Source: Octopus vulgaris
Lineage: Eukaryota
Length of the DNA stretch: 64,000 nt
Reading direction: 5' to 3'
Assembly (NCBI GenBank): GCA_951406725.2
Contig: OX597817.1
Coordinates: 6,572,001 to 6,636,000, forward strand
Shown here: positions 1-64,000 of the stretch, piece by piece
How the letters are laid out: each line of letters opens with the position of its first letter
Numbering within the stretch: position 1 is the stretch's first letter
Notes under the pieces: model-generated
Databases searched by the model: none
Seen by the model: the letters and a program-made list of their open reading frames with translations, nothing else
Told to the model about the DNA's origin: nothing
Translations under genes and position numbers: made by a program

Positions 1-368
1 ACATAACACGCTGTTTTTTCTTTTACTGCACCTTTTGCATTAAACGCAAATAAGTATAAAAGAGAGAAAAATTCCTCCAACTGATGTTACAAACATTTTT
101 CTAACCAAAATAGTTACAGGACCATATTTAATCAATGAACTCAAAGTGGCCTATAGTGACAAATGTAAATTTAGATATATAATAACAAGCAAACCATCTA
201 TATTAAAGGATGCAGGGAAGTATTATGTCCTCTCAACCTGAACGTCTTTGTAACAATAAAGGATCGGGGACAGCTCCAATGTAACATGGACAGTAAATTA
301 AAAAAATATACACTGGAATGACTGACAGAAATTTTATTTACAATTTCGAGACATATTTCCTTTTATAG

Positions 369-537
369 TAATAAAGAAAAGATTATGTCTATAGCTGTGT
401 TGAAATGTCTGCAGAAAATCAAGGCAAAGAACATAGACATCATCAAATGGAAGGTTCCAGAACGAACAAACCCGAATATGAATATGACAAGACCATCTCA
501 CTTGTACATTGGCTGGAAACTACAGGACAACACTTCA
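369..537 (+). CDS. Candidate internal coding exon of an unidentified host gene
   Basis: Acceptor-like catatttccttttatAG ends at 368 and donor GTAAGT lies at 538-543. The 169 nt between are open in one frame (NKEKIMSIAVLKCLQKIKAKNIDIIKWKVPERTNPNMNMTRPSHLYIGWKLQDNTS). No recognised homology and no partner exon identified. Confidence 0.25.
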
Positions 538-633
538 GTAAGTGCACGTTTTCTCTTTACGTAGACAATAAGTATATGTCACTACAATAGCGAACACTCT
601 CTCCCTCTATCACTTTGTCTTTTTCTCTCGCAA

Positions 634-685
<52 letters not shown>

Positions 686-812
686 CTCATTCTTTTACTT
701 CTGTGAAACCATCTCGGTTTGCCCTGTTTATACTCACGTTTGCATGCACGACGTGAAAAAGAATATTGTGGTTTGGTTGTGTGGATGAGCGTGAAGTGTG
801 ATACTGATAATA

Positions 813-2104
813 CGAGGGGCGTTCAATAAGTAATGCCTCTGACCCACTTGCATTTGTTTGATCTAGCTGAAATTTTGCATGTTCAATTATTGATATCTCT
901 ATAGATTAAGTGGCAAATTACAGCTCCGAACTAATTGTGGTTTCTGATTTACAGGTGTTTGAAATGAGTCATGTGGGAAATGGAGCATGTTGAGTGTCGA
1001 GCAATGATCCGGTTTTTGTATTTGAAATGACGCACACCACAGGAGACTTTTAATGAAATGAAAGTAACTTATGGTGATGATGCCCCATCATATGACCTTG
1101 TAAAACGCTGGCATCGTGAATTCAAACATGGTCGGAACTCTGTGGAAACAGCTCCCAGATCTGGTCGCACCCCTTCTGCCAGTGATGAGGCATCTGTCCG
1201 TCAAGTTGAGGCTGCCATTTTGGAAGATCGACGCATAACTATTCGCCAAATAGCCCATGAGGTCAAGATTAGTACCGGGTCTGTGGAAACTATCATTCAT
1301 GACCATTTGCATATGCAAAAGGTGTCTGCCAGATGGATTTCCAGGTTGCTCACACTTTTCCAGAAGCAAGAACGCAAGAATTCCAGAAGCAAGAATTTAG
1401 GGATGTGCCAAGAAGATGAGTCAAACTTTTTCAAAAGACTGATTACACAGGATGAGACCTGGGTCCATCACTATGATCCATAGACCAAAGCCCAGTCAAT
1501 GCAGTGGAAGCACCATGACTCACCTCCTCCAAAGAAGGCAAGGGTGCAGCCCTCCGTTGGCAAGGTCATGCTTACAGTCTTCTGGGACCAGGACGGAGTA
1601 GTGATGACAGATTTCCTGGCAAAGGGTACCACAATAACAGGAGCCTATCATGTTTCACTTTTGAGGAAATTAAGAGAAACTATCGAAACCAAGAGGCGGG
1701 GCAAGATCAGCAAAGGCATCCTCCTCCTGCAGGACAACGCTCCGGTCCACAACTCGCGTGTCGCCAGATCAGAAGCACAGGCGTGCGGCTATGAACTCTT
1801 CCCCCATCCCCCTACTCTCCTGACCTTGCACCCTCTGATTTTCACCTCTTCCCAGCCATGAAGTTGTTTTTGAAAGGAAAGCGTTTCCCAGATGATGCAG
1901 CCTTGATTTCTGAAGTCACGTCGTGGTTAGAGGACCAAGCTGGGGTCTTCTACGGAAACGGTCTCCAGAACTGCATCAAACGATGGGAGAAATGCGTACC
2001 TCTGGGTTGTTCCTATGTAGAAAAAGACTAATACCTGTGCCAAGTTTCGTTGCTCTACTGCTATGGGAAGTGGGTCAGGGGCATTACTTATTGAACGCCC
2101 CTCG
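813..2104 (+). mobile_element. Full-length mariner (Tc1/mariner) DNA transposon, ~1.29 kb, inactive
   Basis: 37-bp TIRs cgaggggcgttcaataagtaatgcc(t/c)ctgacccactt with one mismatch. TA target duplication at 811-812 and 2105-2106. Transposase remnants inside. Confidence 0.97.
980..2031 (+). pseudogene. Mariner transposase pseudogene
   Basis: MEHVECRAMIRFLYLK*...PRSGRTP...ITQDETWVHHYDP*...LLQDNAPVH...(frameshift near 1810)YSPDLAPSDFHLFP. Stops at 1028-1030 and 1481-1483. Confidence 0.95.
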
Positions 2105-3016
2105 TATAACCTTAATAAGCTTCGATCCTAATCAAACAAAGATGGGTACTTTTTCCGATGTTTTGTATCCTACCGATATTCAATACCAACAACTGTAAGA
2201 AAATCGCCCTCCTTTCTACCAAAATCAAGTTTACCTGCAGAACCGATTTCGAATGCATGCTTGTGTAAAAATTAGTTTGTTTCGTTTCTGAGTGAGTGCG
2301 TGCATCTGTAGCGTTGTATGATCTAATAACCGTTAAAAGTTTGTAATATCCAATCCCACTTACAAACTAAACTAAAATTTATTTCAGTTTAGTTATAACT
2401 GTGTGAGGGGATGCCAGTATTGCGAGAATGAGAATGTGATAGTGGATTTAACATTCTGAAATCCATTAGCTTATTTACATTTCGAAGCTATCATATTTCT
2501 ATCCACTGATGGACAATGTGTTTTCATGCGATTTGCATTGAATCGCAAATGTTTATGAGGTGGTGGTAGCTTTACTTCGTCACCTCAATACCGGATTTCA
2601 AAACTATTTAGAGTAACAGGCCGTTAGATTTATATTTCTTTCCCATGTGTTGTATATGTGAATTGATATTTAGCTTATATAATTCTCTTAGGAAATCATT
2701 CATGGGTTTCCTTCACATTTTGCGAAACTTAGTATAAAATTGAGTGTTGTCACGTATTGATTTTCTATCGATTTTTATTGTACGTGAGACATTATAGCAT
2801 ATTGCGATGATTCTTATTTAAAGTGGTTGGTGAAACTGCAAATGTAGTATTTTTATGTCCAATGTAGTAATTTGACTCAAGAAGATTACAACTTCCATAT
2901 TGTAATTAGTAAATATCATTAGTATTTTGAAGTACATTAGTATTTTGCAGTTTTTGTCCTATAGAAACTGTCTTTCATCCTCATGTTTATGCAATATGCT
3001 CTAATATGCTCTAATA

Positions 3017-3429
3017 GGCGCAGGAGTGGCTGTGTGGTAAGTAGCTTGCTAACCAACCTCATGGTTCTCGGTTCAGTCCCACTGCGTGGCACCTTGGGCA
3101 AGTGTCTTCTGCTATAGCCCTGAGCCGACCAATGCCTTGTGAGTGGATTTGGTAGACGGAAACTGAAAGAAGCCTGTCGTATATATGTATATATATATAT
3201 GGGTGTGTGTGTGTATGTGTTTGTGTGTCTATGTTTGTCCCCCTAGCATTGCTTGACAACCGATGCTGGTGTGTTTAAGTCCCCGTCACTTAGCGCTTCG
3301 GCAAAAGAGACCGATAGAATAAGTACTGGGCTTACAAAGAATAAGTCCCGGGGCCGATTTGCTCGACTAAAGGCGGTGCTCCAGCATGGCCGCAGTCAAA
3401 TGACTGAAACATGTAAATGAGTAAATGAG
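3017..3429 (+). mobile_element. tRNA-derived SINE family A (CORE-like), full length
   Basis: Box A-like tggctgtgtgg, box B-like ggttcagtccc, CORE-like accttgggcaagtgtctt, internal (TA)/(TG) tract, tail ggcggtgctccagcatggccgcagtcaaatgactgaaac with (gtaaatga)n. Many copies in this window. Confidence 0.9.
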
Positions 3430-3874
3430 AAGTGAGTATGAGTAATGGCGAGTATCGGTTGAATGAGGTAAGAGACTTGTATTTGGATTTCTTAACTAAT
3501 CAAGATATATTTATTTGATGTAGAGTACGACATTCGTTTGTTGCGTACAGGGGTAGCCAATATTTCTTTTAACCTTATAATTTCCTCTGTAGGGCTTCTT
3601 GGGATATTATATAACATAAAAAACATTTAATAAATGATTTAGCAACGGATATCTAGAATTTATATGTGTATTCATTATTTGTGGCATGTAAAAGCATTTA
3701 CATACATTTTTAAATTCTCTTTTAAATTAACATCCTATTCGTCGTTGTTGATCACGATGAATATATCGTCATGATGTCTTAATAGGTAATCAGACTGGGA
3801 TTAAGAACATAATGTAACGTGTAAAAATTGTGAAAATGGGACCTATTCTGAAAACCTGATGAATTTAAGCGCAA

Positions 3875-4085
3875 CGGTAATGACAGAATCGTTAGTACAT
3901 CAGGCAAAATACTTAACGGTATTTAGTCCGCTTTTACGTTGTGAGATCAAGTTCTGCTGAAGTCGCTATTGCCTTTACATCCTTCTGGGGCCTATAAAAT
4001 AAGTACCAATTGAGCACTAGGTAAATGTAATCGTCTTACTCCCTCCCCTAAATGACTGGCCTCCTGCCAAAATTGGAAGCTAATA
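3875..4085 (+). mobile_element. SINE family B, decayed
   Basis: Degenerate match to the copy at 47845 (gacagaatcgttag...gcctttacatccttctggggcctataaaataagtacca). Confidence 0.7.
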
Positions 4086-4335
4086 TTGAAATCCAGCGTA
4101 AAAAATGTAAAAGATAATTCAGTGAAACTTACATGGCACCAGTGCAATGTACACGGAAACAAGTCAAACTACATTATTTTAAAAATTCTTACGATGGAGC
4201 TAAGCTACCTTCGAAAATTAATTTGACTTATGGCTGGAGAAAAACTACATTTCCATTTGAAAATAAAGAATTAATAAGGAAATTTCAAAACAGCTTCTAA
4301 AAACGAATACCAGCTGTGAACCCTGCCTTGTCTCT

Positions 4336-4553
4336 AATAATCCTTTCTGTTATAGGCACAAAGCCTGACATTTTGGAGGAGTTGAGGGCCAGTCGACTAG
4401 ATCAACCCCAGTACTCAACTGGTACTTAATTTATCGACCCCGAAGAATAAGAGGCAAAGTCGACCTCGGCGGAAATTGAACACAGAACGTAGCAACGGGC
4501 GAAATACCGCTAAGCATTTCACGTGGCGTGCTGACGATTCTTCCAGCTCATCA
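4336..4553 (-). mobile_element. SINE family B, tail type 2 (ttgtgcctataacagaaaggattatt)
   Basis: Reverse-complement match to the family B body (gagctggaagaatcgtcagcacgcc...gtcgataaattaagtaccag). Confidence 0.85.
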
Positions 4554-5467
4554 CTTTCAAAGACTTCAATAATACGTTTAAAATGACGTTTTTCTTAATC
4601 TACACAGGTGCGTGCACACATCAACACCACACGCAAACAAATACACACGTAAATTTCCATGTAAAAATATGTATTTATAATGTATATAATATGCATATAT
4701 GTATGCGTATATGGGTGCCTGATGGCGTGTTTGTGTATATGTATATAAATATGTATGCTTGTATATTGTGTGCATGTATGTACGTAATTGTGTATGTCTC
4801 AAGAAGTCGCCTCTCCAAAATAGTTGCTGCTCATGTTAAATATTTCAGATATATTCAACGGCTTGAAGTGTACTTGATAAATACGAAACGCAAACTCATA
4901 TAGGATTAGATTAGTAAAAGTAGAGTTAACGATGGTAAATTAAGATACTGTAATAATTACATAATAGACACGTAATTAATGTTATGAAAAATGTGTGAAT
5001 TTCCAATAAATATATCCAAGCACGTTTCCTGACAAATATATTCTGATTATTTATAAGTCGAGATTCAACAAAATACTATAGCCAATATATTTCATTAATA
5101 CTATTTGAATAGTATCCGTATCCATCGATATTCTTTGTAGTCCATATAGGCAAGCTGTTAATTGATATTAGATAAAAATATCAACGAAAAATTTTTATAT
5201 CTAACACAGTACGAAAATAATTGAAAAAATAACTACATGAGTAAATGAAACATCTAACAATATATTTGTTATATAATACTCCATCTCGCGCTTGAAAATT
5301 TACCACTTCTCAGCATTTGTCATTTAATCACTATTCACTAATTTCTAATTCAGCCAACTTAAACTTATCACGAAGTACTACATCTAAATCAAAGTAGTTA
5401 CTTACTGCTGCTCTTGTTAATTAATTACTTGTTCATCAACGGAGCTCTTATTTTCGCAAACTGCTCA

Positions 5468-5880
5468 TTAGTTAGTTATTTAGTTAGTTAATTTGGCTCA
5501 AAAGCAAATAGCAAGGCCATGTAGGGGGACATGGAGTTATGTACAGGGTGGTGTTCATGTAAAGAGTTCAGGCCACTTGAGGTCCTGGGAGGCTTTGAAC
5601 AAAGCGGTCGTCGGCATCTTCACCATCTCGTCTGGCAGCTTGTTCCACGGATCCGCAACCCGGACGGTGAAAGCTCCTCTCCTTCGATTAAGATGAAATC
5701 GTCGCAGGTAGAGCTTTTCGGAATGACCCCGCAGCCGACGCTCTGGAGCAGGAGTGAAGAACAGCTCTTTCGAGAGGTTACACTTTCCGCTTATGATGTT
5801 GTGGGCGAGAATGAGATCACTACGGCGGCGGCGTTTTTCAAGAGAATAAAGGTCGAGCGTCCTCAGCCTTTCTTCGTAAT
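5468..5880 (-). mobile_element. CR1-clade LINE, 5'-truncated 3' end
   Basis: Minus-strand translation YEERLRTLDLYSLEKRRRRSDLILAHNII...RLRGHSEKL...AFTVRVADPWNKLPDEMV...LFKASQD matches the CR1 ORF2 C-terminus. Short 3'UTR ends in (AACT)n. Confidence 0.88.
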
Positions 5881-7683
5881 ATAGTCAAATGAACTAGCAA
5901 CGCTCTAGCAACTCTGACGTTTGCAATTATTTACTCATTGATCTGCATGACAAGCATGCTATATATATGATTAGTTCGTTTACATAGAAATATCATTCTA
6001 AAACATGCACTTGGCATGGGTGTTGAGTATCTTTAATGCAATAATGTTTCAGTCAAATTGTAAGGTGCTACATATTATTTCAAATATGCCGAATGTCACA
6101 AAACGAACTCGTAGGATTTTTAATATACGTGCAGTTGATTGCGAATACAATATAACATTTTATACTTATGTGTGAAGAAAAACATGGTGATGTAACTACA
6201 TGGACGAGGATTTCTGATACAATATCGTTTAACTGTAAAACTTGATTTGAATCCATTGTAATAATTGTAGTTTATGTTAATGGATTGAATTGCTTGTCAA
6301 TACTTTCTAAAGATGTATAGTATTTCCAAGTTGCGATCAACGAACTATATTTTCGATGTAACTTAATGTTCTATTGACACATGTTGTATAATAGATTCTG
6401 CAAGAAAACAAAAAAATTAAATTCCTATAAACAATAGCTTCCTGCAGGAAGCTCTATTAATACAGAGAATTTGAAGCCGTATGACTATTTGTATGTTTCT
6501 CTTTCTGCATGTTATTATACTAAGGATGTGAATTTGCATGCATAGAAAATTGTTAAAACATCAACACAAGCTAAAACAAAACAGGAAATATTTTGATACG
6601 GTAAAGCTTTGAAAGTTTCTACAGGCATATTGTAAGATAATCAACGTTCCAAATAGAAAATTATATAGGGGGTAAATATTTCGGAGATATATGAGACAGG
6701 TTTTATCATCGTGCCTAACTTTATAATTATTAAAATATAATATATAAAATACAATAATAATAATATATAATTATTAAAACATAGAGACTAGTAAAATTAA
6801 TGTAGTGTAAATATTACTTGCCATAAACATGCCGATTACAAGTCTTTAGAGATATAATATATTTCAATAAAAATAGGAATATTGCTTAAGAAACATAACA
6901 CTGAAGTGTTATGTATATGAAAATAAATATACATTCGATCCTTTCTAATGAACGTGATTCCCATTTTTAATTGCTATAAATACATAAAATTGTATAAACA
7001 AACAACAGTGAGACATTTTTTGCTGTTAGAGAATGTTAGAGAAATTAAGCTCACTGAAATACCAGAAAGTACAACCGAATATAACGTACAGTTGTCCATT
7101 AAAAAAATAATATCACTGTCTGTAAACAGGAAATATCACAATAGCCAGGAATTTAGAAATATAAATATGTAATGATGTTTTATAGTAATGACGTAGCTAA
7201 TTACTTTCTACGACTAATGATAGAAGCTTAGGAGGTGATATAACGGATTATTAAATATTTCACTAGTTATTGAATAAAGAATTTGGAAACAAATATAATA
7301 AGAATGCGTAACCAGGAGATCGATCTCTTAATGTCACTTCAATAATATTTAAAGATTTAAATAATATTTAAATGAAATGAGTACATTTCCCTACGATACA
7401 GAGTATGGTTTAACAGTCTATGAAGTTAGAGATAAATAGTAGTTTCGAAGACTGTTCGGTAAATAGTATATTAAAATGCGTTTCTAATGTAATACGAGCA
7501 TTTCACTCTAAGTTCATTAGACTTGTTACAGATATTGCCTGAATATTTAAGTATTTTCCATGGTTCAGTGCACCAAATGGTACACTCATACCTAGTATTT
7601 AAATACGGCGATGCATAATCTATTTGGCTTCGGGTGATTTGGAATCTAATTTTTTGTCTTCTAGTTCCCCATTTTTTTCTACA

Positions 7684-7757
7684 GGTGGTGCTCCAGTATG
7701 TCTGCAGTCAAATGACTGAAACAAGTAAAAGAGTAAAAGAGTAAAAGAGTAAAAGAG
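7684..7757 (+). mobile_element. SINE family A 3' tail fragment
   Basis: ggtggtgctccagtatgtctgcagtcaaatgactgaaacaa followed by (gtaaaaga)n. Confidence 0.85.
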
Positions 7758-8547
7758 CTGATGTAACCTCAGCCTCATTACTCTAATTGAAAGTATAAGA
7801 ATCATTACATATTATTCGTTTTAATTTGCAAGAAGTAGAACAGATCAAGTTTAAAGTGTTTAGATCTGTTAATACGTCACATATATAGACAATATTTTTA
7901 GTGAGGCATAGACTATGTAGGGAGCATATTAGCTTTTTTTTCTTTTTGACAATTACATAATTTAGAGGATTAGTGTTATTCAAGGACCACAGAGAGTGAT
8001 AACTACTGTTAGATCCGAGGAAATTACCCGAAATTTCCGATGTTTAGAAAGAGACAGGGGGATTATTGTTAATAGTAATAGCACTACCATTGCAACGGTG
8101 AATTTTAAAGAGTTAGCTTGATCATCAATAGCTACATAATTTCCATTTATGTTACAATCGAAAAGGATGTAATCCAGATTAGTTGCGTCTTATCACTGTT
8201 ACGGCTTAAGGTTTCATAGCCACCACTAATACCATTGTTGCTACTAGGGTGGCTAGTAGTGTTACATATAAATGTAATGTACTTAGAGGCTGAAGTTGTC
8301 GACTGACGCACAGTATCATGATTGCTACTGTTGGCTATTTGACTGCCATAGTCCTCGCGTATGGCACCATTGTTACTATAGCTGCCATATTTGTCAACGT
8401 TAGGGTTGCAATTATTGTCAGTTCTACTGTTGCTTCTAACACCAACATCATTCCTTTTATTACTATTATAGTTATTACTAACAATATTATTCTCTCTATA
8501 TTGTTATCATACTTGATATTATTGTTATTGCTATTATTATTATCACT

Positions 8548-8633
8548 ATTCTTCTTCTTCTTCTTCTTCTTCTTCTTCTTTCTTCTTCTTCTTCTTCTTC
8601 TTCTTCTTCTTCTTCTTCTTCTTCTTCTTCTTC

Positions 8634-8691
<58 letters not shown>

Positions 8692-8708
8692 CATTATTAT
8701 TATTATTA

Positions 8709-8769
<61 letters not shown>

Positions 8770-8778
8770 CATTATCAC
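8548..8778. repeat. Compound microsatellite (TTC)n(TTA)n
   Basis: Read directly from the sequence. Confidence 0.98.
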
Positions 8779-8781
8779 CAT

Positions 8782-10100
8782 AAACACAGCGCCTTCTCTT
8801 TTATGCTCATATCTTTTCAATGTTCTAAGGCCGTACAGCTCACACCTTCTCCAATGGACATACTTAGTCACGTTATAATGCCTCCTTTTAAATTATGAGA
8901 CACTTTCAATTTTTCCTGCCATACGTACTACAAAGTGATTATTCACAGCTCTTATTTATTGGGAACTTAGTGTAATTAGTTGTCAGACAACTAATTACAT
9001 TGCACTGATCGTGTTTTTTCCATTGACTCTACTCTTTATAATGTGTTTGTCCGGAGGAATTCTAGTCTAAAGCTTTCTTTAATCTCTCACTCTCTTTAAT
9101 TTTACCATGCTCAAAAATACCTTCAACAGCCTCAATTCTCTCGCCGTGGGATGGTTCTACACTACTTTGAGTTTACTATATTAAGACTACCCCACTTTTT
9201 AATCCAAAATTCCATCCCAATATCCTTACTGAATATTTACACCGTTTGAGAGCAGACGATTTATTTCACTCCCACTCTTACAGAAGAGTTCAACTCCATA
9301 TACAACAGGTGGTTCAACTCTCTCCTCTTTTCAAGGTGTCCTACAGTGTCACTTTCCGTAATATCTGAGAGTGGGACATCATACAAATCACAAACAGCAA
9401 TAGTGATAACCTATCTCCTTGAAATATGCTTCTCCTGATGTGAAACATCGCCAGAAACATCTTTATTCCAGTTCATTATTGATTACCTGATAAAGTTCAA
9501 AATGTTGTCAGACACTTGTACCAACTCAAGACGTTTTAAAATACAAGAATGGGAGACTATGTTAGTGTGTCTTTTCTTACTGTCTTTGAGTACCGTTCTG
9601 TCTATCAGAAGTTGATCATTTGTCCCTCGGCGTTTCCTCCTGCTTCCCTTCTGTTCCACTGAAGGCTTATCATTCAATTCAAGGAAGTCAAACGTAGACA
9701 GGAACGCTAATTATCCACTGCATTATCTTTACCGGAGTCCTTTTGGAATAGAACCGCTTTTCGTGTAGTCATTCGCTTCGAAATTACACCTGTTGTTGAT
9801 CATATTATCCATTTTCACAGCCTTTCTTTCGTGTAATGCTGGAAAACTTTTCAGTGTGTACCCTTTTTGCACTATCTGGGCCTGGAAATTTCCAGGTTGG
9901 AAACTTTGTATTCTGCTCGGTCAACATTTCAGTTGTTATTCTTATATTGTTCTGTTTCACTTCATTTTTCTCCAACCTTAATTCATTCAACGACTCAGCA
10001 ACAATTTTTATGACACTTTATGATGTTATTCCAAACCCACTTTCTTTAGAATCAGTTTTGTCACTACTGCTAACTTTTCTGTTCAGCTACTGATAAACAC
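8782..10100 (-). mobile_element. Decayed R4/Dong-clade non-LTR retrotransposon (RT region and downstream part, internally deleted)
   Basis: Minus-strand motifs [61 protein letters not shown] and RRHYNVTKYVHW...YEH. The downstream side runs into (TAA)n. Confidence 0.82.
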
Positions 10101-10927
10101 TAACACGCCAGGCAAAATCTTTAACGGCATTGCGCCATTCTCAACGTGTAGGGATCAAATTATGTTTTCACCAGTTTCGGATCGATATAATAGGTAGGAG
10201 CCCAGTGGAGCACTGGGCTCCTCGCTTTGTGTCACAATCTGAAGCCGATATTTACTTGATGGGATGGAGTTCTATAACAAGGCAAATAACGTTTTAGAAA
10301 GGACGTAAAGTAGTTGCACTTGCAGAGTTTTCTAACGGAAAATACAAATATTGATTACGTCAAGAATTTGTGTTCCAGGCGTTTATAGGAGTATACATAC
10401 GATATGTGTGTCTTAAAGCCGCTCCATTTGCATATTTGACAGTTTTTACGATAATCATAATAAATTTGAATTTAATGAATATTTTGTACTAATGTAATAA
10501 CGTTATAAAAATAATGTCGAAATTCCCCCCAAAGGCCTCTCATTGCTCCAATAGTAGTGCTTTGTAGCATTTGATATTAGGCGTTTGACTATTAAGGTGG
10601 GTGTATTGCATTATGCTGTTCTCTCTGGTGCGTTTCTATAAAATTCAATTTGGGGAAAATTGTGACAGGATATACTTGCAGAACTGGATTGTGCGAATTT
10701 TACCTCAAGTGGTTATTGTGACGATGGGTTATATGGCCTCTGCAAACACTTTAAATCACCAAGCAATTTCCGCAATATATTGATGTGCCATTTTTTTTTG
10801 TATTTCCTTATATTTGTATTTGTTGTGGGTTTGGTGCATTTTGTATTCTTTTATGCAAATTGCGGTTGAATTTTCTTTTGTCGTAATTTTTGTTATATCT
10901 TCTGTTTATCACAAATTCACTACATTG

Positions 10928-11003
10928 GTGATGGTGGTGGTGGTGGTGGTGGTGGCAGTAGCAGCAGCAGTATTTATAGTTGTAGCAGTAGTAGTAGTGA
11001 TAA

Positions 11004-11039
<36 letters not shown>

Positions 11040-11047
11040 TAGTATAT

Positions 11048-11078
<31 letters not shown>

Positions 11079-11590
11079 CAGCAGCAGCAGCTGGGGTAGC
11101 AGCAGGGGTAGCAGCAGGGGTAGCAGCAGTAGTAGTAGTGATAGAAGAAGAAGAAGAAGAAGAAGAAGAAGAAGAAGAAGAAGAAGAAGAAGAAGAAGAA
11201 GAAGAAGAAGAAGAAGAAGAAGAAGAAGAAGAAGAAGAAGAAGAAGAAGAAGAAGAAGAAGAAGAAGAAGAAGAAGAAGAAGAAGAAGAAGAAGAAGAAG
11301 AAGAAGAAGAAGAAGAAGAAGAAGAAGAAGAAGAAGAAGAAGAAGAAGAAGAAGAAGAAGAAGAAGAAGAAGAAGAAGAAGAAGAAGAAGAAGAAGAAGA
11401 AGAAGAAGAAGAAGAAGAAGAAGAAGAAGAAGAAGAAGAAGAAGAAGAAGAAGAAGAAGAAGAAGAAGAAGAAGAAGAAGAAGAAGAAGAAGAAGAAGAA
11501 GAAGAAGAAGAAGAAGAAGAAGAAGAAGAAGAAGAAGAAGAAGAAGAAGAAGAAGAAGAAGAAGAAGAAGAAGAAGAAGAAGAAGAAGAA
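10928..11590. repeat. Compound microsatellite (GGT)(GCA/GTA)n followed by a pure (GAA)n of ~149 units (11144-11590)
   Basis: Read directly from the sequence. Confidence 0.98.
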
Positions 11591-12429
11591 GAGGATAATC
11601 TCGATAGAGAACAGTACAAATGTTACTTCTCAAGCCACATTTGTTCTATTATCTATTGACAGAAAACGAGCTTTCCTTCGTAGTCTTACACGTTCTCCAT
11701 TATAAGTATTTGTAAGAGTTCTGAAGGATGCTGTGTCTTCATTGCCGTAGCGTTACATGTGAATAATATGTTATTGTATTGACGGATTTCTTTTCATATG
11801 ATATGTTGACGATAATTGATGATTTGTCATTGTTGCTTTAGAAATGAGAAAATAGTTTTCTCAAGTTCCATAATCCGTGTATTTTTAATATGAAATTTAC
11901 ATTTTATGCAGCTATGGAATCAAAGTATATGATCACACCCGCTTATAATTATACCTTTCAAACCATGTTGTCAGAATATCTAAGAAAAAGAAAATACCCA
12001 AAATATGATGAATATAGCAATAATTTATAAACACAGATGACAATTCATGATTAATTTTCGAAAACAACGTTTTCTCCTCGTATTTACGTTCATCAAGAAT
12101 CGTGTAATTGTCATTAATATAGTCACAATAACTACAATTAAATCTAAAACAACAATCGCCTTCATCAACACCTCCAACCGACATTAACGACAACACCATC
12201 GTCACGATTACCGATAAAAAAAAAAAACCTTCAAACGAATATCAACAGAGAGTTTTTGTTGTTGTTGTTGTTTTTTTTAAAATTATTTTCTATTTCTAGC
12301 TGTCTTTCTGCTGTCCGAAATGCTTATTCAGTGCTTTCCTGGTTGTTTATTCGGAGTCGCATCCATTCAGTCTCGACTCTCTGTTCGCTTTCTTGTGTCA
12401 ACGGATTACCATTTTTTAAAATAGAAATA

Positions 12430-12526
<97 letters not shown>

Positions 12527-12587
12527 GCTACTGCTACTACTACTACTACTACTACTACTACTGCTGCTGCTGCTAATGCTGCTGCTG

Positions 12588-12643
<56 letters not shown>
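12430..12643. repeat. Compound (TAC)n/(TGC)n microsatellite
   Basis: Read directly from the sequence. Confidence 0.98.
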
Positions 12644-12644
<1 letters not shown>

Positions 12645-12765
12645 TTGTTGTTGCTTCCTATTATGCGAGCTGTTCTGTCTCACCCAGAAAGCTCATACAA
12701 GAGAAAGTTGGACCCTTCATTGTTGGTGTTTTCTTTTAAGAAAAGCAAATATATTTGCTAGTCAC

Positions 12766-12824
12766 GGTGGTGCTCCAGTATGACCGAAGCCACAGACCTG
12801 AAACGAATAAAAGAATAAAAGAAT
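12766..12824 (+). mobile_element. SINE family A 3' tail fragment
   Basis: ggtggtgctccagtatgaccg...ctgaaacgaataaaagaataaaagaata. Confidence 0.7.
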
Positions 12825-13189
12825 ATATTGGCAGGAAAGGGGGTAAAATACTGAGACTGATGTTTTCATTCAAAGTGTATTGCAATAGCTGCAATTATGC
12901 TATCGTTTAAAATATTTGGGTTCGATAAGTTTTCTTAGTATGTCGGTATAGCCTGTGACAAGAAATTGTGTAGTTCTGCTAATTTAAACTTTGCTGGAAA
13001 TTAATCATAGTATTTAAGTGTGTCATTTGGTTGTTTCCCTAAGGTGCGAGGGCCACACATAGAGTTGATATTATTTGATGTCACATGCAAGAATGACGAT
13101 TCCAAGAGAGAGATTATCGACTAAACAACTCTTCTATAGACTGCGGGTCATGTGACACATTTTGAAGTCGCTATTAGAAGGTTTCAAAC

Positions 13190-13325
13190 TGGCTGAGTCG
13201 TTAGATTGTCGGAGTAAATGCATTGCGTTATTTCGTCCGGCATTAAGTTCTGAATTCGGATTCCGTTGAGATTAACTTACCTGTTTCACCCTTCAGGGGT
13301 AATTAAAATGAAGTAAAGGTGAATT
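13190..13325 (+). mobile_element. SINE family B, decayed and partial
   Basis: Degenerate match: tggctgagtcgttag...ttctgaattcggattccgttgag...tttcacccttcaggggt. Confidence 0.6.
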
Positions 13326-13496
13326 GTTGAGGCCCATAGAATTGAGGAACACCCTTCCTTTAATGTCAGATTTTGAAACCAAGCATAAATGTGCGGCTTT
13401 TTAAGTATTCGAAGTGGACGGCAGATCGAAGATGAGGGTGGATTTACCGTCTGTCGCGACGACCTTATGCAGCTCCCGGTAGGGAAAGCGAAATTA

Positions 13497-13672
13497 TGCA
13501 AGAAACTGGTAATAGTTGACGATGGAGAGGTACTACGGTGTCAGCTGTTCTCTACAAGTGAACTAGAGCACCTTTCGGAGTATTCGAGGGGTTCCAAGCA
13601 GTGCTGTTTTCTGCAAGTGCTCCACCCTTATTGCAGCTCCTATTTGTTCCATGTACTTCTCGAGATTTTTAC
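13497..13672 (-). mobile_element. R4/Dong-clade LINE extreme 3' end
   Basis: Minus-strand NLEKYMEQIGAAIRVEHLQKTALLGTPRILRKVL* is the typical R4/Dong C-terminus, followed by a short 3'UTR. Confidence 0.8.
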
Positions 13673-14860
13673 CCACTATTTTCCATCAAGCGTTGGACAG
13701 TCAAGAATTTCTCATAGCATATAATTAACGCTGAGTGGTTTTAATTTATAATCAAGGAAACTATCTATGTGTGACACTTAACTGTTTGGGGAATAGCTGA
13801 TGAAATTATACAAAGTGCATCGATTCACTACCTGATTGCTTGATGTCATCGTCATAACTAGTAAAGGTTGTGTTTCATTAATCACTAAAATCGTCTCTAA
13901 TTATCGACTGCCTTTAGAGTTATGTCGTGCGAAGTGAGTGACAAAATACATAAATTGCTAATCTAATAGAACAATATACTTTTGCAGTCTTAAAATCTTG
14001 ATTTATGGGAGTATATGAAAAACTGTTCCTCTCGCTCCAACGTTTTCTCTACACTTGTTGTTATTGTTGCAGCGAAGGATGTAGTGTGACGTTTACGTAT
14101 ACATTGTAAATACTTTTTTGACAGACTGTTTGCGAATAATTTTATTTCCTGTGTTGTAGGAAAGGAGGCATTACTTTCACTCTCAGGCTAAGTGTCAACC
14201 TTCAGCTTTCGTCAAAAATTGATGAAACTAATTTACTGTTTCTACCGTTTACGTGAAATTCGTCACCATAAAATTATGAGGTAGCAGCAAAAATTATAAG
14301 TAGTGCTAGAGAAACATTTGAAGAATGCGTTGGCATGTTGATATCCATTAAATTTGATTTACGAAAATCTAATCAACATCTAATATATTAGTTCACGGAA
14401 CTAGATTATAGTTATGAAGACAAACATCTACACTTAGGCAATGCGATGAATCTGGGGTAATATTAGTATGTAGAGAGAAGAAGTAATTTTGATTAGCTTA
14501 AAGACAATATTTGAACAGAATTGTGCTGATTCAGTTACAATACGGAAAACTTTTCCCACCAACTATAGCATAGACGTGCAGGGAATTGAATTTAAATACT
14601 TAAAAATACCTATTAAATCATGGCCGGAAAACATATCATGTCAACAATATTGTCTCAGCCATGTATCAATTCTTGAAGCTAGCGAAGTAAACAAGCTACT
14701 ATAAAGAAAAGCACCGCTGATAAATCGATGGCATACAATTTGCATGCTATTCATGCACAGAAAATGTAAAAATACTAACAAAACGAACCATTTTTACCGC
14801 TTGCACGTTTTACTTCATTGCCTTCCCTAATTGACTCCCTACTCCTTCTACTAATCTCCC

Positions 14861-14905
<45 letters not shown>

Positions 14906-14983
14906 TAAATGTATATATATTTGTGTGTATATATATATATTTATATATATATATATATATACATATATAAATGTATATATATT

Positions 14984-15014
<31 letters not shown>

Positions 15015-15023
15015 TTGTATATA

Positions 15024-15080
<57 letters not shown>

Positions 15081-15144
15081 GTATATATATTTAGAGAGAG
15101 AGAGAGATATCACTCATGCATATGCATATACAGACAGTTTTTTT

Positions 15145-15357
15145 TTACTCTTTTCAGTTATTTCAATGAAGAGCACCACATTAAGAAGATTTTAGTCAAA
15201 CGAATCGACCCCAGAACTTATTCCGTCTAACCCTAGTACTTATTCTATCGTTTTTTTGCCGAACCGCTAGATTACGAAGACGTAGACACACTAACATCAC
15301 TCGTAAAGCGATGCTGGAGAGGACAAATACAGACACAATCACAAACATACACACACA

Positions 15358-15397
<40 letters not shown>

Positions 15398-15550
15398 ACG
15401 GGCTTCTTTCAGTTTCCATCTAACAAATCCACTCCTAAGGCTTTGGTCGGCCTGAGGCTACAGCAGGAAACAGTTATCCAAAGTTACACGCAGTGGGACT
15501 GAACACAGAACCATATAGGTGGAAAGCAAGCTTCTTACAACACAGACACA
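15145..15550 (-). mobile_element. SINE family A, near full length
   Basis: Reverse-complement match to 3017-3429. Confidence 0.85.
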
Positions 15551-16068
15551 TACTTTTTGTATATATATATATATATATATATGCATGGGTATACATACAT
15601 ATATATGCACGCACGTGCGTGTATGCGTGTAACTTCGAATGACGTGATAGGAGCTGCGTTTTGAGGCTTTTCGTTGTTGTATGGTACTTTAAAATAGAAC
15701 CATGGTAACCAATGAAAACAATGCCCACATTAATTGTGTTTTCAAGATAATGGAAAATTCCAATTTCAACTTCTGTACAGACTGAGTTGAAGCTATTGCG
15801 AATCCTCCGTTCTACTGTGATGAGTTATGAAGGGAAAAACGCAATATTAGAGATTTTAAATAAAGTGAAAATATATTAGGACAATTGCAATAAATATAAT
15901 TTCAATGTTATCGATACCATTAAAGCACATATTGTTATTGGTGATGAAATCAGTTAGAGAGAATATGAAGTTCTTAATTTGTGCGACGTTACAACACAAG
16001 ATAAGTGAATTAGTAGCTATAATGAGAGAAGCATTAAACTGCTGATCTAGTTTTAAAAATATTCAGCA

Positions 16069-16452
16069 CTAGCAGTATCGCCCGGCGTTGCTCGGGTTTG
16101 TAAGAGAAATAACTATATAAGCATTTTTAGAGATGTAAAGTATAATAGCCATCTCAATATGGCTAACCACAAAGGGGGGTGTTACTGTAGCTTTTTACGT
16201 TCTGAGATTTAATAATAATTTTTTAGAGAGTTACTTCCCTTATATATGCCAAAAATGCATTAAAAATGGGAAAAATTGATGGTAAATTCTTTTTAAAATC
16301 GTAGACGCGCGCTAATACCCAGAAGGGCTCGGTATGAATCACGACTATAAGATACCCGGTTTTGGTTAAACTGCACCGCAAAATGTGGGAGTAGTTAGGA
16401 ATCTAAATCGTAGGAGACAGACAGCACACAACCTCTCTTTTATATATAAAGA
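16069..16452 (-). mobile_element. Non-autonomous Helitron, 384 bp, both ends intact
   Basis: Minus strand begins A|TCTTTATATATAAAA and ends with hairpin cccgagcaacgccggg followed by cgatactgCTAG|T. This gives 5'-TC, 3'-CTAG, a subterminal GC hairpin, insertion between A and T and no TSD. Confidence 0.9.
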
Positions 16453-17695
16453 TTTCCGTTAGATATTGCACGATCAAATCACTTCAAGAAAAGCATGTAG
16501 TATTTTATTGTGTATTTCTAATATATGGGCAAGTTAGATATGTTGAGTAAGGTAATCACTTGTATTCTATTCTAATAAATCTGTGAATCAGCAACAGATA
16601 TTCAGATCTTTCTCTTCTAAATAGAAAATATTCAAGATTACTTGTATTAACTACACTCGGAACACAGTATCACCAAACGGACTTAGAACGTTTCGTGTGA
16701 AGACATTATCAACATAAAATAATTCAGGAAAGGTAAAAGTTAACCAATGTTTGAAGGTACGTTTGAAGAAAAAGAAAACTTACGTTACTGGTTTACTTTA
16801 GACAACATTCACACTAGCTGCAAAGAGGAAGAAATATAATACCACGAAATTGATACAAGAACCACGATGAAATGTAATAAATCAACGGAGCGTGAAGATA
16901 ATGACATGCTCACGTGACAGAAATGGATTTAATAAGTCTAAAGGATATAAATCTTCTCCTGAAAAACTATATTTAAAAACATGCAATATTATCTAATAAA
17001 CACCCAATAATTAAATGCTGGACAGATGTAAATGATATGAAATGATTAAATGCACAAATTTTCAATTGTAATTATAATTGCTAACATCTGTGACAGGACA
17101 AACCTGAGAATCTAAAGCAGAAAGATAGAAGAGAGTTCGTGCTCCTATTTCTCGAATGAGAATAGTGAAAAAAAAACAGCGGTTGAAATTATAAAAATAT
17201 TAATGATTAAACGAACCAAGGTGAGACAGGAACGAGAAACAGATACAATAAGGAGATGCGAACAGTTCACAAATCACTCATTAGGTGACAGTGTTAAGCA
17301 TTGTATTACATAACGCCTGCCAACCAGAAATTGGTTACATATTTCCTTTCAATCATATTTATATTTAGAATAACAAAACAGGTTAAACTCCATGTATAAA
17401 TGAACTATATTATATGCTCTGGTATCGAGTATACCGAAGCAACACACCTCTTTTCGAATCTTATTGCAAAAATTAGTAGAAAGGAAATGAGAAATGAATT
17501 AAATTACTAAGTTCTTTTCTATGCGAATGCCCTTAGATGTTATTAGAAATGGAAAACCAACCCATTCGTAGGATCCAAACCAAAGACCTATATATACATC
17601 AGTCTGGTGTAGCATGGCTTGCTTGTTGAAGATGCCTATCTAGCTCTTGTAAACGTATAAGTATTCTAGTGAAATACATTCACTGATTTCAAAAA

Positions 17696-18039
17696 TAATA
17701 CATTTCTAAATCTCTCTGGGAGAGATTTATGCAGTATACGATTTATGCAGTGTACGATAAAGTAGTTGTATACTGTCAACTTAATGTGACACTCTGATAA
17801 CGAGAAAAGACTCAGAAACTATTCTCTGGTTGCTGGCTTCGCTGGCTGGAGGTGCTTGTCTCCCCCTTGTAAACATAAGGAGACAGTAAATGTGTGAAGG
17901 CCGACAGGAAGCGTTGATGCTTCCTAGGGTAAATAACAGTAGTATTATTCCCTTCATGTGACTGTCACATTAAGTTGAGAGTAAACAACAACTTTATCGT
18001 ATCACTGTTGCATAAATCTCTCTGAGAGATTTAGGAATG

Positions 18040-18044
<5 letters not shown>
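17696..18044. mobile_element. Foldback/MITE-like element with ~85-95 bp terminal inverted repeats next to (TA)n
   Basis: Left arm taatacatttctaaatctctc...gagagatttatgca...acgataaagtagttgtatactgtcaacttaatgtgaca (17696-17791) is the reverse complement of 17963-18044 apart from small indels. Confidence 0.8.
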
Positions 18045-18086
<42 letters not shown>

Positions 18087-18626
18087 CAGAGAGAGAGAGA
18101 GAGAGAGATGTATATATATATATATAATATATATATATATAATATATATACATACATATATATGTGTGTATGTATGTGTGAGTGTGTGTGTGTGCGTGTG
18201 TTTCACGCAGTGCGATTGACTCCATAACCATATGGGTGAGAAACAAACCTCTTACCTCACTGTTAGGCTTGGATAAAGTTTAAATGATGTTACACTAGTG
18301 TGCTCAATATACATCTTCTTAAATTCATTAACAGTGTCTATATTTCAAAGAAAACGAGAAAAATAAAGAGACAAAGATAGTACTAAAGAGACAAAGTGTG
18401 AGAGAGTGTGACGTCCATGCACCAACTTATATGTGTGCGTTTTAGTACATATTTTAGTGGTGGAAATGAAATAATTTAATGAAGAAACATTTGATAAACA
18501 CGTATTTACCTCATTTTCTACATTAACCCAAGAATGAAACCATAGAACTATTATGCATACTAAACAACAAAACATCTTAACTAGCAACACCTTATTAATA
18601 GCATTTACCTGGATTATTTAAGAGGA

Positions 18627-18699
<73 letters not shown>

Positions 18700-19485
18700 A
18701 ATAGAAAGAAAGGCAGGGACAGGATTAACGAAAATACTCATAGCTATGTATAACTGTCACCGATTTTACTCATTGCCATATTAATATAATATTTGTCACA
18801 CAGCAAAATGCAGGTTTTTCATACGAGTAGCTAAATGTGAGTGCAGTTCATATTACCTCTCAAAAATTTCATACAAAGCTATTTTGAATTTTCTTAGGTT
18901 TTGCTGAAATTCATTATACTTCACTCAAAAGGAAATATAAGGAAATAATTGAAATATCTGCGTTATAGCATGACAACAATGGGCATAATTTCTACATTTA
19001 TTATTATTTAAAGATTGTGAACATTTCTAGTGTCTTCATCGACTGAAGATAATATCTGAAGTAGGAAGTAAAAAAAATGTGAATAAAAATCAGTAAAACT
19101 CATACAAGGAATACTACAACAACAATAACAACATCACACAGCAGCAACAGTCGCAACAGCAACAACAACAACAACTACTACTACTACTACTACTACTACG
19201 AAGTAGAAGAAGAAGAAGAAGAAGAAGAAGAAGAAGATGTAGATGTAGAAGAAGAAGTAGAAGAAGAAGAAGAAGAAGAAGAAGAAGAAGAAGAAGAAGA
19301 AGAAGAAGAAGAGTTTAAGCAGTAGCTCTTGTTGCTGTAGCTAACTCTTGATTCTGTCAACCTGCACAGAAATATAAGCATGCTATATAATATATACGAT
19401 CATTGAATACACTGGAAGTTTTTAGCATGGGCATATATGTATGTATATATATGTATATATATGTATATATATATATATATACATA

Positions 19486-19522
<37 letters not shown>

Positions 19523-19540
19523 CATACATCATATATATAT

Positions 19541-19768
19541 CTTTTATTTCTTTATTGCCCACAATGGGCTAAACATACAAGAGACAAACCAAGACAGACA
19601 AAGGGATTAAGTCGATTACATTAACCCCAGTACGTAACTGGTACTTATTTATCGACCCCGAAAGGATCAAAGGCAAAGTCGACCTGAGCGGAATTTGAAC
19701 TCAGAACATAACAGCAAACGAAATACCGCTGAGCATTTCGGCAGGTGTGCTAACGTTCCTGCCAACTC
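19541..19768 (-). mobile_element. SINE family B, tail type 1, inserted in (TA)n
   Basis: Reverse complement matches 47845-48075, including tail tatgtttagcccattgtgggcaataaagaaata. Confidence 0.9.
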
Positions 19769-19823
19769 ATATATATATATATATATATATATGTATATTA
19801 ACCCCTTTATAGATATGTATATG

Positions 19824-19854
<31 letters not shown>

Positions 19855-20030
19855 ATGCATATATACATATACATATATATATTTATATATATATGCATAT
19901 ATACATATACATATATATTTATATATATATATGCATATATACATATACATATATATATTTATATATATATGCATATATACATATACATATATATAAAGGG
20001 GTTTGTATGATTGTGTATAGAGGGATATAT

Positions 20031-20482
20031 ATTATTCAAAGAAATTCCAACTCTGTTTTTCTTATGTTTCATTTATATTCTTTATAATATTAATGTAGAA
20101 TATAGAATTTATAGTATAAATAGCATATATAGTAAAATAAAATGAAGTATTGATTGTCTTATTGAATAGATGAAATATTGAATATCAAATATTAAGGGAC
20201 TAGTATACTTTCTTGTATTTAAGCAGTCTTCAATGTCCCAGGTTGTGACAGGAATGTTTCAACTGTCAAACACTCCTGTCACAATCTGGGACCTTGAAGA
20301 CTGCTTTAATGCAAGGAAGTATACTAGTCCCTTAATATTTGATATTCAATAAGATAATCAATATTTCATTTCTTTTTACTATATATATATATTATTTATA
20401 CTATATATTCTATATTCTACATTCATATTATAAAGAATATAAATGACACATAAAAAACAGAGTTGGAATTCCTTTGAATAAT
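20031..20482. mobile_element. ~450 bp palindromic element in (TA)n carrying an inverted pair of hammerhead-like motifs
   Basis: Arms are reverse-complementary from attattcaaagaaattccaactctg / cagagttggaattcctttgaataat inward to an ~8-nt loop at ~20260-20267. Confidence 0.9.
20288..20331 (+). ncRNA. Minimal type-I hammerhead-like motif (mirror copy at 20196-20239, minus strand)
   Basis: gggac-c-TTGAAGA-c-tgc/gca-a-G(G/A)A-AGTATACT-A-gtccc. Stem I gggac/gtccc, palindromic stem III AGTATACT, CUA triplet. The mirror copy has canonical GAAA. The core is a variant (C3->U, one extra nt). Confidence 0.55.
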
Positions 20483-20483
20483 T

Positions 20484-20533
<50 letters not shown>

Positions 20534-22215
20534 TAAATATATATGTTGCTCAAAACTGCTCGAAGAAAAGTAAAGTTCGTGCGTTTATGTGTGTTTGTGT
20601 GAGTTTACTTGTAGTGCTGTGCTACACAGCTGTCACGCGCTAAATGCCAGGTTCCAAATACTATTTTCTGTTTGGATAAAAATTATTGAACTTCAACCAA
20701 ATTACAACCAAAAAGGAATGTCAGGCCTCAGTCCATGTTATTGATGTGGAGACCTACACTTCAGAAAATATTGTCCGTTTAAAAACCAAACATGCTAAAG
20801 TTTTCAAAAACGTGGTCACAAGAGCTTACACAGCAAGACAAGATTACGAGGGTCGGACACAAAAAGTTTTTGTGTCTGTATTAGAAAATGAATGCAATAC
20901 ACACACAAAAAAGAAAATTCTTATATGTAAAAATAAATGGTGTAAACATTAAACTACATTTGGATACGGGTAGTGATATTTAAATCATAAATCGGATACA
21001 TAGAAAAAAGTCGGGAAACCGCTGTGGATTGGGAAGAAGCTTCTTGCCACACAGCCAATGAAAACGAGTGATCGATACCGCATTGATAGATAAAGATTCT
21101 TTAGTTGTGTATTAAGGTTACCACTGGCTTTGTGTTAAGAAAATATCTCAGCAATTCGTGAAGCCAATTACAGAAAAAAATTGATGTTGGCCTCCATTTT
21201 GGATTAAATACATTTTCCTCTTCAGCCAATCCATCATCGACATTGCCAATGCCACTTGCAAAGGAAAGTGACAGTGGCGAGGGGAAAGCTTCCCAGTAAA
21301 TGTGTGTAAAATGGGTGAATGTGGGGAAAATGGTTAGGATAAATATACAAACTCTAAGCCTGTATTTGGTGATTAGAAGGCAACAGCTGGGAAAATGTTC
21401 ACGCCTTTGGTAGTCAAATTGATGCTGAACCTGCGGGCTTCAATTATTGGCCCTAGTTGATGTTTTCCTCGTATAAAGAGGACGGACTGCATCATTCCCG
21501 TGTTCACATATTTTGTGAACTTTAAATACTCTTATCTCATTCCGCCCTCCTCACCCCTTCGTTATCATCATGCCTGTGGACCCCCACTCTACTCCACCCC
21601 AAGCAAGTGGCAAACTTTGTAATATCCCTTCATTTGATTCCCCTATGGCAAATAAAGGGAAAAGGAAAACAATATTACTATTACTAATATAATATTGCCC
21701 GTGTAATTAGCAGCAGCAGCAGCAGCAGCATCTAGCAACAAACAAGAAGTGATTCATAATTGATTTGTAATTCTTATAAGACCAACTACCATAATAATTA
21801 AAGGTACCATGATTTCCCAGGATACACTTCTTATTGATATTGCCAATCAGTTATATGAGATATTAGGTGAACGTCTGAAATATTATGTTAAATAATAATG
21901 ATATGAAATAAAAGAATAAGACCAGAAAAAATAAACGTTGAATGTACTGTTTGCAATAGAGGCATGCATTCCAACGATTTATATTTTATCAGTTTCAGAT
22001 TGATGTGAAACAAAATCGTAGAAGACATGACATGAAAATAAATGGCAAATTGTTGCAATCAAGATCACAAAACATTTAAACATCTCCTGTATCGTTTCTA
22101 CTCCTCAGTGTGCCATTTCTTATAATGATAATCATTCTTACTGACAGAGGCACCAAGCTTGAACTATCTAGAACTGGGTAGACGATAGCATCGATTGTAT
22201 TACTTATTCACTTAT

Positions 22216-22355
22216 ATCTTTTACTTGATACAGTCAATAGACTGCAGCCATGCTGGAGCACCGCCTTGAGTTTTGAGTCGAACGAATCGATCCCAGCACT
22301 TCTTTTTTTAAGCGTGATTCTTATTCTCTCGGTCTCTTTTACCAAACAGCTAAGT
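22216..22355 (-). mobile_element. SINE family A 3' part
   Basis: gactgcagccatgctggagcaccgccttg...ttattctctcggtctctttt. Confidence 0.8.
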
Positions 22356-22359
22356 ATTC

Positions 22360-22930
22360 CTTTTTATCTTCTCTTTCATTTGTGTATGTTAAATCGTATC
22401 TAGTTCAATGCTTCCTATGTAATTGTATATCTGGCTTTGGTCTAATTCTTTTATTTCATTTACTTTATCTAGTGTGATGTTGTTACTCTTAACTAGTTAT
22501 CATCTTTTCAATGTTATTTTGGCACATTTTTTCTAAACCTCATTTCATGTTTATTTCTTTGGTAAATCCACGTACTGTTCGTAGTCATATGTCCAGCTGT
22601 TTATCATTTGTAGCGTACAATTTTAGATCATCCATATACAAGAGATGGCTGATTGTTTGGCCGTAACAGTCGTCTCCACATTAAGTTCTGTTTAGCATGA
22701 CAGATAAAGGTGTCAGTGCCAAGCAGTAAAAGAGTTGAGAGAGCGTATCTCCCTGGAATATTTCTCTTCTAATGGGGATGGCTTTGGTTTTTATGAGTCC
22801 TTCTTTTGTCTGGAGCTATAACACTGTCTGCAATTTGTTCATGGAATGTTTTATATAGTTTATGATTATTGGTGTTACTTTGTTTATGGCTAGTGTTTCT
22901 AGGATCCTTGAGTGGGGAACACTATCAAAA
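22360..22930 (-). mobile_element. R4/Dong-clade reverse transcriptase fragment, decayed
   Basis: Minus strand FDSVPHSRILETL..., IPIRREIFQG(fs)DTLS, ISHLLYMDDLKLYATNDKQL, GLEK(fs)CAKI. Confidence 0.85.
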
Positions 22931-23008
22931 CTGTATAATATAAAAGTGCTTTCTCTCCTGAAACTGAGCATATACACCCACAGAAACACACATACAGAGA
23001 GAGATTCT

Positions 23009-23072
<64 letters not shown>

Positions 23073-23867
23073 TGAATAGTAGTAGATCAGCGACAGCGAT
23101 TCTTAGAGGCTATTCTATCAACAGTATCTTCAGATAGAACGATAGTTGCAACTCCGCCAAATTTAGTACTTGAGCCATGGGAAAAAAATAGAGGCAGAAT
23201 TGTCGTAGTCACTTTGCGAATTGAGACTAACGGAAGAGAAGAGAAATTGTCGTTGAACAAAAATGGCATACAAAATAGATGAAGATTATCTCAATATTCA
23301 TTCACAACGGAATATTTATGATCTTGTGATTACGTAACGTGGTCCTGAGATTCAATGTCGGTGCTCTGAACTGTGAAAATTATGTCTGTATGACAAGCAT
23401 GAATCGGGTGCAGATACCAAGTGTCATATGAATGTGATGATATTTTTTCACCATATAAAATTCCATACATTAAATCAAATATTACCAGTGGACAGTAGAT
23501 AATAGTTAAAGCGCCGAAAGAAGTAAATGTCGACAGATAGCTACTAACCCAGAAATTGCTAGGTTATCCTTATTGTATTTCTATGTATTCAGATATGTTT
23601 GCTTATGAATAGTGCTTCAATGTAATCGAATAGCTCCAACCCTTCAAAATCACTAACCTTGTGCCAAAATGCACAACCATTTTAAAACGTTATCAAAGAC
23701 CAGATTCGTATCCAAGCAAGATTTCACTCAGGTATTACATAAACCTGAAATAGTGAAAATCTCGAATGATATTCATTTTATTTTTATACCATCAGTCACA
23801 TTTTGATACTTTTCTCGAATTTTTTTATGAGGAATATCGTGCTAAAGGGTGTAAGTCTTGAGAATAT

Positions 23868-24072
23868 AATCCTTTCTACTCTAGGCACAAAGTCTGAAAT
23901 TTGGGGGCAGATTAGATCGAAACCAGTACTCAAATGGTACTTAATTTATCGATCCCAATATTATGAAAAGTAAAGTCGATCTCGGCGGAATTTAAATTCA
24001 GAACGTAAAGACAGACGAAATACCGCTAAGCATTTCGCCCCACGTGTTAATTATTCTGTCAGCTCGCTGCCT
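23868..24072 (-). mobile_element. SINE family B, tail type 2, full length with ~19 bp TSD
   Basis: Family B body. Flanks taagtcttgagaatataat (23852-23870) and taagtgttaagaatataat (24073-24091). Confidence 0.9.
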
Positions 24073-24423
24073 TAAGTGTTAAGAATATAATAGCCAAATA
24101 TATTTTATATATTATTTGAAATGCCTGATTACATTTTATTGGAAGTAAATGTATAAATTGTACGTAATTATTGTGAGTTTATCACCCGTATGAACACCGA
24201 CTTCGTCACAGGCGTGGTTTGAAATCAAAGCGTAATTCAAGTAAACTAGCTACTCATTTATTAGTATTTTATTCCCATAATCATAATCAGCATTTCGCTG
24301 TTAAGCGTGTTGAAGAGCACCGACAATAACAGTATTTTCAAACATTTTAAATGAATTGTAAATAATTTCGAAAAGTATTACAATTACACTCACAAAAATG
24401 CAGATGCTTAGCTGATATTTGGA

Positions 24424-24792
24424 TACTCTTTTACTTGTTTCAGTCTTTTGATTGCGGTCGTGCTGGAGCACCGCCTTTAGTCGAACAAATCGACCCCAGG
24501 ACATATTTCTTGTAAACCTAGTACTTATGCTATCGCTAAGTTACGTGGACGTAAACACACCAGCATCGGTTGTCAAGCGATGCTGGGGGGACTAACACAG
24601 ACACACAAACACACATACACATATATATATATACATATTTACGACAGGCGTCTTTTCACATTCCGTCTACCATATCCACTCACAAGGCTTTGGTCGGCAT
24701 GAGGCTATAGTAGAAGACAGCTGCCGAAGGCGCCACGCAGTGGGACTGAACCCGGAACCATGCTGTTGGTAGCAGGCTACTTACCACACAGC
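24424..24792 (-). mobile_element. SINE family A, near full length
   Basis: Reverse-complement match to 3017-3429. Confidence 0.9.
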
Positions 24793-24805
24793 ATGGTGGT
24801 ATATA

Positions 24806-25023
24806 AAATGTGACCTCGTGAGTACCGTTGGCGATTTTTTCCTCTGTCTTCCCTTCTCGGGATATTTCCTTCTCCTATGTTTCCGACGAAGAGCTCCGCT
24901 CGAAACGTTAAACCCCATTTCTTCCCTTCTTTCCTGAGCGTCCAATAATACTATATTTGTTCTACGTCCTCGCGTTGTTGTGTTTTTTTTTTGTTTTTTT
25001 TTGTTTTCTTGTTTGGATTAACT
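24806..25023 (+). mobile_element. Penelope pLTR-like short repeat with hammerhead-like motif (24879-24913)
   Basis: gttt-CCGACGA-a-gagc tcc gctc-GAAACGTT-aaac. Ends ggattaac followed by TA repeats. Homologous to 30906, 33035 and 40380. Confidence 0.75.
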
Positions 25024-28000
25024 ATAATATATATATAGTTTTCAAGAGCTGTAGTATATTAGCTTCCATTTGACAAGTGTGTATCGGTATTTGTGACAGC
25101 GAATTGAAAACAACGGGGCCCCGAATGTCTTTTAGAAAGAGAAAAATTGATTGTTTCTTTTCCCCAAAAACAACAGTTTAATTATATACCTGAGCTAATG
25201 CAAGTTACATTTGTCTGTGTTACTGTGAGCGCAAATTATCAAGTCAACCTACCAAATAATATGCTGCTCAACCAATCAATCATTTATATCTCACTCATGG
25301 CGCTGCATGTTTCATGTGCAAGGCATATATTTTTCATAAACTACACAAATCGATAACTTACTATCAGAGGAACATTTTGCAATACAGTAATAATTTATTC
25401 TATGGACTTCAACAAAGTTTTCTACTTTCGAGTGTTACTAAGAATGTTAATAGACGACTCAAGACTATGGAGAAGTATGTTTCAAGATGCAACGTAGTGG
25501 GTTCGTAACATATATCGCTTCTCTTTACCTCTGTGTGTGTGTCTGTGTGTTTCTTTGTGTGTGTATCCCTGTGGATTTCAGTTTAGTTAGGAATATTACA
25601 TATATATGAAATTTTCTCACACCATGGGTACGTGCAGCTAAAGTACAAGATAAACATTTATTTTATTATAAACAAACGTTAGCTTTATGACAATATTTTC
25701 ACTTCATTCAAGAAAAATAACTTCGTTAAAAATGTAATTTATACTTTGTATATAACCAAACATTGTATTTTACAATGTGATGACGGTAACTACTTATCTG
25801 TTATGAACATGTCAGTAAGTAGTGACAGATTGATTATTACATAACGGAAGAAAACTACGATGTATAATATGTTTGCTTTAAACATGATAATGGCCGATAT
25901 AAGAAAGCAAAACTAACATCTTTTAATCGTCAGATTTGCAATATCCATTTCAAATACCTAGATGCGATGAGAATATTATTCGACACATTCGACACATTAA
26001 TTTTAAGCAACGAATAATAAACAAACGAAAACAACGAGAATCCATTATTTGGTTGCTTGATATGCCAGAAATTGCAGCAAATCTTTCCTAAATTACACTC
26101 GACTCTTCTAGCAAGGCAAGTACGGAAATGCATATTAAATTATACACGATAAATAATTGAAATAACAACCATAATTGAAATGACAATGGTCGGGGCGGGT
26201 GGAAAAGTATACCCGAATTTAATGGGACTTTTCATCCTTGATAATTTGGCTCTCTTTCCACAGCTCTGTACTACATTCAGCTGCCCCATAAGAGTATTTA
26301 AACTGAAAAGAGTTTTGAGCAATAATACAGCCATGTACGCAAACATTATTCTTTTTCTATGTGTAGTTCTTTCGCTCAATATATGATCTAGTATTGGCAT
26401 ATAAGTTCGTGCTATTGTTATGAAAGCTATCACTTAATATATCGACCTCGTGTATTTTCATAGACATCTGCAGCAGTAATAGTAAAAGAAATTCCGTTCT
26501 CAAGATACAAATTCAGGTACATGATTCTATTTTCTGGGAAATAATATGTTACATTACCTATCGTAATAAAGCATGTTTTTCAAAGAAATTACTTAAATTA
26601 TTCAACTAATAATAACTCAAACCTGATATGTTCACGAATTTCTGTTATCTAAATCGACATGCTGTTCGCTTCACCACTTAAGTGTTCCTGTATTATTGGC
26701 TATCCAGGTATAGCGGACACGATGAAATATAATAAAGATCCAATTTGCGGAATGAAACACAAATATTGTGCTACAAAATGAATAGCTCAAATTAGTAGTG
26801 AGGATACTACATAATGGGGGAGCTTTTAGTATGCCTTTATTATCGAGTTCAAATCATCGGCAGTATGTATTTTGGACAGGAATATGTTCCAAGAAAATCA
26901 TTCACTGATATCTAATAAAGATACGTTTTAATTTCACTTATTGTTATGAAATTATATCATTTGAATATCTGTCGTAAAAATGATATCACTATATCACATG
27001 ACTTTATTATACACAAAGCACAGCTTAACATTTTAATTATGTCTTTACCAGTGAAAAAATATCTTCTGTAAATTTATTTACTGGCAGAAACATTAACATA
27101 TAATTTACTATTTGAACTTTAAATGGCATCTCTTTTAAAAACGATATTGCATTTACAATGGCATATTCATTTTCAGACCAATTCACCATAGTTAACAGAA
27201 TTCACCAACGAAACATTCTTCGGTCCCCTATCCTGGTCTCCGAAAGTTTAAACTAACTTTGCTTTTTATACTAGGGTAATAAATACTTTTTTTTATTCTT
27301 AACGCCGATACGTTCTGTTAACAAAATTATCTCGTATAAACCATAAAGACCCTGAGAACATAGAAACAACGTGTTGACGATTAATATACATAATTTATTA
27401 ACCAGGTGGATGTAACTTATTTCTTTCAAGCCAGATCAATTATCCAACACGGCAGTATGGGTGGCTTTTATATTTATCCGCAAGATTTCAATAAAAATAT
27501 GACCGGTAACAGTGACAGACAATTTAATAATTAATAAATTTTAACACTATTTTTGTTGCTAGCTGACAGGTGACATTAGAATGTACAAATTGTAATTGAA
27601 TGTCTTGCTAAACTATATTGCCAAATAATTTCTGTTTAATTATATCGCACATTTTCCTTCGTGCTTTATGGTAAATATTTTACAAATATATATATTTTTT
27701 TTTTCAGTTTAAAAAAAATATGTATTGTGGGTCAAGTTATTTGAATTCTACTGAAAGTTTAACCGAATCTAAGATTTTTAAAGTTATGATATCTTTCGGA
27801 GTTTAATTATTAGATTTTCATTATTAGTTGCGAGGAAACGTCAGGGTCACTGATTGAATTCTTAGAATATCGGACAAAATATAACTTGCCATTTCGCTAC
27901 AGCCATTTACTTTCAGACTTTATATATTTGTGAATTATCTCTGCTTACGATGTCGACCGAATAATTATCAGTCAATATAACTGTCTGTGCCGTCTCCCAA

Positions 28001-29557
28001 AGTGCTAATGATAGAATCAATAATGTCAATGTGAAACACCTACAGTTAATTGGGGTTGTGAAGACATACAGAGAAAACAATGAAATCAAATCAGGCGGAT
28101 ATCGCACCTATTCACTTCACCTTGTCTAGAATCGTCACAAATTTAGAAATTCCACATTAGGTGAGGTGAACAGGTGCGATTAGAGTAGAAGTTTAAATAA
28201 ATATCGTTGATTTCCCTCGTGGCAAAACACCTAATTCCTAACATATTAACAATGATCTTCGAATTATATCTACCATATCATACACTGAGGTTAGTATCCA
28301 AAAGTATGTCTATGCTTTAGATATTGAGAGATCTGCAAACTCTGTCATAGTGGGGTATTGCAAACTTTAACTCCAAACGAAAACCCATGAAACAATAATA
28401 ACTAAATTTGCAGCCAATTCTTTTCAATTGTATTCGGTTATCTGATGTCAACAACAAGATCAAAGTATAAGACACTGGATTTAGATTATGAATTCCTTTG
28501 TGTCTGAGTTCATTATGGAACCAGAAGGATTGCTACAATAACTAAAATATAATGTTATAGAAATAAGCGAAACGGCACGTACAATCGAGGTACATGTTTG
28601 AAAAGTCACCTGAAGAGATATATGTGAAACGATAATGCATGACAATTGGTTGTACAATGTCACCTTTTAGGCACGGGTGCATGATGATTCGAAACAATCG
28701 TAGTGGTCCTGAATAGTCTCGTAACTTCGATATTCTCTCCCTCTCTCGTCATATTGATACATACATACATGCAAACATGCAAACATACATATATGCGTAC
28801 GTATGTACATACATAATAATACATACATACACGTATATGTGTGTATAGGAGCATGAGATAAAGCGTGGAATAACAGTTGCGTGATAAAAGTAACTTGAAT
28901 AGTTCTACAGAGCTTCTTTCATGCATATACTTATATTCTAAATTTAACTTAATGCGCAGCCAAAACAAATGAGTTTAAGGATTTGAATTTTGTATAGTAT
29001 ATGTATAGAGGAGAGGAGGCAGGTGTATGTATATCGGTAAAACAACAAAGTAACGAATGTTTCAAAAGAAGTCTTTTAGAACTATATATATATATATCAA
29101 AATCAACTTGTCTATTATACTTAAAAAGAAAATATCACATTTCATATTGAATAATTTTAGCATATTTTATAATGAACCTGCGAACTTAAAGATAACAATG
29201 AAGTAGAATAAAAAAAAATACTTTCATTGTGACAACAAATAAAATACTTAATATACCGAATGAATTATAAAATATAAAAAAACCCTTTGATATGCATAAC
29301 CTGATTGAGAAAAACATGATATACAAAGGACATATATTATTGCTATATAGTAATGTACTTTAAAAATGAGATAAAACCGACATAGGGCAATATAGGGATG
29401 AAGATACAGGAGTAGTACATAACAAAAATGGACACGGTGTTATGGAAAAGATAATAGTAATGATGATTGATGAAGAGAAAAACTTTATATTACAGTATTA
29501 CTATTGTTTGTGAATGTGACTCCAAAGTTAATAACGTGATACACATCTCTATAACTG

Positions 29558-29591
<34 letters not shown>

Positions 29592-29594
<3 letters not shown>

Positions 29595-29796
29595 CACTTT
29601 TTTGCGTAATAAGAAAAGAACAAGTCTATGTAAATATTAGAGCATTTATAGATAAAAGGTCTTAGAGCTGTTTCTAGGAAACAGCTGTAAGATATTCTGT
29701 ATATCCTAGAAACAGCTGTAAGACCTATCTATCTATAAATGCTCTAATATCTACACATCCTTGGTTTCTTATCTTATTACGCAAAAAATTCTTATA
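29592..29796. mobile_element. ~200 bp palindromic element next to (TA)n with hammerhead 3'-half motifs (GAAACAGCTGTA-agac)
   Basis: ttttttgcgtaataaga...tattagagcatttatagata...ggtcttagagctgtttctagga is the reverse complement of tcctagaaacagctgtaagacc...tatctataaatgctctaata...tcttattacgcaaaaaa. Confidence 0.8.
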
Positions 29797-29950
29797 TGCA
29801 CACACTGACATTGAACCAACGTTGAACCCTTTATTCGCTGTATTACTGAATCTGGATCTTAACTATGGTCTATCTATGGCATTTATTCAGCATTACCTGA
29901 CACTTTTGGGTCTCAATGACACCATTATCTCTTATAACCTCAACTCCTCG

Positions 29951-30028
<78 letters not shown>

Positions 30029-30862
30029 ATGTATATAGAAAGATATTTAATGTAGATACTTGGCAAGGTAATTCGTGGAGAAGATCTCTTCTGAATTACC
30101 TTATCCAAAAGAGCAAGGAAAAGTAAAATAAATCCTACAAAACGATGAAAAATACTCAAGAACTCTATTTAAACAGGCTCTGATTTATTATATAATATAT
30201 ATCCTACAGAATGGCCTTCAGCTAAATATATAGTATACATATAAAACTCATTTATGATGTTTGAGCAAATGTTCATAGAGAATAGATAGAATTATAAGTA
30301 GTACCAAAATATTCTTTTATATTCTGACTTAGGTTTCTTAATTTATGAATGTGGTACTAATACGTAATATATATTCATGCAAAACGTGTAACTACACAGG
30401 ATATGGGACTTGACTATACAAATGTAAAGGAATACATATTTTCATAGGTTTTTTTAAACTGTTTTTTTTATTTTTCAGTGATGTTGCACCCTCCCTTCTT
30501 TTCTTATTTTTTTCCACTCTACCCCCTAAAATGGATTGCATTGAAAGGTCACCAAAACGTGCAAGAAAATGTATTTACAAATATGTTGATAGGTATACAA
30601 TGGAAAGAAAAATGTGTGAAAGGAGAAAGACAAAAAAAATGCTTTGTGGTGAAATGTATGAATATATGCATGTGTATGTATGTATGTATGCATGTATGTA
30701 TGCATGTATGTATGCATGCATGGATGCTAGTATGTATGTATGTATATTTGTATGTATGTTTCTATGTCTTTATGATTTGCTTCAGAAGTTTCGTAGTCTT
30801 GTCATACGAATGAAAGTGCCACGAAGCCGAACCAAATTTTTAATACACACGCGCAGTCACGT

Positions 30863-30905
<43 letters not shown>

Positions 30906-30909
<4 letters not shown>

Positions 30910-31086
30910 ATCCAAACAAGAAAGCACACAAAAACACAACAACGCGAGGACGTGGAACAAATATAGTATTAGTGGACGCCCAGAAAAGAAGGAGGGTTTA
31001 ACGTTTCGAGCAGAGCTCTTCGTCGGAAACATAGGAGAAGGAAAGATCCAGAGAAGGGAAGACAGAGGAAAAAATCGCCAACGGTA
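30906..31086 (-). mobile_element. Penelope pLTR-like short repeat with hammerhead-like motif (30996-31030)
   Basis: Minus strand gttt-CCGACGA-a-gagc tct gctc-GAAACGTT-aaac. The 3' end ggattaac abuts (TA)n. Confidence 0.75.
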
Positions 31087-31216
31087 AACATAGATATATA
31101 GATAAAACACATATGTATATACATACAGATATAAAGAAATTAAAACTCCAGTTCCAGTGGGAGAATACTAGCATCATGCTGGAAACTTTATTTGAATTTA
31201 AATCAAACTGTCTAAC

Positions 31217-31277
<61 letters not shown>

Positions 31278-31503
31278 AGAGGGATGACCACTCGGTGAAC
31301 ATCCACTATGCTAAATGTAGACCCCATATGGTCTGACCACAAACAAAAAATTGCTCTCAAGAAAATTTGGCAAACGCCAGAACGTTAGTGAGCAAGACAA
31401 ATGAAAAGACATAAATTATAATGATTAGTCACATACCAGGTTTCGTCGTTACCATTTACATATTTGAACACGCAGACACACATACACACACACACATACA
31501 TAC

Positions 31504-31592
<89 letters not shown>

Positions 31593-32962
31593 TGATTTGG
31601 AGTAAGAAACAGGGAAATCACTGATGAAGTGAAATATTATTTGCTAGATCTCAACGAGGAAGTGCCCGTGGCCATTGAAGATCTTCTTTAGATGGGTGAT
31701 ATTGATACCATTACTGTACTTCTAAGTTTGTAGCTTAACATTTGTTGCATTGAAATGAGAAGGTAAGAAACGTAAATAAATGAACGTTAAGCAGAATTTG
31801 ACTTCGCGTTCTGGTTATTAGTGTTTTGGTTGGTGGGTACATCAGAAATAATGAGAGGGAAAAGACAATACCTATTTTGGAGAGCCTGATTTGTTGTTGT
31901 AGTATGAACACGGCCATATCGATGGGGCAAAGAGGCTAATATTCAAAAAAGGCAGAGGGAAGAAACAGCAGACCTTTGTGTCGGTTACCTCAGTGGCCCT
32001 TTCCTGAATATGGTTCAGGATGTCATTGTGTACACTGTTCTCAATATGTAAGTAATGCTCCTTTATGAGACTCAACTGATCTTTGTAGATTCTCAATAAT
32101 TGTTGAACACTGAAGTACCACATCCCACCGACTAACATTTAAAGGATGGATTAGTCATGGGGATGCGAACCTAGCTATATTACAAATGGTCTTCTGCTAG
32201 GATAAATTCGTTGTTATAGCGAGACCAAACATTACAACAAACAAATGATGGCGCATATGAAAGGAAGTGCGCGAGAGATATAGAGCTGTGTGTCCTACCG
32301 TTCCCTGATAAATAAAAGGAGGATAGATACGGTTGTTATTTGTACCCGGTAATGCAAAGAATGTAACTAAAAACGTACTGGATTAATTCAATATTCAGAT
32401 ATTACTGTATAAATTATTGTATAAATGTATTATACAATAAGAAGGAGAGGAAAGCAAAAATGGCGAAATACAAACACATCAAAACAATAACTGAGAACAG
32501 CATAAGAGGAAAATAATAACTAACGGAATATGATTGATGATTGCATTAAGTTTATCTAATGTATCAAATTTCAAGTTATCTATTCAACCAAATGTTTAAA
32601 TGTAATTTTTATTTTCAGTTTACTACACATTAAAGCGAATATCACAAAGACGGATGAGTTACGCCGAATAATATGCATGCGGATACTGACAGCTACAAAC
32701 ACAAAAATGCATATTCACTTAGTGAGAGACACTTACATAGTTATTGAAGGTGAAACATGAATATTAAAAACTAGAAGCATATCGAGATATGATTATAGAT
32801 TGTCAGAAAGATAATTATCATATACGTTGTCTATATAGATTGAGATAACCGGAAGAATGCAACACGTCGGACAACAGCATATTTCAGAGAATTCATTCAG
32901 TTAAAGATGAATGTTATCCGACAAAGAACGGAGCTTATATACGTCTATGTTTCTGAATCTGT

Positions 32963-33034
<72 letters not shown>

Positions 33035-33037
<3 letters not shown>

Positions 33038-33300
33038 TAATCCAAATATTAACAAAGAGAAAACACAACAACGCGAGGACGTGGAACAAGTATAGTGTTA
33101 TTGGACGGTCAGGAAAAGGGAGAAAGAAGGAAGACTTTAACGTTTCGAGCGGAGCTCGTCGGCAGAAACATGGAAAAAGGAAAGGGCCAGGGGAAGGGAA
33201 GACATAGAAAGAAAATCGTCAACGCTACACACGCGGTCACATATTGAAATGACCGGAAGGGAATGAGTGAAGAAAAAGTTCTTTAAAAAGACAGGAGAGT
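33035..33300 (-). mobile_element. Penelope pLTR-like short repeat with hammerhead-like motif (33136-33169)
   Basis: Minus strand gttt-CTGCCGA-c-gagc tcc gctc-GAAACGTT-aaag. The 3' end ggattaac abuts (TA)n. The 5' boundary is approximate. Confidence 0.72.
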
Positions 33301-34016
33301 GCAAAAGAAGGAGTTATGTGTGTGTATGTGCGTAAACGCAGGTCTGTACTGTGGTTTTGTGATGCTCTTAATGTCACTGTATTGGAAGTGTTTTACGTAG
33401 GATGTGAGCGGTGCCTAGATATACTATTTTCTGTATGTTATATATACATCTGTTAGTCCTAGTGTGTACGCTATGTATTTGTCTGAATATTTTTTTATCC
33501 CCATTTAAAATACGTTCAAATTTTCTTATTTCGATGCTTAGGTATCAATGTTTGAGAGCTTCGTATGTCACAAGGCGTTTCTTTAATGTATTTTTCAGTA
33601 AAGCCTATGAAGTTTTTTTTGTTTTACTGGATGAACTAATGCTTTTTTTAAATGCATGTAGTCGATATTTATTGAAAAACTCTCAGTACTAAATTGCTAA
33701 ATATTTTATATCTCAAATATAACTAAATAGTCGTAAAAAAAAAAGACAAAAAACAATTCACATTCTGTATGACTTAAAATATAATACTGAAGTCATGAAA
33801 AAATTACGCTTATGTTCATGTGAGTAGATGGACATATCGCGTACTCTGCATGTAGCAAATGAACTGAGGAATCTCTAATGCATTTGCTAAAGAATGTTAG
33901 TAATTGCTGTATAGTCGGAGGATAATTCTTTCGAAGAGCTTACAAATGTCTCAGCTGATATAGCATCAAACAGAGTTACTTGATATTTGATAAACTATAT
34001 CTATCCATGTATACGT

Positions 34017-34017
<1 letters not shown>

Positions 34018-34103
<86 letters not shown>

Positions 34104-34112
34104 ACTAACTAA

Positions 34113-34179
<67 letters not shown>

Positions 34180-34192
34180 ACTAACTAACTAA

Positions 34193-34284
<92 letters not shown>

Positions 34285-34374
34285 ATATATATATCTATTT
34301 ATCTACCTATCTGTCTGTCTACATATCTGTCTGTCTATCTATCTATCTATCTATCTATCCATCTATCTATCTAT
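34018..34374. repeat. (CTAT)n microsatellite with (CTAA) interruptions
   Basis: Read directly from the sequence. Confidence 0.98.
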
Positions 34375-36100
34375 CTTCCGCGGTTGGATCGCTGCCTTGT
34401 ATAGCGGCATCCGATCGGTGATTCGGGTGAACGGTCACCTGTCGAAACCGTTTGACATCACGCGTTCGGTCCGTCAGGGGTGTCCCCTGTCGGCGCTTCT
34501 GTATGTATTGACTCTCGAGCCGCTACTGCGGAAGCTGGCGACGCTGAGGGGCATCCCACGGGAACTGGGTTGCGGGACGAGCGCGTCGGCATATGCGGAC
34601 GATGTCACCGTCATAGTGTCGAGCGACAAACACATCAAGATGATAGGCGAGACACTAAGAAAATGCGAAACGGTGACGGGAGCAAAGATTAACCCGGAAA
34701 AGTCAGTGGGTTTGCTACTCGGCACCTGGAGAACCAAGCCCATGCCATCCGACTTCGGCTCAGTAGTGGGACGCTGGACGGACGGACCGGTTAAATTGCT
34801 CGGGGTCTGGTTCAGTCCGGACCTCCAAATGGATAAGAACTGGGACGAGATCACGAGTAGAGTGGTCGCTCTCAGCCAAACATGGGCCGAGAGAAAGCTG
34901 TCTCTAAAAGGCCGGGCGGAGGTGGCGAACGCGTACATCGCATTCGTCATCGATTACCGCCTGACCGTCGTACCTTGTCCCGACGCCACCATCACCAAAC
35001 TGGAACGCATACTCTTACGCTTCCTGTGGAAGGGTGGCGTTCCGATGGTGAGGAAGTCCATTTGCTGTCAACATCCGTTGAATGGAGGACTGGGCATGCC
35101 GTGGTTGATGATGCGCAGGCATGCGCTGAGACTGCGACATCTCTGGAACTTCATCGACGACGGTGAACAGGTGTGGGCGCCGTTTGTGAGGCGCGACTTC
35201 CCGCAGCTCGTCTCACTGACCGAACTGCAAACGTGGATCAAAAAGAGACCGAAACTGGGCGATTGGCACCGAGAGTGTCGCCATGCTCTACAGCAGCTCT
35301 GCCGACCGGTGTCAAACTTGTGCAACTTACAAACGACTAAAGCGTTCTATAGAGGACTAGTGGAGGGGAGGTCCGACGACACACTCGGGGCAAACCTGGG
35401 CGTCGACGAGGAATTCCTAACCCGCCTGTTCAGGACGACGTTCGGGCCGGGGCCTATGGATAACTTCCAGAAATCCCTGGCTTGGCAGTGCTATCGAGAC
35501 GCACTACCTGTTCGAGAGAAGAGCTACAGACACGGTTCGAAAACCATCACGGGACCGACCTGCCCGAGATGCGGTCAGAGCGACGAAACCGTTCTGCACG
35601 CACTCGTGCAGTGTCCAGATATTTCAGAGCTGTGGTCCTTCGTCGAACAGCTGTTGTCACGTGTAAGTCGGGCTCGCCTATCGGCCGAGTCTATCGTGAA
35701 TATTGTTCCACCACCTTCCTTTAAACGGGAAATGAAAACGGTTTTCGTTATGCTGATGGCTATGGCGAAAGAACGTGTGTGGTGGACGCGTTTGAAAGGA
35801 CTGCAAACAAACACCTTCCTCTCTGGTCAGTCTCTCGTCAACTTTTTCAAGTACCACTTGAAAAGGAGGATGAGAATAGAGAAGAAGGCTTTGTCGAACG
35901 AATGTTTTAATAAAAAGTGGGTAAAAGTGGCATAAATGGTCAGTATGAAAGACGACACTATTTTAAGCATAAATCTGTAACCAAAAGAGACAACGAGAAG
36001 TAAGGCGACTTACTCATGTGCTTTTTTCGAATTGTCTGAGGTTACCTTGGTCCTTTTTGTAGGTTTTTCTTTCCAAGGCTACACCTAAACTGTGAACCTT

Positions 36101-36152
<52 letters not shown>

Positions 36153-36304
36153 CTTTTTTATACACCACACAACCCACAGATCCCTATTGATCAAACGTTT
36201 TTTTTTTTTTGTGCCCCACCTATCCCACCTCGAAAAGAAAAATTCTACATTGTATTTCGTCCATTTTTATTCTGTGTTTAGCCCTGTGTGGCTACAATAA
36301 AAAG
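34375..36304 (+). mobile_element. Tx1/L1-clade LINE copy 1, 5'-truncated (RT C-half, CCHC, 3'UTR)
   Basis: ORF 34397-35935 has VRQGCPLSALLY, AYADD, KINPEKS, LSLKGR, GGLGMP and CPRCGQSDETVLHALVQC. The 3'UTR ends aataaaaag followed by (tatc)n. Confidence 0.95.
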
Positions 36305-36404
36305 TTATCTATATATATATCTATCTATCTATTTATCTACCAATCTGTCTGTCTACATATCTGACTGTCTATCTATCTATCTATCTATCCATCTATCTAT
36401 CTAT

Positions 36405-38377
36405 CTTCCGCGGCTGGATAGCTGCCTTGTACAGAGGCATCCGTTCGGGAATTCGCGTGAATGGACATCTATCGAGACCTTTCAACATTGCACGTTCGGT
36501 CCGTCAGGGATGCCCCCTCTCGGCGCTTCTATACGTATTGACTATTGAGCCACTACTGCGGAAGATGGCGACGCTGAGGGGCATCCCGCGAGAATTGGGA
36601 TGCGGGACGAGCATGTCTGCATACGCGGACGACGTCACCGTCATAGTGTCAAGCCACGAGCACATCGAGCGGGTCGGCGAGACACTGAAAGACCACGAAG
36701 AGGTGACAGGACCAAAAATCAACCGGGAAAAGTCAGTGGGCTTACGGCTCGGCACCTAGAGAAGCAAGCCCATGCCGTCCACTAGTACCTCCGTCGTGGG
36801 ACGCTGGACAGACGGCCCGGTTGAGTTCCTCGGGGTCTGGTTCGGTCCGGACCTCCAAATGGAGAAGAACTGGAACGAGATAAAGAGTAGGGTGGTCACT
36901 CTCGCCCGGCAATGGGCCGAGAGGAAACTGTCCCTAAAAGGTCGGACGGAGGTGGCGAACACATACATCGCGTCCATCATCTACTACCGCCTGACCGTCG
37001 TACCTTGTCCTGACCCTACCATCACCAAACTAGAACGCATTCTCTTCCGCTTCTTGTGGAAAGGATGCGTCCCGATGGTCAGGCGATCCATTTGCTGTCA
37101 ACACCCGTTAAAAGGAGGGCTGGGCATGCCGTGGTTGATGATGCGCAGACACGCGCTTAGACTGCGACATCTCCGGCTCTATGTAAACGACGGTGAACAG
37201 GTGTGGTCGCCGTTTGTGAGGCACGCGTTCCCGCAGCTCGTCTCCATGACCGAACTGCAGTCGTGGATCAAAAAGCGGCCTAGGAAGGGCGAATGGCACC
37301 GCGAGTGTCGCGTTGCTCTCAAGCAACTCTGCCGTCCCGGGTCAACCTTGAGTGACTTCAACACAACCAAAGCATTCTATAGGGGATTAGTGGAGGGGAG
37401 GTACGATGACGATCTTGGGGCAAACCTGGGCGTCGACGAGGAATACCTGACCCGCCTGTTTGAAACGACTTTCGGGCCGGGACCTATGGACAACTTCCAG
37501 AGATCCCTGGCCTGGCAGTGCTACCGAGAAGCGCTACCCGTTCGGGATAAGCTCTATAGGCATGGCACGAGAAACACGGGGCCGATCTGCCCGAGATGCG
37601 GGCAGAGCGACGAAACCGCTCTGCACGCAATCGTGCAGTGTCCAACAATCTCCGACCTGTGGGCTTATGTCGAACGACTGCTGTCACGTGTGGGACGTGT
37701 CGGTTTATCAGTCGAGTCTATCTTTAATATCGCCACGCCTCCTTCCTTCAAACGGGAAGGAAGAGCTATTTTTATCATACTTGTGGCTATGGCGAAAGAA
37801 TGTATCTGGTGGACGCGCCTGAAAGGATTAGAGACAAACACTTTCCTCTCTGGTCAATCTCTCATCAACTTCTTCAAGTATCACTTGAAGACGAAAGTGA
37901 GAGTAGAGAGGCAAGTTTTGTCTAGTGAATGCTTTAAAAAAAGATGGGTGAATGTAGCAAGGATGGCACGTTTGAATGACGAGGCCACCTTGACTATGAT
38001 TCTATGAACCGTAAAAATTAATACAGAGAGTTGCTTATTTGCAAAAAAAAAAGAAATATAACATGTGACTTCATTGACCGAGGTTACCGTTGTCTTTTCC
38101 GTAGGCTTTTCTTTCCACGGATAAACCTCACCTGTCCTCCCCTTTACACTTCACATTGACATTTCTGTGATAACGATCGCTATTGATCAATTTTTTTTCC
38201 TTTCCCCCTTTTTTTTGTTTTGTTTTAATTTTATCCCCCCTTTTTTGTCCTCTTTCTTTTCTTTTACGATCCCTTTTGATCGAAAACCAAACTGCCTTTT
38301 TTTTACCCCCAAAAGAAAAGCTCTACCTTGTAATATGTCCTGTCTGTGTGCAGCCCTGTGTGGCTAATAAAGAAACA
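36405..38377 (+). mobile_element. Tx1/L1-clade LINE copy 2, 5'-truncated, different subfamily
   Basis: Same motifs across ORFs 36427-36759 and 36772-38007, with one TGG->TAG stop at 36757-36759. Ends aataaagaaaca followed by (tatc)n. Confidence 0.95.
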
Positions 38378-38436
<59 letters not shown>

Positions 38437-38457
38437 ATATATATATATATATATATC

Positions 38458-39812
38458 TGTGTGACACCGCGGTGCTTCTCCGGAAGAGTCTGGACCTCAA
38501 AGTAAAAGCAATTTTCCTAGACCCAGTGAGTAGGCTGGTCGTCTTGGATATCGATGGCAGTAATGGGTGTGCTTTTTGACTGATTACACTTTTTGCACCG
38601 TCTTTAACAGGTTGGCCAGGTTTCTTTCGACGTCTAGAGGCTTTCGTGGAAACGCCTTGACCTTTACTTTTAGTGGAGGATTGGAACGCTACCTTGAACA
38701 CGCATCTAGAGTACGTGCATAGTAACAGGAATAGGAGGGGATGTAAATGCCTCAAATACCTGCTCAGACGTTTCCAACTATCTGACAGGTAACGACTGGA
38801 CCACGCGAATGTGCCAATGTGGACATGGAACAACAACATCAGGTCGTCCAGATCGTATTTAGATAGAGTATTCTGTAGGAAAGCGGATAAGGATAGTGTA
38901 GGTTGTCCACAATTCCATATACATATATAACAAATTTGTGACTTGTACACTTGACTTAGATAAGACACATAGGCAGCGTCCAGGTTACTGGAAGCTGAAC
39001 GCGTCGTTTACGGCACACTAGGCTTACAGGGACCGGATTAGCACATTAGTTCAGAGTGCACTGACGGACGCCATCGTCAGCAATAGAGGGTGATATGCCC
39101 TAAAGAAAGCCCCCACGGCAGAATCAGTTAGGTACAGTAATGCCCTAGTATTAAACCGAAATAGAATAGAGGGAGACCTAGTTAAGAAATTAGAAGAGGC
39201 ACTTAGAACTGGCATCATGTCCAACGTACTAGCAGCGCGGTTGGCTCTCGACCAACATTTCAATGTCAAACACGAAGGATGCGTTTTCAGAGCTAGGATG
39301 CGTGCTCTAAGGAACGAAGGAGTCGGAGCCGTCTGCGAAGCCCGAGTGGCGGGGGTGCAACGAGGCAAAAAAGCCACCATTAGGTCTCTAACAGATGAGC
39401 AGGGGTGCGAATTACTCGAACCTTAAAGGATGTGTGAGGCATTTCAACAACACTTTGCCCGACTGTTCGGCACAACTGGTGGGGTCATAAGGTAGAGTGG
39501 ACTTTAGTGCCTACCTACATAGCCTACCACGACTCTCAACAAGAGTGGCGGAGTGTTGTGAAAGACCCATCACAGCTGAGGACGTATAGGATGCAATGGC
39601 AGGCTGCGCGGGAGACAAATCGACAGGCTTGGATGGTTTGCCCGACGAACTTTATTATCATTTGCCAGACTTTGGAGGCGTCTTGGAAGCTGTTTACTGC
39701 AACTGACATCAAAACGGGAGTAATCCCGTTTCTGTAAAGCGAGGTGCTGTGCCACTGCTAAAGAAAGATCCAAATAAGGGGAACTTCATGGATAACTTCT
39801 GGCCCATCACTC
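38458..39812 (+). mobile_element. Tx1/L1-clade internal fragment (APE endonuclease to start of RT), decayed
   Basis: TAVLLRK..., RLVVLD, LLLVEDWNA (GDWN), WTW...RSYLDRVF, GYWKLNAS, GLDGLP, LLKKDPNKGNFMDNFWPITL. Multiple stops and frameshifts. TATC repeats on both sides. Confidence 0.88.
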
Positions 39813-39878
39813 TTATCTATCTATTTATCTGTCTCTCTATACACGCACAGGCACGCACACACGAACACACACACACAC

Positions 39879-39920
<42 letters not shown>

Positions 39921-40312
39921 CACACACACACACACATGCTCAAACACAGGCACTAGCAATGCATCCGATGTTGCCCGGTTCTTATGACCTACAGCCACAA
40001 TTTGCTCCTTTCTTATAGGCAGAATCGGCACATCTGATATATAGTTCATGGCATAATGGAAGTTATTGTCTGCTTCCAAGTGAAGGAGGGATGGTACAGT
40101 TTGCATGAAAGTGCTTTCTGTTCTTAAGAACGATGAAAAATTCTCTATTGTGTCATCGTATAAATGGAGTGGGGTTATACGATTTTGTTCAGAAATGACT
40201 TTTTTAAAATTTTGATTTCCCCCAATACACACCGCAATTTCTTAATCTGTAAGTTTTTTCGATAATTTCTTTTTTTGTTATCTACGTGGAAAAATACAGG
40301 AATTACGAACCT

Positions 40313-40379
<67 letters not shown>

Positions 40380-40381
<2 letters not shown>

Positions 40382-40585
40382 CCGCGTGTGTATCGTTGGC
40401 GATTTTTTTCCTCCGTCTTCCCTTCCTTGGATCTTTCCTTTTCCTCTGTTTCTGACGAAGAGCTTCGCTCGAAACGTTAAACCCTCCTTCTTTCTTTCCT
40501 TTCCTGACCGTCCAATAACATTATACTTCTTCCACGACCTCGCGTTGTTGTGTTTTCTCTTTGTGTTTTTATGTTTGGATTAACT
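40380..40585 (+). mobile_element. Penelope pLTR-like short repeat in (TA)n
   Basis: Homologous to 24806, 30906 and 33035. (TA)n on both sides. Confidence 0.78.
40448..40482 (+). ncRNA. Minimal type-I hammerhead ribozyme motif, best-preserved copy
   Basis: gttt-CTGACGA-a-gagc ttc gctc-GAA-ACGT-T-aaac. Canonical CUGANGA and GAAA, 4-bp stems I and II, palindromic ACGT stem III, predicted cut after GUU at 40478. One extra A after the core. Confidence 0.7.
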
Positions 40586-41176
40586 TTATATATATTTATC
40601 ATCATCATATATATAAATTAGAAATAAGCTACCACAATATTTCACTTTTGTCTGATGTTTCCCGCATGCGTAGAATACTACTGAGATAGCAGGCGTAAAT
40701 AATACGAGACCACCACCAGAAAACCCGATATGGTACAAACAACAGATAAACAACATTATTTCTCAAGAAAATTCCCCGCTTTCCAAAATGCTAAAAGTGA
40801 AACACTACGAGTGTGCAGCTTTTTCAAAGATTGAAAAAAGTAACAAATGAATTTGATGTGGAGAGTGAGAAAATTAAAATATTGAGTTGTTTTGTTGGTG
40901 AAATTATAATCTCCTGTATCGCAAACATAAGAATCGGAAGAAATTGGTGAAAAAAATATTGCGGGCGGGGGAACGCAAATGTCACCACGGACATGCTAGA
41001 ATGATTGGCGTAATTTTCCGTAAATTAAAAAAAAAAAATTTATGCTTTCAAGAGAGCAGAAACCGAAAGAGAGGTGAAAGAGAAAAAGGTGACATTTACT
41101 TTAAAGTGAGAGCAGAAGGTGAAAGAGAGGAGACAGTGAAAGATGTATGTATGTGTATATGAAATGAACGTGTGTG

Positions 41177-41215
<39 letters not shown>

Positions 41216-44182
41216 AAATAGAGAGTGTGAGGAAGTGAAGGTGTGTGTTGTGGCCCTCATTAGTGAATGAAAATAAAGTTTATTTGGTAGGCGAAAGCTT
41301 AGTGAATTTATTGATATTATATGCGTCAAAATCGGCAACTCGGTTTGAATGCATAAGGAACACACACACCCCCACACACATACACACACACACACACATA
41401 CACACGTACAAACTCTCTTTTATAGATATAGACAATATATAAATATATATAGGATATATATTCTTGTATGCCAGTCTGTCTGAGTGTAAATGCGTGCGTG
41501 TGTGTTTAAGTGTGTGTGTATCCGATTACTTTGCAGAAACATGCATACACACACTCATTAGGAGACAATTGCAATTGCTAGAAGGCGTTTCTCACAGGTT
41601 TTTATTTGTAAATTATTTAGTCCTTGCGGCGCAGCGAGCTTTGTTTGTATTCCTAAATGCAGTTTTTGTGATATTGCTATTCCAGTTCAATTGAAATTCA
41701 GCTGTTGTACCTATATAGTTTTGCAACTTATCGGGTGCACTTCCAGAGCAATGATATACGTAGTATATAAGCGTGCGTATGTTATTATTATTTAAAATCT
41801 GATAATTATTCTTCACCGAGAACCAAATATTATGGAATATGGTGTAGCTAATGTTAGGATGTAATAAATATTTGATATCGGAAAATACAGATGTGTACAA
41901 ATTTTTGTAACCAAAATGTGCAGTGTATTAGTATTGGTCAGAAAACCAAGAGAAAGAAAAATACAATTCCATTGTAATGAGAGGAGAATAATAGAAACGG
42001 AAAAACACTGAAAATTGATTAACACTACTTTGGTTTAATTCACTTAACAACACATTCTGAAACTAGAAACAATGTTCAAGAAAATTATACTTATTTTAAA
42101 AACGCAAACGCTACTATTCGCTTGTACTACAGACCAATAACCTATTTATCAACAATAAGAAATACTTGAATTTATAATATCTGAAATTTAGCCGCACTTT
42201 TGTTTATTAATAATATATTGACAAATCAAACTAGATTGCCGATATATAAAGAGCAACTCATTCTAAACCGCTCATTTATTAATCACTTGAGAGAGAAATA
42301 TACATCTAAGTATAGCATAGCTTGACTCTGTCCCAAACTCATGCATATAATTGATATACATAATTACGATAATACAATGGCCATAGCGTGAAATGTATGT
42401 CAATCACCCTATATCAAAAAGAAAAACTTATAACATAACATAGTGGCGCGTAGAAATCAGCTCTAACCACCGGAAATCTTACTCTTCAAACATTATTTTG
42501 TCTTGCTACGAATAAAACTACCAGCCTTGATGAATATTATGGACAAACTACAGATCATTTCCTTTATATTGATAATTTTAAGTTGTATACAAAACATAAT
42601 ACTAGCATGATCATTTAGTAAAGATTAAGGTATTTAAAGTATTTAATTCAGCTTGGGGAATGAAATTCGAGAATTAAATCAAAGCCATCCATACAGTACT
42701 TTCAAATGTATCAAAATGGTAATATACAACACGTAGGAATAAAATAGTTTATAATTGTTAAATGTAAGTTCGTGTTAGGTAGAGAATATTTATGAATTGT
42801 GGATGGAACACACCACAGAGAGAGGGAGAGACACAGAGAGAGAAACCTACATACTCACATACACACGCATACATACTTGTCCTGAAAATTCTCACGTTTA
42901 TTCCTCGAAATACAATGAAACGCACAATAGTTCCTGAGTATACATCCACTGACAAGCAGGGTACAGTCAGATAGTAAATGACCGCATTGACTCAAAATTC
43001 AAATATTTCCATATCACGAGCACATTCTATGAGTATTATTAACTTTTATTTTTTCGTAATGAGCAAAAGTAGCTACTTCAAATTCTAGTTTTTACTCTTA
43101 GGCTTCATTCATTTTCTAGGAGATCCAGTAATCGACTGTGGCGTGGAGAAATGCTTTGAAATAATACAGCGAGCTTGTGCTTCTAAGTTCATTAAATATG
43201 AAAGTGAAAGCTCGCAGTACGCTGTGTATTAGTCTATTCTCTTTGACTTCTGTTAATATGATTTCCAATTCAGGCAGAAAACCTTAAATTTAGCGTGAGA
43301 AAATAGTCGATTAAAGAGACTACTGCACCTATTTGATGACACGGGAATGTTGAAAGGAAACATCAACTCCAGCGAGATTTGATCTGCGAATGGAAATGTA
43401 ACAAATAAATGCTACATAATAAATTGTCCGTTGATATACCAATTTTAATAATCTATCTTGCTTATGTAATTATAATACTGTTCGAGATAGGTACAAAGAC
43501 AGAGATTTCCTGAGATGGAAGAATCGATAACATTGATCCCAGAACTTGGCTTGTAAGTTATTCATCAATAAATGTAAAGAGCTGAAGGGAAGGAAATGCT
43601 GTGAATCCAAGTTCATTGCTGTGCTGCAGACCTTGTCTACCTATCAAGCTTATTTATGTATAGTAGCATATAATACGGAGGAAAAAATATAATAAGAAAA
43701 TATAAAGTAAAATGATATGAAAGGTATGGAATAATTAGTTATCTTAATACATACTTTAACGTCACACATTTTCCAACACACAGTCAAAAGCTACATTGTA
43801 TAAGCGGATTAAAAGAATAATTAATGAATCACTTTAAAAATTACCAATTATACTCTCACAATCTGTAAACAACCTCCGATAACGTACAGCTTAGTGAGCA
43901 CGTTGTTTGATATCTTTTCTACCAGTTTACCAAAAATGCACATCAAAACAGGTTTTGTGATTTGTTTTAACTAACTTTATAATGAATAAAGTCTATATAA
44001 TATATGATAGTTAATTTTAAGAGACAGAAAATTAATTAAACCACTGCGCATTAAATAAATGCGTACTCATCCAAAGATAGTACACACATATCTCTGTGTG
44101 AGTTTATGCGTGCATGCTTGTGTATGTGTGTGTTTGTGTATGTATGTATGTGTGTATTTGTATGTACATATATGTGTATATA

Positions 44183-44254
<72 letters not shown>

Positions 44255-44327
44255 TGTATATATTTGTATGCGTATATGCAGACATACATATTTATGAAAG
44301 AAATATACAGACAGTAATAGCACTATG

Positions 44328-44650
44328 GCAGTATAACCGAATGGTTAGTGTGTTTTAAAAATATGAGGTTCTGTGTTCGAATTGTCAACATGGCAACTTG
44401 AGTGAAGAGGATTTTCTATAACCTCGAATCAACTTATCTTACAAGTGACATTACATAATCGGAAAAGGGATAGAAGCCCATAGAGGAGATTGTATTACTA
44501 ATTCAAAAAGTAAAGCCATACCATGCTGAGATTCACAGTGAATCTGTCTGACGATCACATTAAGATTCACGTACGAGGAATACTCAGCCAGTGAAATGTA
44601 AGCTCTAAGGTAAGTAGTTCATTTGATGGAACAACAGAATGCTCAGGTTA
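44328..44650 (+). mobile_element. Old SINE, family A-like head with a different tail
   Basis: ggcagtataaccgaatggttag...gttcgaat...ggcaacttgagtgaag...tagaagccc is a degenerate tRNA/CORE-like head. Confidence 0.45.
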
Positions 44651-44829
44651 AAAGATCGAGATTCACCACCAATAGCAAATACAGACACACACACGCACAC
44701 ACACATGGATGCGAGCACATACATACACACACAAAGGCATGCACGTACACATGAATAATGCAATGGGCTTCTATTAATTCATATGTCCCTAGTTGCCTGT
44801 ATTTTGTAATATATGTTTGTGTGTAGAAA

Positions 44830-45040
44830 GCGGAGAGCTGACAGAAGTGTCAGCATGCTGGCAATATTCTTAGTGGAATTTCGTCCGTCTTTTCATTTTG
44901 AGTTCAAATTCCGAAGTAGTAGAATTTTGCCTTTCATTCTTTTGGGGTCAATAAAATAAGTTCTAGCTGAAAACTGCGGTTGATGTAATCGACTGCCCGC
45001 TACAAACCGAACTTGCTGGCCTTGATCGAAAATATGAAAT
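44830..45040 (+). mobile_element. SINE family B, decayed
   Basis: gcggagagctgacagaagtgtcagcatgc...gagttcaaattccg...gcctttcattcttttggggtcaataaaataag. Confidence 0.8.
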
Positions 45041-46136
45041 CAGTATATATTTGTCTGCGTATGTATTTGTGTGTGGATGTGTGTAGATAAACAAAGAGAG
45101 AGAGAGAGAGAGAGAGAAAGGGGAGGAGAGAGATGAGGAATGGAGGGGAAAGTGTCATGAGTCGTGTCTTTACTGGTTTACAGAATACGCTGGCATTAAC
45201 TAGGATTCACACGTCTAAATAATTTTCAAGTATATTTTCCTTTTGAAACTTGCAAAATCAGATATTTCCTCTTAGTAAACACTATTGTAACTACAATATT
45301 ATTTTCAGATTCAAACGCGAACAAATATCCGTCTCTGTCAAAAAACACACTTAGTCAAAATAACTTTCTCGCCTCTCTAATTCAAATCAACAGCACAAGT
45401 TCCTGTATACGTATTCTCATACACAATTATTTAACGACTCCGAAATGATGAAAGGTAAAATTGACTTCAGTCACATTTGAACTTAGAAACTGAAGGGCCG
45501 GAAAAAACGCAGCAAAATTTTATCCGATGCACCAACGATCCTCCCAGCTTGCCACTTTAAATTCCTTCGAATTTAGGCGCAAACCAACAATACTGACGGA
45601 CGATTTCGTCAAGACGATCGTCCTAAATATTTTACTGAGAAATTATTTTTGATGATCGTAGATAGATCTAAGGCAAATTTGGTGATGGGAGGATCTGTAC
45701 GCTGAAGCGTTCCCTCTGTCGCTTTTTGCAATAAAGAAAAATCGGAACAAGAAACTGCAAGGTATTTTGCCACACATTCCAAAGTGTCTCATATCTTACT
45801 ACTACTACTACTACAACTGCTGCTGCTACTACTACTACTACTACTACTACTACAACTGCTGCTGCTGCTGCTGCTACCGCTGCTGCTACTACTACTACTA
45901 ATCTAATCATATCTAAGTAAGATGCATTCAGTTTCAAGGAAACCTATAGATGGTGAGCGTACACTATATTCATGGTCTGTGTAACCGCCCACTTTGAATA
46001 TTTCTAGCAATGCTGGTGCTGAATAGCGCCCTCAGTCGCTTCAGTAACGTACATACTTTTGCCTTTCGGGTGAAAAATTGTTAAGAATCCACCCTTATTA
46101 TTTATATATATATTTATATATATATATATATAATAA

Positions 46137-46794
46137 AAAATGGGACAAAATCTCAAAACATCCAAATAGTTAGGGAATACAAAACAGGGACAACAAAACA
46201 TCCAGACAGACGATATAAGGAGTGAAGGACGGGTCATTCGGAGTTTTCTTTCCTCAGTCGAGTTCTAGATTATCTTTGCAATTTCGGGAGGTAATACTCA
46301 AGATTGCTCCAATCAGGCCAGCCCCAAGGAAAAACTAAGCTAAGAGCATTAGATTCTTTGGAAGAAAGCAGTGGATATATACGAAAACAACGGAAAAATA
46401 CGGAGAATGTTACACAAAGGCAAATAACAGGACATAACAACAAGTGTCTTTCGACTGAGGACGAATTAAATTAAGCTAGCGTGTGTGGAAGTAAAGCCTT
46501 ACAGCAAGGATACAAGATTTCATAGGCACAGGGAGGAATACAGATGTTGCACGGACGACGGCCGAACGAAGAAAGAAAGGTCAGGCTTGGCCGAACACGG
46601 GTCACGCGGGGAGAGAAGAGAGAGGTAGAGACACAGGGACAGAAGAAATAAGGAGGGACAAGAAAAAATGACAAGCACACAGTGAAGTGAAAAGAGGAGG
46701 GAAAGTGAGCATGAAGAGAAGGTAAGGAGATTTGAGAGATGGGGAACGAAATGACGAAGAGTGGAATTAACGAAGTAAGCGTGAAAAGGGCTGT

Positions 46795-46795
<1 letters not shown>
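46137..46795 (-). repeat. Unclassified repeat-like block between (TA)n and (GATA)n, possibly another PLE 3'/pLTR region
   Basis: Purine-skewed, CpG-rich block with one end on (TA)n, the same layout as the pLTR-like repeats. No coding motif recognised. Confidence 0.35.
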
Positions 46796-46858
<63 letters not shown>

Positions 46859-47253
46859 CATACATACATACATACATACACCGGAATCCTGCATAGATTC
46901 AGTAACTGTCACAAGGCATTGGTAAGCTCGGTGTAATGACTTCATATCATACCCCGTTCAGCTTGCCGTTCGCTACCTTGAAAACTATTTCGCACTATCC
47001 TTTGATGACTTCAGATTACCCGCTCAAATCCTTGCTCAAATGTTCGTCACCCAGATGGTAAATAAATCATATTTGTTATGAGTATCATTATTATATTTCC
47101 TATATAATAACTACCAGTAAGATTATAAATATTTTATTTCGTCCATAGATACATAAATAGGTTTCTTTAGTATTTAAAGTGTATTGAACTATTTAGTTTT
47201 GTATAATCAATATATTCCGTTTGTATTTAAAGTGCATTCATATTGTTTGTGTG

Positions 47254-47288
<35 letters not shown>

Positions 47289-47844
47289 GTAAATGAATAC
47301 ATTTCGTTAGAATTTTAGATGTATGTTTATTAATATATTCTCCTTTGTATGATATATATTTCGATTGCATTTGAAATCTATAAATATGTTTGTACTTACA
47401 TTCTTTCATAAATTCGAATAGAAAGAAAAAGTTTAAATGTAGAAAGGAGTGTTTACATATATATATATATATAAGAAAATAAAAAAAAAAAACCTTCTAA
47501 CTCAGAATGAATGATACGGAATATACTTTTAATGGCATTATAAAATTGTTAGGGGATGTTGAAAATATATATATATATATTTTTTTTTTTGAGATTAGTT
47601 TACACTCTTGAATGTTACATGTGTTTACTGCTGTGAACGTATCAAATGTAAGCATTGGGATTTTTCCTTGTAGCGAAATGAGTAAGGGGGTAGTGTGAAC
47701 ATTATACAGAGGTAATTTGAAATCGGGTTCACGCTATCCCGAGGGGTAATATGAAATCTATTTCAGATTACCGGGAGGTAAGTTAGGGTGGGATAGCTAA
47801 GTAAATGGCTCACGTCGAAGTCAAAGCAGAAGACACATTCTTCA

Positions 47845-48075
47845 GGTGAGCTGGCAGAATCGTTAGCACGCCGGGCGAAATGCGTAGCCGTATTTCGTCT
47901 GCCGTTACATTCTGAGTTCAAATTCCGCCGAGGTTGACTTTGCCTTTCATCCTTTCGGGGTCGATAAATTAAGTACCAGTTACGCACTGGGAGGCTCGAT
48001 GTAATCGACTTAATCCGTTTGTCTGTCCTTGTTTGTCCCCTCTATGTTTAGCCCCTTGTGGGTAGTAAAGAAATA
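47845..48075 (+). mobile_element. SINE family B, tail type 1, young copy with perfect 19 bp TSD
   Basis: Box A tggcagaatcg, box B gagttcaaattcc, central gcctttcatcctttcggggtcgataaattaagtaccag. TSD agaagacacattcttcagg at 47828-47846 and 48076-48094. Confidence 0.95.
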
Positions 48076-49076
48076 AGAAGACACATTCTTCAGGTACTGC
48101 ACAGTAGGACTAATACAGAAACCACGTGGTTTCAAACTGAGCTTCTAAACAGCAAAGACTACACCCTAAACAATCTCTTACAGACATACACACATACAAA
48201 ATATACTCACACATACACACACACACCCACGCGCACACATACGAAATAATGTGTTTGTGTCATTGTGTATGTATTTATGTATGCAGATTGATTAGAGACA
48301 GAAGTTTACTGACGGATACAGAAAGAGAGATACGGAGAAAGACATGTATAGCTAATTGAAGAAAGATGTGAATATGTGCGCTGCTAAGATTGTTTAAACG
48401 AATAATTCTCTCGACCAGAAATGATACGTAGCCTTTTGTAAGTGGTTTAAATCGACTTTACGTTAAATATCATTAATCTTAGCTGCTAAATTATTTTCTT
48501 GAGATTACATGTGAATACAAATTCTTAATATTGGGATAAATTATTCTGGAACCAGAAAGAAAGATGAAATATCTTGCCATGTTAAGCATTAATTAGAAAA
48601 GCTAGAGTAGGTACTTTATTTCGCTCTAGTTGTTATCGAATTATGCGAACAGAGCACGACAGACAGTTAAGATTATAAGTTTAATTAAACCTATATAGAT
48701 ATTTATATATAACTCTAAGAAGAAATCTTACACCAGCTATGTGTGAACGCATAGGTAATGCAGTCACCCGGCAATTGATAAGAGTATATTTTGAAAATTA
48801 CGAAACAGACTACTCTTTAGAATTTGATTAGCCCCGTCTGTCGCATATTTTAAGCATAGTTTCCTGTCCCACATGCATTCGCATACACACGTAGTCACAC
48901 AGGTCTAGCTAAGCATAGACATTGCGCACAATCATATGCAGGTGTGTATGCATATCTGACTGTGTGTATACATGCATGCATATCTGACTGTGTGTATACA
49001 TGCATGCATGTATGCATGTATATATATATACATATATATATATATATGCTAGTATGTATATATGTATATATGCATG

Positions 49077-49173
<97 letters not shown>

Positions 49174-49689
49174 TTCGTTTATATGTATACGTCTATGAAT
49201 TGAAACTTGTCTCAAGTGTGAGTCGCGGGAGAATATTTGCAAATATAATTTATCAGTTTATTTGGGGAAAAAAATCGAAGAATACCACATTATTTATCTA
49301 GTGCTCGATCTAGGAAATATTTGGTCAGATTATATTAAGCTATCCGGAACGATAAATAAAATTAGAATATGAATATTAAGGGAAATTCCCCCCACAGTAA
49401 AATATATTTCTATGTTAAAATATGTGTAATCTTATTCCTCTGTGTATTAGTATATCGATCGTAATGTTTATCAATTTTAAGCCACAGAGTTTCATCCCAC
49501 TTTCTACCGCTAGTTCATGTTTATCATCACCCTCCATTAGTGCATATGCATATATGCTATGCAATCACACACGCCACACACACACACACATACACACAAA
49601 TATATACACATGCTATCTTTTTCTCTTTCTCTACTTGCACACATGTATTCATACACATTTGCATATACACAAATCGGTGCATATCTACT

Positions 49690-49905
49690 TATTATATAGG
49701 TCTATTTTGCCTAACCGTTAGTTACGAGGATATAAACACACCAACATCGTTTGTCAAGAATGGTGGGGGTACAAACACAACCACACACACATACACACAC
49801 ATATATGACGGGCTTCTTTCAGTTCCCTCTACCAAGTCCACACACACGGACTGAACTCAGAACCATGTGGTCGGGAAGCGAGCTTCTTATCACACAGCCG
49901 CGCCT
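49690..49905 (-). mobile_element. SINE family A, internally deleted
   Basis: Reverse-complement match to the head and middle of 3017-3429. Confidence 0.8.
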
Positions 49906-49958
49906 ACATATATATATATATATTTATATATGGGCGCGGCTTTGTGATAAGATATTAA

Positions 49959-50184
49959 GGCGGCGAGCTGGCAGAAACGTTAGCACGCCGGGCGAAATGC
50001 GTAGCCCTATTTCCTCTGCCGTTACGTTCTGAGTTCAAATACCGCCGAGGTCGACTTTACCTTTCATCCTTTCGGAGTCGATAACTTAAGCACCAGTTAC
50101 GCACTGGGGTCGAGGCAATCGACTTAATCCCTTTGTCTGTCCTTGTTTGTCCTCTCTATATTTAGCCTCATGTGAGCAATAAAG

Positions 50185-50188
<4 letters not shown>
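49959..50188 (+). mobile_element. SINE family B, tail type 1, full length
   Basis: ggcggcgagctggcagaaacgttagc...gcaataaaggaata followed by (TA)n. Confidence 0.93.
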
Positions 50189-50247
<59 letters not shown>

Positions 50248-50368
50248 GAAATACAATATATATACTGCGAGAGATATTTACATACCGAACCAGACAGAGA
50301 GAGAAGGCGAAGCGTGATCTTATTAGCTATCTACCCGTTTGAGGCTGTCTATGTTTCTGTGTGTGTGT

Positions 50369-50438
<70 letters not shown>

Positions 50439-50763
50439 ACATACATATATATGTATATTTATACACACACGCACGCACATACACCTGTAGCATGTAAGTA
50501 TTCTTGTAGACAGAGCTTTAGAAAAGCAATATTCCATTCATCTGTGTCTGAGTGAATTCATTTCAATTAATTATTTTTCATTCTTTGTCTCACCTACATT
50601 TATTTACGTTTTAGATTTTTTTAAAAAGTTGTTTCTATTTCCATTTGTTTTTCTAAAAGCTATAAAATCTATGGCTAAATATAATGTTTCCCCGTCTAGT
50701 ACATTCCGATACTAATTAGCATTCAGGTAAACGTTTGTGTGTTTGTTTTTTCTTTTTTTCCTA

Positions 50764-50832
<69 letters not shown>

Positions 50833-50931
50833 GTATAACTCTCGGTTCATTAGTTACACTAAATGCCGACAATAGAGAATGTAGAATGGGAATAATTAAA
50901 TAAATATATAAATGTATACACACACACACAC

Positions 50932-51002
<71 letters not shown>

Positions 51003-51005
<3 letters not shown>

Positions 51006-51235
51006 CTTTTATTCTTTTTATTCTTTTACTTGTTATGGTCATTTGACTGCGGCCATGCTGGAGCACCGCCTTTAGTCTAGAAAATCGTCCCCAGGACTTT
51101 TTCTTTATAAGCCTAGTACTTATTCTATCGGGCACTTTTCCCGAACCGCTATTTAGGGGGAAATAAAGGCACCAACATCTATTGTCAAGCGATGTTGGGG
51201 GGACCAACATAGATACAAACATATACAGATACGTA
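51003..51235 (-). mobile_element. SINE family A 3' half
   Basis: gtcatttgactgcggccatgctggagcaccgcctttag...tgtcaagcgatgttggggg. Confidence 0.88.
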
Positions 51236-51312
51236 CATAAATACATATATACATATATATACATATATATACATATATATACATACATATATACATATAT
51301 ATACATACATAC

Positions 51313-51344
<32 letters not shown>

Positions 51345-53494
51345 TCATGGAGAAGTAAATACAGAAATATATATACATATACATTACTTTTATCATCAAT
51401 TTTCCATACCGGAAACCAACGAAACCAGCGCAGGTAACAAACATCTTTGGTGACGTCCAGCTGTGACTAAAGAAGGTGCCAAATGAGTGAGATCCAAATG
51501 TTTCTAAATATGCCATCCAAAACCTAACTATGTTTGCAATGTTTCAGAAAATCTTCTTGTGTTTGTATTGTTTTACGTTTCAATAAATATTTTTCTTTCA
51601 GCTCTAGAGTCACAGACAGCATTCATACTAATATCACCCCCATCAGATATTATTACTTTACTTTAAAAAACGTACCGTTCTGCATCGGCAAAACTATTTC
51701 AGTATGAATTAAAATGTATGATAACATGCCTGAGATAGAAGTGAATGTTTACCTTCAATAACAAACATTAATTAATCACTTCACAGCAAAGCAACTTATG
51801 TATCATATGTATTGATTTTTAAAGTGAGGATAGTTTCTCATATGTATGTTGAGTGAGATTGCGATCTCGTAAACAGTCCTAAATTTTCCAATGGTTTTCT
51901 TCATAACGTAAAGTGATTTTGATGATCAGGGACATGTTTTGCTAAAAGTTGTTCCCAAAACGGCATTTTTTATTGATATGTCAAATAGCGATAACATTCA
52001 TTTGACAACAATATTTACTAAAATATTATCCTCACGCTTTAATTTATTGTTTCTTGCCTAACTTGGTATTTATCGTACACCCTTTCATTTACAAAATATA
52101 TTAGCGTTTGCTCTGTGTATGTTTGCTTTGACAGACAGATCTTATTACCATTTATGAAGTAGTTCTTTGATCTGACAATGATAATAAAAAAGGAAATATA
52201 ATACATTCCCCGGCGTGTATGAGCATGCGTGTGTTATTGTGTTTGATTGTTCATATGTCAATCGTATCAGATTCCACGACAATATTAAAAAAATATATTG
52301 CACTCATTATAAATGTATAGATAAATATTCTAGTTAAATGAACAAAAATTAGAAATATCCTGTGTGGCTGATAATATTTCTGGACCTAAATAGAAGCAAT
52401 CAGACAACGAATATTGTTCAACTATATCCGGGAACAAATATTTTAGAGAAAAATAACAGTCTCTGATTCAGTTATTCTGATAGATATATATATATTTTAC
52501 TACCTTGTCAAGGAGATGCTGATGATGTCCGTGAAAGCTAATTTTATTTAGAGCTTTTGAGGCTAGTAAATAGAAAGGAGAAATTTGTTCCCAATCTGGA
52601 GACTTGAGCATCAGATTTTAAAAGGACTGAATTTGTCTAAACACACAAAGATGAGACGATAGTGTTAAACCTGTTGAGAACTCCAAACACAAAGTGACAG
52701 AACAAATACCGGAGAAATACTAACAATTCCACAGATTTACTGTCCCTGGTTTATCAATTTATTTAATCAATCCGAACATCTGAAAGACAATATTGATCTC
52801 ACCATTAGTTGAAAAGTCTAAACAAAATATCGCTTTGTATTTTATGCTACCCTCAAATGATTCTCTCAATGTAAATGAAAAAAAAATGATAAAAGATGGG
52901 GGAAAAAGCAGAATACAGATCGAAAATAGAAAAATGGGAGAGATATAGAAAGAAAGTTGAGACAGAATAATACCCCAGAAATGGAGAAGACGATGATCGT
53001 AACAATAACAGGAGTAAATATTTGAATTAGTAATGATACGAGAAGAGAAATGGAAAATTAGGGGTGAAAAAAGACAAAAAGACGACAGACATCTCTCTAT
53101 ATGCCACTCTATATGCAAGAGCTTATATACAATTATTCAGGTGATTGTGGTATGACATATAAAATATGGCATACCACATACAGTTGTACGTGCCATAAAT
53201 ATACCTGTAGCTAAGCTTTTCAAATAAGCATCGTAGTTAAAACACAGTGTTGTCTCTGGTAAATGAAATGAAGTGTAACACAATGTTTTACTCGATTTCA
53301 CATCAAGAATATTTATTTTATAAACATCAGAGAAGTTTATTTTATTCGTTGTAAAGAGAAACAAAACGAACGTATAATAAATTCGGCAAGTAAATATGCA
53401 TTTTCATATCAGTAAATCTTTTGGAGATGTATAGTAATTCACTAAAGTATCATGTCTTCAGATATTTCTCATATTTTGCTACTTATAGCTATAC

Positions 53495-53832
53495 TACTGC
53501 AAAGCTTCGGCAATTTTAGCCGAAAGAATCTACCCCAATACGCATGTATTTTATGCCTGGTACTTATTTTATTGGGTCTTTGCCGAAGCCCTAAGTCTAA
53601 GGACGACACACACCAACACCAGTTGTCAAGCGGCGGATGGGGACAAACACGGACGCAAACACACACACTCACACACTTACACAAGCATACACACATACGA
53701 CGGGCTACTTTCAGTTTGCGTTCAGTAAATCCCTTTACAAGACTTTGGTCATTTCGAGGCTATAGCAGAAGACACTTACCAAAATTCTGAACTCAGAATC
53801 ATATGGCTGGGAAGCAAACTTCTTACCACACA
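53495..53832 (-). mobile_element. SINE family A, decayed
   Basis: Reverse-complement match to 3017-3429. Confidence 0.75.
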
Positions 53833-54415
53833 TGTAGCGGTATAAATTGCAAATAAATTTACAGGAGTATGTTAGATAAATATATGTTTAGTTCCAATAG
53901 ACACCATCGACATACCACAGGTCAATCTCAACAGAGATGCTTTCTTATTGGCTCAGAATTCTGAAAATCAAAGTTTGAACAGCTGTAACATTTTTCTGGA
54001 ATAAATGTATAACAAATTCGGATTCAGCGTTAAAAATCACATCTATATGGTATATTGCCAAAATACATTTAAGATAATTGCAAACAGTGACGAAAACCAC
54101 AAAGATAAACACAAATTCGCAAAAACATTCTGAAAATATCAAAAAATAAGGAAAGTCATGAATATTTAAATAGTAGGCTCAATCACAAGTCCTCCAAATG
54201 TTGAAGTATTTTTCTGGGACGGAATAGCTGTCCCACCCTTCGATATTTTATTGTATTCAACATTCTCAAACACATTCAAGTTGCACTAAAACAATTACAA
54301 TCTCTCCACTTAAATCATACCTCTCCCAAAATTTATTATTTTCGTTATTCTAGCATGTGGAGAGACATTCTAGGCTCAAATTCAAGCGCTGGTTGAAAAT
54401 CACCTGACAAAAAAA

Positions 54416-54745
54416 TTCTGGGGTCGATACATTCAACTAAAAATTCTTCAAGGCAGTTCTCCAGAATACCGCAGTTTAATGATTGAAGAAGTACAAAGGA
54501 AAAAAACACACAATAAAAAAACGAAATATATCACTGATGTGGTTTTGACTTGACTTAAAAAATAATTCTGGGTTCCATACAGTCGTCTAAAAATAATACA
54601 AGATGGTTCCCCAACATGGTCGTAGTCTAATAACCGCAATAAGTAAAACGGAAAACAAATTTCTGGGGTCGATGCGTTCAACTAAAACTCTTCAAGACAG
54701 TACCCCAGTATGGCAACCGACTAATGACTGAAACATGTAAAAGGG
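54416..54745 (+). repeat. Three tandem degenerate copies of a SINE family A-like 3' tail
   Basis: Units begin ttctggggtcgat at ~54416, ~54566 and ~54661, each followed by aactaaaa...caagg...ccagcatgg-like...taatgactgaaac-like sequence. Confidence 0.65.
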
Positions 54746-56049
54746 GAACAAACGAAAAATTACCGAAAAATATAAACGAGGGGGTTTTGTCCACTTTCAC
54801 ACTTTAACTATGGGGGTTTTGGTCTACATCCATGCGGAGGACTTGCTCCGTTATCTAGTTAAGATTGTAGATGTTTGCTTTTTTTTTATAAATATTGAAT
54901 TTCTAATCTGCTAATTTGTTTTTGGATAAATCTTAACTTTGTGCTATAAGTTTCTTACTTTAAGAAATATTTAATTTGCAATGTCCTGTTTATCGCATTA
55001 AATGCATATTAAATGCTTAAAACTATAAAATATGTGTTGTTTACTCGTTTTCTTTTTTTGTCATTGAGTTGGTTGTGAAGTATGCTAAAAAGAACAGGTA
55101 AATAAGCCTTAAATCACGAACCCGTACAGTGTACTTTTTTTGTTTTTTGCATAATCGTATCAAGTCCTATGTACAGAATAAAATTCACAAAAAACGTCTG
55201 GAAATTCCAAAATTATATATAATGTTATGAGGGGTCTATATGGCGTTCTTAAAGCCCTGGGAGGAGGTAAAGACATGGATCACACCCCTTCCCGTATTTT
55301 TGGTGGGGTGGGATTCTAGAGAAACCCAATTTTTCGACTTCTGAGATTCCGAATCTGCAAAAAAATCACAATTTCAATTTTGTTCTACACATTTCACCAA
55401 AAGTAAATTCTAAAAAATTGAAAAATGGGGAGGTGAATTTGGGGGTGCTTATGCTTCATTAGCTTTACAGTGGATCTGCCCCTACGAAAACTATAAAATT
55501 CTCCATGATTTCATGTCATTGAAGCTAAGATATACTTTGCTTTTAAAATAAAAAGTAATTTAGATCTCAACTTGATTGGTGGCGTGACTTACTCTCCTAT
55601 AATTTTTATGTAAACTTTTTTCTACTCGATCAAATCTCAATTTTCTTATGCCAAAATGTAACTAGGAACCAGCTCTCTTCAAAAATGTTAACAGTTTTCA
55701 ATATGGTTAAGAACTGAATTGGAGACAAACTCTGAAATATACTGCGTGTGAGTAAACTGCGGCGTTAAAAATATTATTCAACTACGGTAGTAGCTGAATG
55801 ATATACATATACAATAGTATAATACAATATATATATATGTATATATGTATATGTATGTAGATATATATATAAATATATATGGAAAGAGAGAGAGAGAGCG
55901 AGAACAGCTTGATTCAGAATCATGCATTTTAAATTTGCCAGTGGGAGCGGGGCACACGCATGCGTATACGTTTGTCAAAGTTGTGTTCGTTGTACCTTTG
56001 TGTCTTATTTTGCGCATGATTTTTCCCTTGCGAGCGCGTTTATATGTCT

Positions 56050-56097
<48 letters not shown>

Positions 56098-56895
56098 AGA
56101 CATATAAAGAATGTTTGCATGTATGTGCATTTATGTCTGTCTTTGATTAAGTGTGCATATATGTATCTGTGCGCCTGGGATGACATGCGTGTGGTTGTAC
56201 GTGTGCTTTCGTATGCCACTATGCATAACTGAGTGTTTCTATGTATTGAATGTTCATTTTATCTAAGTGCTTTTGAAATAATATTGTCACTTGCACGACT
56301 GGTGTAAAAAGTATTTGAATAATTCATAATTTGTCCAATCTACAATCGATACATATCTGTCTTTGCCTGCCATATTGTCTCAGTTTATGCCCATTATTTT
56401 CTCTGTCTGCTTTCTATCAGCTCTGTATTCTGCCTTTTCGCCACACAATTTGTCAACATCTCTCTTTCTCACCCACTCTTTCTTTCCAATTTTCTCTTTC
56501 CCTGTCTTCCTGCCTATGTTTAAGTTACTTCCTGTTAATTATTATTTTTATTATTTTGTTTTTGGTCCTCTTACTGATTCACGCCTGCCATTCTGCTATG
56601 TTGTTTCAATATATATTTATCTGTGTGGCTATTTCTCTCTGCATCTGTCATTCTATCCCTTTGCATTTACCTGTTTAATGACACCATTTTCTATCCCGTC
56701 CACTGTCTGTCTGTCATTCTCCCTTTCTCTATCTCTCTCTCTCACTTACTCACTCACTCTGGTTTTTCTTATTGTCTTGTTTTAGTTCTCTCTATATCTC
56801 TCCCTTTTCTGCCTTAGTTAATATGTCACCCCCAAACTATTTCAATTTGTCACAATATATTACTGTATTTTCTTGTATGCCTGTCAATTAGACAG

Positions 56896-56957
<62 letters not shown>

Positions 56958-57022
56958 TGTGTGTATGTGTGTATATATTTGCATAATACATATATGTATA
57001 TATATATCAATATATATATATA

Positions 57023-58158
57023 GGGAGAATTCACAAAAAACAAAAGACGAAGGCAGGTGGTATGGACTACAAACAGATGTATTAGTTTAAAGGTCGGGAA
57101 GTGAAAGAGTCTTTAACGTTTCGAGAGTACGCTCTTCCGCAGAAAGGAACATAGAAAGAAGCAAGGAAAGAAAATAAAGAATGTGTAGTGGCTAGCGATC
57201 TATCATGGCGAATGCCGGACAGAGGTGTCACGCAGGATACCTAGAAAGAAGGGGAGATAATAACGTAGTGGTGATCCCAAAATGAAGGTGCGCGTGCCTG
57301 TATATAAGAGAGTATGTTTGTGCGTGTGGGAGAGGGCTGGTGACCTTGACGTGTGCGAGTGTGTATGTACAGGTGTGTGGATATGGGTATGGGAAGTGGT
57401 CAGTGCTAGTGTGTTCGTGGTGGTGTGATGTTATGTGGTATTGTGTGGTATGGTAGTGTACGGTGTAGTGGTGTGTGGTGTGGTGTGATGGTGTTGGAAG
57501 TTGGGGGTGGCGACTGTGGGGAAAGCAAGTGTGGGGTGTTGGTTAGGCTGAGAGTGGGGTAGAGGTGGGTTATGTGAGTAGGCTGAGGGTGGGGTAGATG
57601 TGCAGTATGTGTGAGGGGATGTAAGGTGTGGATGTAAGGAATGTGCAGTATGTGGGAGTGGATGTAAGGTGGGATGTGATGGGTAGGGAAGGCGAGGATG
57701 GATTGTGTAGGGGTGGGGTGGGGTTACGAGGGAGGGGTTACGATGGAAGGCATAAGAAGTAGGTATGTAAGACTGAACAGAAGAGAGGAGTGTAGGAGTG
57801 AAGAGAAGAAGTAGGAGTCAGAGCAAGAGAGGAGAGGTGGGTGGAAAGAAATAGGTGTGAGGGGGAGAAGGAGAGTTGAGCCCATGTGGCGCAAAGGAGC
57901 GAAGAGAGAAGATTAATCCCTGTTCACCGAGCAAACGGGAGTCCGGATAACCCCTGTGCAAGGACAATCCGAACACAGGCAAGTGTTGCAAAGAATTACT
58001 GGTAGAGCGGAAATAACGTGAGACCGTGTTGTCATTGCCGAGTCGGATGTCTCGGAGGTGTTCTGCGAACCGGTCAGCTATGCAGCATCCCGAGAAGGGC
58101 AGAGACAGCAGGAGATGCAGTAGATGACATTGGTAGAAGTGCAGGTGAAAGAGTTGGA
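57023..58158 (-). mobile_element. Penelope-like element 3' portion: GIY-YIG endonuclease remnant, pyrimidine-rich 3'UTR and pLTR with hammerhead-like motif (57111-57146)
   Basis: Minus strand SNSFTCTSTNVIYCISCCLCPS [YIG segment deleted, frameshift] IADRFAEHLRDIRLGNDNTVSRYF...RLLGEQGLIFSLRSFAPHGLN. Motif cttt-CTGCGGA-a-gagc...tc-GAAACGTT-aaag. The 3' end abuts (TA)n. Confidence 0.88.
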
Positions 58159-58940
58159 TGGAAAAAATAGTCAAGGTAGAAAATGCTAAAATAATCTTAT
58201 AAAAAACGCTTCAGTACAGGTTTCAGTAATCGAGACTTTTTCAACTGTTAATATGGAAAACAATTAAATTTTGGAAAAATTAAAAGATTTTTTAAATGAA
58301 TATTTACATTAATTTAAATATAAGGGACATTTCCCTTGTTTCGTCCTGTCTCTGACTCTCTTGTTTACTCTTTTAGGTTTGAGGTCGTTGTGAATTATTG
58401 GCAGAGAAGAAGAAGAAGAAGAAGAAGAAGAAGAAGAAGAAGAAGAAGAAGAAGAAGAAGAAGAAGAAGAAGAAGAAGAAGAAGAAGAAGAAGAAGAAGA
58501 AGAAGAGGAATGCGGGAGTGCCATGATACTATTAGGATTTTAAATGGTCAAGTGACCTGAAAGTGACTTGATTCAGGGCACTTGACCATTTAACATCCTA
58601 CTACTATCATAGCGCTCACGCATTATTTTTCTAACTTCTTCTCCTCCTCCTCCTACTCCTTCTTCTTTTTCCCTACCAAGAATTCACAACGACCTCGAAT
58701 CCAAAGAGTATACCAGAGAGAGTGAAAGAGAGAGAGAGAGAGAGAGAGAGAGGCGGAAACAAGAAAAATGCCCTTTTGTATTTGATTACTATACAAATAT
58801 TCTTTTAAACAACTTTTCTTTTAATTCTTCCAAAATTTGATTTAACAGTTGCAAAAATCTCGATGACTGAAACCGGTACTGAAATGCTTTTTACAAAATT
58901 ATTTTATCATTTTCTACCTTGACTTTTTGACATTTTTCCA
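58159..58940. mobile_element. ~780 bp palindromic element with outward-facing hammerhead-like motifs (58212-58247 minus, 58846-58881 plus)
   Basis: Arms are reverse-complementary from agtcaaggtagaaaatg / cattttctaccttgact to taaatggtcaagtgacctgaa / ttcagggcacttgaccattta around a loop at ~58562-58570. Two-arm consensus cag-TTGAAAA-agtc tcgat gact-GAA-ACCGGT-A-ctg. Confidence 0.88.
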
Positions 58941-58984
58941 TATATATCAACTCGTGTGTTCCTTTTCAACTACACACATACATA

Positions 58985-59100
<116 letters not shown>

Positions 59101-60818
59101 TACCGAGATCAGTTTTAAATGGTTTTACAGATGTCTCTGTCATTACCTATCACACAAGCACACATAACGCACAAACAAATTTTTGCACACATCCACACAC
59201 ATGCACACACTTTCACTCTCATCACTCGCTCCCCCTCTTTCTGTTTGCCCATATGCAATACATCTACAGCTGTTTTTCTTTTCCCTCCGCCACTAATTTA
59301 TCTCAAACACTTTCGAATGCTCATTCTTAATCTATGTTAAAAGCAAAATTATAGGACTGTCTCTTATGAAATCGTAGCTTTTCGTAATCAGTCCGAGTTG
59401 GGTTAGGACTCAACAGCAATAAGTGCAACTATTTTCTTTCGCAACCAAAACCTGTTTCTGAACTACCACTGTTTGCTAACCGCAGCATTTCATTTTATCC
59501 CAAATTTAAAAAAAAATCTCTCTTTCTCATTATATCCTTCTGTCCCCGTCTCAGTCTCACTCTCTCTCGCCCTCTCTTTCTTTCTCTCCCTCTCGCTTTC
59601 TCTTTATTTCTGTCACACTCTCTTCCTTTATCTCTACCTCTCTCTCTTCCTTTATCTCTACCTCTCTCTCTTCCTTTATCTCTACCTCTCTCTACTTCTT
59701 CATTTGCGTTTGACTTTCTGCCATCTCACTCTAGTTTAACTCCTATCGTATCTCTGTCATACAGTATACATCACTTATCATCTCATTAGTGTCTCCTCAT
59801 TTCTCCAACTCGTATCTGTCTTTCTGGTTAATAGAATCCCCACCACCAGCACCACCACCACCACCACCACAGCCATTTTCATTGTTCTCCTCGCTTCCTC
59901 ACCGCTTTCAGCTCTGCTGTTCATCATTGAGCATTAATACCATTCTCACTTCCATCTCCTATTCCATTTTTGTTTTAGCATCAGCATTCCCAGGTGAATA
60001 TAATATATATTTTATCATTATTTTCATAAAATATTTAGTGATATCGATACTACTTCCAGTTGACGTGTCCATTTAAAGTGTCTACGCACGCGCGTATATG
60101 CGTGCGCATTAGCAAGTGACCATATATGTTTACATGCATACATACACGCAGGAATGAATATATGTATGTCTGTGTGCGTGCATCTATTTATCTATACATA
60201 ATACCTACATATAAATATATTTATGCATATATACGCAGAAGTATTCAAGTATATATGTATATGTACGTATATATATATATATATATAGTGTGTGCGTATG
60301 TGTATCTGTATATATATATATTTATGAGAGTGTGTATGTGTGTGTGTAATTATGTATATTTGAACGTGAGTATTTGAGTGTGCTTATGTATATATGTATC
60401 AACACAGGTTGAAGTATAATTGTGCGCATGTAATGGCGGAGTGTATGAGGCTACAGTTATAGATGCATAATTTCTCTCTTACAAAAAGAAAAGCAAATAA
60501 TTTTCGAAATCTAAAACTAAATCTCGCAGAACGTCATAGTTGACCTGATTGCTAGCTACTAAGTTACTATCCTATCATTTAATGGAGCATGACTGGCACT
60601 TTTCAAAAGTAAACTATATTATATTTGCTGGACGATTCTCTTACTGAGTAAATACAAAACTCAAATTCCGGAACGATACCTTAACAATTAATATGCTTTG
60701 CATTAGATTTAAAGGAAACAAGGCGAACTGGTTAAATCATTGAAAATTGCGTTCGTTATGATAATGTTATATCTCTGAAGTTCGACGGTATACAATGAAT
60801 GAGAAGGGCAAACACGTA

Positions 60819-62139
60819 TCAAGTCATCCCCAAAACTCTGTCCAATTGTACCTACTTGTAAACTGAATGAAATTTAATAGTATTTTAGAGTGTCTAATGT
60901 AAACTGAATGAAATTTAATAGTATTTTAGAGTGTCTAATGGAATTAAAAATTATTTTTATGCTTTTGTGTACATTTAAACTAATTATTATTTTACAGAAT
61001 AGTATAATTAAAATATCTTTGATTAAAACCCTTTCTAAGATGGAAGTATCCAAAGAGCATTTAAGGCACATAATGTTTTAGGAGTACAAAAAAGGAAAGT
61101 CTGCAGCCGAAACGACTCGAAACATACACTCAGTTTATGGAACAGAGTGCTTTAATGAAAAACTTTGCAGAAGATGGTTTGCAAAATTCAGAAGTGAAGA
61201 TTTCAGCCTTAAAGATGAAGATCGAATAGGGTGTCCTGTTGAGTTTGATGATAAGCTCCTTAAGGCATTACTTGAAGAAAATCCTGCATTATCAGTTGAA
61301 GAATTGGCAATAAAGCTTAGTTCTAACCATAGCAACTGTTCATCGTTATCTTCAACAACTTGGAAAGATTTCTAAACTTGGAAGATGGGTGCATCGTGAA
61401 TTTTCCAAAAGCAAACGCAAATCCCGAGTTAACATCTGCTCTTCTCTTCATTCTCGAGAAATTATTTCACCCTATTTGAATAGACTTGTGACTGGTGAAG
61501 AAAAACGTTCTATCGAAATGTTAAACGGCATAAACAGTGGCTTGGTAAAAGGGAAAATGCTCAACCACAACCGAGAAGGGAACTTCATGGAAAAAAGGAT
61601 CTTCTCTCTGCCTGGTAGGATTGCAAAAGAGTAAGTCACTCTGAATTGTTATCACCTAATTCAACAAAAAATGCTCAAGTCTACTGTCAGCAATTATAGT
61701 GTTTGAACCAAGCTTTGAAGAAAAAAGAACCGCTTTAGTGAATCAAAAAGGAGTGATTTTTCATCAGAACAATATGCGACCCCACACTGCAAAGATCACA
61801 TGACAGAAAATCGAAGAGCCTGGTTTGGAAAAAATTCCTTATCCACCATATTCTCCCGACCTTGCTCCTTCAGACTACCATTTGTTTCGTAGTTTTCTGA
61901 ATCATTTAGGAGACATAATGTTCGCAAACCAGGAGGAGGTCGAAACTGACATTTCAGAGTTCTTCGCTTTGAAACCAAAAGAGTTTTACATTGGTGCGAT
62001 TAGAAAGCCGGTAAATATATGGAAAGAAATCATAGATAATCAAGGAAAGTACATTGATTATAAAATTTCAATTAAATATAACATTTGAACACTTGTTTTC
62101 TTCATTCAAAATTCGGACAAGACTTATGAGATGACCTGA
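60819..62139 (+). mobile_element. Full-length old mariner transposon, second subfamily, inactive
   Basis: Degenerate TIRs: left ta|tcaagtcatccccaaaactctgtcc, right rc ta|tcaggtcatctcataagtcttgtcc. 41-bp tandem duplication at 60857-60938. Confidence 0.9.
61040..62088 (+). pseudogene. Mariner transposase pseudogene
   Basis: MEVSKEHLRHIMF*EYKKGKSAAETTRNI...RRWFAKFRS...GRWVHREF (WVPHEL-like), LVTGEEK, HQNNMRPH, PPYSPDLAPSDYHLFRS. Many stops and frameshifts. Confidence 0.93.
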
Positions 62140-62569
62140 TATATTCGTGTTGTTTTCCTTAAATCTCTATATAAACGCGTGTACGCGCGTGTGTGTGTGT
62201 GGGGGGGTGAGTGTGTGCGTACGCGTTTGTGTGTGTGTGGGGGGTGAGTGTGTGCGTACGCGTTTGTGTTCGTATCAAGAGATGACTTATACTCAGATTT
62301 ACGCCTCTTGGGCGGACTGATTATGATATTCATAAGCAGCCTAGGAGAAAAAAAAAACTCCATGTAGATTCAAATATTGGTATGATGAACATATGTGTCA
62401 ACTGTAGCAAGGGCATTTTGCTCTGTATCAGAAACAATTTGAACAACGTAAGTCGTGCCTGTATAGAAGGCACAGAAATGCTTGTGTTGTGAGAAGTTTG
62501 CTCCACAATAACTTGGATCTGGGTTGAGGTCCCAATTTCTGACATTTGGGTGAGTTGTCTTCCGTTATG

Positions 62570-63087
62570 GCCTTGAGCCGATACAAAGCCTTGTGAGTAG
62601 ATCTGTTTTACAGAAGCTGGAGAAAGTGCGTTTTGTGTGTGTTTGTATGTGTGTGAGCGAACGCGTGCATGTGTGTGTGTGTTTGTGTGCGTGTGTGTGC
62701 TCGTGTGTTCGTGTCTTTGTGTGTGTGTACGTGTGTGTGTCCGTATGTTTGTGTGTGGGTGTGTGTGTCTGTTGGTGTGTGAGTGCCTGTGTGCGCGTGT
62801 ATGTGTGTTCATGTCTGTGATTGTTCTTGTGTTCGTGTGTTTGTGTGTGCGTACGTGAGTGTGTACGTGAGTGTGTACTTGTGTTCCTGTGCTCATATGT
62901 TCGTGTGTGTGTGTGTGTGTGTGCGTGCGTGTGTATGTGTGTGCTTTTGTGTCTGTTTTTGTCCCCCCTAACAACTCTTCACTGCCGGTGCTGGTGTGTT
63001 CACGTCTAGTGTACCTTCGCGGGTTTGGCAAAAAGAGACTGATAACATAAGTACCTGATTCAAAATATAAGTACTGGGCTCGATTCA
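62570..63087 (+). mobile_element. SINE family A with an internal (GT)-rich tract expanded to ~320 bp
   Basis: ccttgagccgatacaaagccttgtgagtag...agaagc-(GT-rich)-gtctgtttttgtccccc...ggcaaaaagagactgataacataagtac. Confidence 0.75.
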
Positions 63088-63284
63088 TGTTGGTAACAAT
63101 TCTGCCAGCTCAATGCCTTGTGCCTTGTTACTATATTGCCTGATCTTCGCATGTTCAGAAGTAACTGTCTTAAGAAAAGTATTTACTTCCACTCTGTAAT
63201 AAAAATAAAAATAAAACAATTCAAGACAGAGAAAGCGAAAGGGTAACTAGTTCGCTGTACAAATTACTTAGCTACATTTCTTCT

Positions 63285-63435
63285 AGTTTTACGCTTGAGA
63301 TGAAATTCGGCCGAAGTTGAATTTGTCTCTCATAGATTCGCGGTCGAAAAAACGAATACCATTTGAGCACTGGAGCTGATGTAATCGATCAGTCTCCATC
63401 CTCAAGATTTTAGGCCATATGTCTACAGTATAGAG
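63285..63435 (+). mobile_element. SINE family B, tail type 2, decayed
   Basis: aaattcggccgaagttga...ggtcgaaaa...gagcactggagctgatgtaatcga...taggccatatgtctacagtatag. Confidence 0.6.
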
Positions 63436-63617
63436 AAAATAGACGGTGATGTACTATTAGTATCATAGCGTTTTATAATAGCTATTCTTGATCACGTTCA
63501 ACTTTTATTTCCGACTGAATTACGTACGTATGCAGGTATGTGTCTATATATCTGTGAGACATAGAGGTATAAGAACATGACAATCCAGTAGGAAAAGCAA
63601 AAGAGATGAGAAAAATT

Positions 63618-63627
63618 ACTAGTAGTG

Positions 63628-63678
<51 letters not shown>

Positions 63679-63747
63679 ACTACTGCCGCAGCAGCAGCAA
63701 CGAACGCCAGGGATAACAGCTAAAAGAAAGAAAGGAAGAAAGAACGA

Positions 63748-63787
<40 letters not shown>

Positions 63788-63850
63788 AAAAAGGACAGAC
63801 AGACAGAAGGAAAGAAAGACAGACAGAAAGAAAGATAGAAAGAAAGAAGA
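63618..63850. repeat. (TAG)n and (GAAA)n microsatellites
   Basis: Read directly from the sequence. Confidence 0.95.
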
Positions 63851-64000
63851 TAAGCGAAGTGGAACACTATGCTGGTTGAAAAAGAAAAGTACTAAAGAGG
63901 TGTTTGCGTTTTCTCACAGGAAACAAACACGAAAAGCACCCTTGAAATACGGATTCCATTGTGCTAAAGGTTTTATAAGTAAAAGATAATTAAATTTATT

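Follow-up and report, generated by a model that had tools for sequence, protein, structure and literature searches.

A 64,000-nt stretch of the Octopus vulgaris genome (contig OX597817.1, positions 6,572,001 to 6,636,000; hereafter the window, whose own numbering is used below) contains three long palindromes, P1, P2 and P3, with outward-facing hammerhead-like motifs in their arms. The question raised by this locus is whether such hairpins are MITEs of a DNA transposon, a class of non-autonomous elements that moves as a whole, or remains of insertions by Penelope-like elements (PLEs), and in the last case how two arms come to lie head-to-head. Inverted pLTRs, one-sided tails and minimal hammerheads on opposite strands have already been published for PLEs, as far as the available portions of three reports go (PMC4209133, PMC3846280, PMC8557442), and the formation of the tandem and inverted structures is an open question according to the available portion of one of them (PMC8557442). 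The reading that we prefer, with a probability of roughly 0.6, is that the palindromes are pairs of 5'-truncated 3' ends of EN+ PLEs, likely built anew at each insertion by two-ended priming.

Extent and parts of the palindromes

Self-BLAST recovers the palindromes as inverted self-matches, P1 at 19951–20544 (E 4e-151), P2 at 29589–29797 (E 1e-50) and P3 at 58165–58442/58635–58928 and 58463–58671 (E 2e-46 and 2e-42), and none of the hits listed joins one palindrome to another, which agrees with the earlier note that the three exist and are mutually dissimilar. All three are near-symmetric. Since a family tail extends past one end of each, the true elements are longer than that note had supposed.

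P1 consists of a left arm on the minus strand (20031–20266) and a right arm on the plus strand (20267–20484). The left arm derives from an old Neptune-like PLE family, as a pLTR that lacks its 5' part; at the apex it exceeds the right arm by about 7 nt, and it alone bears a tail, an optional extension of about 36 nt past the pLTR end (~19995–20030, minus strand, edges approximate), while the right arm is tail-less and ends at a long (TA)n. The left minimal hammerhead-like motif (20196–20239, minus strand) has stem I GGGAC/GTCCC, a TTGAAGA core and a palindromic stem III, with stem II mutated; its counterpart lies at 20288–20331 (plus strand). In P2, the tail-less left arm (29594–29679, minus strand) adjoins (TA)n and retains the 3' half of the hammerhead only, and the right arm (29701–29796, plus strand) comes from a Hydra-clade PLE, whose pLTR end it represents up to a truncation within hammerhead stem II; it is followed by a tail of about 135–140 nt that only this arm carries (29797–29936, plus strand). 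Between the arms lies junction filler (29680–29700, plus strand) in which the neighbouring stem III segment recurs as a short copy (motif at 29678 and 29709). P3 joins a tail-less left arm (58159–58570, minus strand), which has an expanded (GAA)n and extends about 9 nt further at the apex, to a right arm (58572–58946, plus strand) that is the pLTR/3' UTR of a Neptune-like PLE and that alone carries a tail of about 34 nt (~58947–58980, plus strand, right edge approximate). The left P3 motif (58212–58247, minus strand) keeps an intact U3-A8 core, TTGAAAA, with a mutated stem III palindrome, and the right one (58846–58881, plus strand) an intact stem III, ACCGGT, with core and stem II mutated. 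The (TA)n ends described earlier are confirmed for P1 and P2, with long runs on the right and the left side respectively, but P3 has just the element's own short TA.

Linkage of the arms to Penelope-like element families

Each of the three arm types can be traced into PLE ORFs, a linkage that the earlier note had put forward as a check. Copies of the P3 family continue upstream for 1.35 kb, entering a PLE ORF, and an intact young sister of P3, family A, has a unit of 4,433 nt with a pLTR corresponding to the P3 arm at 78% and ORFs of 446 and 784 aa (RVT_1 E 3.5e-8, GIY-YIG E 3.8e-4). The P1 family joins a GIY-YIG ORF in locus L038, and the P1 arm is found at 71–72% in its own intact young sister, family B (unit 4,271 nt, ORFs 454 and 775 aa). 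In families A and B alike there is an overlapping upstream ORF1, which has no Pfam match above cut-off. The P2 family joins decayed RT/EN remnants in L140 and L141, where GIY-YIG scores E 0.006, below the cut-off, and the RT motifs were judged by eye; no intact ORF of this family occurs among 150 scored matches, and tblastn with the family A and B ORFs missed the ORF of the P2 family. Pfam search of short ORF pieces returned nothing relevant.

As in EN+ PLEs, the 3' end is thus continuous with an ORF for RT and C-terminal GIY-YIG in the P1 and P3 families, and with remnants only in that of P2. Partial tandem pLTR units, direct or inverted, are also present, as tandems of 4,433 and 4,271 nt (read outside the P2 family) and as inverted pairs. 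We are nearly certain that the three palindromes are PLE insertion stubs from three different families. By their sequence features, P1 and P3 are assigned to two-ORF Neptune-like families and P2 to a decayed Hydra-clade family. The ORF linkage bears out the earlier proposal that these are not DNA transposons but 5'-truncated PLE pLTR pairs with outward hammerheads, joined 5'-to-5' at (TA)n.

Hammerhead-like motifs

The earlier note had read GAA, a palindrome and A in every arm. The word is exact in the left arm of P1 and in the right arms of P2 and P3, three of the six. The others are mutated: in P1 right the core GAAA has become GGAA (GGA instead of GAA), and the stem III palindrome is altered in P2 left and P3 left. 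Stem I, core and stem II were correctly noted in two of the three palindromes, namely P1 and P3; P2 is cut inside stem II, but in longer copies of its family the motif is complete, with CCGATGA as core. When 29, 30 and 30 copies are aligned, the full motif appears in the majority sequence of all three families. Between old and young sister families the changes are compensatory in stem II (AGTC/GACT vs. GGTC/GACC) and in stem I (GGGAC/GTCCC vs. TGAAC/GTTCA), and the stem III palindrome differs too (8 nt vs. 6 nt). The minimal type I motif of EN+ PLE pLTRs is found here together with covariation between families, and, as judged from the aligned copies, the predicted motif is a constant component of the pLTR in each family.

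General searches are less telling. In the window the loose motif is not above chance (21 matches vs. 15.1 ± 3.8 in 30 shuffles), and a strict hammerhead descriptor matches 0/6 window arms because their motifs have decayed. No hammerhead appears among the 150 Rfam matches listed of 214 at E ≤ 10, a silence that is not informative for minimal motifs. Single-strand folding of seven motifs gives z-scores of −1.8 to +1.0, monomers being no better than shuffles, and hence thermodynamic stability is no evidence for the motifs. The predicted ribozyme motifs of the window itself are probably dead.

Copies, fold points and junctions

Among 88 loci of the old families only 15 are two-armed, with lengths of 202–761 nt, and the remaining 73 are single arms. 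Fold points differ between copies, from about 100 to more than 4,000 nt, which answers the question of a fixed loop position in the negative, and head-to-head pairs exist in all sizes, up to L126, where both arms are full-length and bear ORFs. Family A has 1,765 exact motifs, and by hand count the first 100 hold 44 in 22 head-to-head pairs, 189–5,098 nt apart. The junctions of 46 young insertions are all different: 27 are blunt or overlap by 1–14 nt, 18 have 2–51 nt of filler and one is unresolved. In 40 insertions searched for target-site duplications, a non-microsatellite direct repeat was seen in two and an inverted flank match in one; TATATATA is present at both ends in 39/40, a test that includes the element's own terminal TA. 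Putative RNA contigs from four runs reveal neither a start nor an end, nor any clear joint.

MITEs would be expected to keep paired, fixed terminal inverted repeats at the majority of their loci and to have a uniform length, which these loci do not; nor do the junctions read show one apex junction at many loci, as would mark a hairpin moving as a unit. Because most copies are single-armed and fold points vary, the palindromes are neither. The hairpin shape and the TA flanks do suit MITEs of a DNA transposon, and since the loose motif is frequent by chance its terminal inverted repeats might hold hammerhead-like words accidentally. Such an origin has practically no chance of being right, given 73/88 single arms, arms continuous with RT/GIY-YIG ORFs, a tail on one side only and compensated stem changes from one sister family to the other; the ORF linkage already refutes it. 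The hairpins are ordinary PLE debris, which automated pipelines could mislabel as MITEs. We consider it very improbable that some short symmetric hairpins are non-autonomous units, transcribed and re-mobilised whole. The apexes of window P1 and of L036 do lie a few bases apart, and in family A the fold point of three palindromes falls at about −220 to −232. But the junction letters differ, and in each the apex is held by the tailed arm while the junction is not common. Single arms also end at −225 to −231 in L181, L182, L240 and L244, and P1 singles end where the P1 palindromes fold; single arms stopping where palindromes fold therefore indicate a truncation hot spot, near −230 in family A and some 25 nt ahead of stem I in P1. 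With no two alike among the 46 young junctions, two arms in just 15 of the 88 loci, varying fold points and the same form up to the size of L126, the earlier idea of a non-autonomous hairpin class that moves whole is not supported.

Tails and arms

An optional tail past the pLTR end, taken from the element's own 5' region, is a feature of EN+ PLEs that recurs here. The P1 tail sequence follows the TA end in 13/27 single-arm family copies and in one arm of L036, the far end of the P2 tail is present at 115–138 nt plus a few bases in 13/30 family loci, and in full-length elements the P3 tail sequence sits between the pLTR end and the start of ORF1. In every one of the 46 young two-armed insertions whose two ends could be observed, half of them chosen because both arms carry ORF sequence, exactly one end has a tail; no insertion has zero or two. 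The same rule holds in 14/15 two-armed insertions of the old families; tails lie apparently on both sides in two old insertions, L067 and L033, the latter with a 25-nt tail fragment. Zero-tail palindromes number 0/46 among the young and 0/15 among the old. Single arms of the old families, whose partners were sought within about 800 nt, often have a tail (29/73), which like the two double-tailed insertions counts against two-ended priming; 10 of 12 resolved family-A single arms have none.

The tail does not go with the longer arm: of the 46 young insertions, 21 have the shorter arm tailed and 18 the longer one, and 7 have arms of equal length to within 20 nt; in the extreme, L234, the tailed arm measures 142 nt against 4,265 nt. 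The arms of one insertion share private variants (0.76 vs. 3.63 differences in 33 pairs, and 0.83 vs. 2.38 in 12 pairs), neither value being reached in any of 20,000 permutations; this sharing would be equally compatible with a common cDNA, a common RNA, a common source locus and gene conversion at a later stage. The two arms end within 20 nt of each other in 7/46 insertions (1.3 expected, p 5e-5) and in 6/23 of a position-ordered subset (p 2.6e-4). Such a symmetric excess requires a shared RNA end if both arms are primed separately and in this respect counts against two-ended priming, whereas snap-back predicts symmetry directly. A correlation of arm lengths, significant over all 33 family-A pairs (rho 0.49) but no longer over 23 position-ordered pairs (p 0.19), was discarded as a selection effect.

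Formation of head-to-head insertions

The strict one-tail rule, the independence of arm length and the shared arm variants narrow the formation models to two. In the one that we favour, the GIY-YIG endonuclease would cut both strands in (TA)n, and each of the two cut ends would serve as primer for reverse transcription of one and the same source transcript: one end would be extended from a downstream start site, giving the tailed arm, and the other from a site 35–140 nt upstream, giving the arm without a tail. Each cDNA would stop early or at an RNA end, and microhomology or filler-type end joining might then unite the two free cDNA ends. For the stubs themselves no mobility is required. Such two-ended priming, taken by itself, has in our view a slightly better than even chance. 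The narrower proposal that a single RNP primes both ends of the double-strand cut from two offset sites of one transcript, one per end, and that head-to-head insertion is the normal two-sided product, is more tentative and falls a little short of even odds; if it is true, the tail marks which cut end was primed where. A purified PLE protein, for which a dimeric state is predicted, cuts both strands and extends them, with initiation at two neighbouring sites that delimit the tail; this speaks for two-ended priming, but the same work observed no difference between top- and bottom-strand start sites in vitro, which counts against it (PMC11167929). In the openly readable literature searched we found no count of tails per inverted insertion and no proposal of two-ended PLE priming.

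The earlier note had left the choice between fold-back and two-ended priming undecided. In the snap-back model a tailed cDNA folds and is copied back to the internal TA of the pLTR end, which anneals to the target, and in long hairpins the centre is later trimmed asymmetrically. One tail and shared variants would follow at once, as would the excess of symmetric fold points, and self-priming has been proposed for inverted PLE junctions in the accessible part of one study (PMC3846280). Mini fold-backs at the P1 apex also speak for it: L032 and L058 fold back 6–7 nt at the apex of window P1 and of L036, and local snap-back thus does occur. Copying back from a tailed cDNA is nevertheless disfavoured because the tailed arm would never be the shorter one, as it is in 21/46 young insertions and down to the lengths seen in L234, and in window P3 it is the tail-less arm that reaches further, by about 9 nt. 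Moreover, family-A singles are mostly tail-less, yet the palindromes without any tail that they should yield are missing from young and old insertions alike. We therefore regard snap-back as a rather unlikely origin. One tail, arm-length independence and shared variants together would favour two cDNAs from offset sites, and of the two earlier options two-ended priming fits best. The near-identical intact families A and B are usable as in vitro donors.

Comparison with known systems

The head-to-head architecture is already described for PLEs, and the window adds further members. According to the portions of the reports available, EN+ PLE insertion units have in common with ours head-to-head pLTRs, heavy 5' truncation, partial tandems, a tail at one end and (TA)n (PMC8557442, PMC3846280). 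There the tail is said to be "often" or "optionally" at one end, whereas here it is counted in 46/46 and is independent of the longer arm; unlike those units, the window copies are ORF-less stubs. Metazoan PLE hammerheads, in the available text, likewise show a short stem I, a palindromic stem III, mostly single motifs and the U3-A8 core variant of P3, and in Schistosoma mansoni dual motifs about 100–700 bp apart on opposite strands are ascribed to truncated PLEs (PMC4209133). Compared with what is given there, the stem III palindromes here are 6–8 nt, the cores of P2 and family B read CCGA, and in our reading stem II of the P1, P2 and B families is mismatched at its core end. Non-LTR retrozymes are also non-coding, PLE-derived and equipped with a type I hammerhead, but in the part of the source available they are head-to-tail tandems (10.64898/2026.07.22.740005), whereas the window elements are inverted pairs with variable fold points; the window copies and family loci examined are single or inverted.

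Families A/P3 and B/P1 resemble the Neptune clade in a C-terminal GIY-YIG with CxxC between GIY and YIG, a CX4CxxC linker, DKG and GxKF motifs and TA targets. The CX2-5CxxC linker, common to Nematis too, and a CCHH-type EN are present in A and B, whose putative placement in Neptune relies on motifs and comparison by eye with alignment rows. The translations of L140 and L141 have the Hydra-type CxCX5C linker, no CxxC in GIY-YIG and no CCHH, and C-terminal CxxC and CxH; the P2-family copies read are without the N-terminus. Their RT segment resembles Hydra-1/2_Amil, and their targets are (TA)n, in agreement with the available account of that clade (PMC8557442). In contrast to that account, the P2-family 3' UTR is long, about 1.2 kb, and its tail measures about 135 nt rather than 30–40. 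With two very young intact families and this long-tailed Hydra family in one genome, the one-tail rule can be read from many insertions.

Hammerhead motifs of the palindromes and their families

Self-BLAST of the window confirmed local inverted repeats at 20031-20482 (P1), 29592-29796 (P2) and 58159-58940 (P3), and no match between different palindromes appeared among the listed hits. The earlier note's observation on these three palindromes was largely right. The word it had described in each arm, GAA followed by a palindrome and A, is exact in three of the six arms and altered by one substitution in each of the remaining three. A loose form of the word occurs 21 times in the window vs. 15.1 +/- 3.8 in shuffled sequences and is not enriched, and an Rfam scan gave no hammerhead among the 150 listed of 214 matches, so that the case for hammerheads is built on relatives.

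Family alignments contain a complete minimal hammerhead for each palindrome: the P1 family has stem I GGGAC/GTCCC and the core TTGAAGA, the P3 family the core TTGAAAA (U3-A8, a core previously reported in PMC4209133), and the decayed P2 family a CCGATGA core that is gone from the window copy. The stems show compensating changes between these old families and their young sisters (A for P3, B for P1), which argues, at the level of sequence, that the fold has been maintained in the source elements. Hammerhead monomers folded no better than shuffles, and stem III was open in both young motifs, as expected of motifs proposed to act as dimers (PMC4209133).

Linkage to Penelope-like elements

The search covered 2.8 Gb in 227 contigs, and all three arms are high-copy repeats, with 1,256, 1,524 and 1,971 candidates at first look, of which 40 were scored for each arm. 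P3 copies L014-L016 have 1.35 kb upstream in common, leading into an RT-thumb/EN frame, and a search with this frame revealed family A, which is very young. It has numerous frames of 784 aa holding RVT_1 and GIY-YIG domains; its tandem unit is 4,433 nt long, and its terminal repeat (pLTR) is the P3 arm at 78% identity. The P1 arm is continuous with a GIY-YIG frame in L038, which led to the young family B (ORFs of 775 and 454 aa; unit 4,271 nt), carrying the P1 arm at 71-72%. The P2 arm is followed by about 1.2 kb of 3' UTR and then by EN and RT remnants that agree with the Hydra clade as described in PMC8557442; no intact copy was found among 150 scored matches. All three families thus reach Penelope-like element (PLE) ORFs or their remnants, and the proposal that the arms are PLE pLTRs was correct. 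A MITE reading of the palindromes is unsupported, as the arms lead into PLE RT/GIY-YIG ORFs.

Families A and B, 48% identical, are putatively Neptune-like, judged by motif. In each, an ORF1 lies upstream of the RT ORF and overlaps it in a different frame (L127, L128, L173), measuring 446 aa stop to stop in family A; neither ORF1 had a Pfam match above cut-off, and a frameshift is possible.

Copies with one and two arms

Among the best-scoring 30 loci per old family, not a random sample, 15 of 88 were two-armed after removal of duplicates L040 and L023 (P1 2/29, P3 4/29, P2 9/30), spanning 202-761 nt; L013 and L025, also inverted with a damaged left end, stand outside this count. In all three families, some copies continue past the terminal TA into an additional stretch (the tail), which each window palindrome has on a single side only. 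The P2-family tail is about 135-140 nt (window 29797-29936; L061-L090), much longer than the 30-40 nt in the accessible PLE literature. P1-family 5' ends cluster some 20-30 nt ahead of stem I in a search-biased sample (L032-L059), and those of family A at about -218 to -232 (L181, L182, L191, L228, L232, L236, L240, L244); an RNA start or splice acceptor is possible.

An exact 38-nt family-A pattern matched the genome 1,765 times (reversed control, 0). By hand count, 44 of the first 100 listed matches formed 22 head-to-head pairs, 189-5,098 nt apart, vs. 2 convergent neighbours. The mapped set comprises 46 two-armed insertions, each visible at both ends; L211 and L212 (one end out of view) were excluded. 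Family A supplies 33 of them (23 off the position-ordered list, 10 chosen via ORF hits) and family B 13, every one chosen via ORF hits. Exactly one tail was present in 46/46, three ends (L194, L226, L228) being called by alignment coordinates where the anchor had missed. By hand-entered end points, the tailed arm was the longer one in 18 insertions and the shorter one in 21, with the two arms within 20 nt of each other in the remaining 7. Junctions were blunt or overlapped by <=14 nt in 27 cases and contained filler of 2-51 nt in 18; one could not be resolved. Arms within one insertion were far more similar than arms across insertions (A: 33 pairs over 111 nt, 38 of them fixed by the search pattern in most; B: 12 pairs, L174 left out). 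In a set of 20 family-A loci with a single arm, 10 of the 12 with a visible 5' end were tail-less.

In L213, the flanks of an inverted insertion (430-575 and 7320-7480) are themselves degenerate inverted copies, and the element seems to have inserted at the centre of an older palindrome. A reverse-complement tail copy lies between two abutting family-A palindromic insertions at L215:3204-3263.

Origin of the hairpins

The class of hairpin retroelements suggested earlier does not hold, and movement as a unit is unsupported: the window stubs are the short extreme of a size continuum reaching L126, where two full-length ORFs stand back to back. We infer, at a probability of roughly 0.55-0.6, that the two cut target ends would each prime one cDNA, at two offset sites on one source transcript, and that both cDNAs would subsequently be end-joined. 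A single tail, the lack of zero-tail cases, the freedom of either arm to be longer and a common source fit such priming. According to PMC11167929, the PLE protein cuts and extends both strands and is predicted to be dimeric, two start sites flank the tail, and the hammerhead is protein-assisted and dispensable for in vitro insertion; that study observed no difference in start site between the strands. A less likely but serious rival, which may produce some symmetric cases, is that one tailed cDNA snaps back on itself, is copied and later loses its centre by trimming; it draws on the excess of symmetric fold points among the young insertions and on a few-base fold-back at the P1 apex in L032 and L058. 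A simple one-tail rule is opposed in the old families by L067 with two clear tails, L033 with a partial second one, and tails on 29/73 single arms.

The PLE architecture of these hairpins is already known, and what is new is further families showing it. PMC4209133 ascribes dual minimal hammerheads on opposite strands, about 100-700 bp apart, to truncated PLEs, and PMC8557442 and PMC3846280 describe inverted, 5'-truncated, head-to-head copies with a tail on one side and a (TA)n bias. Recently active Penelope-like families of Octopus vulgaris are catalogued in PMC13282606, whose accessible text contains neither "hammerhead" nor "palindrom", and 10.64898/2026.07.22.740005 deals with tandem retrozymes. 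No tail counts per inverted PLE insertion were found in searches of the openly readable literature; the one-tail rule is testable and carries the interest of these hairpins.

Other repeats

A fourth repeat family has single-arm copies ending at TA at 24823-25037 (+), 30875-31090 (-), 33005-33244 (-) and 40367-40618 (+); in three of the four, a minimal hammerhead was detected that has a CCGACGA/CTGACGA core and ACGT in stem III, and this is likely a further PLE family. At L136:6312-6393, two family-B motifs stand head to head at a distance of just 81 nt, and flanks hold unrelated hammerhead motifs with a palindromic 8-nt stem III (L174:415, L176:651); these indicate additional PLE families. The window further contains a decayed inverted repeat with (TA)n at its right end and no hammerhead noticed (17695-18045), a perfect palindrome of 70 nt with (TA)n at its centre (56039-56108), and tandem 1.7-kb copies, 82% identical (34274-35955 and 36306-37982), the first with a long open frame that resembles a non-LTR (L1/Tx1-like) RT over its C-terminal half.

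Follow-up and report, generated by a model that had tools for sequence, protein, structure and literature searches.

Hammerhead-bearing mini-elements in an Octopus vulgaris locus: probable non-autonomous relatives of Penelope-like elements

We analysed a window of 64,000 nucleotides of Octopus vulgaris DNA (contig OX597817.1, positions 6,572,001 to 6,636,000) and observed five minimal type I hammerhead motifs, all real and all at the places named in the original prediction. Four of them sit mid-way in copies of a repeat of about 220 bp, here called the mini-element, and the fifth follows the remnant of a Penelope-like element (PLE). The features are:

24802..25022, + strand: mini-element c24, full length, then a degenerate (TA)n tract
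24879..24913, + strand: minimal type I hammerhead in c24; U4C core CCGACGA, predicted cut after 24909
30906..31090, − strand: mini-element c31, 5' end about 25 nt shorter, 9-nt deletion after the motif, then (TA)n
30996..31030, − strand: minimal hammerhead in c31; U4C core CCGACGA, predicted cut after 31000
33036..33248, − strand: mini-element c33, full length, then (TA)n(TG)n
33135..33169, − strand: minimal hammerhead in c33; A6C core CUGCCGA, predicted cut after 33139
40379..40584, + strand: mini-element c40, long (TA)n upstream, short degenerate TA tract downstream
40448..40482, + strand: minimal hammerhead in c40; canonical core CUGACGA, predicted cut after 40478 (GUU)
57023..57110, − strand: 3' end of a decayed Penelope-like element, then (TA)n
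57111..57146, − strand: minimal hammerhead of a second (autonomous-type) family; A6C core CUGCGGA, 3-bp stem II, predicted cut after 57115
57147..57871, − strand: C/A-rich low-complexity 3' untranslated stretch between endonuclease remnant and motif
57872..58158, − strand: C-terminal GIY-YIG endonuclease remnant, Neptune-like Penelope; frameshifted, in two frames, with no RT upstream

A strict descriptor, requiring a stem I of 4 bp, CYGNNGA, stem II and GAAANNTH, gave four matches in the window, compared to a mean of 0.02 and a maximum of 1 in 100 local dinucleotide shuffles. It misses the 33.1-kb motif because the outer stem I pair there is G.G; a looser scan with a 3-bp stem I returned precisely the five motifs. 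Stem I thus measures 4 bp in four motifs and 3 bp in c33, the type I fold is closed, and the c33 motif, its outer pair lost, is likely decayed. All five share an extra nucleotide after A9, the G10.1-C11.1 pair, a GUU triplet and an ACGU palindrome at 15.1-16.1 that replaces stem III, leaving no stable stem III. This anatomy fits the published consensus of the minimal hammerheads (min-HHR) of metazoan PLE pLTRs (PMC4209133, by Cervera and de la Pena, 2014): both have type I topology, a short stem I, the A9 insertion, the G10.1-C11.1 pair, a palindrome for stem III, NUH, a U-rich 5' flank and mostly single dispersed copies. The assignment to Penelope-type hammerheads holds, as does the proposed cut after 40478. 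The design is near-identical to the Acropora digitifera motif of that study, the searchable supplement of which contains no cephalopod. Four of the five window motifs nonetheless fall outside its CUGANGAH consensus: only the 40.4-kb motif has the canonical CUGANGA core with GAAA, while two carry U4C and two A6C. At the Rfam gathering score, none of the window motifs was matched.

Over eight motifs from four families, 93.8% of stem cells are paired (slid controls, 8-50%) and three of the four stem I pairs vary on both sides, figures that are inflated by related rows and a hand-picked set. The suggested stem I covariation (gttt/aaac versus cttt/aaag) exists, but within the window it amounts to one pair only, between two different hammerhead families with an overall identity of about 51%. 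Excess conservation of the motif over its flanks, also anticipated, was not significant: counting substitutions in the four copies, 29/35 motif and 104/141 flank positions are invariant (p = 0.38). Counting gaps gave p = 0.012, which we dropped as support in view of the result for substitutions alone. By folding energy the active fold is not favoured (−5.7 kcal/mol for the double hammerhead vs −27.8 for the best dimer), in a nearest-neighbour model that leaves the hammerhead core contacts unscored, and monomer folds showed no advantage over shuffled sequences (z −1.07 to +0.57).

The mini-element family is non-coding, with many dispersed copies, and ARAGORN found no tRNA gene in it. All four window copies end at 3' in GGATTAAC followed by (TA)n, and a TA-type tract follows all five motif-bearing ends (chance per random site about 0.02), in agreement with the original prediction that the ends lie on (TA)n. 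The evidence at the 5' end is partial. Three of the four copies reach a shared TGACC start, and two retain AAAATG/AATATG upstream of it, as do contigs from public sequencing runs. The expected common 5' end of the mini-element is TTCAAAATG. The copies had been described as having variable 5' ends; because the 5' motif is common to the public contigs, this is mostly wrong.

Contigs of four public runs were aligned to 40374-40790. Two DNA runs gave 15,566 and 15,202 contigs, which is not a copy number; summed depth over the unit reaches up to 3.5 million, compared to 15-65 for listed single contigs, and falls to <1,600 just past 40611. On these runs the family is very abundant and nearly always a single unit, and by inference the majority of it carries the CUGANGA and GAAA core. 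Among the 24 of 758 loose-end rows listed, the largest 5' class lies before 40379 (96, 146 and 44 contigs, roughly one in ten of the contigs that fit partly, 96/1,013 in X1) and shares ..TCAAAATG, and the 3' loose ends listed at 40599 consist of (TA)n. Between 531 and 629 contigs extended past the ends of the aligned stretch. The family is also present as contigs in two runs guessed as RNA, where contigs show no start, end, strand or level. The exact mini-element pattern occurs in 0 metagenome and 0 viral contigs, and 146 fetched loci show no resemblance to the mini-element outside the motif.

These ends bear on the possibility that the repeats are merely 5'-truncated tails, or solo pLTRs, left by an autonomous Neptune family that is abundant but absent whole from the window, the common 5' end being a preferred RT stop or the natural pLTR edge and the unit never moving by itself. 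PLE insertions are indeed mostly 5'-truncated with one terminal repeat (bioRxiv 10.64898/2026.07.22.740005; PMC4209133), in the O. vulgaris assembly PLEs account for 6.83% (PMC13282606 supplement), and c31 is shorter at its 5' end. In a Neptune family found in other animals' DNA, here called coral-type, the same motif design stands about 101 nt behind a Neptune-type GIY-YIG endonuclease in 22 of 88 informative instances, and the 66 without an upstream endonuclease could be read as such tails. The start point is, however, common to all window copies except c31; the largest listed 5' class shows low agreement (0.44-0.53), meaning mixed flanks and no single shared upstream sequence; tblastn with 97 endonuclease homologues found nothing upstream of the four copies; and depth lacks the increase toward the 3' end that a truncation ladder would give, although depth along the unit is confounded by the divergence of c40 from the family majority. 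We consider solo tails possible but doubtful. The original prediction allowed for either 5'-truncated or non-autonomous pLTRs; of the two, random 5' truncation is the poorer fit and a discrete non-autonomous element the better one.

A non-LTR retrozyme, in which tandem arrays are transcribed, cut by dimeric hammerheads and circularised, and the circles are reverse-transcribed to leave the dispersed monomers of the window, appears highly improbable. The unit length of about 220 bp is within the retrozyme range (PMC7229834), and PLE pLTRs are the source of retrozymes, which can have many monomers (bioRxiv 10.64898/2026.07.22.740005). A few head-to-tail joints do exist, but they number five among those listed, at single-locus depth, in ~35,000 contigs (three in DNA runs), and the window has no tandem copies. 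Moreover, the ends are fixed, with the cut site mid-unit rather than at permuted ends, and the motif is minimal, not a canonical type I hammerhead with loop contacts. Animal retrozymes likewise carry type I hammerheads (PMC7229834; bioRxiv 10.64898/2026.07.22.740005). These retrozymes and the Chlamys MRC1-type non-autonomous PLEs (PMC8557442) resemble the mini-element in being short and non-coding and, likely, in being derived from PLE ends and moved in trans. Both MRC1 and retrozymes form pLTRs, head-to-tail arrays or circles, whereas the mini-element is nearly always single, with fixed ends and a minimal motif. A shared 5' end of the host unit sets the window copies apart from the elements of PMC4209133, and the lack of coding sequence sets the family apart from Neptune-clade PLEs (PMC8557442).

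The 57-kb motif ends a PLE GIY-YIG endonuclease remnant, as had been proposed. The remnant was detected by tblastn with P0078 (E = 2e-15), a protein above the Pfam GIY-YIG cut-off, and by phmmer with 95 matches, the second-ranked being P0002, a named GIY-YIG protein of Octopus bimaculoides. By itself the remnant had no Pfam match; a word-indexed protein search against longer proteins gave 110 candidates, none significant, where full HMMER found the 95. The hammerhead lies 730 nt downstream on the same strand, and (TA)n follows 57023. The intervening stretch has weak similarity to the read-through tails of P0008 (E = 0.016) and P0010 (E = 0.048). With Neptune-clade EN+ PLEs (Craig et al. 2021, PMC8557442) the remnant shares the C-terminal GIY-YIG position, the FTCTS-NVIYCI-C-LC and RF-EH...GLN pattern, a downstream hammerhead and microsatellite targets. 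Unlike them, it lacks an RT (tblastn found no telomerase-like RT upstream) and the CX2-5CxxC linker, the region of which is missing at 57 kb and present in the homologues P0078 and L136; its 3' untranslated stretch measures about 730 nt, compared to about 100 nt in the coral-type family. Since the RT is absent and the copy truncated, we file it as a Neptune-like remnant only. The CX2-5CxxC linker occurs also in Nematis, and the Neptune assignment is provisional. A Naiad PLE, with an N-terminal endonuclease, then CxC and RT and no canonical hammerhead, was rejected, as the remnant instead precedes untranslated sequence, then a hammerhead, then the end of the element. The 57.1-kb motif would be the 3' pLTR of a Neptune-like element that is dead and 5'-truncated. 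Only its motif region resembles the mini-element (75.7% over 70 nt); it belongs to another family and is not the parent of the four mini-elements.

The two copies with the CCGACGA core, c24 and c31, form one sub-lineage, as predicted: informative sites group them against the other copies by 7:0:0, at 93.8% identity. In c40 numbering, the diagnostic letters of the pair are at 40441 and 40571. The core itself is not new. U4C and A6C are known natural hammerhead variants with low but detectable function in published cases (PMC3088659; PMC7151607), U4C lowers activity in vitro and still permits viroid infection (PMC3088659), and the descriptor CYGANGA of PMC13481778 admits it. The pair could instead be a local accident, through duplication or gene conversion of nearby copies, and not a transposing sub-lineage: there are two copies only, 6 kb apart, and, for the family, none of the 40 variant rows listed (59 more exist) shows a core change, U4C included. 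This we regard as unlikely, given that the copies lie in opposite orientation in unrelated flanks, differ by 6%, agree with the family majority in their remaining letters, and have a counterpart in another animal, the coral-type family, where U4C does found a transposing lineage. The sub-lineage is probably a minority of the mini-element family.

In the coral-type family, the canonical motif is identical to the published PLE-linked Acropora digitifera motif, and U4C occurs in 71 of 160 motif instances, collected with a pattern that left only position 4 free among the core positions. On a tree built without the motif, U4C is clustered, with 9 changes compared to 46 when shuffled. One locus, L136, retains an open 775-codon RT-EN frame ending 98 nt before CCGACGA, and its sister copies are 98-99% identical; U4C marks a young lineage of this family. 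Thirty-three unselected coral-type flank copies were mostly broken by inversion junctions, and the coral-type pattern was found in 0 viral contigs. In the papers searched, we found no description of U4C as a marker of transposon sub-lineages in animal genomes.

We favour, at a probability of about 0.65, the reading that the four repeats are dispersed single copies of a very abundant non-autonomous Neptune-type PLE pLTR derivative, copied in trans from uncut RNA. The mini-element would be transcribed from an internal promoter or by read-through. A helper RT-endonuclease would nick a (TA)n tract, reverse transcription would start at the GGATTAAC end, which lies about 106 nt downstream from where the hammerhead is predicted to cut, and copying would mostly reach the common 5' end. 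No such helper was found for the family, the only hammerhead-bearing endonuclease remnant in the window sharing just the motif region, and the 3' end shows no further likeness to that autonomous-type PLE. Every copy spans the cut site; uncleaved RNA is therefore the likely template, and a weak core would cost little. With both sides of the cut site present in every copy and tandems rare, cleavage is likely unnecessary for spread, and source copies with a weakened core (U4C) could therefore found sub-lineages, with inserted copies decaying neutrally (A6C, a lost stem pair). With a purified PLE protein, from a Poseidon-clade and not a Neptune element, hammerhead core mutants left insertion unaffected and the substrate was mainly unprocessed RNA (PMC11167929).

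A bolder version would make the family a SINE-like parasite of Neptune elements that has fixed ends and exists in tens of thousands of copies, among the largest animal hammerhead families. U4C would be a repeatedly selected attenuator in octopus- and coral-type lineages: with uncut RNA as the template, elements with a self-weakened ribozyme would have outcompeted canonical ones, while the fold would persist as a signal for protein binding. We judge this quite unlikely; if it were true, natural U4/C4 lineage pairs would make the in vivo role of the PLE hammerhead directly testable.

That role is unsettled between processing signal, dispensable passenger and parasite. The findings introduce no new mechanism. 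The young coral-type U4C lineage with its ORF, together with the U4C sub-lineage here, suggests that such elements can spread in vivo without full ribozyme activity, in agreement with one in vitro study (PMC11167929). Descriptors with a fixed CUGANGA undercount PLE hammerheads, missing 44% of the sampled coral-type instances, and the mini-element family may be a sizeable, mislabelled share of octopus repeat libraries.

We observed that four of the five hammerhead motifs sit mid-repeat in a single family of ~220-bp mini-elements (c24, c31, c33 and c40, at 24.9, 31.0, 33.1 and 40.4 kb), whose copies are 82-94% identical in ungapped columns and lie in both orientations between unrelated flanks. 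As originally predicted, all four end in GGATTAAC followed by a TA tract, ~106 nt past the predicted cut site; the chance of a TA-tract neighbour at a random site is ~2%. The variable 5' ends also proposed are true of one copy only, since the other three share a TGACC start. A tblastn search with all 97 stored endonuclease homologues detected no remnant of coding sequence ahead of any of the four copies. A hairpin with a T-rich run near the unit's 3' end (40533-40552, + strand) is conserved at matching places in the other copies and is a candidate recognition signal for a helper protein.

All five motifs were found where predicted, each with stem I, a 7-base core, one extra base, stem II, GAAACGTT and stem I'. 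A strict descriptor gave four matches in the window (mean 0.02, maximum 1 in 100 local dinucleotide shuffles); the 33.1-kb motif was matched only with stem I relaxed to 3 bp. The canonical core (CUGACGA) occurs only at 40448-40482, where the predicted cut after 40478 agrees, following GUU. The 24.9- and 31.0-kb copies carry U4C (CCGACGA) and the 33.1- and 57.1-kb copies A6C (CUGCCGA/CUGCGGA), described in the accessible parts of the literature as natural variants of low activity (PMC3088659; PMC7151607), where CYGANGA is already in use as a descriptor (PMC13481778). An Rfam search of the window returned zero matches at gathering score, and the active fold was not favoured by predicted folding energies as monomer or dimer. 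The core is changed in three of the four family copies, which we count against selection on inserted copies, and the expected excess of motif over flank conservation was not significant on substitutions among these four (p=0.38). The motif is conserved across families with covariation in stem I, which points to constraint on the source elements.

To gauge abundance, contigs of 4 of the 24 listed sequencing runs (by our guess two DNA, with two organism labels, and two RNA) were aligned to 40374-40790 at 80% likeness. Contigs matching the c40 stretch numbered 15,566 and 15,202 in the two DNA runs. Summed depth reached 3.5 million across the unit and stayed below 1,600 immediately beyond it, with listed single contigs at 15-65; as summed depth is not equivalent to copy number, we read it as 'very abundant' only, and the family probably has tens of thousands of copies. 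Among the loose ends listed (24 of 758), the largest 5' class (96, 146 and 44 contigs) lies before 40379 and shares ..TCAAAATG, a motif also borne by c24 and c33, beyond which the contigs disagree (0.44-0.53), the pattern expected of mixed flanks; at 40599 the listed 3' loose ends consist of (TA)n. The copies might be the truncated ends of some autonomous family not seen in the window, a reading that suits the one copy with a differing start; depth was no greater toward the unit's 3' end, and we consider this origin unlikely. Five back-going joints among those listed (depth 10-63, three from DNA runs) indicate that tandem copies exist but look rare. Retrozymes are PLE derivatives according to the portions available of PMC7229834 and bioRxiv 10.64898/2026.07.22.740005, and with tandems this scarce it is very improbable that the family is one. 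Among 40 of 99 variants, a loop II letter within the motif differs from c40 in at least 96%, a stem I C-to-T change retaining a G-U pair reaches 6-35%, and none falls at a core position. Since each of the 40 reaches at least 21% in some run, we infer that U4C accounts for less than roughly 20% of the family, provided that variants were ranked by share; this may be biased down by mapping to c40.

Several other repeats were noted. Downstream of c40, the flank (40635-40790) also belongs to a moderately repeated family, with a summed depth of ~20,000. Adjacent non-LTR retrotransposon RT remnants (RVT_1, zf-RVT; 34193-35935 and 36301-38007, +), 82% identical, are presumably L1/Tx1-like. By motif, we take 1031-1861(+) and 61314-61634(+) to be broken mariner-type transposase frames. 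A second abundant SINE-like family (24424-24792, 3029-3423, 15191-15549, 51017-51259 and others), which we assume to be an octopus SINE, has one copy directly upstream of c24 in opposite orientation. A GIY-YIG-like piece seen by eye (LIY...YIGTT; 41616-41830, -), possibly of Penelope/Poseidon type, has no Pfam support and no hammerhead nearby.

The fifth motif is, from its sequence, a member of a separate family (75.7% identity over 70 nt around the motif, ~51% overall). The GIY-YIG remnant predicted near it was recovered as two frames (58158-58099 and 58081-57872) matching the endonuclease of the stored homologue P0078 (tblastn E=2e-15); the YIG half is missing at the frameshift, and the second-ranked homologue is named as a GIY-YIG protein of Octopus bimaculoides. 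Taken with the 36% G+C and dense microsatellites of the window, this makes an octopus the probable host. P0078 scores above the Pfam GIY-YIG cut-off and carries a CX2-5CxxC linker, a trait of Neptune and Nematis elements in the available text of PMC8557442. No RT was found upstream. Remnant and motif are separated by ~730 nt of C/A-rich sequence with weak similarity to the tails of two homologues, and (TA)n follows the motif after 90 nt. This is a dead, 5'-truncated PLE with a C-terminal endonuclease; Naiad identity was rejected on the order of C-terminal endonuclease, C/A-rich stretch, motif and (TA)n. Directly upstream of the remnant lies an imperfect, MITE-like palindrome of ~760 bp (58165-58928; arms 73-79% identical) around a long (TTC)n.

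The suggested CCGACGA sub-lineage held up: c24 and c31 group at 7 of 7 informative sites and are closer than c40 to the family's majority letters, making a sub-lineage likely, though of two copies only. Public collections were scanned with the same motif design and position 4 freed; because all other core positions were fixed, U4 cannot be called singled out. Matches comprised at least 120 metagenome loci (about 5,100 estimated) and 26 MAG-contig loci, evidently animal host DNA, since the canonical form is the PLE-linked Acropora digitifera motif (PMC4209133 supplement, seen in part). Of 160 instances, some at overlapping loci and with 22 of the 26 MAG loci from a single assembly, 71 were CCGACGA and 89 CTGACGA. 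A Neptune-type endonuclease lay ~101 nt ahead of the motif in 22 of the 88 instances with at least 400 nt upstream (16/44 U4C, 6/44 canonical). Across a tree built from 139 distinct 95-nt flanks downstream of the motif, the U4/C4 state switches 9 times, versus 46 in shuffles; a well supported branch, its bootstrap unsettled, sets 70 U4 and 2 C4 rows apart from the rest. One lineage retains an open frame:

L136:2496-4953, (-) strand: young coral-type Neptune PLE lineage with U4C hammerhead (also at L128, L129, L137, L140 and L144)

In this public locus a 775-codon frame, with RT and GIY-YIG matches just below Pfam cut-offs, stops 98 nt short of the CCGACGA core, and the locus has five sister copies at 98-99% identity to it; this U4C lineage therefore spread recently in the animal that carries it. 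The MAG whose contigs bear these loci is labelled a bacterium, so it probably includes DNA of an animal host. A further family with U4C and covaried stem I (TACT/AGTA) appeared once (L133:2497-2532, +). Many coral-type copies (L001, L020, L034, L040, L080, L122, L134, L135 and others) contain head-to-head inversions, with the junction inside the hammerhead core or within ~40 nt upstream.

Beyond the observed anatomy, abundance, ends and TA targets of the window family, we favour, at a probability of roughly 0.65, a fixed-end non-autonomous unit from a Neptune-type pLTR, copied in trans from a likely uncleaved template. Copying would use (TA)n tracts for target-primed reverse transcription; linear uncleaved RNA is the likely template, given that the cut site lies within every copy, that the ends are fixed and that few tandems occur. 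In the accessible text of PMC11167929, hammerhead mutations left RNA insertion by a purified Poseidon-clade protein normal; the protein used mainly unprocessed RNA and was required for cleavage. A weakened core would cost little if the template stays uncleaved, which would explain both U4C lineages and decay of single copies.

Partial views of the literature describe min-HHRs in PLE ends as mostly single dispersed copies, weakly active as dimers (PMC4209133), and non-autonomous PLE derivatives and microsatellite targeting as known (PMC8557442). PLEs make up 6.83% of the genome in the O. vulgaris repeat annotation (PMC13282606), and the available portions of that paper and PMC8967140 do not mention ribozymes. 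Our literature search found neither an octopus hammerhead family nor U4C in PLEs; either may be recorded in Repbase or Dfam, outside that search, or in the work of Lunse et al. on variant PLE hammerheads (as cited in the accessible part of PMC6765202). In conclusion, the window family is real, abundant and apparently undescribed, and belongs to a known PLE-hammerhead kind; the recurrence of U4C lineages is a modest addition, relevant to the question of whether cleavage is required of these hammerheads.

Follow-up and report, generated by a model that had tools for sequence, protein, structure and literature searches.

The Tx1 clade includes LINEs that are described as targeting microsatellites, with Kibi found at (TC)n and Koshi at (TTC)n (PMC4494074), and crocodilian families at (TTCC)n/(TTTC)n (PMC3812793). 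For Tx1 elements, a target preference is accepted in one of these accounts when a repeated sequence is present in over 20% of flanks (PMC4494074). Retrotransposons of defined specificity may also come to lie next to one another: R1 stacks by insertion into the target-site duplication (TSD) 5' of a resident copy, with microhomology priming the second strands (PMC2718515), and tandem SINEU-3 insertions are described with a TSD between them (PMC4494074). At the 5' end, an annealed stretch of just 11 bp is enough to form an R2 junction (PMC11331408), and microhomology-mediated attachment is reported for L1 (PMC10760644). L1 is further reported to produce templated insertions, copies of less than 250 bp whose template lies no more than 15 bp from the site (10.1101/2024.08.27.596794). 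Its tandem duplications may be regarded as large TSDs (10.1101/2024.12.14.628481). The least settled step of retrotransposition is the 5' joining of LINE cDNA to the chromosome. L1/L1 chimeras accompanied by a duplication were reportedly recovered in cultured cells by Gilbert et al. in 2005, and the R9 element of rotifers is said to have a long TSD.

The locus described here lies in a window of 64 kb (the whole stretch of DNA that was analysed) and consists of two 5'-truncated L1-group (Tx1-like) LINE copies, arranged head to tail on the + strand at 34376-36305 and 36406-38377. Both are set in a complex (TATC)n microsatellite, and TATC borders either side of each copy (Table 1). Neither ORF2 remnant has a frameshift and each has one premature stop, at 35933-35935 in copy 1 and at 36757-36759 in copy 2, the latter private to copy 2. 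Directly 3' of the tail of copy 2 we also found a third LINE fragment that was absent from the list made in an earlier, sequence-only reading of this DNA. It contains stops and frameshifts, is without both ends, and matches P0154, an outside relative with an intact ORF2 of 1148 aa, at 65-68% identity in three pieces that fall into three frame blocks; degenerate TATC units follow it.

Table 1. Features of the paired LINE copies and their microsatellite setting (window coordinates).
Feature	Position	Strand	Description
(TATC)n array	34018..34281	+	Long, with (TAAC)n interruptions; putative target microsatellite upstream of the copy pair
Flank copy F1	34278..34375	+	TATC, (TA)6, then interrupted TATC units up to the LINE junction
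Initial body bases	34376..34383	+	8 bases shared by copy 1 and copy 2, or 10 if the TC before them is counted; putative pairing/hand-over zone
Copy 1 ORF2 remnant	34376..35980	+	Residues ~615-1148 of P0154; C-terminal RT and zf-RVT
Copy 1 3' UTR	35981..36305	+	Internal (TA)25 run at 36100-36150; terminal GCCCTGTGTGGCT...AATAAA motif
Flank copy F2	36306..36405	+	TATC, (TA)5, then the interrupted units of F1, apart from 2 substitutions and differences by slippage
Copy 2 ORF2 remnant	36406..38007	+	Initial codon is the initial codon of copy 1
Copy 2 3' UTR	38008..38377	+	3' UTR and terminus
(TATC)14 then (TA)n	38378..38458	+	Downstream part of the putative target microsatellite
Third LINE fragment	38460..39817	+	Same element type, more decayed; ORF2 residues ~71-525 (endonuclease to RT start)

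We classified the elements by their domains and closest relatives. Each copy contains RVT_1 (E 2.3e-13 and 8.1e-14) and zf-RVT domains, and P0154 combines an APE endonuclease (Exo_endo_phos) with RT and zf-RVT. Among solved structures, the RT is best matched by L1 ORF2 (E ~1e-15), with R2 further behind (4e-7 and weaker). With an RT nearest to L1 ORF2, APE in P0154 and zf-RVT in the copies, the elements are L1-group non-LTR retrotransposons. Membership of the Tx1 clade, whose elements carry an ORF1 with zinc knuckles ahead of ORF2, is likely. The sole Tx1-named sequence compared, P0111, is 34% identical to P0154 over 384 aa (E 9e-61), and in a quick tree that was built without an L1-proper outgroup it did not join the copies with support; the best named protein match was from Argonauta, at 60%, which points to an octopod host. 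For Octopus vulgaris, 13 recently active L1-Tx1 families are listed in PMC13282606. A search for related DNA loci returned nine in metagenome contigs, all just 23-48% identical and left aside for that reason, and none in genome or viral contigs; the searches yielded no full-length DNA copy. The copies themselves are 78-82% identical to P0154. Copy 2 shares 81.8% identity with P0154 but only 76.5% with copy 1, and it groups with P0154, apart from copy 1, in the quick tree (SH-aLRT 90, 24 proteins), which bears out, for copy 2, the sequence-only reading's expectation that each copy would be closer to other loci than to its neighbour.

The two copies share a breakpoint. The junction sequence CTTCCGCGG is found at 34375 and 36405 and nowhere else in the window, and the first difference between the bodies falls at the 10th base from its start (34384 versus 36414); at the protein level, both begin at residue 614/615 of P0154. 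The DNA to the left of the breakpoint is shared too, with the flank markers TATTTATCTACC, TGTCTGTCTACATATCTG and TATCCATCTATC each present exactly twice in the window, one per flank. Counting the first 8 body bases, the duplicated unit occupies 34278-34383 (106 nt) and 36306-36413 (108 nt), forming a direct repeat on both sides of copy 1. Over the 76 aligned nucleotides of the flank core (80/76 nt), F1 and F2 differ by two substitutions, both of which break a repeat unit in F2 and none in F1, and by one 4-nt unit. The alignment score of the core was 134, against a mean of 73 and a maximum of 115 for shuffled sequences, and none of 20,000 shuffles of 4-nt units reached it.

The bodies, in contrast to the flanks, are strongly diverged. 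The ORF remnants are 80.9% identical (1295/1601 positions), and the differences at codon positions 1, 2 and 3 number 78, 59 and 173 over 531 codons, giving a dS of 0.62, a dN of 0.13 and a dN/dS of 0.21 (bootstrap 0.16-0.27). The 3' UTRs can be aligned as homologues, with 208 of 295 aligned positions alike (~70%) and a common terminal GCCCTGTGTGGCT. Given a body divergence of 0.194, the probability of finding two or fewer differences in 76 nucleotides of flank is 1.4e-5, and the flank is therefore far younger than the split between the bodies. Partial gene conversion between the neighbours can be ruled out: dS ranges from 0.42 to 1.17 across all nine 60-codon blocks, and a search for tracts of unusual identity between the bodies found none, the longest identical run being 29 nt where 30 are expected from codon shuffles (p 0.55). 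Thus, the bodies belong to different coding subfamilies that evolved under purifying selection, while the duplication of the flank is recent.

The sequence-only reading had proposed a common start, the same interrupted microsatellite ahead of both copies, bodies that part at the 10th base and differences that are largely synonymous third-position changes, all of which the above counts confirm. Its remark that the 3' UTRs differ is correct as to divergence, with the refinement that they are homologous and share their terminus. It had further argued that a plain tandem duplication followed by neutral decay does not fit. We reach the same conclusion and rule that candidate out, from the contrast between 2/76 in the flank and 19% in the body, from a dN/dS of 0.21 where neutral decay of nearest relatives would give a value near 1, and from the closer relationship of copy 2 to P0154.

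We used public sequence runs to view both copies against their family, with 36151-38377 as the query (the flank was left out) and three contig sets, two of them samples of one organism and the third from another. These placed 45,176, 13,325 and 31,002 contig records on the query, and a fourth run, of raw reads, placed none. Neither an empty allele nor a read spanning the junction was seen in these runs. The body of copy 2 and the last 150 nt of copy 1 have depth in all three contig sets, which indicates that both 3' ends are multi-copy; in set X1 the summed word depth, which is not a copy number, was ~0.07-0.13 million at the copy 1 end versus 1.3-2.4 million at the copy 2 end. Also in X1, 33 contig records run on past the 3' end into TATC repeats. 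The 3' ends of the family abut (TATC)n. Among the 18 loose-end rows listed of 2,323, three from X3, the second organism, equal copy 1 over 13, 8 and 9 nt when compared by eye. As a side result, these elements likely represent a Tx1-like family associated with (TATC)n, of which no fewer than three subfamilies lie in one array.

Of ~1,915 positions in copy 2, at least 39 (2.0% or more) depart from the majority of the family. Among the 40 listed of 160 difference rows, 39 lie in copy 2 and 34 of these in its ORF. These 34 are positions at which the bulk of the records disagree with copy 2, and at 31 of them the majority letter is the one found in copy 1, so the majority form of the family is the coding one. 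The 34 listed private ORF changes of copy 2 comprise 20 non-synonymous or stop changes and 14 synonymous ones, a mix that departs both from neutrality (p 0.025) and from a dN/dS of 0.21 (p 0.035), and that we read as changes of the source lineage plus decay, not as purely neutral. As neither copy retains the endonuclease or the N-terminal half of the RT, and as both are decaying, we infer no function for the structure. A stop-free frame of 580 aa (stop to stop) crosses the microsatellite into copy 1; exaptation of this frame was considered and rejected, since TATC repeats have an open frame of which it is a by-product, each copy has a premature stop, and the listed private changes of copy 2 are of the kind just described.

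The relative ages of the copies do not set one clearly before the other. At residues that are invariant among the relatives, copy 1 has 10 copy-specific changes and copy 2 has 7 (245 columns, p 0.63), and with a smaller outgroup set the counts are 12 and 8 of 262 columns; a ranking of the copies by this measure was given up, as the differences are not significant. An age for copy 1 from the single private difference listed in its last 150 nt was likewise dropped, because the listed rows favour deeper regions. For copy 2, a rough split of the listed rows puts post-insertion divergence at ~1.1%, compared with 1.3% per lineage for the flank (interval 0.2-4.8%). Both insertions and the duplication of the flank are thus similar in age, and either order of insertion fits these ages equally well. 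By the calibration quoted in PMC13282606, where a distance of 0.09 is equated with 25 million years, a divergence of 1-2% would correspond to roughly 3-6 million years, provided that the host is an octopus.

The explanation we favour, at a probability of roughly 0.5, is that copy 1 was primed in (TATC)n about 100 bp upstream of a resident copy 2, and that its cDNA was joined to the chromosome by pairing with the first bases of copy 2. An RNA of the copy 1 type would have been reverse transcribed from a bottom-strand nick at about 36306, with the cDNA extending beyond the point at which copy 2 has its 5' end. From there, two routes may be envisaged. The top strand might have been opened ~108 nt downstream, leaving a 3' end that included between 8 and ~14 bases from the start of copy 2 and that could then prime second-strand synthesis at the homologous position of the cDNA and so produce a long TSD. 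Alternatively, the cDNA may have annealed to copy 2, its unpaired excess being trimmed at the edge of copy 2 before extension back over the flank to the nick, as in synthesis-dependent annealing; this second route would place the hand-over at the very edge of copy 2 and not anywhere along the 1.9 kb. Either would give flank-body 1-flank-body 2 in one event, with the same product. The duplicated segment is the exact interval from a TATC unit to the 5' edge of the presumed resident, and thus a single event covers both of its ends. Further in favour of this explanation is a flank that is nearly identical although the synonymous sites of the bodies differ by a dS of 0.62, and so are the lack of a conversion tract, the grouping of copy 2 with P0154, the coding majority form of the family, the copy 1-type letters among the loose ends and the upstream DNA that is not duplicated. 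On the other side, long heteroduplexes are disfavoured at a divergence of 19%. The usual TSDs of L1 are 4-20 bp according to PMC4859970, so that a stagger of ~108 nt would be rare. The order of events, copy 2 before copy 1, carries about even odds. Copy 1 does not look the younger of the two, each having one stop, and the ages would suit copy 2 as the newcomer just as well. The sequence-only reading had already proposed that copy 1 was primed upstream of a pre-existing copy 2; its distinction of two subfamilies stands, and the newcomer status of copy 1 is not borne out by the changes at invariant residues.

The same features would arise in the reverse order if copy 1 were resident and copy 2 had been primed in the TATC tail of copy 1, its cDNA pairing with copy 1. 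That cDNA would then have been trimmed at the 5' edge of copy 1, the flank copied as a templated patch, and the break rejoined via TATC/(TA)n microhomology. The TATC(TA)n motif does occur at two places, ahead of the flank and in the tail as it now stands, as such rejoining would need, and the match between the divergence of copy 2 and the age of the flank, the location of both flank substitutions in F2, and a count of invariant-residue changes in copy 1 that equals or exceeds that in copy 2 all agree with this order. None of the age differences is significant, however, and the reverse order calls for an extra jump and for a template that lies 2 kb away from the nick, while the templated insertions reported from tumours come from within 15 bp (10.1101/2024.08.27.596794); we regard it as unlikely. 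Rather unlikely, in our view, is a history of two steps, in which flank and body were tandemly duplicated, or multiplied by unequal recombination of alleles through the microsatellites, and one body was later replaced wholesale by that of the other subfamily through cDNA-mediated replacement or gene conversion. This would account for the duplicated flank with no need of a long stagger, and the (TATC)n(TA)n on both sides of the unit could drive unequal exchange. Against it, the replacement must extend over all 1.9 kb, the diverged 3' terminus among them, and yet end no further in than the first 8 to ~40 bases; the bodies hold no remnant or mosaic tract; and two rare events are invoked where the favoured reading has one. 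Ordinary gene conversion from a donor that is 19% diverged is unlikely, and a cDNA-mediated replacement would still require homology-guided joining at the 5' end.

It might also be that the locus was created in the assembly, by joining in tandem two haplotypes that each have the flank and one body, and the flank divergence of 2/76 is indeed within the allelic range, while the public runs, in which the flank was left out, gave no read across the junction. The window, however, has 0 N, self-BLAST shows that only the flank and the bodies are duplicated while the unique upstream DNA is single, the overlap behind such a join would be ~16 nt of microsatellite, and a replacement event would still be required for alleles to carry bodies of different subfamilies at one breakpoint, which makes an artefact decidedly unlikely. 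Least probable of all, to the point of being remote, is that flank and breakpoint are a family-level structure found at many unlinked loci, whether as the common 5' end of a non-autonomous derivative or as a truncation hot spot. The family is abundant, as the contig records above attest, and TATC microhomology could favour certain breakpoints; but a derivative with no endonuclease and half an RT would not gather a dS of 0.62 at a dN/dS of 0.21, the majority form is the coding one, and a hot spot leaves the copied interruptions of the flank unexplained. Summed over the three leading explanations, namely a resident copy 2, the reverse order and the two-step history, we consider it probable that elements of different subfamilies were brought together with homology-guided joining.

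As a single locus, this pair illustrates steps that have already been seen for R1, R2 and L1, with the joining step described in cell culture. It is an unusually readable footprint, in that the subfamily difference shows where one template ends and the interruptions of the microsatellite show which stretch was copied. The evidence for shared-breakpoint joining here comes from one locus only, and its weight would grow if a genome-wide survey gave many adjacent pairs with shared breakpoints. A wider and more doubtful proposal, which we put forward tentatively, is that residents of microsatellite-targeting LINEs routinely serve as landing pads, such that a new cDNA pairs with a neighbour of up to ~20% divergence, inherits its 5' breakpoint and leaves duplications of ~100 bp. 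If so, a genome with thousands of copies would be a countable natural record of second-strand joining, and in some cases what looks like 5' truncation would be due to a neighbour and not to RT drop-off.

Our literature searches, for which most subscription papers were outside coverage, returned no report of adjacent subfamilies with a common truncation point, and a search on LINEs that target (TATC)n/(GATA)n found no papers. Like Kibi, Koshi and the crocodilian families, the present elements have an ORF2 with APE, RT and zf-RVT (here in P0154) and a microsatellite on both sides, with the 33 X1 records running into TATC. Unlike theirs, the repeat here, (TATC)n/(GATA)n, lies outside the targets given in the available text of PMC4494074 and PMC3812793. 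The locus recalls tandem R1 and SINEU-3 in that site-specific elements are stacked head to tail and a duplicated piece of target lies between them. There the spacer is a TSD of 14-16 bp, whereas here it is ~100 bp and reaches the 5' edge of the neighbour, and an internal truncation point is common to two members of different subfamilies. As described for R2 (PMC11331408, PMC2718515) and for L1 microhomology, the 3' region of the cDNA would pair with homology at the target and so fix the junction precisely, but the homology would be provided, downstream of the nick, by a resident element from a sister subfamily and not, as in R2, by rRNA sequence borne by the RNA. Finally, the locus resembles the templated insertions, large TSDs and chimeras of L1, as well as rotifer R9, in that nearby genomic DNA would have been duplicated by strand annealing or a long stagger. 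It differs from the L1 cases, which are somatic or from cell culture, and from R9, in which the long duplication is a fixed property of the family, in that it would be a germline event with its hand-over at the very edge of the resident copy.

Contigs from two of the three public runs that were placed on copy 2, the downstream member of the tandem pair of 5'-truncated Tx1-like LINE copies, carry a joint (36664 to 38095) that omits 1,430 bases of its body. The depth of this joint is high, at 614 and 192 in the two runs, and it may represent an internally deleted, amplified derivative of copy 2's LINE family. The 3' UTR of copy 1 contains a (TA)25 run at 36100-36150, for which copy 2 has no counterpart.

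Other repeats in the window
Feature	Position	Strand	Description
Mariner-type transposase remnant	1031-1861		Two pieces in same frame; domain matches
Inverted repeat pair	810-849 and 2068-2107		40 nt; around mariner-type remnant
Dispersed repeat, ~240 bp	24800-25037, 30875-31133, 33005-33245, 40335-40618		4 copies
Second dispersed repeat family	4391-4551, 19491-19770, 23910-24075, 44827-44994, 47845-48081, 49955-50243		160-280 bp
Inverted pair	58165-58442 and 58635-58928		~300 bp; 73% identity; 190 bp spacing
Third LINE fragment	38460-39817	+	Element type as copies 1/2; ORF2 residues ~71-525

The mariner-type remnant matches Transposase_1 (E 1.9e-22) and, weakly, HTH_48/HTH_32; the inverted repeats around it may be its terminal repeats. 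Every copy of the ~240 bp repeat starts beside a (TA)n run, with likeness of 78-86% among copies, and the family probably represents a SINE or LINE end linked to TA microsatellites. The second family has at least six copies in the window, at 70-89% identity.

The third LINE fragment is 65-68% identical to P0154, an intact 1148-aa outside relative, and is an older fragment of the element type seen in copies 1 and 2. Both of its ends are missing, and TATC-type repeats border it on each side. The degenerate repeat that follows it (39811-39845) reads TATC TATT TATC, then TGTC, faintly resembling the start of the duplicated flank, the interrupted (TATC)n preceding copies 1 and 2; this resemblance is probably due to chance. 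Ordinary target-primed insertion should retain the 3' end, and its loss from this fragment would reflect either internal priming or a later deletion.
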